Positions 1-64,000 of a stretch of 64,000 nucleotides of DNA are shown one piece after another. Source of the DNA: Anaeromyxobacteraceae bacterium (GTDB taxonomy: Bacteria > Myxococcota > Myxococcia > Myxococcales > Anaeromyxobacteraceae). The stretch is taken from the NCBI GenBank assembly GCA_047602405.1, contig JASGHJ010000001.1, positions 128,001 through 192,000 on the forward strand, written 5' to 3'. Each line of letters begins with the position of its first letter. Within the stretch, counting starts at the first letter, position 1. The translations under genes and the position numbers were made by a program. The notes beneath the pieces were generated by a model. The model searched no databases. It had not been told where the DNA came from and saw only the letters and a list, made by a program, of their open reading frames with translations.

Positions 1-236
1 ACCCTGCCCGCGTCCCTGAGCCTTGGCCCGACGATCGCGAGCGCCACGCCCGCGATGCCGACGAGCGCATAGACCACGCGCGAGGCCCCGCTTGCCGGCG
101 TCTGCGAGTCGGTCCCGAAGATCGCCCGCACGAGATCGAAGTCGAAGAGGCCCACGAGCCCCCAGTTCACCGCGCCGATCACCGCGAGCCACAGCGACAC
201 CTGCCCCACCACGTTGCTGCCGGCCCTCTCCTGCAT
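1..236 (-). CDS. DUF378-family small membrane protein (partial, runs off window start)
   Basis: Not in ORF track. Manual translation MQERAGSNVVGQVSLWLAVIGAVNWGLVGLFDFDLVRAIFG...SRVVYALVG matches the IGAxNWGLxGxFxFDLV..IFG signature; GGAGG RBS upstream. Confidence 0.8.
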   Translation of the reverse strand, partial: MQERAGSNVVGQVSLWLAVIGAVNWGLVGLFDFDLVRAIFGTDSQTPASGASRVVYALVGIAGVALAIVGPRLRDAGR

Positions 237-529
237 GGCTTCCTCCCGCCCGCCCGCTCTTCCGCCGGTGGCGTGAATGCGCTCCTCGTGAATTCGAGGT
301 CCCATCGATGGGGACCGCCACCGCGAAGGGCAACCCGGCTCGGCCATCCGCGCCTGCCGCTGCCGGACCGCTGATCGCTTCGCGCCGGACTTGCCGCCGG
401 TCCAGTCCGCACGCGCCTGCCCGCTCCCACCCGGGCTCACGCGCCCGGGTGCGCCAGCCGGGCGCTGCGTCATCGGGCGGCGTTGACCTCGCCCCCGCCC
501 GGCGCGCCTGCTCGGTGACGGAGGTGTCC

Positions 530-1147
530 ATGGCCGAGCAGCTCACGCTGGACCGCCGCACGACCGCCATGGTGGTCGTCGACATGCAGAACGCCTTCCT
601 GGACCCGAAGGGCTCGCTCGGACGCATGGGCGTGCCGATGGAGCGGACGCGCCGGCCGGTCCCGCACGTCGAGCGCCTGCTCGTCGCGGCCCGCTCGGTG
701 AAGGTGCCGGTGGTGCACCTGCGCTTCGTGCTCCAGAAGGACCTCGCCGACCTCGGCGTGCTCGGCGTGAAGTTCCCGCCGCTGCGCGAGCTCGGCCACT
801 GCGCCGAGGGCTCCTGGGACGCCGACTACTACCCCGGCATGAAGCCCGAGCCCGGCGATCACGAACTCGTGAAGAACCGGTTCAGCGGCTTCCACGGCAC
901 GGGCCTCGACTCGCTCCTCAGGAACCTCCACGTGGACACGCTCGTCGTCTGCGGCGTCGCGACGAACGTCTGCGTCGAGTGCACGGTGCGCGACGCCTTC
1001 ATGCACGACTACCGCGTCGTCGTCCCTGCCGAGGCCACCGGCTCGTACACCGAGGAGATGGAGGCCCACGCGCTTGCCGCGATGGCGTTCTCGTTCGCGA
1101 CGGTCACCCGGGTCGACGAGGTCGTGCGGGCGCTCCACGGCCCGTGA
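530..1147 (+). CDS. Isochorismatase/cysteine hydrolase family protein
   Basis: VVDMQN, K-x-[16 protein letters not shown] motifs; GGAGG RBS before ATG 530. Confidence 0.9.
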
Positions 1148-1202
1148 CCCCGTCGCCGCGACGACACCCCTTCCCGGTGACGCCGGGCCCCCTCCGCTTT
1201 CG

Positions 1203-1231
1203 TTGACAGGCGGGGCGCCGCCACCTTACTT
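1203..1231 (+). promoter_or_regulatory. Possible sigma70 promoter for nhaA
   Basis: TTGACA (1203-1208), 17 nt, weak -10 TTACTT immediately before the riboswitch-like leader. Confidence 0.45.
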
Positions 1232-1238
1232 CTGGCCC

Positions 1239-1282
1239 GGGTGCGGCGCTTCCCGCCGCAGGATCCGGAGCAGTCGGGCCGC
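1239..1282 (+). ncRNA. Probable nhaA-I RNA motif (Li+-I riboswitch)
   Basis: GGGTG-[stem TGCGGCG/CGCCGCA]-CAGG...GTCGGGCCGC directly upstream of nhaA; resembles the nhaA-I consensus as recalled, not searched. Confidence 0.65.
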
Positions 1283-1317
1283 TGCTCTTCACGCGCCGTC
1301 TCGGCGCCTGGAGCCCC

Positions 1318-2643
1318 GTGCACCGGCCCCTCTCCGTGCCCGTCCGCCGCCCCATCTTCGGCGCCGTCATCGCCCCGATCCGCGCGTTCTTCGCGCTCGA
1401 GGCCGCGAGCGGCGTCGTGCTCTTCGCCGCCGCCGCCGCCGCGCTCCTGTGGGTCGACCTCGGCGGCGCCGCGAGCTACGAGGCCTTCCGCTCGCTCCCG
1501 CTCACGGTCGGGCTGGGCGGCGGGTCCGCCACGTTCACGCTCCGGCAGCTCATCGACGACGGCCTGATGACGCTGTTCTTCCTGCTCGTCGGCATGGAGA
1601 TCAAGCGCGAGCTCGTGCTCGGCGAGCTCCGGGTCCCCGCCCAGGCGGCGCTCCCGGCGATCGCAGCGCTGGGCGGCATGGTCGTGCCGGCTGCCCTCTA
1701 CGCGGCCTTCAACCACGGCGGCCCGGGGCGGCCGGGCTGGGGCATCCCGATGGCGACGGACATCGCCTTCTGCATCGGGGTGCTCACGCTGCTTCGCGCG
1801 CGCGTCCCGCACGCGCTCACCGTCTTCCTCACCGCGCTCGCGATCTTCGACGACATCGGCGGCATCATCGTCATCGCGATCTTCTACGGGAGCGGCGTGC
1901 ACGCGGCCTGGCTCCTCGCCGGCGCGGGCGTCGCGCTCCTGCTCGCGCTCGCGGGCCGGGCCCAGGTCGGCCATCCCCTCGTGTACGTCGGCCTCCTCGC
2001 GGCGCTCTGGTACGCGCTCCACCACGGCGGCGTCCACCCGAGCATCGCCGGGGTCGTGACCGGCCTCGCCGTGCCGGCCCGCACCCGGCGGCCCCCGGAG
2101 GAGACGCTCGAGGAGCTCGCCACCCACGCGGCCACGCTCGCGGAAGAGCGGAGCGACGAGGGCCGCGGCGGCGAGGCGCTCCTCGCCATCGAGCAGAAGC
2201 TCGAGGAGCTCGAGTCGCCGCTCGGCCGGTTCGTGCACGCGCTCCACCCCTGGGTGGCCTTCGGCATCATGCCGGCCTTCGCGCTCGCGAGCTCCGGGGT
2301 GGACCTGGGCGGCCTCGGCGCGGAGGCGCTCGCGAGCCCGATCGTGCTCGGGACCGCCGTGGCGCTCGTCGTCGGCAAGTTCCTCGGCATCTCGGCCTTC
2401 ACGCTCGCGGCCGTTCGCCTCCGGCTCGCGGCGATGCCCGGCGGCGCTTCGGTGCCGAAGCTGCTCGGCGTCGCGGCGATCGGCGGCATCGGGTTCACGG
2501 TGGCGCTCTTCATCGCCGGCCTCGCGTTCCCCGGCGCGCCGCGGCTGCTCGACGAGGCCAGGCTGGGCATCCTCGCGGGCTCGCTCGTGGCGGGGCTGCT
2601 CGGGAGCGCCGTGCTCCTCTCGACGCCGCGGACCGAGGCCTGA
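1318..2643 (+). CDS. nhaA: Na+/H+ antiporter NhaA
   Basis: [46 protein letters not shown] motifs. Confidence 0.95.
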
Positions 2644-2760
2644 GCGCGGCCAGCGGTCGTTGGACGGGCCGCCGGGCGGCCGCCCCCGGGCCGAGCGTCG
2701 CGACCGCCGCCGTTGCGGGTCGCCGCGCCGGTCCTCAACGTTTCCGCGAAGGAGAGCCCC

Positions 2761-3144
2761 ATGCCCGGCCCGGACGACATCCCCGGAACCCTGCGCCGCT
2801 CGCCCGCGAAGGCGCAGCGCACCTGGAAGAAGACGCACGACCACGCGGTCGAGGAGTACGGCGAGGGCGAGCGCGCGCACCGCACCGCGATGGCGGTCCT
2901 GAAGCGCGGCTTCGAGAAGGTGGGCGACCGCTGGGCGCCGAAGAAGCGGCCCGGGCCCTCCGACCCGCGCTCGAAGAAGTCCACGCCGGAGAAGCGCGCC
3001 GGGAAGGGCGAGACCTTCGGCGGCGTCGACTTCGAGGGCCACACCGCCGGGGAGCTCCGCGAGCGGGCGAAGCGGCTCGGCGTCGGAGGGTACTCGCGCA
3101 TGAACAAGCGCGAGCTCGCCCGGGCGATCGCGAAGAAGGGGTAG
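2761..3144 (+). CDS. ChaB-family protein with C-terminal Rho_N-like helix pair
   Basis: [36 protein letters not shown]...[13 protein letters not shown]-terminal [22 protein letters not shown]. Confidence 0.8.
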
Positions 3145-3173
3145 GCCGTCTCGCTCGCCTCGATGGGCGGCGC

Positions 3174-3430
3174 TCAGTGAAGGTGGATGATCTGGCCGCT
3201 CTGCCCCTCGAGCACCACCTCGACCGTGAAGCCGTCGACGCTCGCCGGGACCTTCGCGTAGACCTCCGACGAGGTCCAGCGGACCACGACCTCGGTCTCC
3301 ACGCCCTGGCCGATCACCTCGATCGGCCGCGCCGAGACGAACCACGGCTGGCCCCGGCACAGGATGAGCTGGATCACACCCGCGGCCCCGCACGCGACCT
3401 TCCACTCGCGGCACGCGCGGGCGTGAACCG
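3174..3430 (-). CDS. Small hypothetical protein (start uncertain)
   Basis: 3' part of ORF 3174..3830 has strong GC3 codon bias ([25 protein letters not shown]...IIHLH). Confidence 0.45.
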
Positions 3431-3926
3431 GCCGCGGGACGGACCGGCGGCCGTGGCGCGGGCGAAGGAGCGCGATCGGCTGCTCGTGGAGTTCGTGAAG
3501 GGCGCCGACCCGCGCCTCCGCTCGAAGCTCCTGGGCGTGCTGCAGGCAACCGGTCGCCCGGGCCGCCCATGCCGCGAAGGCCGCGGAAGGCACTGCTCGC
3601 CGCCGCCGAACGGCGCCCCGAAGGGCGCCAACGTAGGCACAGGTGAGGCTTTTCGCGCCCTTACCAGGCCCCCGGCGGTGAGCCGGCCTTCCCCCCGGAC
3701 GGCCGGCGGGTCCCCCCGCCATGGAAGAAGGAGGTATGCCGTCCAGCTGGCCCCGCCGCGTCGGGCGGTCCGGTCTTCCCCTCCCACGAAATTGTTGCGT
3801 CACCCTCTGGATCTTCCGCTCCAGATCCACTACACGTTTCCGTCGCCATCCGCTCAGGACGGCAGCAGCAAGGCGCGGGGCAATTTCAGCACCGCGTTAA
3901 CAGAGAGAAAAGAGAACGTACAAAGC

Positions 3927-4130
3927 ATGGCTTCCGGTACCGTGAAGTGGTTCAACGACGCGAAGGGCTTCGGCTTCATCACCCAGACGGACGGTGGTGA
4001 GGACGTCTTCTGCCACCACACCGCCATCCAGGCCGACGGGTTCCGCACCCTCGCCGAGGGCCAGAAGGTGGAGTTCGACGTGGTCCGCGGCCCCAAGGGC
4101 CTGCAGGCCGCGAACGTCCGCGCGGTCTAA
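3927..4130 (+). CDS. cspA: Cold-shock protein (CspA family)
   Basis: [18 protein letters not shown]...DVFCH, RNP1/RNP2 motifs; purine-rich leader. Confidence 0.97.
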
Positions 4131-4155
4131 CCACCTCGCGACGACGTCACACGGG

Positions 4156-4188
4156 AACCCGGCCGCTCGCGGCCGGGTTTTCGCGTTT
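4156..4188 (+). terminator. Rho-independent terminator after csp
   Basis: AACCCGGCCG-CTCG-CGGCCGGGTT followed by TTCGCGTTT. Confidence 0.85.
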
Positions 4189-4216
4189 CAGGAGTCCGAC
4201 GTCGCGAGGGCGACGC

Positions 4217-4648
4217 TCAGCCCCGCGCGACCCCGAGCGCCTCGAGCCGCTCCCGCACGCTCCCCACGCAGCGGTCCTCGTCGCCGCGCCCGTGCTCCGG
4301 CGCCGCGCACCTCACCCGGAGCGTGACGGCGACCTCGTCCTGGGTGCGATCGTCCGGCGCCTCGTAGAGCTTCTGCGTCGCCGGGATCACCTCCGCCCGG
4401 TCGCCGGCGCCGGCCTCCGCGGCGACCTGCTCCGCGAAGCTCCGGAGCTCCCCGAGCAGGCGCTCGCACGCGGGGCACCCCGGCGTGCCGAGCCGCTCGC
4501 GGTCGTGGTGGGCGAGCAGGCGCACCCTCACGCCCACGAGCTCGGACCCGTCGCCCGTCTCGCCCTCGACCGGGTCCGCCTCCTCGCGCTCGAGCTCGTA
4601 CCGGACGTGCGCCGTCCGCACGAACTCCGGCTGTCCCTGGCTGTCCAT
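4217..4648 (-). CDS. Hypothetical protein with CxxC
   Basis: MDSQGQPEFVRTAH...PGCPACER...; good codon bias. Confidence 0.65.
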   Translation of the reverse strand: MDSQGQPEFVRTAHVRYELEREEADPVEGETGDGSELVGVRVRLLAHHDRERLGTPGCPACERLLGELRSFAEQVAAEAGAGDRAEVIPATQKLYEAPDDRTQDEVAVTLRVRCAAPEHGRGDEDRCVGSVRERLEALGVARG

Positions 4649-4715
4649 GCTGCAAACCTGGGGATCCCTCCTTCGCCCTTCGCATGGGGCCTCCCCATCC
4701 TGTAGGGTGCGCACC

Positions 4716-5663
4716 GTGACCGACCCCAACACCCCGTCCGCCCCGCCGCCGCCCCTCATCCCCGTCGGTGCCCACGTCACGAGCCGCCACGCTCCGGAGT
4801 GGGGCAAGGGTGTGGTGATGAGCCGCGACGGCAAGCTCGTCCGGGTCCTCTTCTTCGCGCACCCGGCGAAGAAGCCCGTCGCGGTCCCGGCCACCTCGCT
4901 CGTCGTCGGCCACGTCGCGAGCTGGCCCGACCCGTCGAAGTACACGGGCCCCACTGGCGGCACGGCGGTGAAGGCGAAGTCGAAGGCGAAGGCGAAGCCC
5001 AAGGCGGCGAAGGTCGCGAAGCGCTCCCGCGAGGAGGGGCTCGCGTTCTTCAAGAACCTCTTCCCGGCCGGCTTCACCGACCCGCGCTACCTGAAGGAGG
5101 AGCGCGACTACAAGTGGGCCGCCCACGAGCAGTTCGAGCAGACGCTCGGCAAGGCCGAGCTCGCGCGGCTCATCGACGCGGGGGACGCGGCCGAGCTCGC
5201 GAAGCGCGCGCTCGCGGTCGAGACGGTCAGCCAGAACCTCCTCCACCCGATCGAGAAGGCGCGCCTCAAGGACGCCTTCGCCGACGCGGAGAAGACGCTG
5301 GGCTACTTCCGCGCGCTGAAGGAGCTGCTCGAGGCCGACGCGCCCGAGGGCGCCTTCGCCGGGTTCGTGAAGGCCGTCGAGGCGCTGCCGAGCAAGAAGG
5401 GCAAGGCGGCGAACTGGACGCTCACGACCATCATCCCGTTCCTCGCGCGGCCGGACACGTTCCTGTTCGTGAAGCCGAGCGCCACCCAGGAGTCGGCCGC
5501 GCGCTACTCCTTCGACCTCATGTACAAGCCGACGCCCTCGGTCGAGACGTTCGTGCAGCTGAAGGAGCTCGTGAAGCTGCTGCGCGCCGACCTCGATCCG
5601 CTCGGCTGCCGCGACCTCATCGACGTCTACTCGTACATCTACCGGTCGGCGAGCGAGGACTGA
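4716..5663 (+). CDS. DUF3553-like N-terminal SH3-like domain protein (paralog A)
   Basis: GAHVTSRHAPEWGKGVV...V.F; FPAGFTDPRY; TIIPFLARPD.FLFVKP; similar to 5680..6720. Confidence 0.75.
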   Translation: MTDPNTPSAPPPPLIPVGAHVTSRHAPEWGKGVVMSRDGKLVRVLFFAHPAKKPVAVPATSLVVGHVASWPDPSKYTGPTGGTAVKAKSKAKAKPKAAKVAKRSREEGLAFFKNLFPAGFTDPRYLKEERDYKWAAHEQFEQTLGKAELARLIDAGDAAELAKRALAVETVSQNLLHPIEKARLKDAFADAEKTLGYFRALKELLEADAPEGAFAGFVKAVEALPSKKGKAANWTLTTIIPFLARPDTFLFVKPSATQESAARYSFDLMYKPTPSVETFVQLKELVKLLRADLDPLGCRDLIDVYSYIYRSASED

Positions 5664-5679
5664 TCCGCCCGAGCTCCGG

Positions 5680-6720
5680 TCACGGAGCCGACGGGGCGCG
5701 CTTCCCCGCGCCCGCCGCCTTCCGCCTGGCCGTCGCCTTCGGCGCCGGCGGCTTGGACACCGGCTCCTTCGACGCGGTCGCCTTCGACGCGGGCTCCTTC
5801 GCGACCTTCGCCTTCGCAGGCTTCGCGAGCGCCACCTGCATGAAGACCTCGACGTCCGCGTGGTCGCGGGCGCCGAGCGGCTTCAGCTTCTCGAGCAGTC
5901 CGGCCGACGCGGCCACGATCGATGCGTAGCTCGTCCAGCTCGGCACGGCGTCGTAGGTGACGTCGAGCTCGAGCCGCTGCGCCGCCTCGCGGGCAGCCCG
6001 CGGCCGCACGAGCACGTGCAGGTCCGGCCGGGCGAGGAACGGGAAGAGCGTGATGAGCCGCCAGCCGGTCTCGGCCTCCTCGAGCTCGAGCTCGGCGACG
6101 GCGGCCGCGAGCGCCTCGAACCTGGCGCGCTGCGGGCGCACGGCGCCGACGAACGCGAACAGCGCCTGCCAGTAGGCAGCGGCGCGATCGGGGTCGGCGA
6201 GCCAGGTGTCGATGGGCTCCCGGTCGGCCTCCCGGGCCTGCACCTTCAGGTGCTTCTCGATCTTGCGCGCCCCCTCGAGGAGCGCGCGGAGCTGGCCCGC
6301 GTCGAGCAGCTTCTCCCCGCGGCCGTCGCCGAAGGTCGCCGCGTACTCGTCGACCGCGCGCCGCCAGCGCACCGCGCGGTCGCTCCTCGCGCCGTCGCCC
6401 TCCAGGTAGGCGGGATCCCGGAACGCGGCCGGGAACTCGGCCGTGAACCGCTCGACCGCCTCCTGGTGCGAGAGCGAGGTCGCGGCGCGACCGTAGCGGC
6501 CGGACTTCTCGTCGAGCACGAAACCGGTCAGGCCGGAGAGCCAGGGGTTGGACGCGGGCGCCGGCGTGAAGAACGGGAGCGCCATCGGCAGCCGCAGCTT
6601 GGTCGCGTGGCGGGGATCGCCGTCCGCGAAGACCACGTGGACCGCGGCCTTGTCGACCGCGACGACCTTGCCGAGCCCCAGCGACGCGTGCTTCACGAGC
6701 AACCCGCTCTTCAGCTCCAT
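5680..6720 (-). CDS. DUF3553-like domain protein (paralog B) with Lys/Ala-rich tail
   Basis: GLLVKHASLGLGKVV...V.F; FPAAFRDPAY; TLFPFLARPD.HVLVRP. Confidence 0.75.
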   Translation of the reverse strand: MELKSGLLVKHASLGLGKVVAVDKAAVHVVFADGDPRHATKLRLPMALPFFTPAPASNPWLSGLTGFVLDEKSGRYGRAATSLSHQEAVERFTAEFPAAFRDPAYLEGDGARSDRAVRWRRAVDEYAATFGDGRGEKLLDAGQLRALLEGARKIEKHLKVQAREADREPIDTWLADPDRAAAYWQALFAFVGAVRPQRARFEALAAAVAELELEEAETGWRLITLFPFLARPDLHVLVRPRAAREAAQRLELDVTYDAVPSWTSYASIVAASAGLLEKLKPLGARDHADVEVFMQVALAKPAKAKVAKEPASKATASKEPVSKPPAPKATARRKAAGAGKRAPSAP

Positions 6721-6916
6721 CCCGCACTCCTCTGGCCGGGCACCCGGGCGAACGTCCTCCCGGGCCGCGCCGACGGCCGGCGAAATCCTCGTGTGGCCGA
6801 GGGGAGCCGCGTGTGGCGTGCGGGATCGCCGACGGGGGCGGGGATGCCGGCGGAGAGCGCCGGTGAATCAGGTATAACCCGGAGTTAGCTCGGGCGCACG
6901 CCCGACGCGGCCCGCG

Positions 6917-7096
6917 CTACCGCCGCTGCTTCAGCCGCTTCGCCTCGGCGCGCCCGGCCGCGCGGGCGCGGCTCTCGCTGCAGAAGGTCGCGTAGCGGCG
7001 GCCGTCGATCGTCACCTTCCACAGCTGCTTGTCGACGCGCTCCAGCTGGATCTGGTGCGCGCCCACCTGGAAGGAGACGACCGGGTTCGTGGTCAC
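6917..7096 (-). CDS. Small hypothetical protein, 59 aa
   Basis: Below ORF-track cutoff; MTTNPVVSFQVGAHQIQLERVDKQLWKVTIDGRRYATFCSESRARAAGRAEAKRLKQRR with near-perfect GC3. Confidence 0.7.
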   Translation of the reverse strand: MTTNPVVSFQVGAHQIQLERVDKQLWKVTIDGRRYATFCSESRARAAGRAEAKRLKQRR

Positions 7097-7201
7097 TTCT
7101 CGCTATTTAGCACCCCGACCGGCCGTTCGCCTCCTTTCCGCCCACCACGTGGGGACCCGGATGACCGTGCAGCGGCGGCCGCGGCGGCGTATCACCGGAG
7201 G

Positions 7202-7426
7202 ATGAACGACGGCTTCGGCGCGGTGAAGGCAAGGATGCGGGCGCTCGACGCGCAGCTCACCTCGCAGCAGGGCGGGACGCTCGGGAACCTCGAGTTCGCG
7301 CGCGCGCTCTCGAAGGCGCGCCGCCTGCTCCGCGACGGTGACCGCACCCGCGAGCCCACCCGCGAGCTCCTCGCCGCCGTCGAGCTCGCCGAGAACCTCG
7401 GCCGGCTCGTGGTCCGCACGGCCTGA
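7202..7426 (+). CDS. Small helical hypothetical protein
   Basis: MNDGFGAVKARMRALDAQL...; good codon bias. Confidence 0.65.
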   Translation: MNDGFGAVKARMRALDAQLTSQQGGTLGNLEFARALSKARRLLRDGDRTREPTRELLAAVELAENLGRLVVRTA

Positions 7427-7453
7427 GGTCGAGACCGCCGCTCCCGCCCGTCA

Positions 7454-7474
7454 TGTCCGCCCCGGCGCGATGAT
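7454..7474 (+). promoter_or_regulatory. TGTCCG-N9-xAxxxT promoter motif (sirtuin)
   Basis: TGTCCG CCCCGGCGC GATGAT, 8 nt before GTG 7483. Confidence 0.6.
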
Positions 7475-7482
7475 CGCGCCCC

Positions 7483-8316
7483 GTGACGACCTCCGCTGCC
7501 ATCTCCGCCGCCGCGCTCGCGCTCCGCGAGGCCGAGGTGCTCCTCGTGGGCGCGGGCGCCGGCATCGGCGTCGACTCCGGCCTGCCGGACTTCCGCGGCG
7601 ACCAGGGCTTCTGGAACGCCTACCCGCCCTACGAGAAGCTCGGCCTCACCTTCGTGGACGCCGCGAACCCGGAGCACTTCGGGGACGACCCGGCGTTCGG
7701 CTGGGGCTTCTACGGCCACCGGCTCGGGCTCTACCGCGCGACCGTGCCGCACGCCGGCTTCGCGCTGCTCCGCCGCTGGGCCGAGGCCCGCGGGCTCGCG
7801 TCGTTCGTGTTCACCTCCAACGTCGACGGCCAGTTCCAGAAGGCCGGCTTCGACCCCGCGCGCGTCGCAGAGGTCCACGGCTCCATCCACCACCTCCAGT
7901 GCGCCGGGCCGTGCACCGAGGCCATCTGGGAGAACCGCGAGGAGGTCCCGGTCGACCTCGCGACGATGCGCGCCCGCGCGATCCCCCGTTGCCCGCGCTG
8001 CCGCGGCGTCGCCCGCCCGAACATCCTCATGTTCGGCGACTTCGGCTGGATCCCCGACCGCTCGACGAAGCAGGGCGAGGCCTTCGACGCGTTCCTCGAG
8101 GAGCACCGCGGGCGCCGCACCGTCATCATCGAGCTCGGCGCCGGGAAGGCCATCCCGAGCGTGCGCGTGAAGGCCGAGCGCCTCGCGCAGCGGCCCGGGG
8201 TCGTGCTCGTGCGGATCAACCCGCGCGAGGCCGACGGGCCGAAGGGGACGATCTCGATCCCGGCCGGCGCGCTCGAGGGGCTGGGCGCGATCCAGGCGGA
8301 GCTCGACGCCGGGTAG
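7483..8316 (+). CDS. Sir2-family NAD-dependent deacylase
   Basis: GAGAGIGVDSGLPDFRG, TSNVD, EVHGS, C..C/CPRC zinc site, RPNILMFGD, RINP. Confidence 0.92.
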   Translation: MTTSAAISAAALALREAEVLLVGAGAGIGVDSGLPDFRGDQGFWNAYPPYEKLGLTFVDAANPEHFGDDPAFGWGFYGHRLGLYRATVPHAGFALLRRWAEARGLASFVFTSNVDGQFQKAGFDPARVAEVHGSIHHLQCAGPCTEAIWENREEVPVDLATMRARAIPRCPRCRGVARPNILMFGDFGWIPDRSTKQGEAFDAFLEEHRGRRTVIIELGAGKAIPSVRVKAERLAQRPGVVLVRINPREADGPKGTISIPAGALEGLGAIQAELDAG

Positions 8317-8329
8317 TCCCGGGCGGCCG

Positions 8330-8350
8330 TGTCCGTCCCTCCGGTAGACT
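8330..8350 (+). promoter_or_regulatory. TGTCCG-N9-TAxxxT promoter motif (TPR/SNF2/SWIM genes)
   Basis: TGTCCG TCCCTCCGG TAGACT. Confidence 0.65.
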
Positions 8351-8455
8351 CCTCTCACCATCACGACGAGGCGAGAGCCGCGGCTCGACGACCCTCACCA
8401 ACCCCCGGCGGGCTCGCCGCCGGAACGGTGGCAATGCCGCGCGATGGAGGACCCG

Positions 8456-9079
8456 ATGCGCACGTTCCCCGACGTCCGTTTCCGCAAGCTCAACTCCGAG
8501 GCCCAGCACGCCGGGCGGCTGCTCGACGACCGGCGCTACGCCGAGGCCAGGGAGGCGTTCACCACCGCGCGCGCCCGCGCGCGCAAGCTCGGCCTCGACT
8601 CCGCGTACCTCGCGTGGGGCCTCGCGGTCGCGCTCGACATGACGGAGGAGACCGAGATGGCGTTCAAGGTCATCGCAGAGTCCGTCGCCATGGACCCGCT
8701 CAACCCGGCCGCGCAGCACTCGTTCGACACCATCGCCTGGAAGCTTCGGGCGACGCTCGAGGACCCCGACCGCGCGGCCGGCGACCCGTCGACGCCGCGC
8801 ATCTACGCCCTCCTCCTCGAGGCCGGCGAGGCCGACGTCGCCGCGCACGTGGCGATGGCGCGCCACCTCGACGCGACCGGCGACACGGCCGGCGCGCTGC
8901 GGCTCCTCGACTCGGTCACGCGGCTCGCGCCGGTCTCGCGCGACGCGTGGGCCGCGAGGGCCAGGGTCGCGCGCGCCGCCGGCGACGAGGCGCTCGCGGC
9001 CGAGTGCGACGCGCAGGTCGCGGCGCTCGGGACCGCGCGCATCCCGTTCGCGATCCCCGGCGAGCGGGCGGCGTGCTGA
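8456..9079 (+). CDS. TPR-like helical protein (paralog 1)
   Basis: All-helical pattern; near-identical blocks with 51979..52590 (DSAYL, DPSTPRxYALL..AGEAD..AHVAMAR); GGAGG RBS. Confidence 0.75.
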   Translation: MRTFPDVRFRKLNSEAQHAGRLLDDRRYAEAREAFTTARARARKLGLDSAYLAWGLAVALDMTEETEMAFKVIAESVAMDPLNPAAQHSFDTIAWKLRATLEDPDRAAGDPSTPRIYALLLEAGEADVAAHVAMARHLDATGDTAGALRLLDSVTRLAPVSRDAWAARARVARAAGDEALAAECDAQVAALGTARIPFAIPGERAAC

Positions 9080-9131
9080 GCGAGGGCGAACCGTCGCCGT
9101 CCGGCCACCGTGATATGGCCTGAGCGGAGCC

Positions 9132-11867
9132 ATGTCCGCCCCCCTCACGCTCACCCTCACCCCCGCGGGCCACCTCCGCCTGCGCGACGCCGAGCCCGGC
9201 GAGCCTGGCCTCGCCCGCGCGGCCGCCGGCCGCATCGCGGAGGCCTTCGAGCGCGGCACCGGCGCCGGGCTCCTCCACCTGGGCGCCGCCGAGGCGCGCA
9301 CGGACCTCCCCCCGGTCCTCGGCTTCTGGCGCGACCTCGGCCGCGCGTACGTGGCCGCGGCCTGCGCCCTCCCGGATCTCGAGGAGGCCCGCGAGCACGC
9401 CGCGCCCGCGCCGCGCGAGGGCGAGCTCGAGGCGCTCGCGGCCGCCGCGCCGCCGCTCCCGGGCGGTGAGTACCTCACCGCCGAGCTCCTCGCCGGCCTC
9501 TGGCGCGAGCTCGCCGCCGCCTGGCAGTCGGCGCTCGGCGCGCAACGCGGCACCGTGCAGGCGTGGCTCGCCGCGCAGGACCCGGCCTGGAGCGTCGTCG
9601 GCCGCGTGCACCTCCACCTCGCCGAGAACCGCGCCGACGAGGACCGGCCCTTCGCCTTCCTCGCGACCTACACGACCGGCCTCACCGCGAGCGGCAAGCC
9701 CCAGCACCGGCCGCTCGGTGACGCGGTCCGCGACACGCGCGCGAAGGACTCGAAGCGGCTCCTCGCGCTGCTCCAGCCCGTGCACCGGGCCTCCGAGCAC
9801 AGCGCGCTCGTGAAGGCGCTCGCGGACTCCGGCCAGCTCTTCGAGCCGCAGGCCTGGACACCGGACGAGGCGCTGAGGTTCCTGCGCGAGGTGCCGAAGC
9901 TCGAGGCGAGCGGCGTCATCGTGCGCGTGCCCGGGTGGTGGAGCGCCCGCAGGCCGCCGCGCCCGCAGGTCACCGTCTCGGTCGGCGAGCAGGCGCCCTC
10001 GGGCCTCGGGCTCGACGCGCTGCTCGACTTCCAGGTCCAGCTCACGCTCGACGGCGAGGCCATCACGGCGGAGGAGCTCCGCCGGCTGCGCGCGCAGACC
10101 TCCGGCCTCGCGCTGCTCCGGGGTCGGTGGGTGGAGGTCGACCAGGAGCGCCTCGACGAGATGCTCCGGCGCTGGAAGGCCGCGGAGCAGGGCGCGCGCG
10201 AGGGGCTCACGTTCGTCGAGGCGATGCGCCTCGTCGCGGGCGCCGAGCTCGAGGCGCGCTCGCCGCTCGCCGGGAGCGATCCGTCGTGGACGGGCGTGCG
10301 GCCCGGCGCCTGGCTCGCGGAGACGCTCGCCGAGCTCCGCGGCACGGGCGGCGCCGAGAAGGCCGACCCGGGCGCCGCGCTCCACGCGACGCTCCGGCCC
10401 TACCAGCAGGAGGGGCTCCGCTGGCTCTGGACGCTCAGCCGGCTCGGCCTCGGCGGCTGCCTCGCCGACGACATGGGGCTCGGGAAGACCGTGCAGGTGC
10501 TCGCGCTGCTCCTCGTGCTGAAGCGCCACCGCTCGCTGCCGGGCCCGCACCTGCTCGTCGCGCCGGCCTCGCTCCTCTCCAACTGGCGCGCCGAGGCGGC
10601 CCGGTTCGCGCCCTCCCTCCGGTTGCTGGTGGCGCACCCCTCGGCGACGCCGCGCCCCGAGCTCGAGGCGCTCGACGAGCAGGCGGTGGCCGATCACGAC
10701 CTCGTCCTCGTGAGCTACGGCTCCGTGCACCGCCTGCCCTGGCTCGCGAAGGCCCGCTTCGGCCTCGTCGTGCTCGACGAGGCGCAGGCCATCAAGAATC
10801 CCGGCGCGCGCCAGACCCGCGCGGTGAAGGCGCTGCCGTCGCGCCTCAGGCTCGCGCTCACCGGCACGCCAGTCGAGAACCGCGCGGGCGACCTCTGGTC
10901 CATCTTCGACTTCGTGAACCCCGGGCTCCTCGGCTCCGCGAAGGAGTTCGGCGCGTTCGTGAAGCGCGCGAGCGCGCCGGCGGCGCCTCCGCCGGAGGGC
11001 ACCGCCGAGCGGCGCTCGCCCTACGCCGCGCTCCGCGAGCTCGTCCGGCCCTACATCCTGCGGCGGCTCAAGACCGACCGCGCCGTCATCTCCGACCTGC
11101 CGGGCAAGACCGAGGTGAAGGCCTACTGCGGCCTCACGAAGCGCCAGGCCGCGCTGTACCAGGAGGCCGTCGAGGGGCTCGCGCGCGACATGCGCCGGAT
11201 GGGCGCGAGCGACCGCATGCGGCGCCGCGGCCTCGTGCTCTCGTACCTCATGCGCCTCAAGCAGATCTGCAACCACCCCTCGCACTGGCTCGACGACGGC
11301 GCGTACGACCCCGCCGACAGCGGCAAGTACGCGCGCCTCGCCGAGCTCGCCGAGGTCGTCGCCTCCCGCCAGGAGAAGGTGCTCGTCTTCACGCAGTTCC
11401 GCGAGATGGCCGACCCGCTCGCGCGCCACCTCACCACGCTCCTCGGCCGGCCGGGGCTCGTCCTCACCGGGGACACGAAGGTGAAGGAGCGCGGCGAGCT
11501 CGTGAAGCGCTTCCAGGAGGACGAGGACGTCCCCTTCTTCGTGCTGACGCTGAAGGCCGGCGGCACCGGCCTCAACCTGACGGCCGCGACCCACGTCGTG
11601 CACTTCGACCGCTGGTGGAACCCGGCGGTCGAGAACCAGGCGACCGACCGGGCGTTCCGCATCGGCCAGAAGAAGGCGGTGCTCGTCCACAAGCTCGTGT
11701 GCCGGGGCACGATCGAGGAGCGCATCGACGCCATGCTCGAGGACAAGCGGGCGCTGGCGAAGGATCTCCTCGAGGGCGGCGAGGAGCTGCGCCTCACCGA
11801 GCTCGACGACCAGGCCCTGCTCTCGCTCGTCTCGCTGGACTTGCGGGCCGCCAGCGCCGATACCTGA
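9132..11867 (+). CDS. SNF2-family helicase/ATPase
   Basis: LRPYQ, LADDMGLGKT, DEAQ, LTGTPVEN, GGTGLNL, DRWWNPAVENQATDRAFRIGQ. Confidence 0.95.
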   Translation: MSAPLTLTLTPAGHLRLRDAEPGEPGLARAAAGRIAEAFERGTGAGLLHLGAAEARTDLPPVLGFWRDLGRAYVAAACALPDLEEAREHAAPAPREGELEALAAAAPPLPGGEYLTAELLAGLWRELAAAWQSALGAQRGTVQAWLAAQDPAWSVVGRVHLHLAENRADEDRPFAFLATYTTGLTASGKPQHRPLGDAVRDTRAKDSKRLLALLQPVHRASEHSALVKALADSGQLFEPQAWTPDEALRFLREVPKLEASGVIVRVPGWWSARRPPRPQVTVSVGEQAPSGLGLDALLDFQVQLTLDGEAITAEELRRLRAQTSGLALLRGRWVEVDQERLDEMLRRWKAAEQGAREGLTFVEAMRLVAGAELEARSPLAGSDPSWTGVRPGAWLAETLAELRGTGGAEKADPGAALHATLRPYQQEGLRWLWTLSRLGLGGCLADDMGLGKTVQVLALLLVLKRHRSLPGPHLLVAPASLLSNWRAEAARFAPSLRLLVAHPSATPRPELEALDEQAVADHDLVLVSYGSVHRLPWLAKARFGLVVLDEAQAIKNPGARQTRAVKALPSRLRLALTGTPVENRAGDLWSIFDFVNPGLLGSAKEFGAFVKRASAPAAPPPEGTAERRSPYAALRELVRPYILRRLKTDRAVISDLPGKTEVKAYCGLTKRQAALYQEAVEGLARDMRRMGASDRMRRRGLVLSYLMRLKQICNHPSHWLDDGAYDPADSGKYARLAELAEVVASRQEKVLVFTQFREMADPLARHLTTLLGRPGLVLTGDTKVKERGELVKRFQEDEDVPFFVLTLKAGGTGLNLTAATHVVHFDRWWNPAVENQATDRAFRIGQKKAVLVHKLVCRGTIEERIDAMLEDKRALAKDLLEGGEELRLTELDDQALLSLVSLDLRAASADT

Positions 11868-11879
11868 GCCGGAGCGCGC

Positions 11880-12656
11880 GTGGCCTTCTACGGCGGATTC
11901 CCACCTTACGTCCCGGTCGCCGAGCGGCAGCGGCTCGCGCGGCAGGAGCTCGCGCGCCTGCGGAAGAAGGGCCACGCCCCCGAGCCGGTCGTCATCGAAG
12001 GCCGCCACATCGCGACGACGTTCTGGGGCAAGGCCTGGTGCGATCACCTGGAGGGCCACGCCGACCTCGAGACCCGGCTCCCGAGGGGGCGCCGCTACGC
12101 GAGGAACGGCGCGGTGATCGATCTGAAGATCACGAGGGGCGCCGTCGAGGCGCGGGTCATGGGGAGCGAGCTCTACTCCGCCTCCGTCGCGATCCGGCCG
12201 CTCGCGCCCGCCCGCTGGCGGTCGGTCCGGGAGCGCTGCTCCGGCAGCATCGGCACGGTGGTGGAGCTCCTCTCCGGGAAGCTCTCCGAGGCGGTCATGT
12301 CCGTGCTCTGCCACCGCGAGGAGGGCCTCTTCCCGGACACCGAGGAGCTCACGCTCGACTGCTCGTGCCCGGACGGCGCCTGGCTGTGCAAGCACCTCGC
12401 GGCGGTGCTCTACGGCGTGGGTGCGCGGCTCGACCAGCAGCCCGAGCTCCTCTTCACGCTGCGCGGCGTGGATCTCTCCGAGCTCGTCGCCCAGGCGGGG
12501 ACCGCGAAGAAGCTCGCGCGGCCCGCGCGGCAGAAGAAGCCGCTCGATAGGGCGAAGCTGGGGGCCATCTTCGGGATCGAGCTCGAGCGCGAGGAGCCCG
12601 CGCCTCGCCCGCGCCGCCCGGGCCGCCGGGCCACCGCACGGGCGCGTCGGACCTGA
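11880..12656 (+). CDS. SWIM zinc-finger protein (SNF2 partner)
   Basis: RLPRGRRYARNG, CSCPD...CKH, LFTLRG. Confidence 0.9.
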   Translation: MAFYGGFPPYVPVAERQRLARQELARLRKKGHAPEPVVIEGRHIATTFWGKAWCDHLEGHADLETRLPRGRRYARNGAVIDLKITRGAVEARVMGSELYSASVAIRPLAPARWRSVRERCSGSIGTVVELLSGKLSEAVMSVLCHREEGLFPDTEELTLDCSCPDGAWLCKHLAAVLYGVGARLDQQPELLFTLRGVDLSELVAQAGTAKKLARPARQKKPLDRAKLGAIFGIELEREEPAPRPRRPGRRATARARRT

Positions 12657-12905
12657 GCCCTGGACGGGGCCAGGGAGTAACGCCCCGGCCCCTCGCGCGA
12701 CCGACGTACGAGCAGGCATCGCCCCGACCGGGCCTCCGTCGGGCCCAGGTGGGTCCCACCGGATCCTCCCTGCCCCGGCGAGCCTCGACGTGGAGGCGTG
12801 TAGAGGTTTCCCCACGTGCGCACGGACCCGAACGCGCCCCACGCGGCACCCTTCCCCCACGGCTTCGCCGTGCAACGGTAGACCCTCCTCCGATCGCGAG
12901 GCGCC

Positions 12906-13915
12906 ATGCAGAGACCCCAGCCTGCAGCCCGGACGTCTGCACCGAGCCGGCCCACCCCGGAGGCCGACCACACGCGCGAGGCCTTCCGCGCCGCCGTGCT
13001 CGCGGGCCTCTCGCGCACGCCGCGGGCGCTCCCCTCGGTCTGGTTCTACGACGCATGGGGCAGCCGCCTCTTCCAGCGGATCATGCACCTCGACGGCTAC
13101 TACCCCACCCGCGTCGAGACCGAGATCCTGGAGCGCTCGGCGACCGCCCTCGTGGAGCGCCTCGAGGCGCCGCCCGCGGCTGTCGTCGACCTCGGCGCCG
13201 GCGACGGCAAGAAGACCCAGCTGCTCCTCGCCGCGGCGCGCGCCCGCGCGCCCGGGGTCACCTACGCGCCGGTCGACGTCTCGGAGGCCGCGCTCCACTC
13301 GGCGAGCGAGCGCATGCACGCCGTCTGGCCGGACCTCTCGGTGCGGCCCCTGCGCGGCGACTACGTCGAGTGCCTCGGCCGGGTGCGCCGCGCGCTCGCC
13401 GGACCGCTGCTCGCGCTGCTCCTCGGCTCCAACCTCGGCAACCTGGAGTGGGACGAGGCGGTCGGGCTCCTGCGCCGGCTGCGCGCCTCGCTGCGTAAAG
13501 GCGATCACCTCCTCATCGGGCTCGACCTCCTGAAGGACGAGGCCGTGCTGCGCGGCGCCTACGACGACGACGAGGGCGTGACGGCCGCGTTCAACCTCAA
13601 CCTGCTGGCGCGCATCAACCGCGAGCTCGGCGGCGACCTCGACCTCGACGCGTTCGAGCACCGCGCGACGTTCGACCACCGGCGCCCCGCCATGGAGAGC
13701 TGGCTCGTCGCGCGGCGGGCCACCTCCGCGACCATCGCCGGGGAGCGCCTCGAGTTCGGCGAGGGCGAGGCGATCCACACCGAGATCTCCTGGAAGTACA
13801 CCGAGGCCCAGGTGGCCGAGCTCGCGCGCGCCGCCGGCTTCGAGGAGGTCGCGCGCTTCCACGACGCGCGGCGCTGGTTCGTGGACGCGCTCTGGCGCGT
13901 GCCGGGGGCCGCACG

Positions 13916-13919
<4 letters not shown>
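12906..13919 (+). CDS. egtD: L-histidine N-alpha-methyltransferase EgtD
   Basis: FYDAWGSRLF, YYPTRVE, DLGAGDGKK, GSNLGN, AYDD.EGVTAAFN.N, IHTEIS.KY. Confidence 0.92.
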
Positions 13920-15160
<1,241 letters not shown>

Positions 15161-15169
15161 GCTCCACCC

Positions 15170-15862
15170 ATGGCGCCCTCGGTGGAGCCCGCGCTCCTCG
15201 TGATCGCGGACATCGGCGGATACACCCGCTTCCTGCGCGAGCAGCGCACCTCGGCCGCGCACGCGCCCGTCATCGTCGGCGAGCTGCTCGAGGCCGTGAT
15301 CGAGGGCGCCCGCGGCTTCCGGCTCGCGAAGCTCGAGGGCGACGCGGCGTTCCTGCGCTCCCGCAGCGATCCGGAGGCGCTCGCCGGCCGGCTCGTCGAC
15401 GCCGTCGCCGACGCGCACCGCCGCTTCGTCCGGCGCCGCAGCGCGATGGTCGCGCGGAACACCTGCGGCTGCGACGCGTGCAGCCAGCTCTCCCAGCTGA
15501 GGCTCAAGTTCGTCTCCCACCTCGGCGAGGTGGTCGTGCACAGGGTGTGGCGGAGCGAGGAGGTCGCCGGCGTCGACGTGATCCTCGTGCACCGCATGCT
15601 GAAGAACGAGGTCCCGGTCGACGACTACCTCCTCGTCACCGACCCGGTGCTCTCGCGCCTCGGCGCGGCGGGCGCGGCGGCGGTGCGGCTCGAGCACGAG
15701 TTCGAGGGCCTGGGTCGCGTCCCGACGGCCTACCTCGCCGTGCCCGCGGCCGCGCCGGAGGACGAGCCGGCCCCGTCCCTCGCGCGGAAGCTCCTCGCGC
15801 GCCTCGTGCTCGAGGTGCGCGCGCTGCCGAACCGCGCGTTGCCGATCCCCGCGCGGCCCTGA
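15170..15862 (+). CDS. DUF2652 domain protein (nucleotide-cyclase-like fold)
   Basis: IADIGGYTRF, KLEGDA, CGCDAC, LKFVSHLGE, GVDVILVHRMLKNEVP. Confidence 0.8.
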   Translation: MAPSVEPALLVIADIGGYTRFLREQRTSAAHAPVIVGELLEAVIEGARGFRLAKLEGDAAFLRSRSDPEALAGRLVDAVADAHRRFVRRRSAMVARNTCGCDACSQLSQLRLKFVSHLGEVVVHRVWRSEEVAGVDVILVHRMLKNEVPVDDYLLVTDPVLSRLGAAGAAAVRLEHEFEGLGRVPTAYLAVPAAAPEDEPAPSLARKLLARLVLEVRALPNRALPIPARP

Positions 15863-15961
15863 CGGGTCCTCGCAGCGGCGGCTGTAACGGCGGGCGGGCT
15901 CCCGAGTCCCACTCTCCGTGTGGCGGACGAACCCCCGCCCCGGACCCGGAGGAGCCGCCCC

Positions 15962-16612
15962 ATGACCCGCCTCACCGCCGCGCTCTCGCTCTCCCTCACC
16001 CTGACCCTCCCCGCCGACGCGCGCGCGGAGGCCTTCACCGTCAACCCCGACGCCGGCAACAGCGGCTTCTCCGCCGTCTTCGACGCGCAGCTCGGCGAGC
16101 GCATCAACGCCGTCAGCTCGTCGGTCGGCTGCGACGTCACCTACGACGAGAAGACCGGCCTCGCCTCCGGCCGCTGCGCGGTGCCGCTCCTCTCGGTGAA
16201 GGTCGACGCCGACGACACGAAGAGCGACCACTTCCACCAGTGGGCCACGAACAAGAAGTCCGAGCCGAAGGACTGCAAGCTCGAGGCGGTCTTCCAGGAC
16301 GTGAAGGTCGGCGCGCTCGCCGCCGAGCGGGCGATGCCGTTCACCGCGCAGATCCCGTTCACCGTCTGCGGCCGCGCCCGCGCCGACGGCGGCCGGGAGA
16401 CCGTGAAGGGCACCGCGATGCTCTTCCCGCCCGGCGCGTACGGCGACAAGAAGACCATCCGCATCCGCGCGACCGTCGCCGACTTCGACCGCGACGCGTA
16501 CCGGATCGGCCCGAAGTACACCGACGGCTGGCTCGCGCGCGTCCAGGCCCTCGCGAAGGTCGTCGCCGAGAAGGGCACCGTCGAGCTCTCCCTCTTCGCC
16601 CGCACGAAGTGA
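15962..16612 (+). CDS. Secreted YceI-like beta-barrel protein
   Basis: Signal peptide ending ARA; YceI-like pattern (VPLLSVKVD...DHF, FDRDAYRIG, VELSLFA); 4 Cys. Confidence 0.6.
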   Translation: MTRLTAALSLSLTLTLPADARAEAFTVNPDAGNSGFSAVFDAQLGERINAVSSSVGCDVTYDEKTGLASGRCAVPLLSVKVDADDTKSDHFHQWATNKKSEPKDCKLEAVFQDVKVGALAAERAMPFTAQIPFTVCGRARADGGRETVKGTAMLFPPGAYGDKKTIRIRATVADFDRDAYRIGPKYTDGWLARVQALAKVVAEKGTVELSLFARTK

Positions 16613-16626
16613 TCCGGATCCGTTCG

Positions 16627-16666
16627 CCCCGAGCGTCGGGCCGCGCAGCGGCCCGGAGACGAGGGG
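16627..16666 (+). repeat. REP-like palindromic repeat copy 1
   Basis: CCCCGAGCGTCGGGCCGC-GCA-GCGGCCCGGAGACGAGGGG; shares flanks with the 48584 and 52595 copies. Confidence 0.65.
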
Positions 16667-16714
16667 CGCAGCTCGTAGCAGTCCCCCACCGCAGCTCAAC
16701 CGAAAGGAAACACC

Positions 16715-16987
16715 ATGTTCCGTGAAGCCATGAAGGGTGCCGCCGTCGCCGCCGCCGTCTGCTCGATGTTCGCCGCGGGCACCGCCCAGGCGAGCGAGAA
16801 GCCGAAGGACGCCCCGAAGGTCGTGCAGTGCGGCGGCATCAACGCGTGCAAGGGCCAGGGCGCCTGCGCCGGCGCCGACAACTCCTGCAAGGCCCAGAAC
16901 TCCTGCAAGGGCAAGGGCTGGGTCGAGACGAAGACCGCGAAGGAGTGCACCGACAAGGGCGGCAAGGTCGTCGTCGCGAAGATGTAG
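16715..16987 (+). CDS. bufA2: BufA2-type periplasmic Cys-rich RiPP precursor (bufferin)
   Basis: Signal peptide (AQA) then [13 protein letters not shown]...[14 protein letters not shown]...EC..KGG, 6 Cys; AAAGGA RBS; adjacent DUF692 gene. Confidence 0.85.
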
Positions 16988-17060
16988 CCGGCACCTTCAC
17001 GCACCCCGGAGCCCGGGGCCGGCCTGCGCCGCACGCGCGGCCGGCCCCGGGGTTCACCGC

Positions 17061-17924
17061 ATGAACAGCTCGCTCGGTCACGGCATCGGCCTCCGCACGC
17101 AGCACTTCCCCCGGTTCATGGCGGCGCGCCCGCCTGTCGACTGGGTGGAGGTCGTCTCCGAGAACTTCATGGCCCCCGGCGGCCGGCCCATCGCGGTCCT
17201 CGAGAAGGTCCGCGCCGAGTGCCCGGTCGTGCTCCACGGCGTGTCGCTCGCCATCGGCTCGGTCGACCCGATCCCGGAGCGCTACCTCGCGGACCTCTCC
17301 GCGCTCGTGGACCGCATCCAGCCCGCGCTCGTCTCCGACCACCTGTGCTGGGGCACGCACCGCGGGCAGTACGTCCACGACCTCCTCCCGCTGCCGTACA
17401 CCGAGGAGTCGCTCGCGCACGTCACGGCGCGCGTGCACCAGGTCCAGGAGCGCCTCGGCCGCCCGCTCCTCCTCGAGAACCCGTCCACCTACGTCGCCTT
17501 CAACGACTCCACCCTGACCGAGTGGGAGTTCCTGGCCGAGCTCACGCGCCGCTCCGGCTGCGGGATCCTCCTCGACGTCAACAACGTGTACGTGAGCGCG
17601 CGCAACCTCGGCTTCGACGCGCTCGAGTACCTCCGCGGCGTCCCCGCCGGCAGCGTCGGCTACTTCCACCTCGCCGGCCACGCCGACCACGGCCGCTACC
17701 TCCTCGACACGCACGACCACGAGGTCCCCGAGGCGGTGTGGGCGCTGTACCGCGAGGCCGTGCGCCGCTTCGGCCGCGTGCCGTCGCTCGTCGAGTGGGA
17801 CGACGCCATCCCGCCCCTCGACGAGGTCGTCGCGCAGAGCCGGCGGGCCGCCGCCGAGGAGGCCACGGTGTTCGAGACCACGGCGCTCGGGGCCGAGGCC
17901 GGCCCCCGGAGGCTCGCGTCGTGA
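17061..17924 (+). CDS. bufB: DUF692 multinuclear non-heme iron oxidative enzyme (MNIO)
   Basis: GIGLR, EVVSENFM, HGVSLAIG, SDHLCW, DLLPLP, LENPSTY, LLDVNN, HLAGH, DTH, EWD. Confidence 0.93.
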   Translation: MNSSLGHGIGLRTQHFPRFMAARPPVDWVEVVSENFMAPGGRPIAVLEKVRAECPVVLHGVSLAIGSVDPIPERYLADLSALVDRIQPALVSDHLCWGTHRGQYVHDLLPLPYTEESLAHVTARVHQVQERLGRPLLLENPSTYVAFNDSTLTEWEFLAELTRRSGCGILLDVNNVYVSARNLGFDALEYLRGVPAGSVGYFHLAGHADHGRYLLDTHDHEVPEAVWALYREAVRRFGRVPSLVEWDDAIPPLDEVVAQSRRAAAEEATVFETTALGAEAGPRRLAS

Positions 17925-18694
17925 CGCTCGCCGAGACCCAGGCGCTCTTCCACGAGGCCATTACCGGGCAGGAGCCGCTCGCGGCGGAGCGCCTGGAGGC
18001 CTGCTTCGCCGGCACGCCCGAGCTCCCGGCCACGGACCGCGTCGCGATCTACTCGGGCATGTACCTCGCGCGGCTCGTCGACGCGCTGCGCGCCACCTAC
18101 CCCGCGCTCGCGCGCTTCCTCGGCGACGAGACCTTCCACGCCCTCGCCGAGGACTACCTCGTCCGCCACCCCTCGGAGCACCACGACGTCGGGAACGTCG
18201 GCCGACACCTCCCCGCCTTCCTGCGCGCCTTCCCGGACCCGGAGCGACCCGACCTCGCCGACCTCGCCGCGCTCGAGTGGGCGCGCCAGGAGGTCTTCTT
18301 CGCGGCGGAGACCGCGCCGCTCGGCCGCGAGGCGTTCGCCGACCTCGAGGGGCCGGCGTTCCTCCGCACCGGCCTCGCGCTCTCGCCGGCCCTGCGGCTC
18401 GTCGTGCTCGATCACGCCGCGGCGGACCTGTGGCGCAGCGTCGAGGCCGGGGAGCCGCCCGGCCCACCGGCGCCCGGTCCCTCCGCGGTCGCGGTCTGGC
18501 GCCGCGGCTTCGAGGTCTTCCACGGCGCGCTCGCGCTCGACGAGGCGGCCGCGCTCGACGCCGCCGCCTCCGGCGCGAACCTCGGCGCGATCTGCGCCGC
18601 GTTCTCCGGCCGGGAGGACGCCGCCGCGGCGGCGTTCGAGGCCCTGTCGGGCTGGCTCGCGGAGGGCTGGGTGGCGGCCCTCGTCGACGCCTGA
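17921..18694 (+). CDS. bufC: DUF2063 (HvfC/BufC-like) MNIO partner
   Basis: RVAIYSGMYLARLVDALRATYP, ADLAALEWA; GTGA overlap with MNIO stop. Confidence 0.85.
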   Translation: MTLAETQALFHEAITGQEPLAAERLEACFAGTPELPATDRVAIYSGMYLARLVDALRATYPALARFLGDETFHALAEDYLVRHPSEHHDVGNVGRHLPAFLRAFPDPERPDLADLAALEWARQEVFFAAETAPLGREAFADLEGPAFLRTGLALSPALRLVVLDHAAADLWRSVEAGEPPGPPAPGPSAVAVWRRGFEVFHGALALDEAAALDAAASGANLGAICAAFSGREDAAAAAFEALSGWLAEGWVAALVDA

Positions 18695-18759
18695 CCCGCC
18701 GACAGCACGTTGCCGGGACGGGTCCCGGTCCGCACCGTTCGAGCGGACCTCCGCCCGCG

Positions 18760-19401
18760 ATGGCCACGCGCCCCCGCCCACCCTCCGTGGAGACGCTCCG
18801 GGCGCTCGGCCCGGCGCTCGTCACCGCGCGGACGGGGACGCTGCTCTGGCGCGTCTACTTCCGCGGCGTGCCGCACGCCCCGCCCTGGCACGCGCTCCGG
18901 CCCTTCGGGCCCACCGGGTCCGGGCGGTTCGACCACCACGTGCCGCCCGGCACGCGGCGGGGCGCCCGGCCCGACCGCGCCATCCTCTACGCGGCCGACC
19001 AGGGCGCCGCCGCGCTCGCCGAGGTCTTCCAGGAGAAGCGCACCATCGACCGGACCGATCGCGAGCCGTGGCTCGTCGCCTTCGCGCTCGCCCGCGACGT
19101 CGCGCTGCTCGACCTCACCGGCGACTGGCCCGCCCGCGCGGGCGCCAACACCGAGGCCCTGTGCTCGGGGCCGCACGAGGCCTCCCAGCGCTGGTCGCGC
19201 GTCATCCACGAGGCGTACCCGGAGGTCGAGGGGCTCCGCTACGCCTCCTCTGTGGTCGCGGGCAGCCTCGCCTGCGCGCTCTACGAGCGCGCGCGCTCGG
19301 CGCTGCCGGCCCGGCCCGAGCTCCACCGCGCGCTCACGGACCCGCTCCTCGCGTCGACGCTCGAGGAGGCGGCGCGCGACCTCGGCTACGCCGTCGTCTG
19401 A
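18760..19401 (+). CDS. RES domain protein
   Basis: LWRVY, GRFDHH, LYAA...LAEVF, GLRYASS (R-E-S triad). Confidence 0.85.
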   Translation: MATRPRPPSVETLRALGPALVTARTGTLLWRVYFRGVPHAPPWHALRPFGPTGSGRFDHHVPPGTRRGARPDRAILYAADQGAAALAEVFQEKRTIDRTDREPWLVAFALARDVALLDLTGDWPARAGANTEALCSGPHEASQRWSRVIHEAYPEVEGLRYASSVVAGSLACALYERARSALPARPELHRALTDPLLASTLEEAARDLGYAVV

Positions 19402-20390
19402 GCGCCTCGCCGCACGGCCACCACCTCGGCGAGGATCGACAGCGCGATCTCCGCCGCGGTCCGCGCCCCGATCGCGAGCCCCACCGGAGCCCGCAGGCGC
19501 TCCAGCCCGGGGGCTCCGACGCCCGCCGCGCGCAGGCGCTCCCTGCGCGCCGGCAAGGTCTTCCGGCTCCCGAGCGCGCCGACGTAGAACGCCTCGGACC
19601 GGAGCGCCGCGGCGAGCGCGGGCTCGTCGAGCTTCGGATCGTGGCTGAGCGTGACCACCGCCGTGCGCCGGTCGAGCCCCACGCCGGCGAGCGCCTCGTC
19701 CGGCCAGGCCCGGCGGAGCTCGGCGCCGGGGAACCGCGCCTCCGTCGCGAAGGCCGTCCGGGGGTCGACCACCACCACCTCGAACCCGAGCGGCCGTGCG
19801 AGCGCGCACAGGGCCTGGGCGACGTGATCCGCGCCGACGATCACGAGCCGCACGGGCGGCGCGTACACGCGCAGGAACGCCGGGCCCTCGGGCCCCTCCC
19901 ACACCCCGGAGCGATCCGCGGCCAGGGCCGCACGCGCCGCCTCGCGCAACGCGCCGCCCTCCCCGTCGCCGTCGAGCTCGACGAGCCGCGAGCCCGCACC
20001 GCCGAGGTCGATCGCCACCACCGCGGGCCGCTTCGCCGCGAGCGCGGCCCGGAGCGCCGCGAGCGCCCGCTCCGGGAGGAGCGGCTCGACCCACACGGCG
20101 ATCGTCCCGCCGCAGGCGAGCCCGACCGAGAGCGCCGTCTCCTCGGTGACCCCGAAGTCGAGCCGCGTGGGCCGCCCGGCCGCGAGCACCGCGAGCGCCC
20201 CCGTCACGACCGCACCCTCCACGCAGCCGCCGGAGACCGAGCCCGCGAGCTCGCCGCGCCCGTTCACGACGAGGTGGCTTCCCTCGGGCCGCGGCGAGGA
20301 GCCCCACGTCGAGACCACCGTCGCGAGCGCGACCTCGAGCCCCTGCGCCCGCCAGGCCGCCGCCTGCTCGAGCAGCTCCGCGTCCGTCAC
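19386..20390 (-). CDS. xdhC: XdhC/CoxI molybdenum cofactor insertion chaperone
   Basis: ATVVSTWGSSPR, GSVSGGCVE, GLACGG, HDPKLD, YVGALGSR, PVGLAIGA. Confidence 0.92.
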   Translation of the reverse strand: MTDAELLEQAAAWRAQGLEVALATVVSTWGSSPRPEGSHLVVNGRGELAGSVSGGCVEGAVVTGALAVLAAGRPTRLDFGVTEETALSVGLACGGTIAVWVEPLLPERALAALRAALAAKRPAVVAIDLGGAGSRLVELDGDGEGGALREAARAALAADRSGVWEGPEGPAFLRVYAPPVRLVIVGADHVAQALCALARPLGFEVVVVDPRTAFATEARFPGAELRRAWPDEALAGVGLDRRTAVVTLSHDPKLDEPALAAALRSEAFYVGALGSRKTLPARRERLRAAGVGAPGLERLRAPVGLAIGARTAAEIALSILAEVVAVRRGAQTTA

Positions 20391-20995
20391 GCCTCCACCT
20401 CCACGCCTGCGGGCCCGAGGTCCTCCGGCCGGTCCACGTCCACGGCCTCCCCGGCAGGGCGGGAGACCCACGCCACGCGCAGGCCCGGCCCGGCCAGGAG
20501 CGCGCGCGGCCCCGCGTCGCCGGAGAGGGCCGCGAGCCGCGGGAACAGCGCCGCCTCGAAGAAGGTCGGCGGCGCCACGACGTCGCCGTAGCGCGTGCCC
20601 ACGGCCGCCGCGCCGGTGGCGCGTCGCGCGACCAGCACGGCCCGGACCCCGTCCGCACCCGCGCGCGGCATGTCCCCGAGCGACACCACCACGCCCGCGA
20701 GGCCGCCGGGCAGCGCCCTCACGCCGGCGGCGAGGGAGCTCCCCATGCCCGCCTCGAACCCCGGGAACTCGATCACGTCGCACCCGGCACCGCCGAGCGC
20801 CTCGCGCACGCTCGGCGCCTCGTGCCCCACCACGACCACCACCGGCGCGAGCCCGGCCTCGAGGGCCGCGCGCGCGGCACGCCGCACGAGCGGCTCGCCC
20901 CCGGCGCGGAGCAGGAGCTTGTTGCGCCCGTCGCCGAGCCGCCTCGACGCCCCGGCCGCGAGGACGATGCCCGCGATGCGCTCCTCGCCGCTCAC
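20387..20995 (-). CDS. mocA: Molybdenum cofactor cytidylyltransferase-like NTP transferase
   Basis: IVLAAGASRRLG..NKLL, GMGSSL, LGDMP, DVDRPED. Confidence 0.85.
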   Translation of the reverse strand: MSGEERIAGIVLAAGASRRLGDGRNKLLLRAGGEPLVRRAARAALEAGLAPVVVVVGHEAPSVREALGGAGCDVIEFPGFEAGMGSSLAAGVRALPGGLAGVVVSLGDMPRAGADGVRAVLVARRATGAAAVGTRYGDVVAPPTFFEAALFPRLAALSGDAGPRALLAGPGLRVAWVSRPAGEAVDVDRPEDLGPAGVEVEA

Positions 20996-23106
20996 GCCTT
21001 CTCCGCGGCCCCGAGCGGCAGCCTGCGGAGCCGCTTGCCGGTGAGCGCGAACAGCGCGTTCGCCACGGCCGGCGCGATCGGCGGGGTCGCCGGCTCGCCC
21101 ACGCCGCCCGGGGGCTCCTTGCTCGGGAGGATGTGGACGTCGATCGCCGGCATCTCGTTCATGCGGATCGGCTCGAAGCCGTCGAAGTTGCCCTGCACGA
21201 CCGCGCCGCCCTCGACGGTGATGGCGTTCCTCAGCGCCGCGCCGAGGCCGTAAGCGATGGCGCTCTCCGCCTGGGCCTCCACGGTGTCCGGGTTGACGAC
21301 GAGCCCGCAGTCGAACGCGCACGTCACGCGGTGCACGCGCGGCCGGCCGCCCTCGAGCGACACCTCCGCGACCTCGGCGACGTAGGAGCCGAACGAGGCG
21401 TGGCACGCGATGCCGCGGGCGCGGCCGGGCGGCGGCGCCGTGCGCCAGCCCGCCTTCGCGGCGGCGAGCTCGAGCACGCCGCGCAGGCGGCTCGCGGCCG
21501 GGAGGTGCGCGAGCCGGAACGCGAGCGGATCCGTGCCGGCGGCCGCGGCGAGCTCGTCGAGGAAGCACTCCTCGGGGAAGGCGTTCTGCGAGCTGTACAC
21601 GGAGCGCCACCAGCCGAGCCGCACGCCGACGTCCGGCACCGCGCAGTCGACCCGCAGGGCGCCCGCCGCGTACGGGACGTCCGCGGCGCCCTCGACCACG
21701 TCGGGCCGGTCTCGCCCCGGCCGCGGCTCGGGGCCGAAGATCGAGGCCGACGCGGAGGGCGCGCGCACCCGGTGGGTCCACGCGACGAGCCTCCCGGCGG
21801 CGTCCAGGCCGCCGGAGAGCTCGTTCACGCCCGGCGGCCGGTACCAGTCGCCGCGCATGTCGTCCTCGCGGGTCCAGGTCACCTTCACCGGGACCCCGGC
21901 CGCGCGCGAGACCTCCGCCGCCTCCACGACGAAGTCCCACATCGCCCGCCGGCCGAAGCCGCCGCCGAGGAGCGTCACGTGCAGCGTCACGGCGGCCTCC
22001 GGGATCCCGAGCGCCTTCGCCACCGCCGGGATCGCCCACGTGGGCGCCTGCGTCGGCGCCCAGAGCTCGACCGCGCCCCTCTTCACGTGGGCGGTCGCGT
22101 TCATGGGCTCCATCGTGGCGTGCGCGAGGAACGGCACCTCGTACGTCGCCTCGAGCCTCCTCGCGGCGCCGGCGAGCGCGGCGGCGACGTCGCCCTCCTT
22201 GCGCGCCCAGCCCGTCTGCACCGGCGCCTCGACGAGCCGCCGCCGCACCTCCGCCTGATCCACGGCGCCGTTCGGCCCGGCCTCGAAGGTCGCCGCCAGC
22301 CGCTCGCGGCCCCTCAGCGCCGCCCAGGTCGAGCGCGCGACCACCGCGACGCCGCTCGGCACCTGCACCACCTGCTCGACGCCGGACACCGCGAGCGCGG
22401 CCTTCGCGTCGAACGCCTTCACCTTCCCGCCGAGCACGGGCGGCCGCGCGACGGCGGCGTACCGCATGCCCGGCACGCTCACGTCGAGGCCGAAGCGGGC
22501 CTTGCCGTTCGTCTTGTCCGGCGTGTCGACCCGGGGCAGCCGCTGGCCGATGATCCGGAACTGCTCCGGCGGCTTCAGCGCGACCTCCTTCGGGACGGGC
22601 TCCTTCGCGGCGGCCGCGGCGAGCGCCCCGTAGCCGAGCCGCCGGCCCGACGGGCCGTGGATGACCTCGCCGCGCTCGGCGCGGCAGGTCGACGGGTCCA
22701 CCTTCCACCGCCGGGCGGCCGCGGCCACGAGCATGACCCTCGCCGTCGCGCCCGCCTCCCGCAGCGTCTTCCAGGACCGGCGCACGCTCGAGGAGCCCCC
22801 CGTGAGCATGGGGCCGAACCGCGGGAGCGCGTCGGCCTGCACGACCTTCACCTTCGCCCAGTCGGCCTCGAGGTCCTCCGCCACCAGCATCGGCATGGAC
22901 GTGAAGACGCCCTGCCCCATCTCCGCCTTCGCGAGGAAGACGGTCACGACGCCGTCGGTCCCGACGCGCAGCCACGCGTTCGGCTCGAGCGCGGCCGCGC
23001 GCGGCGCGGCCTCGGCCCGGTCCGGCAGCGCGAGCGAGAGCCACAGGCCGGCGCCGCCGAGGGCGGTGGTGCCGAGGAACGTCCGGCGTCCCACGCGCGC
23101 GGTCAC
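20992..23106 (-). CDS. Xanthine/isoquinoline oxidoreductase family molybdopterin subunit (IorB-like), Tat signal
   Basis: GRRTFLG Tat motif; EMGQG, TGGSSS, HATMEP, GGGFGRR, WRSV, GGVGEP. Confidence 0.92.
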
Positions 23107-23567
23107 GGCGTCACCCCCGCGGCGCGCCGGATGGCCCGGCGGATCCGGTTGTACGTCCCGCAGCGGCAGAGGATCCCGCTCATCGCGGCGTCGACGTCCG
23201 CCTCGGTCGGGTGCGGGGTGCGCGCGAGGAGCGCCGCCGCGGCCATGATCTGGCCCGACTGGCAGTAGCCGCACTGCGGGACCTCCTCGGCGATCCAGGC
23301 CTTCTGGAGCGGGTGATCGCCCGCGGCGGCGAGCCCCTCGATCGTGGTCACCTCGTGGCCCGCGGCCTCGGCGATCGAGGTCTGGCAGGAGCGCGTCTCC
23401 TTGCCGTCGAGGTGCACGGTGCACGCGCCGCAGAGCGCCTGGCCGCAGCCGAACTTCGTGCCGGTGAGCCCCAGCGTGTCCCGCAGGATCCAGAGGAGCG
23501 GCGTCTCCGGGTCGGCCTCCACGGTGCGGGCCTTGCCGTTCACGACGAGCTCGAAGCGCTCGGACAT
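23103..23567 (-). CDS. (2Fe-2S)-binding subunit (IorA-like)
   Basis: [31 protein letters not shown]. Confidence 0.93.
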
Positions 23568-23702
23568 GGGACCTCCGGTCGGAAAGGTGAGGCGGAGCGT
23601 AGCCCCGCCGGCCGCGGGCTGCACGAGGTGCGCTGGGGTGGCGATCCCGGCAGGGGCCATTCGATCGGCCCATCCCCGGCCCGGAGGACCTACAATCGCG
23701 GG

Positions 23703-24320
23703 GTGCCTTCCCTGCACGCCTCGTTCATCTTCGTGCTCGATCTGTCCGGCCCGCAGGGCCCCGCGACGCTCGCCGCGTTCCGCCCGGCGATCGCGCCGCT
23801 CGTGGAGTCGCGCGTGAACCCGGACGGCCGCCTCGGCGTGGTCGCGCTCCACGGCCGGAGCGCCGACGTCGCCGTCCCGCCCACCGGCTCCGCCGAGCGC
23901 GCGCGCCGCCAGCTCGCGGGCCTGCCCTTCGGCGGCAGCCCCTCCCTCGCGCCCGGCCTGCGCACCGCGCTCCAGCTCGCCGCGCAGGAGGCGACCCGCC
24001 TCGAGGCGCCGGTCCCGCTCCTCGTGCTCGTCTCCGATGCCGAGGCCCTCGAGATCGACGCGAAGGCCCTCGTGCCCGCCGCGCGGCTCGCCGCGCTCGG
24101 GATCCCGGCGCTCGTGCTCGACACCGCGCCGCGTGGCCCGCGGGCCCGGCGCGCGAGCGCGCTGCGGCGGGTGGCGGACGCGATGCGGGCGCCGCTGCTC
24201 AGGCCCGGCGGGATCTCGACGGAGCTCCTCGCCTCGACCGCGCTCAACGCCGCCGCGATCGCGGCGCGCGACGACCGGTGGAGCCCGCCGCGGAAGGCCG
24301 CGGCGCGGCGGCCGCGCTGA
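23703..24320 (+). CDS. Stand-alone vWA domain protein (ChlD C-terminal-like, degenerate MIDAS)
   Basis: [34 protein letters not shown]. Confidence 0.65.
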
Positions 24321-24756
24321 GCTCCGCGACGAGCCGCGCGTACACCGCCCTCCTGAACGGCACCGCCCGCCGCACGAGCTCCGCGGGCGTGACCCAGTCC
24401 GCCTCCTCGAACTCGACGCCGTCCGGCTTCACGAGCGATCGCGGCCCGGAGAGCCGGCACAGGAACCACCGCTGCACCTGGCCGCGGCCGACCTTCTCGT
24501 TCCAGTACGCGCGCGGCAGCTCGTAGGCGAGCCACTCCGGCACCTCGCGCTCGACGCGCACGCTCCGCCGCGCGAGCCCGGTCTCCTCGAGGAGCTCGCG
24601 CCGGAGCGTCTCGACCGGCCGCTCGTCGCCGTCGACGCCGCCCTGCGGGAGCTGCCAGCCGTGGCGCCGCACGCCCTTCCTGCGCAGCACCAGGATCGCC
24701 CCCTCCGCGTCCCGCACGAGCGCCCCCACCCCGGCCCTGAAGTACACGCGCGTCAT
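24244..24756 (-). CDS. rppH: RNA pyrophosphohydrolase-like Nudix hydrolase
   Basis: [17 protein letters not shown]...[31 protein letters not shown]. Confidence 0.8.
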
Positions 24757-24834
24757 GTCAGCATCCTCTCACGACCCGGGCGGCACGCACCCACCGGTCG
24801 CCGGGAGGCCTAGACTCCGCGTGGAGGTTCTCCC

Positions 24835-26022
24835 ATGCCCCTCGACCCCTCCCTGACGCTCGACCCCACCTCCGGCGACGGCGACTCCGCCGACGGCGAG
24901 GCCGGGAAGCCGCTCGACCCGCGGCCCGCGCTCTGCCTCTCGGGCGGCGGCTACCGCGCGATGATCTTCCACGTCGGCGCGCTGTGGCGGCTCAACGAGC
25001 TCGGGTGGCTGTCGAAGCTGGGCCGCGTGTCGTCGGTCTCCGGCGGCTCCATCACCGCGGGCGTGCTCGCGCTCGCGTGGAAGGAGCTCGCGTTCGATCC
25101 CGCCACCGGCGTCTCGGCGGCGTTCGACGCGCGCGTCGTGCAGCCGCTCCGGAAGATGGCGAGCACCGGCGTCGACGTGGGCGCGGTGCTCACCGGCGCG
25201 CTCCTGCCGTTCGTCACCATCTCCGACCGCGTCGCCGCCGCGTACCGCGAGCACCTGTTCCGCAAGGCGAAGCTCGCCGACCTGCCCTCCGACGCCGAGG
25301 GTCCGCGCTTCGTCTTCAACACCACGAGCCTGCAGACCGGCGCGCTGCTCCGCTTCTCGCGCCCGTACGCGGCCGACTACCACCTCGGCCAGCTCGTCGA
25401 GCCGGACATCGGGCTCGCGGAGGTCGTCGCGGCGTCCTCGGCGTTCCCGCCGATCCTGTCGCCCGCCGAGGTCGAGCTCCGCGGGAAGCGCTGGGATCCG
25501 GAGCCGCCGCCCCCCGGCATGGCGGGCTACCGCGGGAGGGCGCAGCTCACAGACGGCGGCGTGTACGACAACCTCGGCCTCGAGACCGTCTGGAAGCGCC
25601 ACAGGCTCGTGCTCGTCTCGGACGGCGGCGGCGCGATGGACAGCGACCAGCACCCGCCGACCGACTGGGCGCGCCACACCGTGCGCGTGCTCAACATCAT
25701 CGACAACCAGGTGCGCTCGCTGCGCAAGCGCATCCTCGTCGACGGCTTCAAGGCGAAGCTCCGCGAGGGCGCCTACTGGGGCATCCGCGCGGACCAGGCG
25801 AAGTACCCGGTGAAGAGCGCGATCGCGGTGCCGTTCGACCGCTCCCTGAAGCTCGCGAACGAGCCCACCCGGCTCGCGAGGATGGACCCGCAGGTGCAGG
25901 AGCGGCTCATCAACTGGGGCTACGCCGTCTGCGACTCGGCGATGCGGAGCCACGTGGTGGAGCCGGCGGCGTTCGCGAAGGTGAAGGGGGCGGCGCTGCC
26001 GTATCCGAACGCGGGGGTGTGA
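24835..26022 (+). CDS. Patatin-like phospholipase
   Basis: LSGGGYRA, SSVSGGS, ASSAFP, DGGVYDNLG. Confidence 0.9.
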   Translation: MPLDPSLTLDPTSGDGDSADGEAGKPLDPRPALCLSGGGYRAMIFHVGALWRLNELGWLSKLGRVSSVSGGSITAGVLALAWKELAFDPATGVSAAFDARVVQPLRKMASTGVDVGAVLTGALLPFVTISDRVAAAYREHLFRKAKLADLPSDAEGPRFVFNTTSLQTGALLRFSRPYAADYHLGQLVEPDIGLAEVVAASSAFPPILSPAEVELRGKRWDPEPPPPGMAGYRGRAQLTDGGVYDNLGLETVWKRHRLVLVSDGGGAMDSDQHPPTDWARHTVRVLNIIDNQVRSLRKRILVDGFKAKLREGAYWGIRADQAKYPVKSAIAVPFDRSLKLANEPTRLARMDPQVQERLINWGYAVCDSAMRSHVVEPAAFAKVKGAALPYPNAGV

Positions 26023-26025
26023 TCG

Positions 26026-26955
26026 TCACGGCTGCCCCAGCACCCAGCCCTCCTCCTCGACCACCGCCCTGAGCGCCTCGCCCTCGAGCCCGGGCTGCGG
26101 CCCGAGCAGCTTCGCGAGCGCGCCCGCCCGGTCGAGCTCCCGCGCCCACTCGCACAGCGCGAGCACCTGCGCCTCGTCGCGGATGGCCTCGCTCCGCAGC
26201 CGCACCCGGTCCTCGACGATCCCGGGCCAACACTCGGCGAGGAGGATCCGGACGCCCTCCGGCAGCGTCGTCGCGAACCCGGTCTCGAACGGCCACACGG
26301 CGCTCGCGGCCATGAGCGCCGGGTCGTCGCGCAGCGCGCGCACGCGCGGGATGCCGGTGAGCGCCTGGCTCCCGACCGAACCGACCCCGAGGAGCTTCCA
26401 GCACTCCTGCACGCCCGTGAGCCGCGCGTCACACGTCCGCAGCCGTACGAGCGGCACTCCGCCCCGCGCCATGAAGGCCGGCCGGAAGCCCGGGCTCGTC
26501 GGCGCGAGCGCGCGCCACACCGGCGCGTCCGCCGGGTTCCGCCGTGAGATCGGACGTCCCCAGAACGGTCCCGGGCCGCCGCCCGCGGCCGCGTTCAGCG
26601 CCATCGCGACCTCGAAGCGGTTCGACCGATTGTCGTCGCCGTCGATGAGCCGCGCCGAGAGCGCGTCCCAGGTCGCGCGCCAGGCGGGGCCTTCGAGGCC
26701 GAGCGCCTTCGCGAAGCCGCGGGGGTAGCCGAGCGGGAAGTCGAACCCGGCGAGCACGCGCTCTCCACGGGCGAGGGCCTCGAGGAGCAGGGTGCGGACG
26801 TGCGCGGTGCCCTCGGCGCGGGTGCGGCAGTACTGCGCCGCCGCGGGGCGGCCGCGCCGGAAGGTGCCGATCCAGATGGAGTCCTTGCGCGGGCGCGCCG
26901 AGCCGCGGCCGGTCCGGGCGCTCCAGTCCACGAACACGTACGCGTCGAAGAGCAT
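26026..26955 (-). CDS. Conserved hypothetical protein, DUF429/RNase H-like pattern
   Basis: FDAYVFVDWSA, GFDFPLGYP, GSVGSQ, VWPFETG, AECWP, EEGWVLG. Confidence 0.65.
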   Translation of the reverse strand: MLFDAYVFVDWSARTGRGSARPRKDSIWIGTFRRGRPAAAQYCRTRAEGTAHVRTLLLEALARGERVLAGFDFPLGYPRGFAKALGLEGPAWRATWDALSARLIDGDDNRSNRFEVAMALNAAAGGGPGPFWGRPISRRNPADAPVWRALAPTSPGFRPAFMARGGVPLVRLRTCDARLTGVQECWKLLGVGSVGSQALTGIPRVRALRDDPALMAASAVWPFETGFATTLPEGVRILLAECWPGIVEDRVRLRSEAIRDEAQVLALCEWARELDRAGALAKLLGPQPGLEGEALRAVVEEEGWVLGQP

Positions 26956-27124
26956 CCGTGCGGCTTCCCCTTCCTCGGCCAACGCAGTGTAGCTGGCACG
27001 CCCGCCGCAATGTCGATCCCTCGCGACGCGCCCGCCGCGGATTCACGGCGCTTTCCACGGTGGACACCGGACGCGCCGCGGACCTGGGTCCGCGGAACGG
27101 ACGCCGTCGCGAAAGGGGCTCCGC

Positions 27125-27859
27125 ATGGCCGGCGCAGCGACGAACCTCATCGTCTTCCCCGCGCGCAGACGTCTGCGCGACCTCCTGTGCGAGCGCATCC
27201 ACGGGCTCGACGAGGACGTGGTCGACGAGGCGCGGCGCATCGGTGACGCCGAGGCGGCCGAGGTGGTCGTGGCCATCCTCGACGGCGCCTCGCCCCGGCA
27301 CCCCGACGACCTCGCGCCCGTGCGCGCGGGCCAGCTCGCGGGCGAGCTGCGCCTCGAGGGCGCGTTCCCGGCGCTGACGCGCGCCTGGGAGCGGGCCGAC
27401 GACGGGCGCTTGCTCGACGTCGTCCTCGACGTGTCCCTCCTCCCCTGCATCGTCAGATATGGCGCGCGGGCCCGCCCGTACGTCGACGCCGCCGTCGCGG
27501 CCTGCGCCGACCCGATCCGCCGGGCCTTCCTCGAGGACGTGCGCGCCGCCGCGTGGCGAAGCCATCACCGGTCTCGCGAGACGCTCCTGATGCGCGCCTG
27601 GGACGACCCCCTCATCGCCGGGGGCCGCCTCGTCGACCGCGGCGACTGGCGCGCCATCCCCGGGCTGGTGGTGGCCTTCGACGGCATCCACGCGCTCGAG
27701 GATCCCCTCCCGGGCCGGCGGTCGGACCGCCTCGAGGCGCTCGAGCACACCCTGCGCATGCTCGGCGCCGTGCTCACCGCGGAGCGCATCGCGAAGCTCG
27801 TCCACGCGAAGGAACAGGCCGTCGCGTGGCGCGGGCCGAAGGGGGGAGGGTTGAGATGA
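27125..27859 (+). CDS. Hypothetical helical protein
   Basis: 244-aa ORF with good codon bias; HEAT-like segment AGQLAGELRLEGAFPAL. Confidence 0.6.
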   Translation: MAGAATNLIVFPARRRLRDLLCERIHGLDEDVVDEARRIGDAEAAEVVVAILDGASPRHPDDLAPVRAGQLAGELRLEGAFPALTRAWERADDGRLLDVVLDVSLLPCIVRYGARARPYVDAAVAACADPIRRAFLEDVRAAAWRSHHRSRETLLMRAWDDPLIAGGRLVDRGDWRAIPGLVVAFDGIHALEDPLPGRRSDRLEALEHTLRMLGAVLTAERIAKLVHAKEQAVAWRGPKGGGLR

Positions 27860-27912
27860 CGACCGGGAGTCACCACAATGGTTCCGAAACGGTTGCATTG
27901 TCCGGAGCCACC

Positions 27913-28188
27913 ATGCCCTCGCTCACGCTGAAGAACATTCCGACCCCGGTCCTCCAGGCGCTGCGCGAATCCGCCGAGGCATCCCGGCGCAGCATCAACC
28001 AGCAGGCCATCCAGCTCCTCTCCAGGGCGCTCGGCCTCGAGGGAGGCGGAATCTCCCCCGAGCGCGTCGTTGCGCAGGTCGAGGCCTGGCGACGCCTCGC
28101 AGGTCGCTGGAAGTCCGACCTCTCGCCCGAACAGGAGATCGCGGCGATCCGCAAGGCCCGGACCCGGGGCCGGAAGGTCGACCTGTGA
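27913..28188 (+). CDS. FitA/VapB-type ribbon-helix-helix antitoxin
   Basis: MPSLTLKNIP..V..ALR..A...RRSINQQ; GTGA overlap with PIN toxin. Confidence 0.85.
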   Translation: MPSLTLKNIPTPVLQALRESAEASRRSINQQAIQLLSRALGLEGGGISPERVVAQVEAWRRLAGRWKSDLSPEQEIAAIRKARTRGRKVDL

Positions 28189-28580
28189 GGCTCCTCGACA
28201 CCGACACCTGCATCTGGCTGCTTCGCGGTGACGCCCGCGTGCTCGAGCAGCGCGCCCGCATCCTCGACGAGGTCGCGACGACCTGGATCACCGCCTCCGA
28301 GCTCTTCTACGGTGCGGCGCGCTCCAGGCACCCGGAGTCCAGCGCTGCCCACGTGCTGGAGCTCCTCAACACGATGCCGATCCTCGAGCTCGACGCGGTG
28401 TCATGCCGCATCTTCGGGGAGGCGAAGGCCCTGCTCGAGAGGCGCGGCGAGCGGCTCTCCGATGCCGACCTCCTCATAGGCGCCATGGCTGCCGCGCGCG
28501 GAGCCGTCCTCGTCACGGGCAACGTTCGCCACTTCTCACGCATGCCTGGCGTGACCCTCGAGAGCTGGCTCCGCCCCTGA
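28185..28580 (+). CDS. vapC: VapC PIN-domain toxin
   Basis: LLDTDTC, SELFYGA, DADLLIGA, LVTGNVRHF. Confidence 0.92.
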   Translation: MRLLDTDTCIWLLRGDARVLEQRARILDEVATTWITASELFYGAARSRHPESSAAHVLELLNTMPILELDAVSCRIFGEAKALLERRGERLSDADLLIGAMAAARGAVLVTGNVRHFSRMPGVTLESWLRP

Positions 28581-28589
28581 GGTCTCATC

Positions 28590-31500
28590 GTGCTCCCCGC
28601 GCTCGCCTTCGCTGCCGAACCCTCCTTCCCCTACGCCTGCGCCGCGCCCGCCGACGAGGCGTGCCCGTGCGGGAGCGGCCTCGGCTTCGACCGGTGCTGC
28701 GCGCTGCCGGAGCTCGCCGAGCGCCAGCTCACCCGCCTCGCCGTCTCGCGCTGGGCGTCCGCCCGCGGCGTGGAGGCCCAGCTCGAGGTCATGCTCCGCG
28801 AGGTCATCCGCAGCGCGCCAGGCTCCGGCGCGGGCGTGCCGCGCGGGCTCGGCGCGGGCTTCTCCGTCCTCGACGCGCTCGCGCCGCCGACGGGCTACCG
28901 CGGGAGCGACTACCACCTGCCCGAGCGCCTCCGGCTCGCGTGCTTCGACTTCCTGCTGGAGGAAGCCTCGCTCGTCCGCGAGGCGCGGACCCACGACGCG
29001 ACCCAGCTCCCGCGCCCGGAGCACCCCGGCCTCGCGCTCCTCTTCGATCGCCTCCTCGAGCTGCGCACCGAGGCGCTCCTCCATGCGTCACCTCGCCCGG
29101 TCCGCGCGCTCGCGCACGGCGAGCTCACCATCCTCGAGAGGCTGCAGCGGATCCGCTTCGTGGAGCACCGGTCGACGTCCTGCCCGGGCCAGGGTCCCAC
29201 GCACCCCGGCTTCGAGCTCGAGCTCAAGGGCGCTTCCCAGCGTCCCCTCCCGATGCCGCGGTGCAGCTGCGGCTCCGACGTGGGCTGCCTCCACGTCCTC
29301 GCCGCCATCGACCTCACCCTCTCCCGCATCGTCGACCCGCTGCGCGCCGGCGCCTGGCACGGGCTCGCCGACGAGCTCGCGACGCCCGACTGGTCGCGCG
29401 CGCTCGAGGCGCTCAAGGACGCCCGCGTTCCCACGGGCCTCGCGCGACGGCCTCGCCCGGAGCAGCTCGGCCGGCGGCCGCTCGCGTTCGTGCTCGGCCG
29501 CGACGGGATGGCCCGGCTCCTCGTGACGCCGTGGCTCATGCCGGCCGCCGGCGACGCGCCCGAACGTGCGGCCACGGGCGCCGACCTCTGGGACCGTGGC
29601 CTCGATCCTCGGGATGAGGACCGCTCGGTCCTCGGCGCGTTCGGCATCCTCAAGAAGAGCTTCTCCGGCCGCGGCGGCGTGACGGCCCGCATCGAGCGGG
29701 GCCAGGACCTCCAGGCGCTCCTCGGCCATCCGCGCGTCCACCTCGACACGGCCACGGGGCCGCGGGTCGCCGTCTCGACCGGCCACCTGGGCCTCCTCGT
29801 GCGGCCCGCCACGGCCGCCAGCGGGGCCGACGCCGGCGTCGAGGTGCTGACCGCGGTCGACGGCGAGCCGGTGCCGACGGAGGCGCTCGAGCAGCCCGGG
29901 AAGGACGACTCGAGCGCGCTCGTCTGGATCGACCGCGCGCGCGCCCGCGTGAAGATCGTGAACCCCGGCGCAGAGCCCGCGGCCGTCGCGATCGTCCTCG
30001 CGAGCCTCGCGCGCGTGAAGGGCCGGTTTCCCGTGGAGGCCGAGCCCGCGCTCATGGAGCAGCTCGACGTGCTGCAGGGCGTCCTCCCGCTCGCGGTCGA
30101 CCCCGGGCTCGTCGCCGAGGACGTCCCGCCGTCGACGACGCTGCTCGTGCGCCTCGAGCTCCTGGCGCACGGCCTCGCCGTCACCCTGCTCGCGCTCCCG
30201 CTCGTGGGCGCGACGCCGCAGCCGCCGGGCGCCGGGCCGGCCCGCGTCCTCTCGGTCGTGAACGGCAGGCGCCGTCAGGTGTGGCGCGCGCTCGAGGCCG
30301 AGCGCGCGGCGGCGCTCGCGCTCGTGGAGGCCCTGCAGCTGCCGGACCCCGAGAGCGCCGCGCTCGCCTGGGAGCTCGACGACGACGCCGCGGCCCACGC
30401 GCTCGTCACCCGCGTCCGCGAGGCGGCCGCCGACCGCGCCTCGGACGACCCGGGCTCTACCGCCAGCCTCCCGCCGCTGCTGGTCGAGTGGGTCGGCCAC
30501 GAAGTGCGCTGCGCGGGCGCCTTCCGGCTCGACGACTTCAAGGTGAAGGTCGGTGGCCGCAAGAGGGACTGGTTCGGCGTCGACGGGCGGGTCGAGGTCG
30601 ACGGCGTCTCGGTCGGCCTCGCCGCGCTCCTCCGCGCGCTGCGGGAGGGCCGCACGGTGCTCCGCGCCGACGACGGCGCCCTCCTCGCGCTCGGCGGCGA
30701 GCTCGCGGCCCGCCTCGCCGGGCTCGAGCAGGTGCTCACCCGCGACGACGAGGGCGACCTCGCCGCCGGGCCCGCCGCCGCGCTCACCATCGCCGACCTC
30801 GTCGATGACGGCGCCGTCCTCGATGCGAGCCCGGACTTCCTCGCGCTGCGCGACCGCATGCGCGCCTCCGCGGCCCGCCCGTGCCCGGTGCCGGAGACCT
30901 TCCAGGGGGCGCTGCGCCCGTACCAGGCCGAGGGCTTCCGCTGGCTCGCGCGCCTCTCCGGCTGGGCGCCCGGTGGCGTCCTCGCCGACGACATGGGGCT
31001 CGGGAAGACGCTCCAGGCGCTCGCGCTCCTCTGCGAGCGCGCCGGGAAGGGCCCGGCGCTCGTGCTCGCCCCGACCTCCGTCTGCGCGAACTGGCGCGAC
31101 GAGGCCGCCCGCTTCGCGCCCGGGCTCCGCGTGTCGCTCTACCGCGACGCCGACCGCTCGACCGGCGTGGACGCGCTCCGGGGCCTCGGCCCCGGCGACG
31201 TCCTCGTCGCGAGCTACGGCCTCCTCGTCTCGAACGCCGCCGCCTTCGAGGAGGCGACCTTCGCGACCCTCGTCATCGACGAGGCCCAGGCCGTGAAGAA
31301 CGCCGCCACCCGCCGGGCCCAGGTCGTGCGGGCCCTGAAGGCGGAGTTCACCGTCGCCCTCTCCGGCACGCCGCTCGAGAACCACCTCGGCGAGCTCTGG
31401 AGCCTCTACCGGATCGTCTACCCCGCGCTCCTCGGCAGCTGGGCGAGCTTCAAGCTGCGCTTCGCCGAGCCCATCGAGCAGTTCGGCCGCGAGGACGCCC

Positions 31501-32369
31501 GGCTCGCGCTCGCGGCCACCCTCCGCCCGTTCCTGCTCCGCCGCACGAAGGCCGAGGTCGCCCCGGAGCTGCCGGCCCGCACCGAGCTCGTCGTGCCGGT
31601 GGTCCTCTCCCCGCCCGAGCTCCAGCGCTACGAGGAGTCCCGCCGCGCGATCGTCGCCCACCTCCAGAAGCTCAGGGACCTCCCGAAGGCGAAGAGGCGC
31701 ATCCACTTCCTCGCCGCGCTCACCGAGCTCCGGCTCCTCGCGTGCCACCCGCGCCTGCGCGACCGCACGAGCGCGCTCCCCTCCGCGAAGCTGGAGCGCT
31801 TCCTCGATCTCTTGCCCGAGCTCTCCGAGGGCGGCCACCGCACGCTCATCTTCAGCCAGTGGACCCGCCACCTCGCGCTCGTGCGCGAGGCGCTCGACGC
31901 GGCCGCCGTCCGGTACCTCTACCTCGACGGCGAGACGCCGCCCGAGGCGCGCGACGCGCTCGTGCGGAGGTTCCAGGGCGGCGAGGGCGCGCTCTTCCTC
32001 GTCTCGCTGCGCGCGGGCGGCAGCGGCCTCAACCTCACCGGCGCCGATTACGTCGTGCACCTCAATCCGTGGTGGAACCCCGCCGTCGAGGATCAGGCCA
32101 CCGACCGGGCGCACCGCATCGGCCAGACCCGGCCGGTCACCGTGCTGCGCCTCGTCTCGAGAGACACCATCGAGGAGAAGGTCCGCGCGCTGCAGGAGAA
32201 GAAGCGCCGCCTCGTCGACGGCGTGCTCGAGGGGATGGGCGCGGCGAGCCGGCTCTCGCTCGAGGAGCTCGAGGCGCTCGTCATGGACCCGCCGCGGCCG
32301 GGGCCGCCGCGGGGACCTCCTGGGGAGGAGGTGGAAAGCCCGCGAGCGGGATCTCCTTCAGGTGCGTGA
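28590..32369 (+). CDS. SEC-C + SWIM + SNF2 helicase fusion protein
   Basis: CPCGSG...CC (SEC-C), CSC....CLH (SWIM), LADDMGLGKT, DEAQ, WWNPAVEDQATDRAHRIGQ. Confidence 0.9.
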   Translation: MLPALAFAAEPSFPYACAAPADEACPCGSGLGFDRCCALPELAERQLTRLAVSRWASARGVEAQLEVMLREVIRSAPGSGAGVPRGLGAGFSVLDALAPPTGYRGSDYHLPERLRLACFDFLLEEASLVREARTHDATQLPRPEHPGLALLFDRLLELRTEALLHASPRPVRALAHGELTILERLQRIRFVEHRSTSCPGQGPTHPGFELELKGASQRPLPMPRCSCGSDVGCLHVLAAIDLTLSRIVDPLRAGAWHGLADELATPDWSRALEALKDARVPTGLARRPRPEQLGRRPLAFVLGRDGMARLLVTPWLMPAAGDAPERAATGADLWDRGLDPRDEDRSVLGAFGILKKSFSGRGGVTARIERGQDLQALLGHPRVHLDTATGPRVAVSTGHLGLLVRPATAASGADAGVEVLTAVDGEPVPTEALEQPGKDDSSALVWIDRARARVKIVNPGAEPAAVAIVLASLARVKGRFPVEAEPALMEQLDVLQGVLPLAVDPGLVAEDVPPSTTLLVRLELLAHGLAVTLLALPLVGATPQPPGAGPARVLSVVNGRRRQVWRALEAERAAALALVEALQLPDPESAALAWELDDDAAAHALVTRVREAAADRASDDPGSTASLPPLLVEWVGHEVRCAGAFRLDDFKVKVGGRKRDWFGVDGRVEVDGVSVGLAALLRALREGRTVLRADDGALLALGGELAARLAGLEQVLTRDDEGDLAAGPAAALTIADLVDDGAVLDASPDFLALRDRMRASAARPCPVPETFQGALRPYQAEGFRWLARLSGWAPGGVLADDMGLGKTLQALALLCERAGKGPALVLAPTSVCANWRDEAARFAPGLRVSLYRDADRSTGVDALRGLGPGDVLVASYGLLVSNAAAFEEATFATLVIDEAQAVKNAATRRAQVVRALKAEFTVALSGTPLENHLGELWSLYRIVYPALLGSWASFKLRFAEPIEQFGREDARLALAATLRPFLLRRTKAEVAPELPARTELVVPVVLSPPELQRYEESRRAIVAHLQKLRDLPKAKRRIHFLAALTELRLLACHPRLRDRTSALPSAKLERFLDLLPELSEGGHRTLIFSQWTRHLALVREALDAAAVRYLYLDGETPPEARDALVRRFQGGEGALFLVSLRAGGSGLNLTGADYVVHLNPWWNPAVEDQATDRAHRIGQTRPVTVLRLVSRDTIEEKVRALQEKKRRLVDGVLEGMGAASRLSLEELEALVMDPPRPGPPRGPPGEEVESPRAGSPSGA

Positions 32370-34091
32370 TCTTGAGCTCGGCGAACCGCCGCCCAGTCCG
32401 CGGCTGCAGGAGCCGGAAGTACTCGGTCGCCTCCGGCGCGTTGAGCGCGTCGCAGGCGCGCAGGAGCTCCGCCTCGCTCATCGGCGCCTTCGGCACGAGC
32501 AGGAAGAAGTTGTTCGAGCACCAGCGCCCCTCGAGATCCGGCGCCGCGAGCACGTGGTCGCCGGTCCGGCGCACGAGCAGCTTCGGCCGCTCGTACAGCG
32601 CGGGGTCGCCGAGGTTGAGGTAGTCGCCCGCCGCCGCGTCGAAGCGCGAGGGGTCGAGCTGGATCCACCGGCCCCCCCAGGCGAGCCGGCCCGCGGCGAT
32701 CTCGCCGCGGCCGAAGATGAGCGGGCGGCAGCGCGGCCCGTCCGGCCGCGCGAGGAACAGCCGCGCCCGCACGTTGCCCGAGTGGACGCCCTCGCGGATC
32801 GTGAAGAGCGCCCCGCCGGCGCGCCGAGCCCACGGAGCGCCGCGAGCCGCGCCTCGACCGCGGGCGAGAGGCCCAGGTTGAACCGGTGCTCCCGGTTCTC
32901 CGCGAACACCCGCTGCCGGATGAGCGCCGAGGGGCTCCTCGCCGGCCCGCCCTCGCCCACCTCCGGCACGCACCGCACGGCGTGCTCCGGCCCGGGCGGC
33001 CCGACCTGCGCGACCACCGTGCAGGCGTCGAGCCCGACTCCCCGGAACGCGAGCCCCCAGTGCGCGAGCTCCTCGAGCGCCGTCTCCTCCACGAGGAACC
33101 GCCGCACGCCCGGGTAGGCCTTGAGGAGCAGGATGTCCGGCAGGACGAGCCCGACCCGGCCGCCCGGCCGCACGAGCCGCACCGCGAGCTCCGTGAACGG
33201 CACCGAGCTGTCGAGCTTGCCGCTCCGCGCGGCCACGTACCGCGCGCGCACCGCCGCCGACGCGCGCGCGCCGAGCGCCGCGCCCCAGGGTGGGTTCGCG
33301 ACCGCGACGTCGAAGCGCGCCGGGCCCCACGCGACGCCGAGCAGCGACTCGCCGGCCCGCACGTGGCCCTCCGCCGGCGCGGCGCCACCCGCCGCGAGCC
33401 AGAGCCCCGCGCGGCAGAGGTCCGCCGCGAGCGGGTCCACGTCCACGCCGAACACGCAGCGCCGCACCACGTCCCGCAGCGCCCGCCGCGCGGCCGCCGC
33501 CGGGACGGCGCCCTTCGCCGGCCGGGCCCCGTCGCCGCCCGCCCGCGCCTGCGCGACGTGCCCCGCGAGCTGGCGCGCCGCCTCGAGCAGGAGGTGCCCC
33601 GCCCCGCACGCGGGATCCACGACGGTGAGCCCGAGCAGCGCCCGGTCCGGCCGCGCCGGCCGGGCGGCGAGGACCTCCGCCACCACCGGCGCGAGGGCCC
33701 GCTCGACGACCGCCCGCGCGACCGCGGCCGGCGTGTAGAAGGTCCCGCGCCGCCGCCGCACCCCGCGCGTGCCGCCGAGCGCCAGGCGCAGGTCGCCGAG
33801 GTGCTCCGGCGTGACCACCGCCCAGTCCACGGCGGCCGAGGCGAGCGCGCGCTCCACCCGCGCCGCGCCCGGGCGCGCCGACGGCGGCAGGACCGCCCGC
33901 GGCCAGGGCAACCCCGCGACCGGGATCCCCCGCGCCGCCGCGGCGAGCCGGAGCGCGACCCCGAAGGCGTGGCGCACGAGCGCCGCCCGCGCGCGGCCGC
34001 GACCGGCGCCACGCAGCGCCCCCTCGAACGCGCCGGCGAGCGCCGCCGCTCCGGCTGCGGGCTCTCGGGTGGGTGCTGGCCGGCGCGCCAT
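32281..34091 (-). pseudogene. N6-adenine DNA methyltransferase (Eco57I/TaqI-like) with frameshift near 32815-32825
   Basis: FYTP, DPACGAG, GVDVD, NPPW in one frame; TaqI_C-like specificity region (PKLLVRRTG...LN..., ELKITHLKEIP) continues in another frame; may be a sequencing error. Confidence 0.8.
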
Positions 34092-34240
34092 GCCGCGATC
34101 GTACCCGATGTCCGCGCGCCCGCCTCCTCGGCCGCCTCCCCGTGACCGTCCTACCCGCCGGCCGGCACGGTGGACATCTGAGGATGACGCCGCTTCGGCC
34201 GAAGCCGGCTTCCACGCTCATCGAAGGGAGCACCCCGCAC

Positions 34241-34714
34241 ATGAGGATCCCCGCAGCCCTCGGCGCCGCCGCCGCGCTCGCCCTCGCCGCCTGTGGCGAC
34301 GGCAACAACAACGACAAGAAGAACCAGCTCGACACGGCCATGTCCGGCACCTGGGCGGGCACCGCCACGCTGACCATCGAGGGCGTCGCGACCCCCACGA
34401 GCTTCCCCGGCGAGCTCGACGTGGCCGTGAGCGGCGACCAGGCCACCGTCTCGAAGCTCTGCCTCGACGCCGCGGCCTCGGGCTCGGTCGTCGCGAAGGG
34501 CGACGGCAGCGCCGCGAGCTGGAACGGCACCCAGGCGTGCCCCGCGATCGACTTCGAGGACTGCACCGGCGTCGTCATGACCTTCAAGACCGTGAACCTC
34601 GCGCTCGCCGGCACGACGCTCACCGCCACCGGCACCGGCACCGCCGAGGGTTGCAGCCTCACGAAGGGCTTCACGATCACCCTCACGGGCACGAAGGCCG
34701 GAAACCCACAGTGA
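34241..34714 (+). CDS. Putative lipoprotein (paralog 1)
   Basis: Lipobox LAAC; beta-rich, 4 further Cys. Confidence 0.75.
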   Translation: MRIPAALGAAAALALAACGDGNNNDKKNQLDTAMSGTWAGTATLTIEGVATPTSFPGELDVAVSGDQATVSKLCLDAAASGSVVAKGDGSAASWNGTQACPAIDFEDCTGVVMTFKTVNLALAGTTLTATGTGTAEGCSLTKGFTITLTGTKAGNPQ

Positions 34715-35178
34715 CGCGCGCGCTCCTCGCGGTGGCGCTCGCCGTGGCCGGCTGCGGGCCCGGCACGACGCAGCCCTCCACGCCCCCGTCCGATCCAGGG
34801 CCGCTCGCCTCCGGGCTCGCGGGCGACTGGGCCGGCACGGGGTCCCTCACGGTGCCCGGCGTCGACGCGACCGCCCGGGACGGCGCCTTCAGCGTCGCGC
34901 TCGACGGCCGCACGGCGACGCTCACCGGCGCCTGCCTCGACGGGTCGGGGACCGTGGCCCTCGAGGGCGGCGGCGTGAACGCCGCCTGGCACGGCACGCA
35001 GCGCTGCCCGGACGCCGCGGTCGCCGACTGCGCCACGGTGACGGTGACGCTCACCGACGCCTACCTGACCCTCGCGGACGGCAAGGCGTACCAGGCCACC
35101 TACGGCGACGTCGGCGGCTGCGGTCGGTCCCGCAGGTTCGTCCAGCAGCTCGTCGGCACGCGCGCGACGCCGCCCTGA
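34711..35178 (+). CDS. Putative lipoprotein (paralog 2)
   Basis: Lipobox VAGC; shares WAGT.LT, CLD, W.GTQ.CP, DC with upstream gene. Confidence 0.75.
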   Translation: MTRALLAVALAVAGCGPGTTQPSTPPSDPGPLASGLAGDWAGTGSLTVPGVDATARDGAFSVALDGRTATLTGACLDGSGTVALEGGGVNAAWHGTQRCPDAAVADCATVTVTLTDAYLTLADGKAYQATYGDVGGCGRSRRFVQQLVGTRATPP

Positions 35179-35190
35179 GCGGGCCGGGCG

Positions 35191-35211
35191 TGTCCGTGCC
35201 GGTGCGATCCT
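35191..35211 (+). promoter_or_regulatory. TGTCCG-N9-xAxxxT promoter motif (HD gene)
   Basis: TGTCCG TGCCGGTGC GATCCT, about 120 nt before ATG 35334. Confidence 0.5.
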
Positions 35212-35333
35212 CCGCTCATCCGTGAGAGAGGAGACGCCGACGCCGACCCGTTCTTCGACGAGCTCGAGACGGAGCGGCCGCGGGCGCTTGCCTGAGGTGG
35301 GACGGGCTGCCGGTGCCGTATCATCGGGGGACC

Positions 35334-35969
35334 ATGGCAAACGAGCGGATCACCCCGCGCTTCCTCCTGGCGCTCGAGGCCGCGCACGCGCTCCACGCGG
35401 CCCAGCGGCGCAAGGGCACCGACATCCCGTACCTCACCCACCTCATGAACGTCGCGTCGCTCGTCCTGCAGTTCGGCGGCGACGAGGACCAGGCCATCGC
35501 GGGCCTGCTCCACGACGCGGCGGAGGACCAGGGCGGGCGGCCCACGCTCGAGAAGGTCCGGCTCGCGTTCGGCGACCGCGTCGCCGCCATCGTGGACGGC
35601 TGCACCGACGCCTGGACGGAGCCGAAGCCGCCGTGGCGCGCGCGCAAGGAGGCCTACGTCGCGAGCCTCGCGAAGAAGCCCGCCGAGGTGCTCCTCGTCT
35701 CCGCCGCCGACAAGCTCGACAACGCCCGCGCGATCAACGCCGATCTGCGCGTGCACGGCGAGGCGCTGTGGGAGCGCTTCAGCGGCGGGAAGCAGTCGCT
35801 CTGGTACTACGACGCGCTCGCGAGGGCCTACGTGGAGCGCGGCGTCGGCCCGCTCGCGATCGTGCTCGACGCGGCGGTGGCGGAGATGCACGCGCTCGCC
35901 GGGGAAGCGCTGCCTCGCCCCCGTTCGCCCCGAGACCTCATGGACGGACACGTCCACCGGGGGGCATGA
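35334..35969 (+). CDS. HD-domain protein, (p)ppGpp hydrolase/Mesh1-like
   Basis: HAAQRRKG..IPYLTH, LLHDAAED, ADKLDNAR. Confidence 0.88.
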   Translation: MANERITPRFLLALEAAHALHAAQRRKGTDIPYLTHLMNVASLVLQFGGDEDQAIAGLLHDAAEDQGGRPTLEKVRLAFGDRVAAIVDGCTDAWTEPKPPWRARKEAYVASLAKKPAEVLLVSAADKLDNARAINADLRVHGEALWERFSGGKQSLWYYDALARAYVERGVGPLAIVLDAAVAEMHALAGEALPRPRSPRDLMDGHVHRGA

Positions 35970-36216
35970 AATGCCTGCCGTTGGTTGAGCGCGCGGGCGG
36001 TCCCGGTGTAGCGATCGACCTCGGAGGTGGTCGCTCAGAAGGCCGTTGCTACGTTCGGCGGTCCTGCCAGGAACCCCGTCCCCGAGACCGGCCCGCGCTG
36101 CGAATGGGTACCACGGTGTGCCGTACCTGGGCAGATGCATGCCTGGGAAGGGCGTGAAGCAGTGTCCTAGAAGCTACCCCGCGGCGCAGCGACCGCCTCC
36201 TTCCCCGGAGGTGGTC
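35967..36216 (+). ncRNA. Candidate IS110 bridge RNA region
   Basis: Non-coding left end with hairpins and short matches to reconstructed target and donor junctions. Confidence 0.55.
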
Positions 36217-37471
36217 ATGGAAGGAATCGTTGTCGATCGTGTCTGTGGACTCGACGTTCACAAGGAGCAAGTGACGGCCTGCGTGCTGCTGGGAGAGGGC
36301 TCCAGGCTGCGCAAGTTCGTGAGGGAGTTCTCGACGTTCACGTGCGACTTGCTGGCGCTCGTGGAGTGGCTGCGCGAGGAGCACGTCACGCACGTGGCCA
36401 TGGAGAGCACGGGCGTCTACTGGAAGCCCGTTTACGCGGTGCTGGAGTCGGCGGGCGAGCTCGAGCTCGTCGTTGGCAACGCGCAGCACATGAAGAACGT
36501 CCCAGGCCGCAAGACGGACGTGAAGGACTCGGAGTGGATCGCCCGACTCGTGAGGATGGGGCTGATCCGCAAGAGCTACGTGCCGCCGCTCTACCTTCGC
36601 GACCTACGGGACCTCGTTCGGTACCGACGCTCGGTCGTCCAGGCCCGGACGTCCGAGCGCAATCGACTACAGAAGGTCCTCGAGACCGCGAACGTGAAGC
36701 TCGCAAGCGTTGCCTCGGATGTCTTTGGCAAGTCTGGCATGGCGATGCTGCGAGCGATGGCCGATGGCGAATCCGACCCGCGCAACCTCGCGAAGCTCGC
36801 CGAAGGGCTCCTACGTAAGAAGATCCCCGAGCTCGAGGCCGCCCTCGACGGCCGGCTCCGCGACCACCACCGGTACATGTTGCGGCTACAGCTCGACCGG
36901 CTCGACGCTGCTGACCGCGACGTCGACACGCTAGAGAGGGAGATCGAGCGCCGACTCGAGCCCTATCGCGAGCAGGTCAAGCTGCTTTCGACGATTCCGG
37001 GCGTGAAGGTCCAGACCAGCGCGTCACTTCTCGCTGAGATCGGCCCCGACATGTCCGTCTTCGGCGGCCCGCGCCACCTGGCGAGTTGGGCTGGCGTCTG
37101 CCCCGGGAACGACGAATCGGCCGGGAAGCGGCGCTCCGGGCGTTCGCGGAAGGGGAACGTTCACCTCCGGTCGACCCTGGTCGAGGCTGCCGGCGCAGCC
37201 ATCCGCACCAAGAAGACCTACCTGCGAGACAAGTACTTCCGCCTCAAGGCCCGCCGAGGACACAAGCGAGCCACCTTCGCCATCGCCCACAAGATCCTCA
37301 ACGCCGCCTATGAGAATCCTCACGAAACACGTACCGTACGAGGACCTCGGGGACACCTACCTCGACCGGGTCGACGAAAAGCGCGTCGCCAAGAACCTCG
37401 TTCGCCGCCTTGAGCGCCTCGGCTATAGCGTGACCGTCACCTCACAGACACCCGAGGCGGTCACCTCCTAA
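36217..37471 (+). CDS. IS110 DEDD recombinase/transposase (apparent +1 frameshift at 37314-37318)
   Basis: GLDVHK, MESTGVYW, RKTDVKD, SWAGVCPGNDESAGK; typical C-terminus YEDLGDTYLD...LVRRLERLGY lies in shifted frame, stop at 37471. Confidence 0.92.
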
Positions 37472-37537
37472 CCCCGGCATTTCGAAGCAGCGTAGGGTCC
37501 GCGGAGCGGGCCTGAAGGCGAGGGGCGGCAGCGGCGA

Positions 37538-37559
37538 TGTCAGACCCTGGACATATGTT
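37538..37559 (+). promoter_or_regulatory. TGTCAG-N10-TATGTT promoter-like motif
   Basis: Matches TGTCRG-N10-TAnnnT geometry upstream of ORF 37595. Confidence 0.45.
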
Positions 37560-37594
37560 CAGCCTGTCTCGCTGAACCGCCAGGAGCTGACCCC

Positions 37595-38146
37595 ATGCCC
37601 ACCCCCGCCCTCATCGACGTCTCCAGCTACACCGCGCCTCCGACACCCCGCCCCCACTCCGCGAGCCGCCTCGCCCTCCTCCTCTCCCGCTCCGACGCGG
37701 GCGGGGCGCCGGGCAGCGTCTCCCCTGCCGTCCTCGCCGAGGCCCGCGCCCTCGGCATGGCCACAACCGCGGCGCTCGTGAACGTGCTCCTCGCGGGCGC
37801 GCTCCGGGTCCCGCAGCGCGACCGCTCCGGCGAGGCCGCCTGCGACCTCGCCGGCGCCCTCCACCTCGAGACCACCCTGCCCCGCCTCCTCGCGCTGGTG
37901 GACGTGGGCCGCACGCCGCTCTCGCTCTACCGGGCCGCGGTGCGGGCGATCGGCCGCATGGGCCCGGCCGCGCTGGGGCCCGTCGGCGAGGCCGTCGAGG
38001 AGGCCCGGGCCCGGGTCGAGGCCCACCGCGGCGAGGGCGAGGAGCGCGCGTTCTCCTCGGCCGTGGCCCGCCTGGGCCGCCACCTCGAGGCCGCCGCCGC
38101 CGTGAACGCCGCGCTGCGGGAAGCGGGGCCGTCCGTCGCCGCGTAG
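37595..38146 (+). CDS. Hypothetical helical (HEAT-like) protein
   Basis: AGGAG RBS; ACDLAGALHLETTLPRL, AVRAIGRMGPAAL. Confidence 0.6.
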   Translation: MPTPALIDVSSYTAPPTPRPHSASRLALLLSRSDAGGAPGSVSPAVLAEARALGMATTAALVNVLLAGALRVPQRDRSGEAACDLAGALHLETTLPRLLALVDVGRTPLSLYRAAVRAIGRMGPAALGPVGEAVEEARARVEAHRGEGEERAFSSAVARLGRHLEAAAAVNAALREAGPSVAA

Positions 38147-38182
38147 GTAGAAGGAACAGGCTCACCTGGGTCAAGGCGGGGA

Positions 38183-38203
38183 TGTCCGCCCCGTCGGTAG
38201 AGT
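38183..38203 (+). promoter_or_regulatory. TGTCCG-N9-TAxxxT promoter motif (addAB)
   Basis: TGTCCG CCCCGTCGG TAGAGT, 8 nt before in-frame GTG 38212. Confidence 0.65.
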
Positions 38204-38211
38204 GCTCCCCG

Positions 38212-41200
38212 GTGCCGCTCGTTCTCTTCGACACGCTCGACGATCTCGCCGCCGCGGGGCGGGCGCTCCCCGCCGGGGGGGCCCTGCCGGCGCGCACGGT
38301 GCTCGTGCGCTCCGAGCGGCAGGCCCACGCGCTCCGGGTCTGCCTCGCGCCCGCCCCGGCCGCGCTCGCCGGCACCCGCTTCGTCGGTCCGCTCGCGGCC
38401 GCCGAGGACGTCCTGCACGCCGCCGGCGTCGCGTTCGCGACCGGCGAGTCCGCGCTGCGCCCGTCCCGGCTCGCCCGGCTCTTCTCCTCCGGCCCGGCGC
38501 TCCGGCACTTCAGGGCCGCCGAGCTCGCCGCGACGCCCGGCTGGGACGACGCCTTCTCCTCGGCGCTCCACGCGCTCGAGAACGCCGGGCTGCGCCCGGA
38601 CGACCTCCCCGCCACGCCGCCCGCGCTCGCCGACCTCGCCGCGCTCTGGCGCGCCGCCGACGATGAGGCCGGCGCGTCCTTCACCGGCGCCCGGCTCTAC
38701 GCCGAGGCCGCCGCCGCGCTCGAGCGGAACCCCGCGCTCTGGCCCTTCCCCGGCGCGGTCCTCGCGCCGGTCGACGGCCACGAGCCCGCGGTGCTCGCCC
38801 GCTTCCTGCGCGCCGTGCCCGGCGCCACGCTCGCGCTCCGCCGGGCGCGCCCCGCCCGCGCGCGCTGGGTCGCCGGCGTCGAGGCCCGCTTCGGCGCGGA
38901 GGCCGGGGCGCTCGCCGCCGCGAGGCCTGCCGCCGCGGCGAGGCCCTCGACCGAGCTCGCCCGCCTGCAGGCGCTCCTCTTCCTCGAGGACCCCTCCGCG
39001 GCCGACGCGCTCGGCGCGGGCCGCGGCCCCGACGGCCCGGGCGCCGCGAGCTCCGTCACGCTCGAGGAGCACGCCGGCGTGGAGTCCGAGCTCGACGCCG
39101 CCGCGGCCTGGGCCGCGCGCGAGGTCCTCGAGCACCGCACGCCGCTCGCGCGCATCGCGGTGCTCGTGCCGGTGCTCGACCCGCTCGCCGGGCTCGTCGC
39201 CGACCGGCTCGAGCGGCTCGGCCTCGCCGCGCACGTGGCGGGCGCGGTCCCCGCGGTTTCGACGAGCGGCGGCGCGCGCCTCCTCGCGGTCGTGCGCGCG
39301 CTCCGGCGGCGCCTGCCCGCGCCCGAGCTCGCCGCGGTCTTGCCGTACCTCCGCATCGAGGAGCCCGCGTCGCTGGACCCCGGCGAGCTCCCGCGCGGCC
39401 ACCTCTCCCACGGCGACGCCCTCGCGCTCGCCTTCTCGCTCGGCACCGCCGGCGGCAGCCCCGCGCGCCCGGACGGCGCGCTCACCTGGACGGTCCGCGC
39501 GCAGGAGCGGCTCGGCGAGCTCGGTCGCGCCCTCGAGGCCGCGAAGCAGTCCGCCGGCTCCGACGAGCGCGAGGCCTGGCGGCTCGAGGCCACGCTCGGC
39601 GACCTCCGCGCCGTCCGCGGCGCGCTCGACGCGCTCGTCGGCGTCGCGCGCGCCGTCCACGCGAACGCGCCGCTCGACGCCGTCGCCGGGGCGCTCCTCG
39701 GCTTCGCGGCGGACGCGCTCCTCCTCCCCGGCGGCAAGGAGCGCCTCCTCGGCCCCCTCGCCGCCGCCCTCGCGCCCGCGCGCGCCTCCTCGCTCGGCGA
39801 GGCGCTCCGCGGCCCCGACGCGCTCGCCGCCATCGAGACCGCGCTCCTCGGCCTGCGCGTGGGCCGCGGCCGGTTCGGCGAGCCCGCCGTGTACGTCGGC
39901 ACCGTCGCCGGAGCGGCCGGGCTGTCGTTCGACGCGGTCCGCGTGATCGGCCTCGCCGAGGGCAGCATCCCGTCGGCGCCGCGCGAGGACCCGGTGCTGC
40001 CCGCGCCGGTGCGCGACGCCCTCGCGGCGAAGGCGCTCCTCCGCGCGCCGGAGGACGCCGTCCTCGCCCAGCTCCACGCGCTCCACGCGGTCGTCGCCGG
40101 CACCCGCCGCCGGCTCGTGCTCTCCGCGCCGCGCGTCGACCTCGCCCGCACCGAGCGCGAGCCCGCCGCGCTCTTCGTCGAGGTCGCCGCCGCGCTCGGC
40201 CGCCCGGACCAGGCGACCGGCGAGGCCGCCCCGCGGGTGCCGGACTCGCAGGCCCTCCGCCGCGACGCCTTCGACCCCGCGCGCCGCGACGCGGCCGCCT
40301 TCCGCCGCGCGAACCCGGTCGGCGAGGCCGCCTGGCTCGCCCGCGTCGCAGGCGGCGAGCGGGGGCTGCCGCCGCGGTGGACCGCGACGCCCACGTTCGA
40401 TCCGGCCCGGGCCGCCGCGCTGCTCCGCAGCGACGGCCCGCTCGGCGCGCGCGACGGCATCCTCGCCGAGGGCGGCCCGTTCCCGGTCGTGCCCGGCCTC
40501 GGCGCGGCGAAGCCCATCAGCGCCTCCGCGCTCAACGACCTCCTCGCCTGCCCCCGGCGGTTCCTCATGTCGCGCGTGCTCGGCTGGAAGGAGCCCGCCG
40601 GGACGCCCGAGCTCCGCGAGCTCGACGCGCTCTCGTTCGGCACGCTCGTCCACCGCGTGCACGAGCTCCTCTACCGCGAGCAGGGCCAGGCCATCGTCGG
40701 CGGCAAGGCGAAGGCGCCCGAGGTGCTCGCCCGCGCCCGCGCCATCGCCGACCGCGCGTTCGACGACCTCCTCCTGGAGTTCCCGCTCCTCGGCGCGAAG
40801 GTCCGCGAGAAGCAGCGGGAGCGCCTCCACGACGCCGTCGCCGAGTTCGTCGAGCACGACCTCCGGCGCTGGAAGCGCGCCGCCGCCGGGAAGCAGCCCG
40901 GCCGCTTCGTCGACGTCGAGCGCGGCTTCGGCACCGGCGCCACGCCGCTCCCGCTCGCCGCGGGCGGGCGCACCCTCCACGTGCACGGCTTCATCGACCG
41001 GCTCGACGCCACGCCCGACCGCACCGTCGTCCGCGACCTCAAGAGCGGCCGCCCGTACCTGCGCCAGGCCGGTGAGGCACCCGATCCCGGCCGCGACGTC
41101 CAGCTCGGCCTCTACCAGCGCGTCGCGCGGGAGCTCGCCGGCGCGTGGGGCCTCCCCGACGACGTGGAGGGCGCGTACGTCTTCGCGAACGGCCGCGGCG

Positions 41201-41460
41201 CCGCGCAGGAGCGCGCGTTCGCCGGCGACGACGCCGGCCTCCTCGCGGAGGCCACCGAGCGCTGGCTCGCGCTCGCGGGTGGGCTCCTCGAGACCCACCG
41301 GTTCCCCGCGACGCCGGAGGAGGGCGACTGCGGCTACTGCCCCTTCGCGCCGCTCTGCGGCAGCGAGGAGCCGGGCCGCGCCGGCCGCGGCCTGGCGGCG
41401 GCGCCGGACGATCCGATCCTCGCCGGCTTCCTCGCGCTCAAGCTGGGAGACGACGCGTGA
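38212..41460 (+). CDS. addB: AddB-like inactive helicase/PD-(D/E)XK nuclease with Fe-S Cys motif
   Basis: SASAL...CPRRF, GTLVH, GFIDRLD...DLKSG, QL..Y, CGYCPFAPLC. Confidence 0.8.
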   Translation: MPLVLFDTLDDLAAAGRALPAGGALPARTVLVRSERQAHALRVCLAPAPAALAGTRFVGPLAAAEDVLHAAGVAFATGESALRPSRLARLFSSGPALRHFRAAELAATPGWDDAFSSALHALENAGLRPDDLPATPPALADLAALWRAADDEAGASFTGARLYAEAAAALERNPALWPFPGAVLAPVDGHEPAVLARFLRAVPGATLALRRARPARARWVAGVEARFGAEAGALAAARPAAAARPSTELARLQALLFLEDPSAADALGAGRGPDGPGAASSVTLEEHAGVESELDAAAAWAAREVLEHRTPLARIAVLVPVLDPLAGLVADRLERLGLAAHVAGAVPAVSTSGGARLLAVVRALRRRLPAPELAAVLPYLRIEEPASLDPGELPRGHLSHGDALALAFSLGTAGGSPARPDGALTWTVRAQERLGELGRALEAAKQSAGSDEREAWRLEATLGDLRAVRGALDALVGVARAVHANAPLDAVAGALLGFAADALLLPGGKERLLGPLAAALAPARASSLGEALRGPDALAAIETALLGLRVGRGRFGEPAVYVGTVAGAAGLSFDAVRVIGLAEGSIPSAPREDPVLPAPVRDALAAKALLRAPEDAVLAQLHALHAVVAGTRRRLVLSAPRVDLARTEREPAALFVEVAAALGRPDQATGEAAPRVPDSQALRRDAFDPARRDAAAFRRANPVGEAAWLARVAGGERGLPPRWTATPTFDPARAAALLRSDGPLGARDGILAEGGPFPVVPGLGAAKPISASALNDLLACPRRFLMSRVLGWKEPAGTPELRELDALSFGTLVHRVHELLYREQGQAIVGGKAKAPEVLARARAIADRAFDDLLLEFPLLGAKVREKQRERLHDAVAEFVEHDLRRWKRAAAGKQPGRFVDVERGFGTGATPLPLAAGGRTLHVHGFIDRLDATPDRTVVRDLKSGRPYLRQAGEAPDPGRDVQLGLYQRVARELAGAWGLPDDVEGAYVFANGRGAAQERAFAGDDAGLLAEATERWLALAGGLLETHRFPATPEEGDCGYCPFAPLCGSEEPGRAGRGLAAAPDDPILAGFLALKLGDDA

Positions 41461-44400
41461 CCGCCACCCGTCCCAAGGCGCCCGACCACGAGGACCGCGA
41501 GAGGGCCATCCGCGCGCGCGGCGTCAACGTGCTCGTCGACGCCGGCGCCGGCACCGGCAAGACGACGCTGCTCGTGCGGCGCATCCTCGACCTCGTGGCC
41601 CCGGAGCACGGCGCCGCGACCGTGCCGCTCCGGCGCATCGCCGCGATCACCTTCACCCGCAAGGCCGCCGGCGAGCTCAAGTACCGCCTGCGCGAGGCGC
41701 TCCTCGGCGCGCTCGCGGATCGGCCCGCCGGCGAGCGCCGCAGGCTCCTCGAGGCCGCCGTCGCCGAGCTCGACACCGCCTGGGTCGGCACGATCCACGG
41801 GTTCGCCGACCGGCTCCTCCGGATGCGGCCCGTCGAGGCGCGGCTCAGCCCGACGTACGACGTGGTCGAGGAGGGGGACGCGCTCCTCGAGGAGACGTTC
41901 GACCTCGTCATGCAGGCCGTCGAGCTCGGCACGCTCGCGGCCGACCTCGGCCGGCCCGACCTCGCGCCGCTCGCGAGGGAGCTCGAGGGCGCGGTGGTCG
42001 ACGCGCTCGAGGCCGGCTTCCGGCCCAGGACGGTCGAATACGAGTACTTCACGATCGTGGGCCTGGACGGCCTCTTCCGCCGCTTCGTCGAGACGCGCGA
42101 CGTGAAGGTCGACGTCCCGCCGCCGCCGGCGCCGGACCTGGGCCTCTTCCGCAAGCTCGCCGGGGAATACCTCCGGCTCGCGGAGGACTCCGCGGGCGAG
42201 CTGCCGGGCTCGGTGTACGTGCGGCACGTCGCGGAGCGGCTCGCGAAGGTGCGCGACGAAAAGGACCCGATCCGGATCCTCGGCGAGCTCGTGCGGCTCC
42301 AGCTCGCGAAGCCGAAGGACATGGTGAAGAAGCGCGCGTTCGTCGACGACGACGCGGGCTGGGAGGCGTGGCAGGCCTGGAACGCCGACGACGGCCTGCG
42401 GGACCGCATCGCCGCCCCCTTCCACGCCTGGCTCGCGCGCCGCCTCGTCCGCTGCGCGCCGGTCGTCACCGCCGCCCACGACCTCGTGAAGCGCCGCCAC
42501 CGCGCGGTCGACCAGGTCGACCTCCTCCTGCAGCTGCGCGACCTCCTCCGGGCGAACAGGGGCGTCCGCCGCGACCTGCAGCAGCTCTTCGACCAGCTCC
42601 TCGTCGACGAGTTCCAGGACACCGATCCCCTCCAGGCCGAGATCGTGCTGTACCTCTGCGAGGCCGGGGCGAACGCGGACACCTGGCAGGACGTCGCCCT
42701 CACGCCCGGGAAGCTCACCATCGTCGGCGACCCGAAGCAGTCGATCTACCGCTTCCGCCGCGCCGACATCTCGGTGTACGCCGCCGTCCGCGAGCTCGTC
42801 CGCAAGGGCCCGCACCTCGAGGCCTCGCTGCGCGCGAACTTCCGCTGCGCGCCCGCCCTCATCGACTGGCTCAACGACCGCTTCGATCACATCCTGGGCA
42901 AGGCGACCGCCGGCACGCCGGCGTTCGACGCCCGGCAGGGCACGGTCGTGAACGTGCCGCTCCTCGCGGGCCGACAGGCCGCGGGGACCCCGCGCGTCGT
43001 CACGATCCCGCTCGGCGCGCCGGAGGAGAAGGTCGACCTCTTCCGCGCCGCCGAGGCCGGCGCCGTCGCCGCGTTCCTGCGCGCGCTCGTCGATCGCAGG
43101 GAGCGCAGGATCGTCGACCCGGTCACCGGCGAGGAGCGGCCGGTGCGGCTCGGCGACGTCGCGATCCTCACCGCCGCGACCACGAAGCTGCCCCTGCTCT
43201 TCCCGGAGCTCGACCGGCTCGGCATCCCGTACGCGGTGCGCGGCTCGCGGCTCTTCCTCGAGGACGCGCTCCACCGGCAGTTCCTGCTCGCGCTCCGGCA
43301 CCTCGCCGACCCGGCCGACGGCGTCGCGAAGGCCGCGCTGTTCCGGGCGCCCTTCTTCGCGATCGACCTCGACGACGCCGCCCGCGAGCGCGCCGGCGCC
43401 GCCGACCAGGGCCACCCCGGCGCGCTGCGCGTGCGCGAGGCAAAGGCCCTCCTCCAGGAGCTCCGCCGCGACCGGCTCGACCGCGCGCCCGGGGACACCG
43501 CCCGCGACCTCCTCGAGCGCACCGCCTTCGCGCGCACGGTGGCCCTCGGGGCGAACGGCGTGCAGCGGCTCGCGGGGCTGCGCGAGCTCTGCCTGCGCCT
43601 CGACGCGCTCGCGGCCGACGAGGGGCTCGACTTCGACGGCGCGACCCAGCGCATGCGCGAGTGGGTCATCGACCCCGTCGAGCTCGACCCGCCGCGCCCG
43701 GTCGGCGAGGAGGCCGTGCAGATCCTCTCCATCCACCAGGCGAAGGGGCTCGAGTTCCCGGTGGTGCTCCTCTGGGACGCCTGCGCGAGCGTGAAGGCGC
43801 AGGGCGAGCGGGCGGCGTTCGTCGTCGACCGCGACGGGACGAGCTGGTCGGCGCGGCTCGGCGACCTCGAGTGGTCGGAGCCGGAGGGCTCGGCCTTCGC
43901 CGCGCGGGAGCAGGCCTACCGCGACGCCGAGCGGCTGCGCCTCGTCTACGTCGCGGCGACGCGCGCCCGGGACCTCCTCGTGGTGCCGGTGCCGGTCGCG
44001 AGGAAGCGCGAGAAGTGGGTGAGCGGGCTGCTCGTCGAGGGCGCCCCCTCGAGGCTGGTCGACCCGCTCGAGCCGTACGCGCTGGACGCCGTGCCCGCCT
44101 GGGCGAACGGCGTCGCCGCCCCGAGGCCGGCGAGGCCCGGTGACGCGGCCCCGCTCGCCGCCGACGTGGCCGCCCGCTGGACCGCCGCGAGCGCGGCCGC
44201 CGGCGCGCCCCGGCTCGCGCCGTCGTCGGTCACCGCGGAGGCGCACCGGGAGCCGGACGGGGAGGAGGAGACCCGCGCCCCGAAGGTCCTCCGCCAAAGC
44301 CGCCACGGCCCGGTCTTCGGCGACACGGTCCACCGGGCCATCGGCCTCGCGCTCGCCGCGCCCGCGCGCTCGCCCGCCGACGCGGTCGCCCGCGCCGTGC

Positions 44401-44792
44401 TCGCGACCGGCCTCGACCGGCTCCACGCCGAGGCCGCCGACGACGTCGCCCGCGCCCTCGCCGCGCTCGAGGCCGCCGGCCTGCGCCGCGCGCCCGGCGT
44501 CGACCTGCGCCTCGAGTACCCGGTCGCGCTCGCCACGCCCGACGGCGCGAAGCTCGTGCAGGGCTACGTCGACCTCGTCGGCCTGCGCGCCGCCACCGGC
44601 CGCCTCGCGGTGGTCGACTTCAAGACCGACCAGCCGCCCGGCCCCGGCGAGCGCGTGGAGGACACCCACGCGGCGTACGTCGCGCAGGTGCAGGCCTACG
44701 CGCGCACGCTCGAGGCGCTCGGCCTCGCGCCGGCGGGCTCGGTCGAGGCGGGGCTGCTCTTCACGGCCGACGGGGTGTTCCGCTGGGTGTAA
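41457..44792 (+). CDS. addA: AddA-like UvrD helicase-nuclease
   Basis: AGAGTGKT, TFTRKAA, DEFQD, VGDPKQSIYRFR, HQAKGLEF, YVAATRA, GYVDL...DFKT. Confidence 0.88.
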   Translation: MTATRPKAPDHEDRERAIRARGVNVLVDAGAGTGKTTLLVRRILDLVAPEHGAATVPLRRIAAITFTRKAAGELKYRLREALLGALADRPAGERRRLLEAAVAELDTAWVGTIHGFADRLLRMRPVEARLSPTYDVVEEGDALLEETFDLVMQAVELGTLAADLGRPDLAPLARELEGAVVDALEAGFRPRTVEYEYFTIVGLDGLFRRFVETRDVKVDVPPPPAPDLGLFRKLAGEYLRLAEDSAGELPGSVYVRHVAERLAKVRDEKDPIRILGELVRLQLAKPKDMVKKRAFVDDDAGWEAWQAWNADDGLRDRIAAPFHAWLARRLVRCAPVVTAAHDLVKRRHRAVDQVDLLLQLRDLLRANRGVRRDLQQLFDQLLVDEFQDTDPLQAEIVLYLCEAGANADTWQDVALTPGKLTIVGDPKQSIYRFRRADISVYAAVRELVRKGPHLEASLRANFRCAPALIDWLNDRFDHILGKATAGTPAFDARQGTVVNVPLLAGRQAAGTPRVVTIPLGAPEEKVDLFRAAEAGAVAAFLRALVDRRERRIVDPVTGEERPVRLGDVAILTAATTKLPLLFPELDRLGIPYAVRGSRLFLEDALHRQFLLALRHLADPADGVAKAALFRAPFFAIDLDDAARERAGAADQGHPGALRVREAKALLQELRRDRLDRAPGDTARDLLERTAFARTVALGANGVQRLAGLRELCLRLDALAADEGLDFDGATQRMREWVIDPVELDPPRPVGEEAVQILSIHQAKGLEFPVVLLWDACASVKAQGERAAFVVDRDGTSWSARLGDLEWSEPEGSAFAAREQAYRDAERLRLVYVAATRARDLLVVPVPVARKREKWVSGLLVEGAPSRLVDPLEPYALDAVPAWANGVAAPRPARPGDAAPLAADVAARWTAASAAAGAPRLAPSSVTAEAHREPDGEEETRAPKVLRQSRHGPVFGDTVHRAIGLALAAPARSPADAVARAVLATGLDRLHAEAADDVARALAALEAAGLRRAPGVDLRLEYPVALATPDGAKLVQGYVDLVGLRAATGRLAVVDFKTDQPPGPGERVEDTHAAYVAQVQAYARTLEALGLAPAGSVEAGLLFTADGVFRWV

Positions 44793-44801
44793 GCTCCGCC
44801 C

Positions 44802-46412
44802 GTGCCCGGCCAGATCTTCCCCGCTGACGCCCCGCGCCCCACCACCTCCCACGGTGAACGCACCCTCTGGGAGGCCCTGCGCAAGGGCCTGCCGAAGGGC
44901 TGGACCGCGTGGCACTCCCTGCGCATCCGGGACCGGCACAACTCCCTCGGCGAGACCGACTTCGTGCTCGCCCACCCCGAGCGTGGCCTCCTCGTGCTCG
45001 AGGTGAAGAACGGCACCGTCGAGCAGCGCGGCGGGCACTGGCTGCAGAACGGCGAGCGCATGGAGCGCTCACCGCTCGACCAGGCGCTGGGCTTCCAGAG
45101 GAAGCTCCTCTCCCGGCTCGCCGACCGCGGGTGCCAGCCGCCGGCGTGGGGCGTCGCGCTCGCGCTCCCCGAGGTGGACGTGGGCGAGCAGCCGACGCAG
45201 GACGACCTCGCCGGCGTGGTCCTCGGCAAGAACGACCTCCCCTGGCTCTCCGACGCGCTGCCGGCGGTGGTGGAGCGCGCGCTCAAGCAGCCCGGCGGCG
45301 GCACCGGCAACTGGATCGCGGCGCTCCAGGACCTGTGGGGCGAGACCTGGACGTCGACGCTCTCCCTCGGCCGGCGCGTCCAGGACGGGAAGGCCTTGCG
45401 CGTCGCGCTCGACGACGAGCAGCTCGGCCTCCTCGACCTCCTCGCCGAGCAGGATCGCGTGCTCGTCTCGGGCGGCGCCGGGACCGGGAAGACGCTCCTC
45501 GCCGTCGAGGCCGCTCGGCGAGAGCGCGCCCGCGGCCACAGCGTGCTCCTCCTCTGCTTCACCCAGCCGCTGAAGCGCTGGCTCGAGGCCCGCGTCGCCG
45601 GCGAGGGCATCGACGTGCACACCGCGAGCGGCCTCGCGAGGGAGCTCGCCGTCGCCGAGGGGCGCGCCTGGGAGTTCGAGGGGCTCACCGAGGGCGAGGT
45701 CTGGAAGGCGTACTCGGAGAAGGCGGCCGAGGTCTGCCAGCCGCGCTGGGACGCCGTGATCGTGGACGAGGCGCAGGACCTCACCTTCGAGGCCTGGTAC
45801 CTCGTGGAGGCGCTCACCCCCGGGAAGCGCCTGTGGGCGTTCCACGATCCGGGCCAGGCGTACTGGCCCGAGCGCACGCCGCCCACGAAGCTCCTCGGGA
45901 AGCCCTTCCAGCTCCGCCGCGGCCAGCGCTCGCCGGCCGGCGTCGAGCTCCTCGCGCGGCGCTACCTCGGCGAGGTCGCCCCCGGCGACCCGATCGAGAA
46001 GGCGAGGAAGAGCGGCGTGCTCGGGCTCGTGCCCTGCCCCGAGCCGTCGCGCACCGCCGCCGCGGTCGGCGCGGAGATCGACCGCCTGCGCAGGGAGGGC
46101 ATCGCGCTCGCGGACATCGGCGTCGTCTCGCTGCGGGGCCAGGGCGCCTCGAGCGCCGTCCACCGCGCCGCCTCGCTCGGCGACCACGCGTTCGTCACCG
46201 CCGACGCGCCCGACATGGAGGACCGGCTCGTCGCCGACTCCTTCCTGCGCTGGAAGGGGCTCGAACGGCCCGTCGTGATCGTCGCCGACGTGGACCCCGC
46301 GCTGAAGCACTTCGGCACCCGGATGCACATCGCCCTCACCCGCGCGCTCACCGGCGCGCGCGTCGTCGCGCCGCCGGGGCCGGCCGGCGCCTGGCCCGGG
46401 CTCGAGCCGTGA
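44802..46412 (+). CDS. NERD nuclease + SF1 helicase fusion
   Basis: E...ETDFV...LEVK (NERD); GGAGTGKT, DEAQD, KGLE, ALTRA. Confidence 0.85.
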   Translation: MPGQIFPADAPRPTTSHGERTLWEALRKGLPKGWTAWHSLRIRDRHNSLGETDFVLAHPERGLLVLEVKNGTVEQRGGHWLQNGERMERSPLDQALGFQRKLLSRLADRGCQPPAWGVALALPEVDVGEQPTQDDLAGVVLGKNDLPWLSDALPAVVERALKQPGGGTGNWIAALQDLWGETWTSTLSLGRRVQDGKALRVALDDEQLGLLDLLAEQDRVLVSGGAGTGKTLLAVEAARRERARGHSVLLLCFTQPLKRWLEARVAGEGIDVHTASGLARELAVAEGRAWEFEGLTEGEVWKAYSEKAAEVCQPRWDAVIVDEAQDLTFEAWYLVEALTPGKRLWAFHDPGQAYWPERTPPTKLLGKPFQLRRGQRSPAGVELLARRYLGEVAPGDPIEKARKSGVLGLVPCPEPSRTAAAVGAEIDRLRREGIALADIGVVSLRGQGASSAVHRAASLGDHAFVTADAPDMEDRLVADSFLRWKGLERPVVIVADVDPALKHFGTRMHIALTRALTGARVVAPPGPAGAWPGLEP

Positions 46413-46421
46413 GCAGCTGAT

Positions 46422-46455
46422 CCCCCCTCTCCCCCCGCAGGCCGGGTGAGGGGGG
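46422..46455. terminator. GC-rich hairpin between convergent genes
   Basis: CCCCCCTC...GAGGGGGG inverted repeat; no U-tract. Confidence 0.45.
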
Positions 46456-46466
46456 CCCCCGGAGCC

Positions 46467-47441
46467 TCAGCACCCCGCGTGGAGCTCGTCCGCCGCCCTG
46501 AGCACCTCGGCCCCGAGCTCCACCTTCACGACCCACGCGGCCGGCAGCGCCGCCTCGCCGAGCGCGGCGCCCAGCAGGTTCCCCGCGATGGCCCCGGTGG
46601 AGTCCGAATCGCCGGAGTGGTTCACCGCGAGCAGCACCCCGTGCGCGAAGTCGCGCGCGACGAGCGCCGCCGCGAGCCCGATCGCGAGCGCCTCCTCCGC
46701 GACCCAGCCCCCGCCGAGTGTCTCGAGCGCCTCCGGCGTGGGCTCCCCGCGCGCCGCGAGCCCGAACGCGCCCCGCAGCGCGGCCACGGTCTCCTGCGCC
46801 CCCGGCACGCCCTCGAGCTCGCCCGCCACCGCCCGCGCGGCCTCCCGCAGCGCCTCGCCGCGCGCGACCCGCGAGACGATCGCCGCGAGGGCCCCGCCCG
46901 CGAGCCAGCCGGTGGGGTGACCGTGCGTGATGGCCGAGAGCGCGCAGCCCGCCTCGAACGCCTCCCTCGGCGCGAGCGCGAGCCCGATGGGCGCGACGCG
47001 CATCACGGTCCCGCAGCCCTTCGAGTCGTTGAGCGGCGCCGCCGGGGTCCCCATCCGCCCCGAGCGCAGCGCGGAGAGGCAGGTGTTCCCCGGCGCGCGC
47101 CGCGCGTGCAGCGCCGGCGTCGCGAGGAGCCAGCCGTCCAGCGTCGCGCCCGTGCCGGCCGGGACCCGCTCGCGCTGCGTGGAGAGCCAGCGCAGGTACG
47201 CATGCCAGCCCTCGACGGCGAGGCCGGGCGAGCCCGGCGCGCGGGCCCGCACGAGGGCCTCCGCCGTGAAAAGCGTCATCTGCGTGTCGTCGGTGATCTC
47301 GGGCTCGACGAGGTCGGTCAGGCCCCTGGGCCCGTGCGCCTCGCGGATCGCGCGGAGGTTCAGGAACTCGATCGGCGCCCCCAGGGCGTCGCCGAGGGCG
47401 CCGCCGAGCAGGCAGCCGCGGAAGATCGATCGGGTGGGCAC
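46467..47441 (-). CDS. ADP-ribosylglycohydrolase (DraG/ARH family)
   Basis: GALGDALG, ITDDTQM, GCGTVMR, ITHGHP, HSGDSDSTG. Confidence 0.92.
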   Translation of the reverse strand: MPTRSIFRGCLLGGALGDALGAPIEFLNLRAIREAHGPRGLTDLVEPEITDDTQMTLFTAEALVRARAPGSPGLAVEGWHAYLRWLSTQRERVPAGTGATLDGWLLATPALHARRAPGNTCLSALRSGRMGTPAAPLNDSKGCGTVMRVAPIGLALAPREAFEAGCALSAITHGHPTGWLAGGALAAIVSRVARGEALREAARAVAGELEGVPGAQETVAALRGAFGLAARGEPTPEALETLGGGWVAEEALAIGLAAALVARDFAHGVLLAVNHSGDSDSTGAIAGNLLGAALGEAALPAAWVVKVELGAEVLRAADELHAGC

Positions 47442-47448
47442 GGAGAGA

Positions 47449-47469
47449 AGTGTTGCGGGGGTACGGACA
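47449..47469 (-). promoter_or_regulatory. TGTCCG-N9-xAxxxT promoter motif (ARH)
   Basis: Minus strand TGTCCG TACCCCCGC AACACT, 7 nt before GTG 47441. Confidence 0.6.
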
Positions 47470-47538
47470 TGGCTCTCGCGGGTTGCGTCGCCCCGCCGCA
47501 GCGCCGGAGTCGTCCGCCGGTGCCTAGAGTCGGCGGCC

Positions 47539-48564
47539 ATGCTCCACGGTGCGCACCTCGTCGGCAGCGTCCCGCTCGGCTCCTCGTCGGAGGTCTTCCG
47601 CGCCGTCTCCGGCGCGCTCGGGCCCTGGCTCCGCGCGGTGCCGGACGGCGAGACCGGCGTCCGCAAGGACTGGATCGCCTGGCAGTACGCGGTCCTCGCC
47701 GGCACGCCGGGCCTCGAGCCGGTGCCGCCGGACGACCGCGTGTACCTGAGGAAACAGCTCGTCCGGCGCGTGCCCGGCACGCCCCCGCCGGCGTTCGGCG
47801 CGCTCGGCTACGCCGACGCCGCCATCGGATCCTTCTCGGTCTTCGACGAGCTCCAGGCGACGGGCGCGCTCCCGCGGCACCTGCGCTTCCAGGTCTCGCT
47901 GCCGACGCCGCTCGCGCCGCCCACGGTCTTCGTGGCGCTGCCGGACCGCGCCGAGGTCGAGGCGGCGTACGAGCGCGCGCTCCACGCCGAGCTCGTGCGG
48001 ATCCTCGCGCACGTCCCGCACGATCGCCTCGCCATCCAGTGGGACGTCGCGGCGGAGTTCGGGCTGCTCGAGGGGCTGTGGTCGGCGCACTTCGTGGAGC
48101 TGGAGCGCGGCGTGCTCGCGCGCCTCGACCGCTGCGCCGGCTGGGTGCCGCCGAGCGTCGCGCTCGGGTTCCACCTCTGCTACGGCGACTTCGGCCACCG
48201 GCACTTCGTCGAGCCGCCCGACGCCTCGCGCCTCGTGCGCGTCGCCAACGCGCTCGCCCGGCCGGGCTGGCGCGCGCCGGACTGGGTGCACCTGCCCGTG
48301 CCGAAGGCCTGGGCCACGCCGGAGTCGTTCGCGCCGCTCGCCGACCTCGCGCTGCCCGCGGTCACGCGGCTCTTCCTCGGCGTCGTCCACGCGTCCGACG
48401 GCCTCCCCGGCGCGCGCGCCCGCATCGCCCGCGCGCGCGACTTCGTGCACGAGTTCGGGATCGCGACCGAGTGCGGCTGGGGCCGTCGCCCGCCGGCGAC
48501 GATCCCGGCGCTGCTCGCCCTGCACCGGGAGCTGCTCGAAGGAGTCCGCTCACCCCGGGCGTAG
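47539..48564 (+). CDS. Cobalamin-independent methionine synthase-like (UROD/MetE fold) protein
   Basis: HLVGSVPL, PDGETG.R..WI, QWD, HLCYGD, ATECGWGR. Confidence 0.7.
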   Translation: MLHGAHLVGSVPLGSSSEVFRAVSGALGPWLRAVPDGETGVRKDWIAWQYAVLAGTPGLEPVPPDDRVYLRKQLVRRVPGTPPPAFGALGYADAAIGSFSVFDELQATGALPRHLRFQVSLPTPLAPPTVFVALPDRAEVEAAYERALHAELVRILAHVPHDRLAIQWDVAAEFGLLEGLWSAHFVELERGVLARLDRCAGWVPPSVALGFHLCYGDFGHRHFVEPPDASRLVRVANALARPGWRAPDWVHLPVPKAWATPESFAPLADLALPAVTRLFLGVVHASDGLPGARARIARARDFVHEFGIATECGWGRRPPATIPALLALHRELLEGVRSPRA

Positions 48565-48624
48565 CCGCCGCATCACCGTGTGTCCCGAGCGTAGCCGCCG
48601 CGACGCGGCGGCGGAGACGAGGGA
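48545..48624 (+). repeat. REP-like palindromic repeat (one partial and one full copy)
   Basis: TCCGCTCACCCCGGGCGTAGCCGCCG then CCCGAGCGTAGCCGCCGC-GAC-GCGGCGGCGGAGACGAGGGA. Confidence 0.65.
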
Positions 48625-48675
48625 CGGCGGAGACGAGGGGTGGACCGGGGGTCCCTCCTGCGCGACACTTCGGTC

Positions 48676-49605
48676 ATGCGCCTCCACGCCCGCCCGCTCG
48701 CCGCGCTCGCGCTCCTCCTCCTCGCCGGCGGCGCCCTCGCCGCCGAGCCCGTCGCGCTCCTCCCCGCGAGCGGCGCGAACGTGGACGCCGGCACCCTCTC
48801 CGCCGCGAACGAGGTCTTCCGCTCCTACGTCGACCAGGCCGGCGAGTTCGCGCTGCGCCCGGCGCGCGGCGGCCCCACCTCCCCCGTGGAGGCCCTGCCC
48901 TCCGAGGCCGCCCAGGCCGCCGCGGAGGTCGGCGCGAGCCAGGCCGCGGCGCTCCGCCTCGCGGCGCTCGGCCCGGTCATCACCGTCCGGCTCACCGTGT
49001 ACGGCGCCCCCGACGGCCGCACGCTCTGGACCGACTCGCTCCAGGCCGGCTCCGCCGCGGACCTCGACCCGGTGCTGAAGCGCCTCGCCGTCGGCTGGTC
49101 GCGCGGCACGAAGGCCGTCGCCGCCGCCGAGATCGACACGGTGACCGACCGGGAGGCGAGGGCCCTCAACAAGAAGCAGGCGACGAAGCAGCGCGGCTTC
49201 CGCCTCGGCGTCGTGAAAGGGCTCAACACCGCCGACGGCAGCGACCCCACCGGCAAGGGGCTCGGCACCTACTGGCTCTACGACGCGCGCGCGTTCCTCG
49301 TCGACGTGACGACCGACCTCTACTGGGGCGGCCGCATCAACAACTTCGCGATCGGCTTCGGCGGCTACGTCCCGCTCACGAGCACCGACCTCGCGCCGTA
49401 CCTCGGCGGCGGCCTGCGCTACGGCTGGACCCGCCTCTCGGGCGACTGGGCCAACGGCTTCCAGCCGTACGTCGCGGGCGGCCTGATGGTCGGCCGCCTG
49501 TCGTCGGTCGGCTTCCGGGCCGAGGTCTCGTGGCACTGGGACCTCTACGAGACCGCCGGGCAGAACTCGAGCCTGCTCATCGGCTCGGTGGCGGTGCAGT
49601 TCTGA
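48676..49605 (+). CDS. Secreted protein with C-terminal outer-membrane beta-barrel
   Basis: Signal peptide; amphipathic strands (PYLGGG, PYVAGG); terminal Phe. Confidence 0.7.
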   Translation: MRLHARPLAALALLLLAGGALAAEPVALLPASGANVDAGTLSAANEVFRSYVDQAGEFALRPARGGPTSPVEALPSEAAQAAAEVGASQAAALRLAALGPVITVRLTVYGAPDGRTLWTDSLQAGSAADLDPVLKRLAVGWSRGTKAVAAAEIDTVTDREARALNKKQATKQRGFRLGVVKGLNTADGSDPTGKGLGTYWLYDARAFLVDVTTDLYWGGRINNFAIGFGGYVPLTSTDLAPYLGGGLRYGWTRLSGDWANGFQPYVAGGLMVGRLSSVGFRAEVSWHWDLYETAGQNSSLLIGSVAVQF

Positions 49606-49639
49606 AGCCCTGGCCGCCGAGGCCCGGCGGCCCCACCGT

Positions 49640-50233
49640 GTGAGGGTGCCGCGCAGCATCCTCATCGCCGATCGCTGGCTCTGGTTCGCGGTGCGCGCCG
49701 GCCTCGCCGCCGTGCTCGCGCTCGCCGCGCTGGTCGCCCCCGGCGCCGGGCACCACGCGCTCGCCGCGACGGCCGGCGTGCTCGCGGTCGCGAGCGGGGG
49801 CCTCGCCTTCACGCTCGCCGCCCCCGGCCCCACCGCGGAGCCGCGCTTCGTCGCCTTCACGGTCGAGGGCGTCGCGGCCGTGGCGAGCGGCGTGGCCGCA
49901 TTCACCCTGGGTACACGCGGGCCGATCTGGCTCGCGGTGGTGCTCGGCGGGTGGGCCGCACTCGCCGGCGCGGCGCAGGTCGGGGCCGGGCTGCGGCTCG
50001 GGCGGCAGATCGCCCGCGAGTGGCTGCTCACGGGCGCGGGGACCTGCTCGCTCGTCGCCGCCACCTACCTGTTCCTCGCCATCCCCTCCGGCGCACCGCG
50101 TCTCGCACCGGCGGTCGCGCTCTGGCAGGCGGCCCTCGCCGCCACGTTCGGCCTCCTCGCCCTCCGGCTCCGGGCCTGGTCGCGCCGCCGTGAGCGGCCG
50201 GTGCCCTGGATCCGCTCGACCGCCCACGCCTGA
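49640..50233 (+). CDS. HdeD/DUF308-like membrane protein
   Basis: Hydrophobic helices, WA...G.AQV..GLRL.RQI..EWLL..AG. Confidence 0.65.
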   Translation: MRVPRSILIADRWLWFAVRAGLAAVLALAALVAPGAGHHALAATAGVLAVASGGLAFTLAAPGPTAEPRFVAFTVEGVAAVASGVAAFTLGTRGPIWLAVVLGGWAALAGAAQVGAGLRLGRQIAREWLLTGAGTCSLVAATYLFLAIPSGAPRLAPAVALWQAALAATFGLLALRLRAWSRRRERPVPWIRSTAHA

Positions 50234-50436
50234 GCGCCGGTGTCCCAGGATCCGGGCACGCCGGCCCCGGCCCGGCCCCCACGAGGGCACGAGTGTCGAT
50301 CCGTCGCGGGCGCTTTTCCGGGTTAGGCTCTGCGCCTTCTTGCAAGGTGCAGCACGGCGACGAACGGAGGCCGGGCGAGAGCGCGCCGCAGCCCTCTTTG
50401 CCCGGCCTCCGTTCCCGCCACCGCGCGCCGGCGGGC

Positions 50437-50856
50437 TCAGCGCCGCGGCCCCTCCTCCGGGGTCGAGCGCACGTACCGGTGCTCCTGCGTGAGCCCGCCG
50501 TACCCGTAGCCGTGCGCGGGCACCTCGTGCACGTGCACGTAGCTCTCCTCCTGCAGCGCGCCGAGGAGCACGCCCATCGCCCGGAACACCTCCCGCACGT
50601 ACGCCGCGAGCTCGTCCTTCGTGTTCGTCCCGGCGGTCACCCGGACGTCCAGGAAGAAGCTCGCCTTCCCCTGCTCCGCGAGGCTCCTGCCCGCGACGAA
50701 CCAGTGCGTGGGCTCCACGAGCTGGATCGCGACCGCGGTCACCTCCGGCTTCTTCTTCAGGTACCTCGCGGTGAGCTCCGCGAGGATCGAGGCGGCCTTC
50801 CCGGGGAGGCCCTGCTCGGTGCGGCGGGGGGCGAGGCGAACGTCGAGGAACGGCAT
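50437..50856 (-). CDS. 4-oxalocrotonate tautomerase family protein
   Basis: N-terminal Pro (MPFLDV), KKPEVTAV, GTNTKDE, YGYGGLTQ; AAAGGAG RBS. Confidence 0.85.
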   Translation of the reverse strand: MPFLDVRLAPRRTEQGLPGKAASILAELTARYLKKKPEVTAVAIQLVEPTHWFVAGRSLAEQGKASFFLDVRVTAGTNTKDELAAYVREVFRAMGVLLGALQEESYVHVHEVPAHGYGYGGLTQEHRYVRSTPEEGPRR

Positions 50857-50917
50857 GGTGTGGCTCCTTTCGAGGTCCGATCTACGCATCCCGGACAGTT
50901 GCCACAATTGAAACCTT

Positions 50918-50944
50918 TTCACGATTCGGGTCATACTTCGTGAA
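50918..50944. promoter_or_regulatory. Inverted repeat, probable LysR operator in divergent promoter
   Basis: TTCACGA-N13-TCGTGAA in AT-rich spacer between tautomerase and LysR. Confidence 0.55.
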
Positions 50945-50946
50945 CC

Positions 50947-51837
50947 ATGGATCCGACCCTCGACCTCGCCCTCCTGCGCACGCTCGCCGCCGCCACCGAG
51001 GTGGGCGGGCTCATGCGCGCCGCCTCCGCGCTGGGGCTGTCCCGGCCGGCGATCAGCGTGCGGATGCGCCGCCTCGAGGACCAGGTCGGCGCGAAGCTCT
51101 TCCGGAAGGACGGCCGGCGCGCGGTGCTCACGCGCGAGGGCGAGGTGCTCCTCGGCTACGCCCGGCGCCTCCTCGCGCTCAACGACGAGGCCCTCGCGGC
51201 CTTCCGCCCCGGTGCGGCGCCGGGCGCGATCCGGGTCGGCGCGCCGCAGGACCTGGCGGCCCGGGCGCTGCCGCACGCCCTCCGCCGGTTCGATCGCGCG
51301 ACGCCCGGCGCCGTCGTCGAGGCCCGCGTCGACGGCAACGCCGCGCTCCGCGACGCGCTCGAGCACGGCCGCCTCGACCTCGCGCTCGTGTTCGGCACGC
51401 CGGCGAGCGGGTCCTCCGACGAGGTCGCGGAGCTCCCGATGACCTGGATCGGGAGCCCCGCGCTCGGCTGGAAGCCGCCGGCGCCGCTGCCGCTCGCGCT
51501 CCTCGAGTCGCCGTGCATCTTCCGCGCGGCGGCGCTCTCGGCGCTCGACGCGGCGGGGCTCCGCTGGCGCGTGGCGTTCCAGAGCGCGAGCCTCGCCGCG
51601 GTCTGGGCCGCCGCGCAGGCGGGGCTCGGCGTCACGGTCCGCACGCGGCTCGGCGTGCCCGCGGGCCTCCGCGCGGGCCTCGGCGGGAAGAAGCTGCCGG
51701 ACCTGCCCTCGGTGGGGCTCTGGTCGTGCACCGCCGCGGCGGAGCTCCCCGCCCCCGCCGCCCGGCTGCGCACGGAGCTCGAGGCCGCGGTCCGCGAAGA
51801 ACTTTCGTCTTCACGCGGAGTTCGCGTCCGCGTTTGA
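50947..51837 (+). CDS. LysR-family transcriptional regulator
   Basis: HTH LDLALLRT...AA..LGLSRPAIS..MRRLEDQVGAKLF; substrate-binding domain. Confidence 0.92.
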   Translation: MDPTLDLALLRTLAAATEVGGLMRAASALGLSRPAISVRMRRLEDQVGAKLFRKDGRRAVLTREGEVLLGYARRLLALNDEALAAFRPGAAPGAIRVGAPQDLAARALPHALRRFDRATPGAVVEARVDGNAALRDALEHGRLDLALVFGTPASGSSDEVAELPMTWIGSPALGWKPPAPLPLALLESPCIFRAAALSALDAAGLRWRVAFQSASLAAVWAAAQAGLGVTVRTRLGVPAGLRAGLGGKKLPDLPSVGLWSCTAAAELPAPAARLRTELEAAVREELSSSRGVRVRV

Positions 51838-51978
51838 CAGGCGACGCACGGTTCGTCTACAACCCGCGCCCTCATGAGCCCGAACGCACTCTGCGCCAGG
51901 CACGAGCGGCACCCGACCTTCTGACCCGCGGCCCCCTCTGGCCGATGGCCAGGGGAGCGGCAGCCGCGTGGAGGAAGG

Positions 51979-52590
51979 TTGAAGACCACACCGAAGCTCC
52001 AGTGGATGCTGGACGAGCTCGCCCGCGGCCTCGAGCTCGACCGGTCCGACAAGGCCGCTGCCATGCAGGTGTACCGCTCGGTGCTCGTCGAGGCGGAGCG
52101 CCTGGGCGTCGACTCGGCGTACCTGCGCTGGGTGGTCGCCGTCACCCACGACGAGCTGGGAGCCCTCGAGATGGCCTGGGAGGAGCTGGAGAAGTCGATC
52201 GCGGCCGACCCGCTCTCGCTCCCGGCGAGGCGGTCGTTCGAGATCATCGCCGACCGCGTGCGCGCGGCGCTCCGCGCGCCGGAGCGCGCGGTCGACGACC
52301 CGTCGACGCCGCGCCTCTACGCCCTGCTGATCCGGGCGGGGGAGGCCGACCTCGGCGCGCACGTCGCGATGGCGCGCTTCGAGCTCGCCGCCGGGCGCGC
52401 CGCCGAGGCCCGCGGGCTCGCCGACGCCGTCGTGCGGCTCTTCCCGGCCTCCCGCGAGGCCTGGAGCCTGCTCGCCGACGTCGCGCGCGCGCAGGGCGAC
52501 GCGGTGACCGCCGCGTCCGCCGGGCTCGAGGCCGCCTCCGCCGGCGCGCTCGAGCCGATGTTCGGCGTGTTCGGGCAGGCGAAGGCCTGA
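51979..52590 (+). CDS. TPR-like helical protein (paralog 2)
   Basis: Similar to 8456..9079; GGAGG RBS before TTG; TTGACA-N18-TACAAC upstream at 51834. Confidence 0.72.
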   Translation: MKTTPKLQWMLDELARGLELDRSDKAAAMQVYRSVLVEAERLGVDSAYLRWVVAVTHDELGALEMAWEELEKSIAADPLSLPARRSFEIIADRVRAALRAPERAVDDPSTPRLYALLIRAGEADLGAHVAMARFELAAGRAAEARGLADAVVRLFPASREAWSLLADVARAQGDAVTAASAGLEAASAGALEPMFGVFGQAKA

Positions 52591-52594
52591 CCCC

Positions 52595-52640
52595 CCGCTC
52601 ATCCTGAGCGTAGCCGCCGTGAGGCGGCGGAGTCGAAGGA
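52595..52640 (+). repeat. REP-like palindromic repeat copy 3
   Basis: CCGCTCATCCTGAGCGTAGCCGCC-GTGA-GGCGGCGGAGTCGAAGGA. Confidence 0.65.
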
Positions 52641-52696
52641 GCCGGTCCGGGGTGCGCCGTCACCCCGGACCGGCCGCTTCGTCGTAGGATCGGTCC

Positions 52697-53795
52697 ATGT
52701 CGACGAAGCGGAAGCCGCGCGTGGGCGTCATCGGCACGAGCTGGTGGGCGGACCTCGAGCACCTCCCGGGCCTGAGGGCCCGCGGCGACGTGGAGCTCGC
52801 GGCGCTGTGCGGGCGCGACCGGCGCCGCCTGGACGCGCTCGCCGACCGGTACGCCATCCCCGCGCGGCACACCGACTGGCGTCAGCTCGTCGACGGCGGC
52901 GGGCTCGACGTGGTCGTGCTCTCGACGCCGAACCACCTGCACCACCCGCAGGCCATGCTCGCGCTCGAGCGCGGGCTGCACGTCGTCTGCGAGAAGCCGC
53001 TCACGCTCGATTCTCGCGCAGGCGCGGGAGCTCGTGGCCCGCGCGCGCCAGGCCGATTGGCGCACGCTCACCTTCTTCTCCTACCGGACCGTCGGCGCCG
53101 CCGAGCACGTGAGGCGCCTCGTCGCCGAGGGCTGGCTCGGCCAGGTCCACCAGGTCACCGCACGCTACCTCACCGCCTCGCACCTGCAGCCCGGGAAGCC
53201 CGCCCAGTGGCGCATGAAGAAGGCCGAGGCCGGCACCGGCGTGCTCGGCGACCTCGGCTCGCACCTCGTCGATCTCGTGCGCTGGTGGCTCGGCGACTTC
53301 GCCCGGGTGGCGGCGCAGTGGCAGACGCTCACCCGCGAGCGCCGCGGCGAGGTGGTCGACGCCGACGAGTCCGTCTCCTTCCTCGCCGACCTCGCCTGCG
53401 GCGCGCAGGCGACCTTCCACGCCTCGAAGCTCGCGTCCGGGTACGGCAACTGGGTCAGCATCGAGCTGCACGGCTCCGCGGGGACGCTCGTCTTCGAGGC
53501 CGACACCGGCTTCACCATCGGCTGGGCCGGCCGGCTCCGCGGGGCGAAGGCCGACCGGGTCGGGCTCGAGGTCCTGCCGCTCCCGGCGGACCTCTCGCCC
53601 CGGCTCGAGGGTGCCGGCGACCGCGCCGGTCGCGACGAGGCCTACCGGCGGCTGACGGACCCGTTCTTCGCGTCGCTCGCGGGAGGGCCGCCCGCCACAC
53701 CGGACTTCTCCGACGGCGCCGCGGTCCAGGCGGTGCTGGACGCGGTCGCGGCGTCGGCGGAGTCGGGGCGGTGGGTGGACGTGGAGCGGGTGTAG
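52697..53795 (+). CDS. Gfo/Idh/MocA oxidoreductase (apparent +1 frameshift at 53009-53013)
   Basis: VGVIG, STPNHLH, CEKP then GVLGDLGSH in next frame. Confidence 0.85.
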
Positions 53796-53839
53796 CAGTC
53801 GCCGCCCGCCGCACCCGACCCGCTCCGGCGGCGCTCAGG

Positions 53840-56110
<2,271 letters not shown>

Positions 56111-56127
56111 TCATGTTACAGACGCTG

Positions 56128-56146
56128 TGATAGTGCGTTGCTATCA
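56128..56146. promoter_or_regulatory. OxyR-like operator upstream of katG
   Basis: TGATAG-TGCGTTG-CTATCA = ATAG-N7-CTAT. Confidence 0.6.
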
Positions 56147-56324
56147 ACGGGGAGGGGCTCGTGGCCCCCCTTCCGCCGTGTCGGCCCGGCGGGCGCTCGC
56201 CCGCCTGCTCCGCGTGACACGACGCGTCTCGCGCCGGGCTCTGCCCGGGGTCGCCGCGCGCCCGCCCCGAACTGGCCGCCTCCCGTGACGGGCCGGTGAC
56301 CGGAGGGCCGCAGGTTGGCCGCAC

Positions 56325-57476
56325 ATGACCTCGGCCGCCCCCCGCGTCCACTTCCCCCGAGACGATGGCTTCCACGAGGACCTGAAGGCGCGCGCCGAGG
56401 CCTGGCTCGCACGGACAGGCAAGCGCGCGTCCGGCGACGCCTCGATGAAGGCGAAGACCGCGACGATCCTCCTCTGGCAGCTCGGCGCGTACGCGCTGCT
56501 CCTCGCGTTCGGCCCGGGCGCGCCATTCCTCTCGGCGGCGCTCGTGCTCTCGCTCGCGCTCTCCACGGTCGGCATCGGCTTCGCGATCATGCACGACGCC
56601 AACCACGGCTCGTGGTCGAGCCGGCGCGGCGTGAACCGCCTCGTCGGCCTCTCGCTCGACGCCGTCGGCGGCAGCTCCTACGTGTGGCGCCACAAGCACA
56701 ACGTCCGCCACCACACCTACGCGAACATCGAGGGGCTCGACGCCGACCTCGAGGCGGAGCCGTTCCTGCGCCTCGCGCCCGGCCAGCGCCGCCGCGCGTG
56801 GCACCGCCTCCAGCACCTCTACGCCTGGCCGATCTACGGCTTCCTCGCGCCGAAGTGGTGGCTCGTCGACGACGCGAAGGACCTCCTCACCGGCCGCATC
56901 GGCAAGGTCGCCTTCCCCCGCCCGCAGGCCGGCGAGCTCGCCCTCGCCGTGCTCGGGAAGGTCTTCTTCCTGACGTGGTCGCTCGCGGTGCCGCTCCTCG
57001 TCTTCCGGACGCCGTGGGTGATCGCCTACTGGTTCGGCGGCGCGATGGTCGCCGGCGTCGTGCTCGCGGTCGTGTTCCAGCTCGCGCACGTCGTGCCGGC
57101 CGCCGAGTTCCACGCGTCCGGCGCGCCGGGCCGGAAGATGCCGACCGGCTGGGCCGAGCACCAGGTCCGCACCACCGTCGACTTCGCGCCCGGGAGCCCG
57201 CTCCTGACCTGGTACCTCGGCGGCCTCAACTACCAGGTCGTGCACCACCTGTTGCCGACCTACTGCCACGTGCACTACCCGGCGCTCGCCGGCATCGTGG
57301 CGGAGACCTGCAGGGACCACGGCATCCCGTACCGGTCGGAGCCCACGCTCCTGGGCGCGCTGCGTGCGCACGGGCGGCTGCTCCGGGAGCTGGGGCGGCC
57401 CCTCGTCTCCGCGGCGGCCGCGCGGCCCCTGCCCTCGGGGCTGACGGACGTGGAGGGTGCGGTCGCCGGCCGCTGA
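56325..57476 (+). CDS. Fatty acid (acyl-CoA) desaturase
   Basis: His boxes HDANH, HNVRHH, QVVHH; GGLNYQ. Confidence 0.92.
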   Translation: MTSAAPRVHFPRDDGFHEDLKARAEAWLARTGKRASGDASMKAKTATILLWQLGAYALLLAFGPGAPFLSAALVLSLALSTVGIGFAIMHDANHGSWSSRRGVNRLVGLSLDAVGGSSYVWRHKHNVRHHTYANIEGLDADLEAEPFLRLAPGQRRRAWHRLQHLYAWPIYGFLAPKWWLVDDAKDLLTGRIGKVAFPRPQAGELALAVLGKVFFLTWSLAVPLLVFRTPWVIAYWFGGAMVAGVVLAVVFQLAHVVPAAEFHASGAPGRKMPTGWAEHQVRTTVDFAPGSPLLTWYLGGLNYQVVHHLLPTYCHVHYPALAGIVAETCRDHGIPYRSEPTLLGALRAHGRLLRELGRPLVSAAAARPLPSGLTDVEGAVAGR

Positions 57477-57557
57477 CGCGCGGCGTCCTCACCGGGAGTG
57501 TCTCTCCTCGCCGGGCGCTCCGGCCGGGCCCTTTGCCCGTGGTACGCTCGTGGTCGC

Positions 57558-59382
57558 TTGCCCGAGCAGACCGGCTGGTTCGAGGAGCTGAAGGAGCGGC
57601 GCGTGTTCCGCGCCGTGGTGGGCTACGGCCTCGTGGCCTTCGCGGTGCTCCAGGTGGCCGAGCCCATCATGCACGGGCTCGGGCTGCCGGACTGGGTCCT
57701 CGGCGCCACCGTGGTCGCGCTCGGGCTCGGGTTCCCGATCACCCTCGTGCTCGCCTGGATCTTCGACGTCCGGGCCGGGCGGGTGGAGACGGCGGACCCC
57801 CGGCCGCGGACCCGCGCGCTCGTGCTCCTCGTCGCGGCGGGGCTCCTGCTCGGCGCGCCGGGCGTGGCCTGGTTCTTCTGGCGCGGGCACCGCGCGCCCG
57901 CCACGACGGCAGCCGCCGGGCCGGCGAGCGCGGAGGGCCCGCCGTCGGTCGCCGTGCTCGCCTTCGCCGACCTCAGCCCGGCGAGGGACCAGGAGTACTT
58001 CTCCGACGGCATCGCCGAGGAGATCCTCGACGCGCTCGCCCGGGTGAAGGGCCTCCGCGTCGCGGGGCGGACCTCGTCCTTCCAGTTCAAGGGCAAGAAC
58101 GAGGACCTCCGCACCATCGGCAAGGCGCTCGGCGTCGCGAACGTCCTCGAGGGCTCGGTGCGGCGCCAGGGGAACAAGGTCCGCATCACCGCCCAGCTCG
58201 TGAAGGCCGCGGACGGCTTCCACCTCTGGTCGAAGAGCTTCGACGGCGAGCTCACCGACGTCTTCGAGCTGCAGGAGCGGATCGCCCGGGCGGTGGCGGA
58301 GGAGCTCCGGGTCGTCCTGCAGGGCGGCGAGAAGGACCGCCTGGTCCCGGTCGCGACCTCGAACCCGGAGGCGTACGCGCTGTACCTGAAGGCCACCGCG
58401 ATCTTCAACCGGCGCGACGGCGCGCGGTTCGGGGAAGCCATCGCGCAGCTCCAGGAGGCGCTCAAGCTCGACCCGGCCTACGCACGCGCCGAGTCGCGGC
58501 TCGCCACGGTCTACGTGCTGATGTCGACCTACCGGCCGGACTCCGCGGAGGACTTCTTCGCCGAGACGGTGACGCACGCGAGGAAGGCGAGCGCCCTCGC
58601 GCCGGCGCTCGCCGAGCCCCACGCGGCCCTCGGGCTCGCCTACTCGAACCTCCGCCGTCACGCGGAGAGCCGCGCCGCGTTCGCGAAGGCGCTCGCGCTC
58701 GAATCCGGACGACCCGACGGCGAACTTCTGGGCGGGGGCGACGCTCACGAGGCAGGGTTACCTCGCCCGGGCCAACGCGCGCTTCGACCACGCGCTCGAG
58801 GTCGACCCCGCGTTCCCGAACGCGAACTACTGGCGGGGCGCGTGCACGTACGCCCTGGGCGACCCGGCCGCGGGCGAGCGCTACGTCGCGAAGGCGCAGG
58901 AGCTCGGGCTCGTGCACGCGGGCTTCGTCGGCGCGCAGTTCGCGGCGCAGCGGGGCCGGCTCGAGGAGGCGGCCGCCGTGATGGCGACCGCGCTCCGCCC
59001 GCAGCTCACCGACCTGCCCGCCGGGGCCGCGGAGGAGCTCGCGAGGGGGATCTTCGGCGACGCGGCGGCGCACGCCCGCGCGCTCGAGATCGTGAACGCC
59101 TACCTCGCGGGCAAGCCGCGCGTCGTGAACGGGAACGTGCCGTTCGTCCTCAACCTGCTCGGAGAGCCGCCGGAGCGGGCCCTCGAGCTCGCCGGCCGCG
59201 GGCTCACCTCGAACGACGCCACCTTCTTCGTGGGCCTGTGGCTGCCGCAGGGGCGCCGCCTCCGCACCGCCCCCGCCTTCTCCGCCTTCGCCCGGCGCCT
59301 CGGCCTCGTCGAGATCTGGGACCGCGAGGGCCCGCCCGACCTCTGCGAGCGGAAGGCGCCGGGCGAGTACGTCTGCCGGTGA
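57558..59382 (+). CDS. Membrane-anchored TolB-like/TPR protein (apparent +1 frameshift at 58701-58705)
   Basis: ELKERRVFR N-terminus, SVAVLAF.DLS...QEYFSDG, EGSVRR.GNKVRITAQL; C-terminus RLGL.EIW..GPPD.C. Confidence 0.8.
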
Positions 59383-59451
59383 ACCGGGGCGTCCCTCGTC
59401 TCCGGGCCGCTTCGCGGCCCTGCGCTCGGGACGAACGGATGCAGCGCAGGG

Positions 59452-60675
59452 TCACCGGCGTTCCTCGGCGTGCCTGCCGCGGTAGCGGCGCAGCGCCGGC
59501 GAGAGCACGGCCGTGAGCGCGGCCACCCCCACGCAGGCGAGCCCGCCCGCCGCGACCGAGACCCGCGCGCCGAACAGCTTCGCGACGGCGCCCGCCTCGA
59601 CCTCGCCGAGCTGCGGGCCGCCCATGAAGAAGATCATGTTGAGCGAGGTCATCCGACCGCGGAGCGCGTCGGGCGTCTCGAGCTGCCGGAGCGTCTGGCG
59701 GATGACGGTGCTCACCGTGTCGGCCGCCCCGGAGAGCGCGAGCGCCACGAGCGACAGCGCGAAGTTCCCGGACATCCCGAAGACCGCGATGGCCGCCCCG
59801 TAGCAGGCGACCGAGATCAGCACCGCCGGGCCCTGCGCCCGCGGCACCGAGCGCGTGGCGAGCACGACGCCGGCGAGCGCGGCCCCCGCCGGCTGCGCCG
59901 CGTACAGGAACCCGAGCCCGTGCGGCCCCACGGCGAGGAGCTCGTTCGCGAAGATGGGCATGAGCAGGAGCGCGCCCGCGAAGAAGGTCCCGAAGAAGTC
60001 GAGCAGCATGGTCGTGCGGATGATGGGCGTGCGCTTCAGGAAGAGGAGCCCCTCCTTCACCGCCTCGAGCCCCACGCCGCTCTTCGGCCGCGGCGCGTCG
60101 CGGTGGTGCATCGTGAGGAGCGCCGCGATGACCGCCCCGAACGACAGCACGTCGAGCACGTAGATCGGCAGCGGCCCCTGCCAGGCGAGGAGCGCGCCCG
60201 CGACCGCCGGGCCGATCACGTTCGCGAGCTGCCAGCCGGTGAAGCCGACCGAGAGGGCGCCGGGGAGGAGCTCGGCGGGCACGAGCGACGGGATGAGCGC
60301 CGCGCGCGCCGGGTTGTCGAAGGCGATCGCCGAGCCCGCGAGCGCGGCCATCGCGTAGAGGAGCGGCGCGGAGGTGAAGCCGAGCCAGGTCGCGAGGCCG
60401 AGCGTCGCCGAGACCGAGGCGAGCACGGTCTGGGTGACGAGCATGAGCTTCCGCCGGTCGGCGGCGTCGGCGACGACCCCGCCGCCGAGCGCGAACGCCA
60501 CGATCGGGACGACCCTGAAGAAGCCCAGGAGGCCGAGCGCGAGCGGCGAGCGGGTGACGAGGTACAGCTGCCAGACCACCGCCACCTGCTGCATCTGCGA
60601 GCCGGCGTTCGAGAGGAGCTGGCCGAGCGCGAGGTTCCGGAAGTCGCGGACGCGGAGCGCGGGCGGGAGCTGCAC
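59452..60675 (-). CDS. MFS transporter (EntS/DHA3-like)
   Basis: 12-TM pattern, GGVVADAADRRK, PDALRGR. Confidence 0.9.
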   Translation of the reverse strand: MQLPPALRVRDFRNLALGQLLSNAGSQMQQVAVVWQLYLVTRSPLALGLLGFFRVVPIVAFALGGGVVADAADRRKLMLVTQTVLASVSATLGLATWLGFTSAPLLYAMAALAGSAIAFDNPARAALIPSLVPAELLPGALSVGFTGWQLANVIGPAVAGALLAWQGPLPIYVLDVLSFGAVIAALLTMHHRDAPRPKSGVGLEAVKEGLLFLKRTPIIRTTMLLDFFGTFFAGALLLMPIFANELLAVGPHGLGFLYAAQPAGAALAGVVLATRSVPRAQGPAVLISVACYGAAIAVFGMSGNFALSLVALALSGAADTVSTVIRQTLRQLETPDALRGRMTSLNMIFFMGGPQLGEVEAGAVAKLFGARVSVAAGGLACVGVAALTAVLSPALRRYRGRHAEERR

Positions 60676-60708
60676 GGCCCTCGTTCGACCACGCGCCCGG
60701 CCTCGCCG

Positions 60709-62211
60709 TCAACCGCGCGACCCGTCGAGCGCCGCCTCGAGCCGGTCCGCGATGGTGCGGAGCACCTTCACGCGCGCCCAGCGCTTGTCGTTCGCCTCGA
60801 CGAGCGTCCACGGCGCGACGGCGGTGCTCGTGCGGTCGACCATGTCGCGCACCGCCCGCTCGTAGTCGGACCACTTCTTGCGGTTCCGCCAGTCCTCCGG
60901 CGTGATCTTGAAGCGCTTGAAGCGGGTCTTCTCCCGGGCGCGGAAGCGCTTCAGCTGCTCCTCCGGCGAGATCTGCAGCCAGAACTTCACCACCACGGCG
61001 CCCGCCCGCGAGAGCTGCTCCTCGAAGCCGACGAGCTCGGCGTACGCCCGCATCCAGTCGGCCTCGCGGGCGAAGCCCTCCACCCGCTCGACGAGCACGC
61101 GCCCGTACCAGGTCCGGTCGAAGATCGCGACCCGGCCCTGCGGCGGCACGTGGCGCCAGAACCGCCAGAGGTACGGCTGCGCGCGCTCCTCCTCGGTGGG
61201 CGCGGCGATCGGGACGACCCGGTACAGCCGGGCGTCGAGCGCGCCGGTCACCCGGCGGATCGCCCCGCCCTTCCCGGCCGCGTCCGACCCCTCGAACGCG
61301 ACGACGAGCGAGTGGCGGCGGAAGGCCTTGCGCCGGCAGAGGAGCGCGAGCCGGCCCTGCTGCCGCTCGAGCTCGCGCTCGTAGGCGGCCTCGGGGAGCC
61401 GGAGCGAGAGGTCGAGCGCGCCGACGACGTCCTTCCCGTCGGCGGGCGGCGGGGCCGGCGGCGCCGCGGAGGCGATCGTCGCGCGGACGCCCTCCTTCTC
61501 CTGCGCCAGCCGGCGGCGCATCGCCTCGAGGAGGATCCGGCCGACGGTGAGCCCGCGGTAGCGGTCGTCCTCGCCGGCGACGACGTACCAGGGCGCGTGG
61601 CCGGAGCTCGTGCGCTGCAGCACGTGCTCGGAGACCTCGCGGTAGGCGTCGTAGCGCGCGTGGTTCTTCCAGTCCTCCGGCGTCACGCGCCAGCGCGTCG
61701 CGGGGTCCTTCTCGAGCCTCTTCAGGCGCTGCTTCTGCGCCTTCTTCGACAGGTGGAACCAGAACTTCACGACGAGCGCGCCCTCGCTCGCGAGCATCTG
61801 CTCGAACGCGTCGATCTCGTCGAGGGCCTGGTCGAGCGCGCCCCTCCTGAGGCGGCCCATCACCCGCTCCTGGATCGGGTACGTGTACCAGCTGCCGAAG
61901 AGCACGCCGACCTTCCCCTTCGGCGGCAGGGCCTGCCAGTACCGCCACATGAAGGGCCGCCGGCGGTCCTGCTCCACGGGATCGGCGAAGGCGTGGACGC
62001 GGACGTGCCGCGGGTCCATCCAGGAGTTGAGGAGGTTGACCGTCTCGCCCTTGCCGGCGCCGTCGACGCCGTTCACGAGCACGATCACCGGGAACGTCGC
62101 GAGCTGCCCGAGCTCGAACTGCACGTCGAGGAGGTCGGCCCTCAGGCGCGGCTCCTCGCGGCGCCACCGCGCCTTGTCGATGGCGTGGTCGAGCTCGGCG
62201 GACTCGAACAT
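60709..62211 (-). CDS. pap: Polyphosphate:AMP phosphotransferase (two PPK2 domains)
   Basis: MFESAE start, GVDGAGKG and EGSDAAGKGG, FDRTWYGRVLVERVEG. Confidence 0.93.
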   Translation of the reverse strand: MFESAELDHAIDKARWRREEPRLRADLLDVQFELGQLATFPVIVLVNGVDGAGKGETVNLLNSWMDPRHVRVHAFADPVEQDRRRPFMWRYWQALPPKGKVGVLFGSWYTYPIQERVMGRLRRGALDQALDEIDAFEQMLASEGALVVKFWFHLSKKAQKQRLKRLEKDPATRWRVTPEDWKNHARYDAYREVSEHVLQRTSSGHAPWYVVAGEDDRYRGLTVGRILLEAMRRRLAQEKEGVRATIASAAPPAPPPADGKDVVGALDLSLRLPEAAYERELERQQGRLALLCRRKAFRRHSLVVAFEGSDAAGKGGAIRRVTGALDARLYRVVPIAAPTEEERAQPYLWRFWRHVPPQGRVAIFDRTWYGRVLVERVEGFAREADWMRAYAELVGFEEQLSRAGAVVVKFWLQISPEEQLKRFRAREKTRFKRFKITPEDWRNRKKWSDYERAVRDMVDRTSTAVAPWTLVEANDKRWARVKVLRTIADRLEAALDGSRG

Positions 62212-62301
62212 GGCTTCCCTCCCGGACCGAGCACACGCCGGCGCGGACCGGAAGTCCACCCGGAACCGCGGGGCGTGATGCCGCAGGGCGTCGCCGGACG
62301 G

Positions 62302-64000
62302 CTAGAAGTCCGAGACCCGGACCTCGTCGCTCCGCGCGCGCGGCCGCCGCGCCGCCGGCAACGCCCTCGCGCCGGCGCCGCTCGCACGGGTCAGCTGGAA
62401 GCTCGCGATCATCGCGCCGAGCTCCTCCGCCTGCGCGGAGAGCTCGCTCGCCGCCGACGAGGACTCCTCGGCGGACGCGGCGTTCTGCTGGGTGACCCGG
62501 TCCATCTCGCCGACGGCCTTCGTCACGCCGTCGATGCCCGCGGACTGGTCCACCCCGGCGGCGGAGATCTCCGACACGATGGCGGTCACCTTGCCGATGC
62601 CGCCGACGATCTCGCCGAGCTTCCCGGCCACGTGCTTCGCGGTGGTCTCGCCGTCGCCGGCCTCCTTCACCGACTGCCGGATGAGCTCCTCGGTCTTGGT
62701 CGCGGCCTCCTTCGCGCGGAGCGCCAGCGACCGGACCTCCTCGGCGACGACCGCGAACCCGCGGCCCGCCTCGCCGGCGCGCGCGGCCTCGACGGCGGCG
62801 TTGAGGGCGAGGAGGTTCGTCTGGAAGGCGATGTCCGAGACGTCCTTGATGATCTGCGAGGTGCCCTCCGCGGAGGCCTTGATGCGCCCCATCACGCCCT
62901 GCATCTGCTCGACGGCCTGCGAGCCGTCGTCCGCGGCGGTCCGGGCGCCCTGGGCGAGCAGGTTCGCCTGCTGGGCGTTCTCCACCGCGTGCCTCGTGAG
63001 CGCCGAGAGCGACTCCACCGAGGCGGTGGTCTCCTGCAGGCTCCCCGCCTGCTGGGAGGCGCCGGAGGCGACGGCCTGGGAGGAGGAGGCGATCTGCGTC
63101 GCCGCCGACGACACCTGCTCCACGGTCGAGGCGACCTGGGCCATGGCGTCCTCGAGGGCCTGGGCGGTGGCGTTGAGCGCGTCCTTGATGCGCGCGTGGT
63201 CGCCGCGGTAGTCGCCGGTCACCCGCGCCGTGAGGTCGCGGCGGGAGAGGGCCTCGAGCGCGCGGCTCGTCTCGGTGATCGGCGCGAGCACCGCGTCGAG
63301 CGTGCGGTTGACGCCGTCCACGATCTTGCGGAAGTCGCCCTGGTGCCGCGCGGCGTCGGCCCGCGTCTCGAGGTGGCCCTCGACGGCCGCCGAGGCGAGC
63401 CGGTTCGCGTCGGCGACGAGCGCGTTCACGGCGTCGATGCAGGTGTTGAGGTTCCGCTTCAGGACGTCGAAGTCGCCGCGGTACTCGGCCGTGATCCTCG
63501 CCGGGATGGCGCCGCGCGAGATCTCGTCGACGTAGCGCGCCGCCACGTTGAGCGGCCCGATGACGGCGTCGAGCGTGTCGTTCACGCCCTGGACGATCTT
63601 CCGGAAGTCGCCCTGGTGCCTCGAGGCGTCGGCCCGGGTCGCGAGCTCGCCCGCGACCGCGGCCTGCGAGAGCGCGCGCGCGTCGTTCACGAGCGCGTTC
63701 ACGGCGTCGATGCAGCCGTTGAGCGAGCGCTTCACGATCGCGTAGTCGCCCCGGAACTCCGCCGTGATGTGGCCGGGGATGGCGCCCCGCGAGATCTCGT
63801 CGAGCGCGCGGGCGGCCACGTTGAGCGGGCCGACCACGGCGTCGAGCGTGTCGTTCACGCCCTGCACGATCTTCCGGAAGTCGCCCGGGTGGCGGGAGGC
63901 GTCCGCGCGGATGGCGAGCTGGCCCGCCACCGCCGCGCCCACGAGCTGCGAGGCGTCGGCGACGAGCGCGTTCACGGTGCCGGTGCACGCGTTGAGCGCG
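62302..64000 (-). CDS. Methyl-accepting chemotaxis protein with tandem HAMP repeats (partial)
   Basis: [34 protein letters not shown]; 273-bp repeated HAMP units. Confidence 0.93.

Follow-up and report, generated by a model that had tools for sequence, protein, structure and literature searches.

A PafBC-type promoter class with a nine-nucleotide spacer and its association with a second pafBC pair in Anaeromyxobacteraceae and relatives

Five intergenic sites in the stretch of 64,000 nucleotides of an Anaeromyxobacteraceae genome that we analysed (the window) are members of a genuine, family-wide promoter class. The consensus of the class (N9), as judged from aligned sites, is a conserved TGTCCG(T)-N9-TAnnnT, in which the spacer is one base shorter than that of PafBC promoters. 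According to our comparisons, genes with the N9 motif form a second regulon, which is family-restricted, consists of accessory genes for nucleases and ADP-ribose processing, and tracks a second pafBC pair (pair B). We consider it probable that pafBC-B, a diverged second pair, activates the N9 promoters, many of them leaderless, by a re-spaced form of sigma adaptation. Within the parts of the literature examined, sigma adaptation has been shown for mycobacterial PafBC only.

N9 sites in the window and in the genome

A sequence-only reading of the window had aligned five 21-mers and taken them for promoters of a PafBC-like DNA-damage regulon. All five were found at the coordinates and on the strands that it gave (Table 1), they are without exception intergenic and sense-oriented, and at 7454, 38183 and 47469 a GTG start is located 8, 8 and 7 nt downstream of the hexamer, respectively. 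The gene labels were also upheld (SIR2, TPR, SNF2, SWIM, HD_4, PD-(D/E)XK, UvrD plus PD-(D/E)XK, NERD helicase and ADP_ribosyl_GH).

Table 1. Promoter sites and genes of the window (positions count from its first nucleotide)
Feature	Position (strand)	Length	Remarks
N9 promoter TGTCCG-N9-GATGAT	7454..7474 (+)		GTG 8 nt past hexamer, likely leaderless; matrix rank 8
Sirtuin (SIR2), NAD-dependent enzyme	7483..8316 (+)	277 aa	PF02146 E 2e-20
N9 promoter TGTCCG-N9-TAGACT	8330..8350 (+)		Strongest match in window; matrix rank 2
TPR protein	8456..9079 (+)		Alternative start 8444
SNF2 ATPase with DUF3670	9132..11867 (+)	911 aa	
SWIM zinc-finger protein	11880..12656 (+)		
N9 promoter TGTCCG-N9-GATCCT	35191..35211 (+)		Lowest-scoring of the five
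HD_4 (SpoT/Mesh1-like) hydrolase	35334..35969 (+)	211 aa	
Canonical N10 PafBC-type promoter TGTCAG-N10-TATGTT	37538..37559 (+)		
Protein behind N10 site	37595..38146 (+)	183 aa	Immediately upstream of addB-like gene
N9 promoter TGTCCG-N9-TAGAGT	38183..38203 (+)		GTG 8 nt past hexamer, likely leaderless
AddB-like PD-(D/E)XK nuclease	38212..41460 (+)	1082 aa	
AddA-like UvrD helicase-nuclease	41457..44792 (+)	1111 aa	Under NCBIfam AddA cut-offs
NERD nuclease-helicase	44802..46412 (+)	536 aa	
ADP-ribosylglycohydrolase (ARG)	46467..47441 (-)	324 aa	PF03747 E 1e-66
N9 promoter TGTCCG-N9-AACACT	47449..47469 (-)		GTG 7 nt past hexamer, likely leaderless

The pattern TGTCCG-N9-NAnnnT occurs exactly five times in the window, whereas 100 shuffled sequences had 0.67 matches on average and never more than 4; the full consensus of the sequence-only reading, a pattern fitted to the same sites, gave five matches against 0.01 expected. 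When the 6.16-Mb genome was scanned with a matrix whose training set was 80 sites of relatives, all five window sites came among the top 11 matches, all 11 of which are intergenic. It must be noted that the fixed positions of this matrix were taken from the sequence-only pattern, thus its independent evidence is limited to the base preferences within spacer and flanks. A five-site matrix with a spacer of 8, which was also tried, matched mostly coding DNA.

In DNA of 75% G+C such sites could be chance matches, and this would agree with the frequency of TGTCCG alone, which is below expectation in the window (29 observed, 41 expected), as well as with the 25 loose genome-wide matches, about half of which resemble background. 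Because it is not enriched, TGTCCG alone was dropped as a motif. The chance reading is opposed by the shuffle test, the matrix ranks, the co-occurrence with pair B, the phyletic spread of the strict pattern, the sites at orthologous genes and the excess of leaderless starts; it retains hardly any probability and we regard it as refuted for the N9 class. Single weak sites, for example that at 35191, could be inactive.

The orthologues of the addB-like gene are preceded by an N9 site in 11 of 13 genomes, those of ARG in only 5 of 14. One relative (G073) has TAGACT as the hexamer of its orthologous ARG site, and at the position matching 35191 it has a look-alike of that site. In the window this site lies 143 nt ahead of the ATG of the HD gene, and a second -10-like sequence, TATCAT, is found 8 nt before the ATG. 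The site at 8330 is 114-126 nt ahead of the TPR start; TPR genes of relatives are likewise located downstream of N9 sites. The N10 site at 37538, which the first reading had overlooked, overlaps an SOS-box-like CTG-N7-GTTCAG. The 183-aa protein encoded behind it had zero Pfam or NCBIfam matches, its Atlas matches being mostly hypothetical, and no RNA holder is listed for positions 7300-9300 of the window. For the window genes, all matches returned by PADLOC were of a generic kind (helicase, methylase or WYL); ARG, the sirtuin and the HD protein had none, and the window was therefore given no named known defence system.

Promoter architecture and the two motif classes

The logo of 80 sites bore out the proposed PafBC-type bipartite promoter with a 9-nt spacer, consisting of a GTC-containing element near the predicted -26 and a sigma-70 -10 hexamer; upstream of the element no position holds more than 0.4 bit, i.e. 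there is no -35 information. Of 62 N9 sites, 22 had a leaderless start; among the other intergenic TAnnnT sequences, 594 in number, 33 had one. These starts set the position of the -10, the transcription start sites themselves being predicted. Each of the six bases counts: when the element was varied base by base, TGTCCG had 40 exact occurrences against at most 2 for each single-base variant, and TGTCAG and TGTCGG are almost never combined with the 9-nt spacer. The element is often followed by TCCC and is, judged from the logo, best described as a GTCC-GTCC direct repeat. An ECF-sigma promoter with TGTC as the -10 was ruled out, as the logo has no common upstream element, and so was an extended -10, as it has no TG at -15/-14. 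DriD, BrxR and CapW are homodimeric WYL regulators with palindromic operators. The N9 element is non-palindromic, unlike the operators of these proteins and of SiwR.

A second, canonical class, TGTC[AG]G-N10-TAnnnT (N10), precedes ssb, uvrD, and radA- and recN-type genes in this genome, and looser copies of it are present at uvrA, ruvC and recA. The suggestion that the N9 motif defines a general DNA-damage regulon did not survive this comparison: lexA, uvrA, ruvC and both copies of recA lack an upstream N9 site, for which reason a single motif for the whole damage response was rejected. The motif carried by the core repair genes is N10. In this genome and in its relatives the N9 class precedes genes for ARG, sirtuin, ARPP-1, AddAB-like enzymes, SNF2, vWA and TY-chaperone proteins and restriction enzymes.

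Mycobacterial PafBC acts by sigma adaptation on tGTCgg(N10)tA(N3)T promoters (PMC8635444, PMC11804915, PMC6789036, as far as covered by the available parts; PDB 7P5X, 9FND, 6SJ9). Pair A and the N10 class fit this canonical arrangement. The N9 system shares with it the tandem wHTH-WYL-WCX pair, the non-palindromic GTC element and the housekeeping -10 without a -35. It differs in its host, which is outside Actinobacteria and has two pairs per genome, in the spacer of 9 instead of 10, in the strict TGTCCG of the five sites, and in its targets, which are accessory ADP-ribose and nuclease genes and not core repair genes.

Two pafBC pairs and their linkage to the N9 class

A look-up of WYL genes confirmed the expectation that a PafBC-like regulator is encoded elsewhere in the genome: there are two pairs of adjacent pafB and pafC genes, each protein with wHTH-WYL-WCX architecture, and two single WYL genes besides. 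pafBC-B is located at G000:C1:232518-234517, 40 kb outside the window. Profiles of pair B aligned over their whole length with M. smegmatis PafB (E 2e-33) and PafC (E 1e-22), and DeoR-family and other WYL entries scored far more poorly (E 1e-6 or weaker); one of the 12 rows of the profile alignment (A1) was A-type. With the HTH_PafC model, whose cut-off is 32 bits, PafC-B scored 31.7 and PafC-A 97.6. The A-type/B-type grouping of PafB rests on a quick tree; the A-type PafB of family f6 clusters with pair A, not with pair B.

According to the available parts of the mycobacterial papers, R46 and R50 of PafB are the base-reading arginines, with R50 reading the GTC triplet, Asp62 (Asp/Glu62) of M. 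smegmatis PafC contacts sigma region 4, and the WYL arginines R211/R214 of PafB and R201/R204 of PafC serve ssDNA binding. As in the mycobacterial proteins, R50 and K52 of the PafB recognition helix are kept (62 of 62 sequences), and pair B has the equivalents of PafB R214 and PafC R201/R204. PafB-B departs from mycobacterial PafB at E49, which is present in 27/27 A-type and 0/35 B-type sequences (T, S or G in the latter), at R46, which is kept in 27/27 A-type sequences and is K in 27/32 B-type sequences including that of this genome, and in the variable length of its wing. The Asp62 position of PafC is Asp in pair A and variable in pair B, with Trp in this genome, hence PafC-B does not have the conserved D62 of the mycobacterial protein. 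Wing Trp70 and WYL Arg211 of PafB are replaced in both pairs, the latter by His in A and mostly by Tyr in B, and pair B often comes with an extra WYL unit. A complex prediction of the N-terminal part of PafC-B with sigma region 4 scored 0.00, gave no answer and was counted neither way. No relatives of PafB-B were found in viral contigs with the PafB-B query.

The N9 class follows pair B. In family f1, TGTCCG-N9-TAnnnT and its reversed control were found 211 vs. 44 times in the 34 genomes that have pair B, and 19 vs. 14 times in the 10 that lack it; outside f1 (31 genomes) the counts were 121 vs. 258. Each of these three groups was enriched in the N10 motif. A stricter N9 pattern was present in 23 of 44 f1, 0 of 141 f6 and 2 of 256 non-f1 genomes. 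In 12 genomes, 31 of 82 N9 sites were at most 50 kb from pafB-B and none was near pafB-A (expected: at most 1.6). Within 7 kb we counted 34 N9 sites at 25 B-type loci vs. one at 26 A loci. Ten of the 25 B-type loci, this genome's included, have no N9 site within this distance, and the clustered N9 sites of this genome are 57-122 kb from pafBC-B. In 7 of 18 relatives the pafBC-B operon is itself preceded by an N9 site, and N9 sites surround a B-type gene that belongs to another family (G053). N10 sites are found upstream of a B-like locus in G014, and in G020 and G059 the operon rmuC-pafBC-B follows TGTCCG-N10. The linkage could stem from a common accessory hotspot, and since kin genomes are not independent, the P value obtained in these comparisons overstates the association.

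Some of these observations would also be compatible with both spacings being read by pair A or by a dimer of mixed PafB/PafC origin. N9 would then be a variant of lower strength or different tuning, and pafBC-B a co-resident target instead of the reader. Three genomes in which pair B was not found (G063, G094 and G055, the last an assembly of 98% completeness in 6 contigs) have only two WYL matches each, yet retain good N9 sites upstream of addB-like or ARG genes, which speaks against pair B as the reader; addB-like genes of G020, G051 and G059 have both an N9 and an N10 site; and the pair B operon is often itself behind an N9 or N10 site. We find this reading rather doubtful, because the f6 genomes combine A-type PafB and the N10 motif with a complete lack of the strict N9 pattern, because the 9-nt spacer avoids TGTCAG and TGTCGG, and because the addB-like promoter is N10 in two of four B-less genomes.

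It is unlikely that some other factor sharing the accessory regions reads the element, whether an alternative sigma factor, an HTH-WYL protein encoded by one gene, or an activator without WYL. Single-gene HTH-WYL-WCX regulators do stand behind N9 sites in two relatives (L087 and L134), this genome has two further single WYL genes and orphan N9 sites exist, but no more than two of the loci inspected had such regulators, and the hexamer behind the element is of the ordinary TAnnnT kind. The GTC triplet, to which PafB R50 (a residue retained in pair B) is matched, is preserved in the element, and the phyletic match between the N9 class and pair B is close.

The literature examined has partial parallels. 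In Myxococcus xanthus the pafBC pair is named MXAN_1359/1360 (PMC9705874, PMC12288472), and one of these two papers reports a PafBC-binding sequence in 24 of 51 LexA-affected genes. The searched text of both papers and the supplement of PMC9705874 give no PafBC motif, and the parts available neither study the proteins further nor describe a second pair or an N9 class. No report of a second pafBC pair or N9 motif was found in a literature search whose scope left out subscription journals and bioRxiv supplements. DdaA of Moraxellaceae is a WYL activator that couples the damage response with anti-phage genes; its binding position is about 50 bp upstream, and it is believed to work without sigma adaptation (PMC12392091, in part). 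SiwR of M. smegmatis, a WYL activator requiring the -26 region, has its own small regulon beside that of PafBC and acts as a homodimer on a palindrome (PMC10693628, in part). Neither is a PafB/PafC duplicate.

The N9 gene set and its possible regulation

The N9 gene set reads like the parts list of the ARG-centred systems predicted to counter ADP-ribosylation (Iyer et al. 2022, PMC9503650, section 3.8): phosphatases, vWA, TY-chaperones, ARPP, Macro, nucleases, helicases and a WYL regulator. The phosphatases named there are rhodanese-phosphatase, HD, HAD and calcineurin-like; here ARG and HD are in the window and a DSP-PTPase at C1:109872, and N9 loci of relatives include HAD_SAK_2, PTP-SAK and HD. 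ARPP-1 lies downstream of an N9 site at C1:121093, and vWA, YbjN, TY-Chap1/3, PARG macro and type IV restriction enzymes are behind N9 sites in relatives. An ADP-ribosyltransferase or sirtuin is not genomically coupled to the ARG-centred systems (PMC9503650); our ARG locus has neither adjoining it, and the sirtuin 39 kb away has the same promoter class. The present case differs in that the parts are scattered behind separate promoters with one common motif, and in that a sirtuin and AddAB-like enzymes are included. According to the same source, whose section 3.8 gives no DNA site for the regulators, the ARG-centred operons are under one-component WYL or Nudix repressors thought to sense ADP-ribose, whereas the regulator linked here is of the two-subunit PafBC type and the site geometry suggests activation.

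By analogy with the proposal of PMC9503650 for ARG-system WYL regulators, pair B might bind the element as a repressor that an inducer lifts. The ARG-centred gene set agrees with this, a protein bound between the -35 and -10 positions could block the polymerase, and pair B has not conserved the PafC residue that contacts sigma. We hold repression to be decidedly unlikely: lacking -35 information, N9 promoters should be weak unaided, the constant distance to the -10 suits an activator, the element is not a palindrome, and its candidate regulator is a pair of PafB/PafC type.

If pair B is an activator, as we favour, N9 would be bound by the PafBC-B heterodimer and N10 by pair A. PafBC-B would take a position between the DNA and the housekeeping RNA polymerase, one base nearer the -10 than ordinary PafBC, and would activate through sigma adaptation, the trigger presumably being nucleic acid in the WYL tunnel, by analogy ssDNA. 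The genes induced in this way would be accessory ones for ADP-ribose removal, phosphatases, chaperones and nucleases. Their predicted function is anti-phage, and their role may be defence and the reversal of phage ADP-ribosylation; the removal of phage-made ADP-ribose adducts is itself a prediction of PMC9503650, as far as its available part goes. In some lineages pair B may feed back on its own operon.

More tentatively, the duplicated PafBC may constitute an orthogonal sigma-adaptation code with two insulated damage programmes in a single cell, one for core repair and one against phage, the latter freeing host macromolecules of ADP-ribose and bringing in nucleases. The altered recognition helix of PafB-B would then read TGTCCG one base nearer the -10, and the heterodimer, whose WYL tunnel has a Tyr and which often comes with a further WYL unit, would be the sensor, perhaps of phage-specific or ADP-ribosylated nucleic acid and not of plain ssDNA. 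If this were true, mobile defence genes could join the programme by gaining a 21-bp leaderless promoter.

A natural activator pair whose promoter sets differ by one spacing base and one sequence base could provide a handle on specificity. The predicted ARG-centred anti-phage systems gain a candidate regulator, a predicted binding site and likely activation where repression was proposed, and searches with the N9 motif may put forward unknown genes as candidate defence parts. The N10 class (ssb, uvrD, radA-, recN-type, uvrA, ruvC) is a testable candidate for the driver of the myxobacterial LexA-independent damage response, a question of PMC12288472 (seen in part).

One further N9 site, at a TROVE gene (C1:1103180), was not counted; it is outside the top 32 matches of the matrix and adjoins genes read by eye as rtcR, rtcB and rtcA.

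The N9 promoter class and the canonical N10 form

All five 21-mers on which the sequence-only reading had based a TGTCCG promoter motif are present in the window, at 7454, 8330, 35191, 38183 and, on the minus strand, 47469. The genes downstream of them encode, in this order, a sirtuin, TPR-SNF2-SWIM proteins, an HD_4 hydrolase, AddB-like and AddA-like proteins with a NERD helicase, and an ADP-ribosylglycohydrolase (ARG). Bare TGTCCG is rarer in the window than expected (29 vs. 41), and TGTCCG-N9-NAnnnT occurs five times vs. 0.67 expected, a count reached in 0 of 100 shuffles. The window spans C1:128001-192000 of the source genome (G000; 6.16 Mb, 74% G+C). In a genome-wide matrix scan of G000, the five sites took ranks 2, 6, 8, 10 and 11; the matrix was built from 80 sites of relatives, with fixed positions inherited from the originally noted pattern. 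The remaining top-ranked matches are at C1:110364, 120927 and 121093, and at C2:388242, 392028 and 2292334. The N9 feature is real and conserved.

The logo of the 80 sites reads (C)(R)TGTCCG-TCCC-N5-TAnnnT and holds no information at -35. Every core base of TGTCCG matters, with 40 exact matches vs. at most two for any single-base variant. A start codon lies 6-8 nt past the hexamer in 22 of the 62 N9 sites with TA, vs. 33 of 594 other intergenic TAnnnT sequences, an excess which supports a real -10 element and puts TGTCCG at about -27 to -22. The element of PafBC, the mycobacterial two-subunit activator, is placed at -28 to -23, one base further upstream. The N9 element would work like a PafBC promoter, yet fails the canonical spacing.

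When spacers of 5-14 nt between a TGTC-type and a -10-like hexamer were scanned in G000, two peaks appeared, TGTCCG at 9 nt (25 matches, 23 intergenic) and TGTCAG at 10 nt (32 matches, 30 intergenic; 0-6 matches at other spacers), 'intergenic' being approximate because our own dicodon gene model (5316 genes) overlooks atypical genes. At the same-frame spacers 6 and 12, TGTCCG had 14 and 12 matches, six of them intergenic in each case. Repeated elements account for at least 15 of the 32 TGTCAG-N10 matches; of the 25 N9 matches, nine cluster in C1:96-176 kb, one of them before ARPP-1. The N10 form is the same as the mycobacterial PafBC consensus, tGTCgg(N10)tA(N3)T (PMC8635444). N10 sites of G000 precede ssb, UvrD, RadA-type, RecN-type, CarD, ParA, RmuC, PolB-exonuclease and PD-(D/E)XK genes (the radA and recN names are our reading of domains), and by eye a looser form was recognised before ruvC, uvrA and one recA. 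No N9 site was found in G000 upstream of either recA copy, lexA, uvrA or ruvC, so a reading of the N9 motif as the mark of the general DNA-damage regulon is not supported. The idea of a PafBC-like activator with a 9-nt spacer held as far as the spacing and the existence of PafBC-like gene pairs are concerned, but the core repair genes carry N10, not N9.

Two pafBC pairs and the distribution of N9 sites

The sequence-only reading had suggested looking for pafBC-like WYL genes, and G000 has six WYL matches, four of them in two tandem pairs, A and B (Table), and the other two in single genes. Profiles of the pair B proteins match PafB (E 2e-33) and PafC (E 1e-22) of M. smegmatis over the full length, and the named relatives of PafB-B are Anaeromyxobacter proteins. 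A quick tree of 62 PafB sequences placed the 21 A copies together with six A-type PafBs from family f6 (presumably Myxococcaceae) and family f4 (support 100) and united 31 B copies in a separate clade (support 100); one long-branched B-type row was not placed. Often pafB-B has an extra WYL or WYL-WCX unit lacking the HTH, either fused to it or encoded ahead of it; the G000 copy has no such unit. A third PafB helix type, DK[KR]WTRDK, occurs in G014, G017 and G053 (L047, L123, L125), and no N9 sites accompany it at these loci.

Coordinates of the pafBC pairs, of accessory WYL units and of a repeated gene family
Feature	Coordinates	Remark
pafBC pair A	C1:2006840-2008896	tandem WYL pair
pafBC pair B	C1:232518-234517	tandem WYL pair
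Extra HTH-less WYL/WYL-WCX units at pafB-B	L084:17328-18881; L092:10178-10756; L094:10170-10664	
~610-aa gene copies	C1:210180, 429801, 1659297; C2:657726, 1175865, 2199375, 2830440, 2927599, 3045627, 3332328	N10 sites

N9 sites track pair B. Among 75 genomes, with the reversed pattern as control, TGTCCG-N9-TAnnnT was found 211 vs. 44 times in the 34 genomes of the source family (f1) with pair B (31 above control), 19 vs. 14 times in the ten f1 genomes without it (five above control) and 121 vs. 258 times in 31 genomes of other families (three above control). For the N10 motif each of the groups showed an enrichment (250 vs. 57, 76 vs. 13 and 623 vs. 335). A stricter N9 pattern occurred in 23 of 44 f1 genomes, in 0 of 141 of f6 and in 2 of 256 across all non-f1 genomes. 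In 12 of the 21 listed B-carrying genomes, mostly those with long contigs, 31 of 82 N9 sites lay within 50 kb of pafB-B and none within 50 kb of pafB-A, at most 1.6 being expected. Within 7 kb, the 25 B-type loci had 34 N9 sites, spread over 15 of these loci, and the 26 A loci had one; a wider count gave 46 vs. 0, in windows partly placed around known matches. An N9 site heads the operon holding pafBC-B in 7 of 18 relatives, and a B-type gene of family f4 (G053) has N9 sites beside it. The relatives are not independent, thus co-occurrence and linkage are strong patterns rather than valid P values.

Some results speak against pair B as the reader of N9. Among orthologues picked by protein match alone, the addB-like gene has an N9 site in 9/9 genomes with pair B (two with C at the first position, three also with N10); in four genomes without the pair two copies have N10 and two still N9. 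Of the 14 ARG orthologues no more than five are preceded by an N9 site, and one of these five belongs to G055, a genome lacking pair B. The N9 sites of G055, G063 and G094, genomes with two WYL matches each, could reflect recent loss of pair B or assembly gaps, or pair A may tolerate the N9 spacing. No N9 site lies within 7 kb of pafBC-B in G000, and a B-like locus in G014 carries N10 sites. We consider it probable that N9 is a paralogue-specific promoter class, with pafBC-B as its most likely activator.

In the M. smegmatis structure, PafB recognises the GTC triplet through R46 and R50 and holds its thymine with E42 and A43; the wing is in contact with sigma region 3 and with the beta flap, and D62 of PafC makes the contact to sigma region 4. 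R46-x-F-E49-R50-D-K52 and a 21-residue wing segment are kept in 27/27 A-type PafBs. All 35 B-type and B-like PafBs keep R50 and K52 and have lost E49; K46 is found in 27 of 32 PafB-B copies, and the wing segment, where measurable, has 19 to 24 residues. PafB R211 of the WYL domain is replaced by His in A and, in most copies, by Tyr in B; R214 and two PafC WYL arginines are kept. These changes are compatible with a shifted register. D62 is kept in pair A and variable in pair B, which weakens the claim that pair B docks on sigma in the same way.

Genes behind the N9 sites and known systems

Besides ARG, the N9 loci of relatives hold genes for PARG-like macro domain, ARPP-1, DSP-type and HAD phosphatase, HD, vWA, YbjN, TY-Chap1/3 chaperone and TPR proteins, AddAB-like enzymes, SbcCD, HNH, AAA ATPases, PLD-helicase type IV restriction enzymes and extra WYL proteins, most immediately behind the site and some deeper in the operon. 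Nearly every component of the ARG-centred systems for which Iyer et al. predicted a role in reversing phage ADP-ribosylation (PMC9503650, section 3.8) is thus represented; that section assumes one-component WYL or Nudix repressors over the operons and gives no DNA site. Distribution in f1 relatives is patchy (addB-like gene 13/43, ARG 14/43 with the queries used). A defence role of the N9 regulon is a prediction; PADLOC named no complete defence system in the window. PafBC-B would activate N9 promoters and so drive an accessory ADP-ribose and nuclease programme beside the canonical PafBC repair regulon.

PafBC and sigma adaptation have been described for mycobacteria (PMC8635444, PMC11804915, PMC6789036). 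For M. xanthus pafBC is named, and one paper counts a PafBC-binding sequence for 24 of 51 genes affected by LexA; the passages and supplement searched contain no motif (PMC9705874, PMC12288472). DdaA joins damage response to defence, but binds near -50 (PMC12392091), and SiwR is a homodimer using the -26 region (PMC10693628). Our literature search found no report of a second pafBC pair or of the N9 motif.

Repeated elements and neighbouring genes

A gene for a ~610-aa protein is present in about ten scattered copies (Table), each with a near-identical N10 promoter and mostly leaderless; the one copy tested had no Pfam match, and the family is possibly a damage-induced mobile element. A TGTCAG-N10 site at C1:600290 (L157) recurs in five look-alikes; in the copy read it stands before a TnpB-like gene of 645 aa with a Cas12f1-like TNB domain, so that a mobile nuclease may be under PafBC control. 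A TGTCCG-N10 site at C2:1252664 (L142) lies 220 nt 5' of a gene for a CarD-family RNA polymerase factor. Ssb with its N10 promoter is present twice, inverted (C1:5868 and 20445), through duplication or an assembly artefact. In lexA (C2:1748978-1749672; L161, L162) a frame change near codon 28 interrupts the gene, through either an assembly indel or a genuine lesion; an SOS-box-like GTTCAG motif lies just 5' of it.

In the window, an IS110-family transposase (36046-37413) lies between the HD gene and an N10-driven gene. The latter, which together with its promoter occupies 37538-38146 immediately 5' of addB, encodes a 183-aa protein of no known family, and its canonical N10 promoter overlaps an SOS-box-like sequence; by this arrangement the addBA operon may be under dual control, as in three relatives. 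Positions 27913-34091 hold a FitA-like RHH antitoxin with a PIN toxin, a second SNF2 ATPase with a SEC-C motif and a strong DpdE-profile match, and an N6 methylase, with no N9 site ahead of these genes. Shortly upstream of the window, C1:64000-112000 has lower G+C and is IS-rich; its genes include those for a PDC-S68 RecD-like helicase, a type IV restriction-like PLD-helicase and a DSP phosphatase next to an N9 site. An nhaA-I RNA motif (RF03057, 44 bits) lies at 1239-1287, 5' of a 441-aa membrane protein gene, and 12996-15160 and 16730-18694 contain EgtD/EgtB-like genes (Methyltransf_33; DinB_2 and FGE-sulfatase) and a small precursor followed by a RiPP enzyme of the MbnB/TglH/ChrH family.
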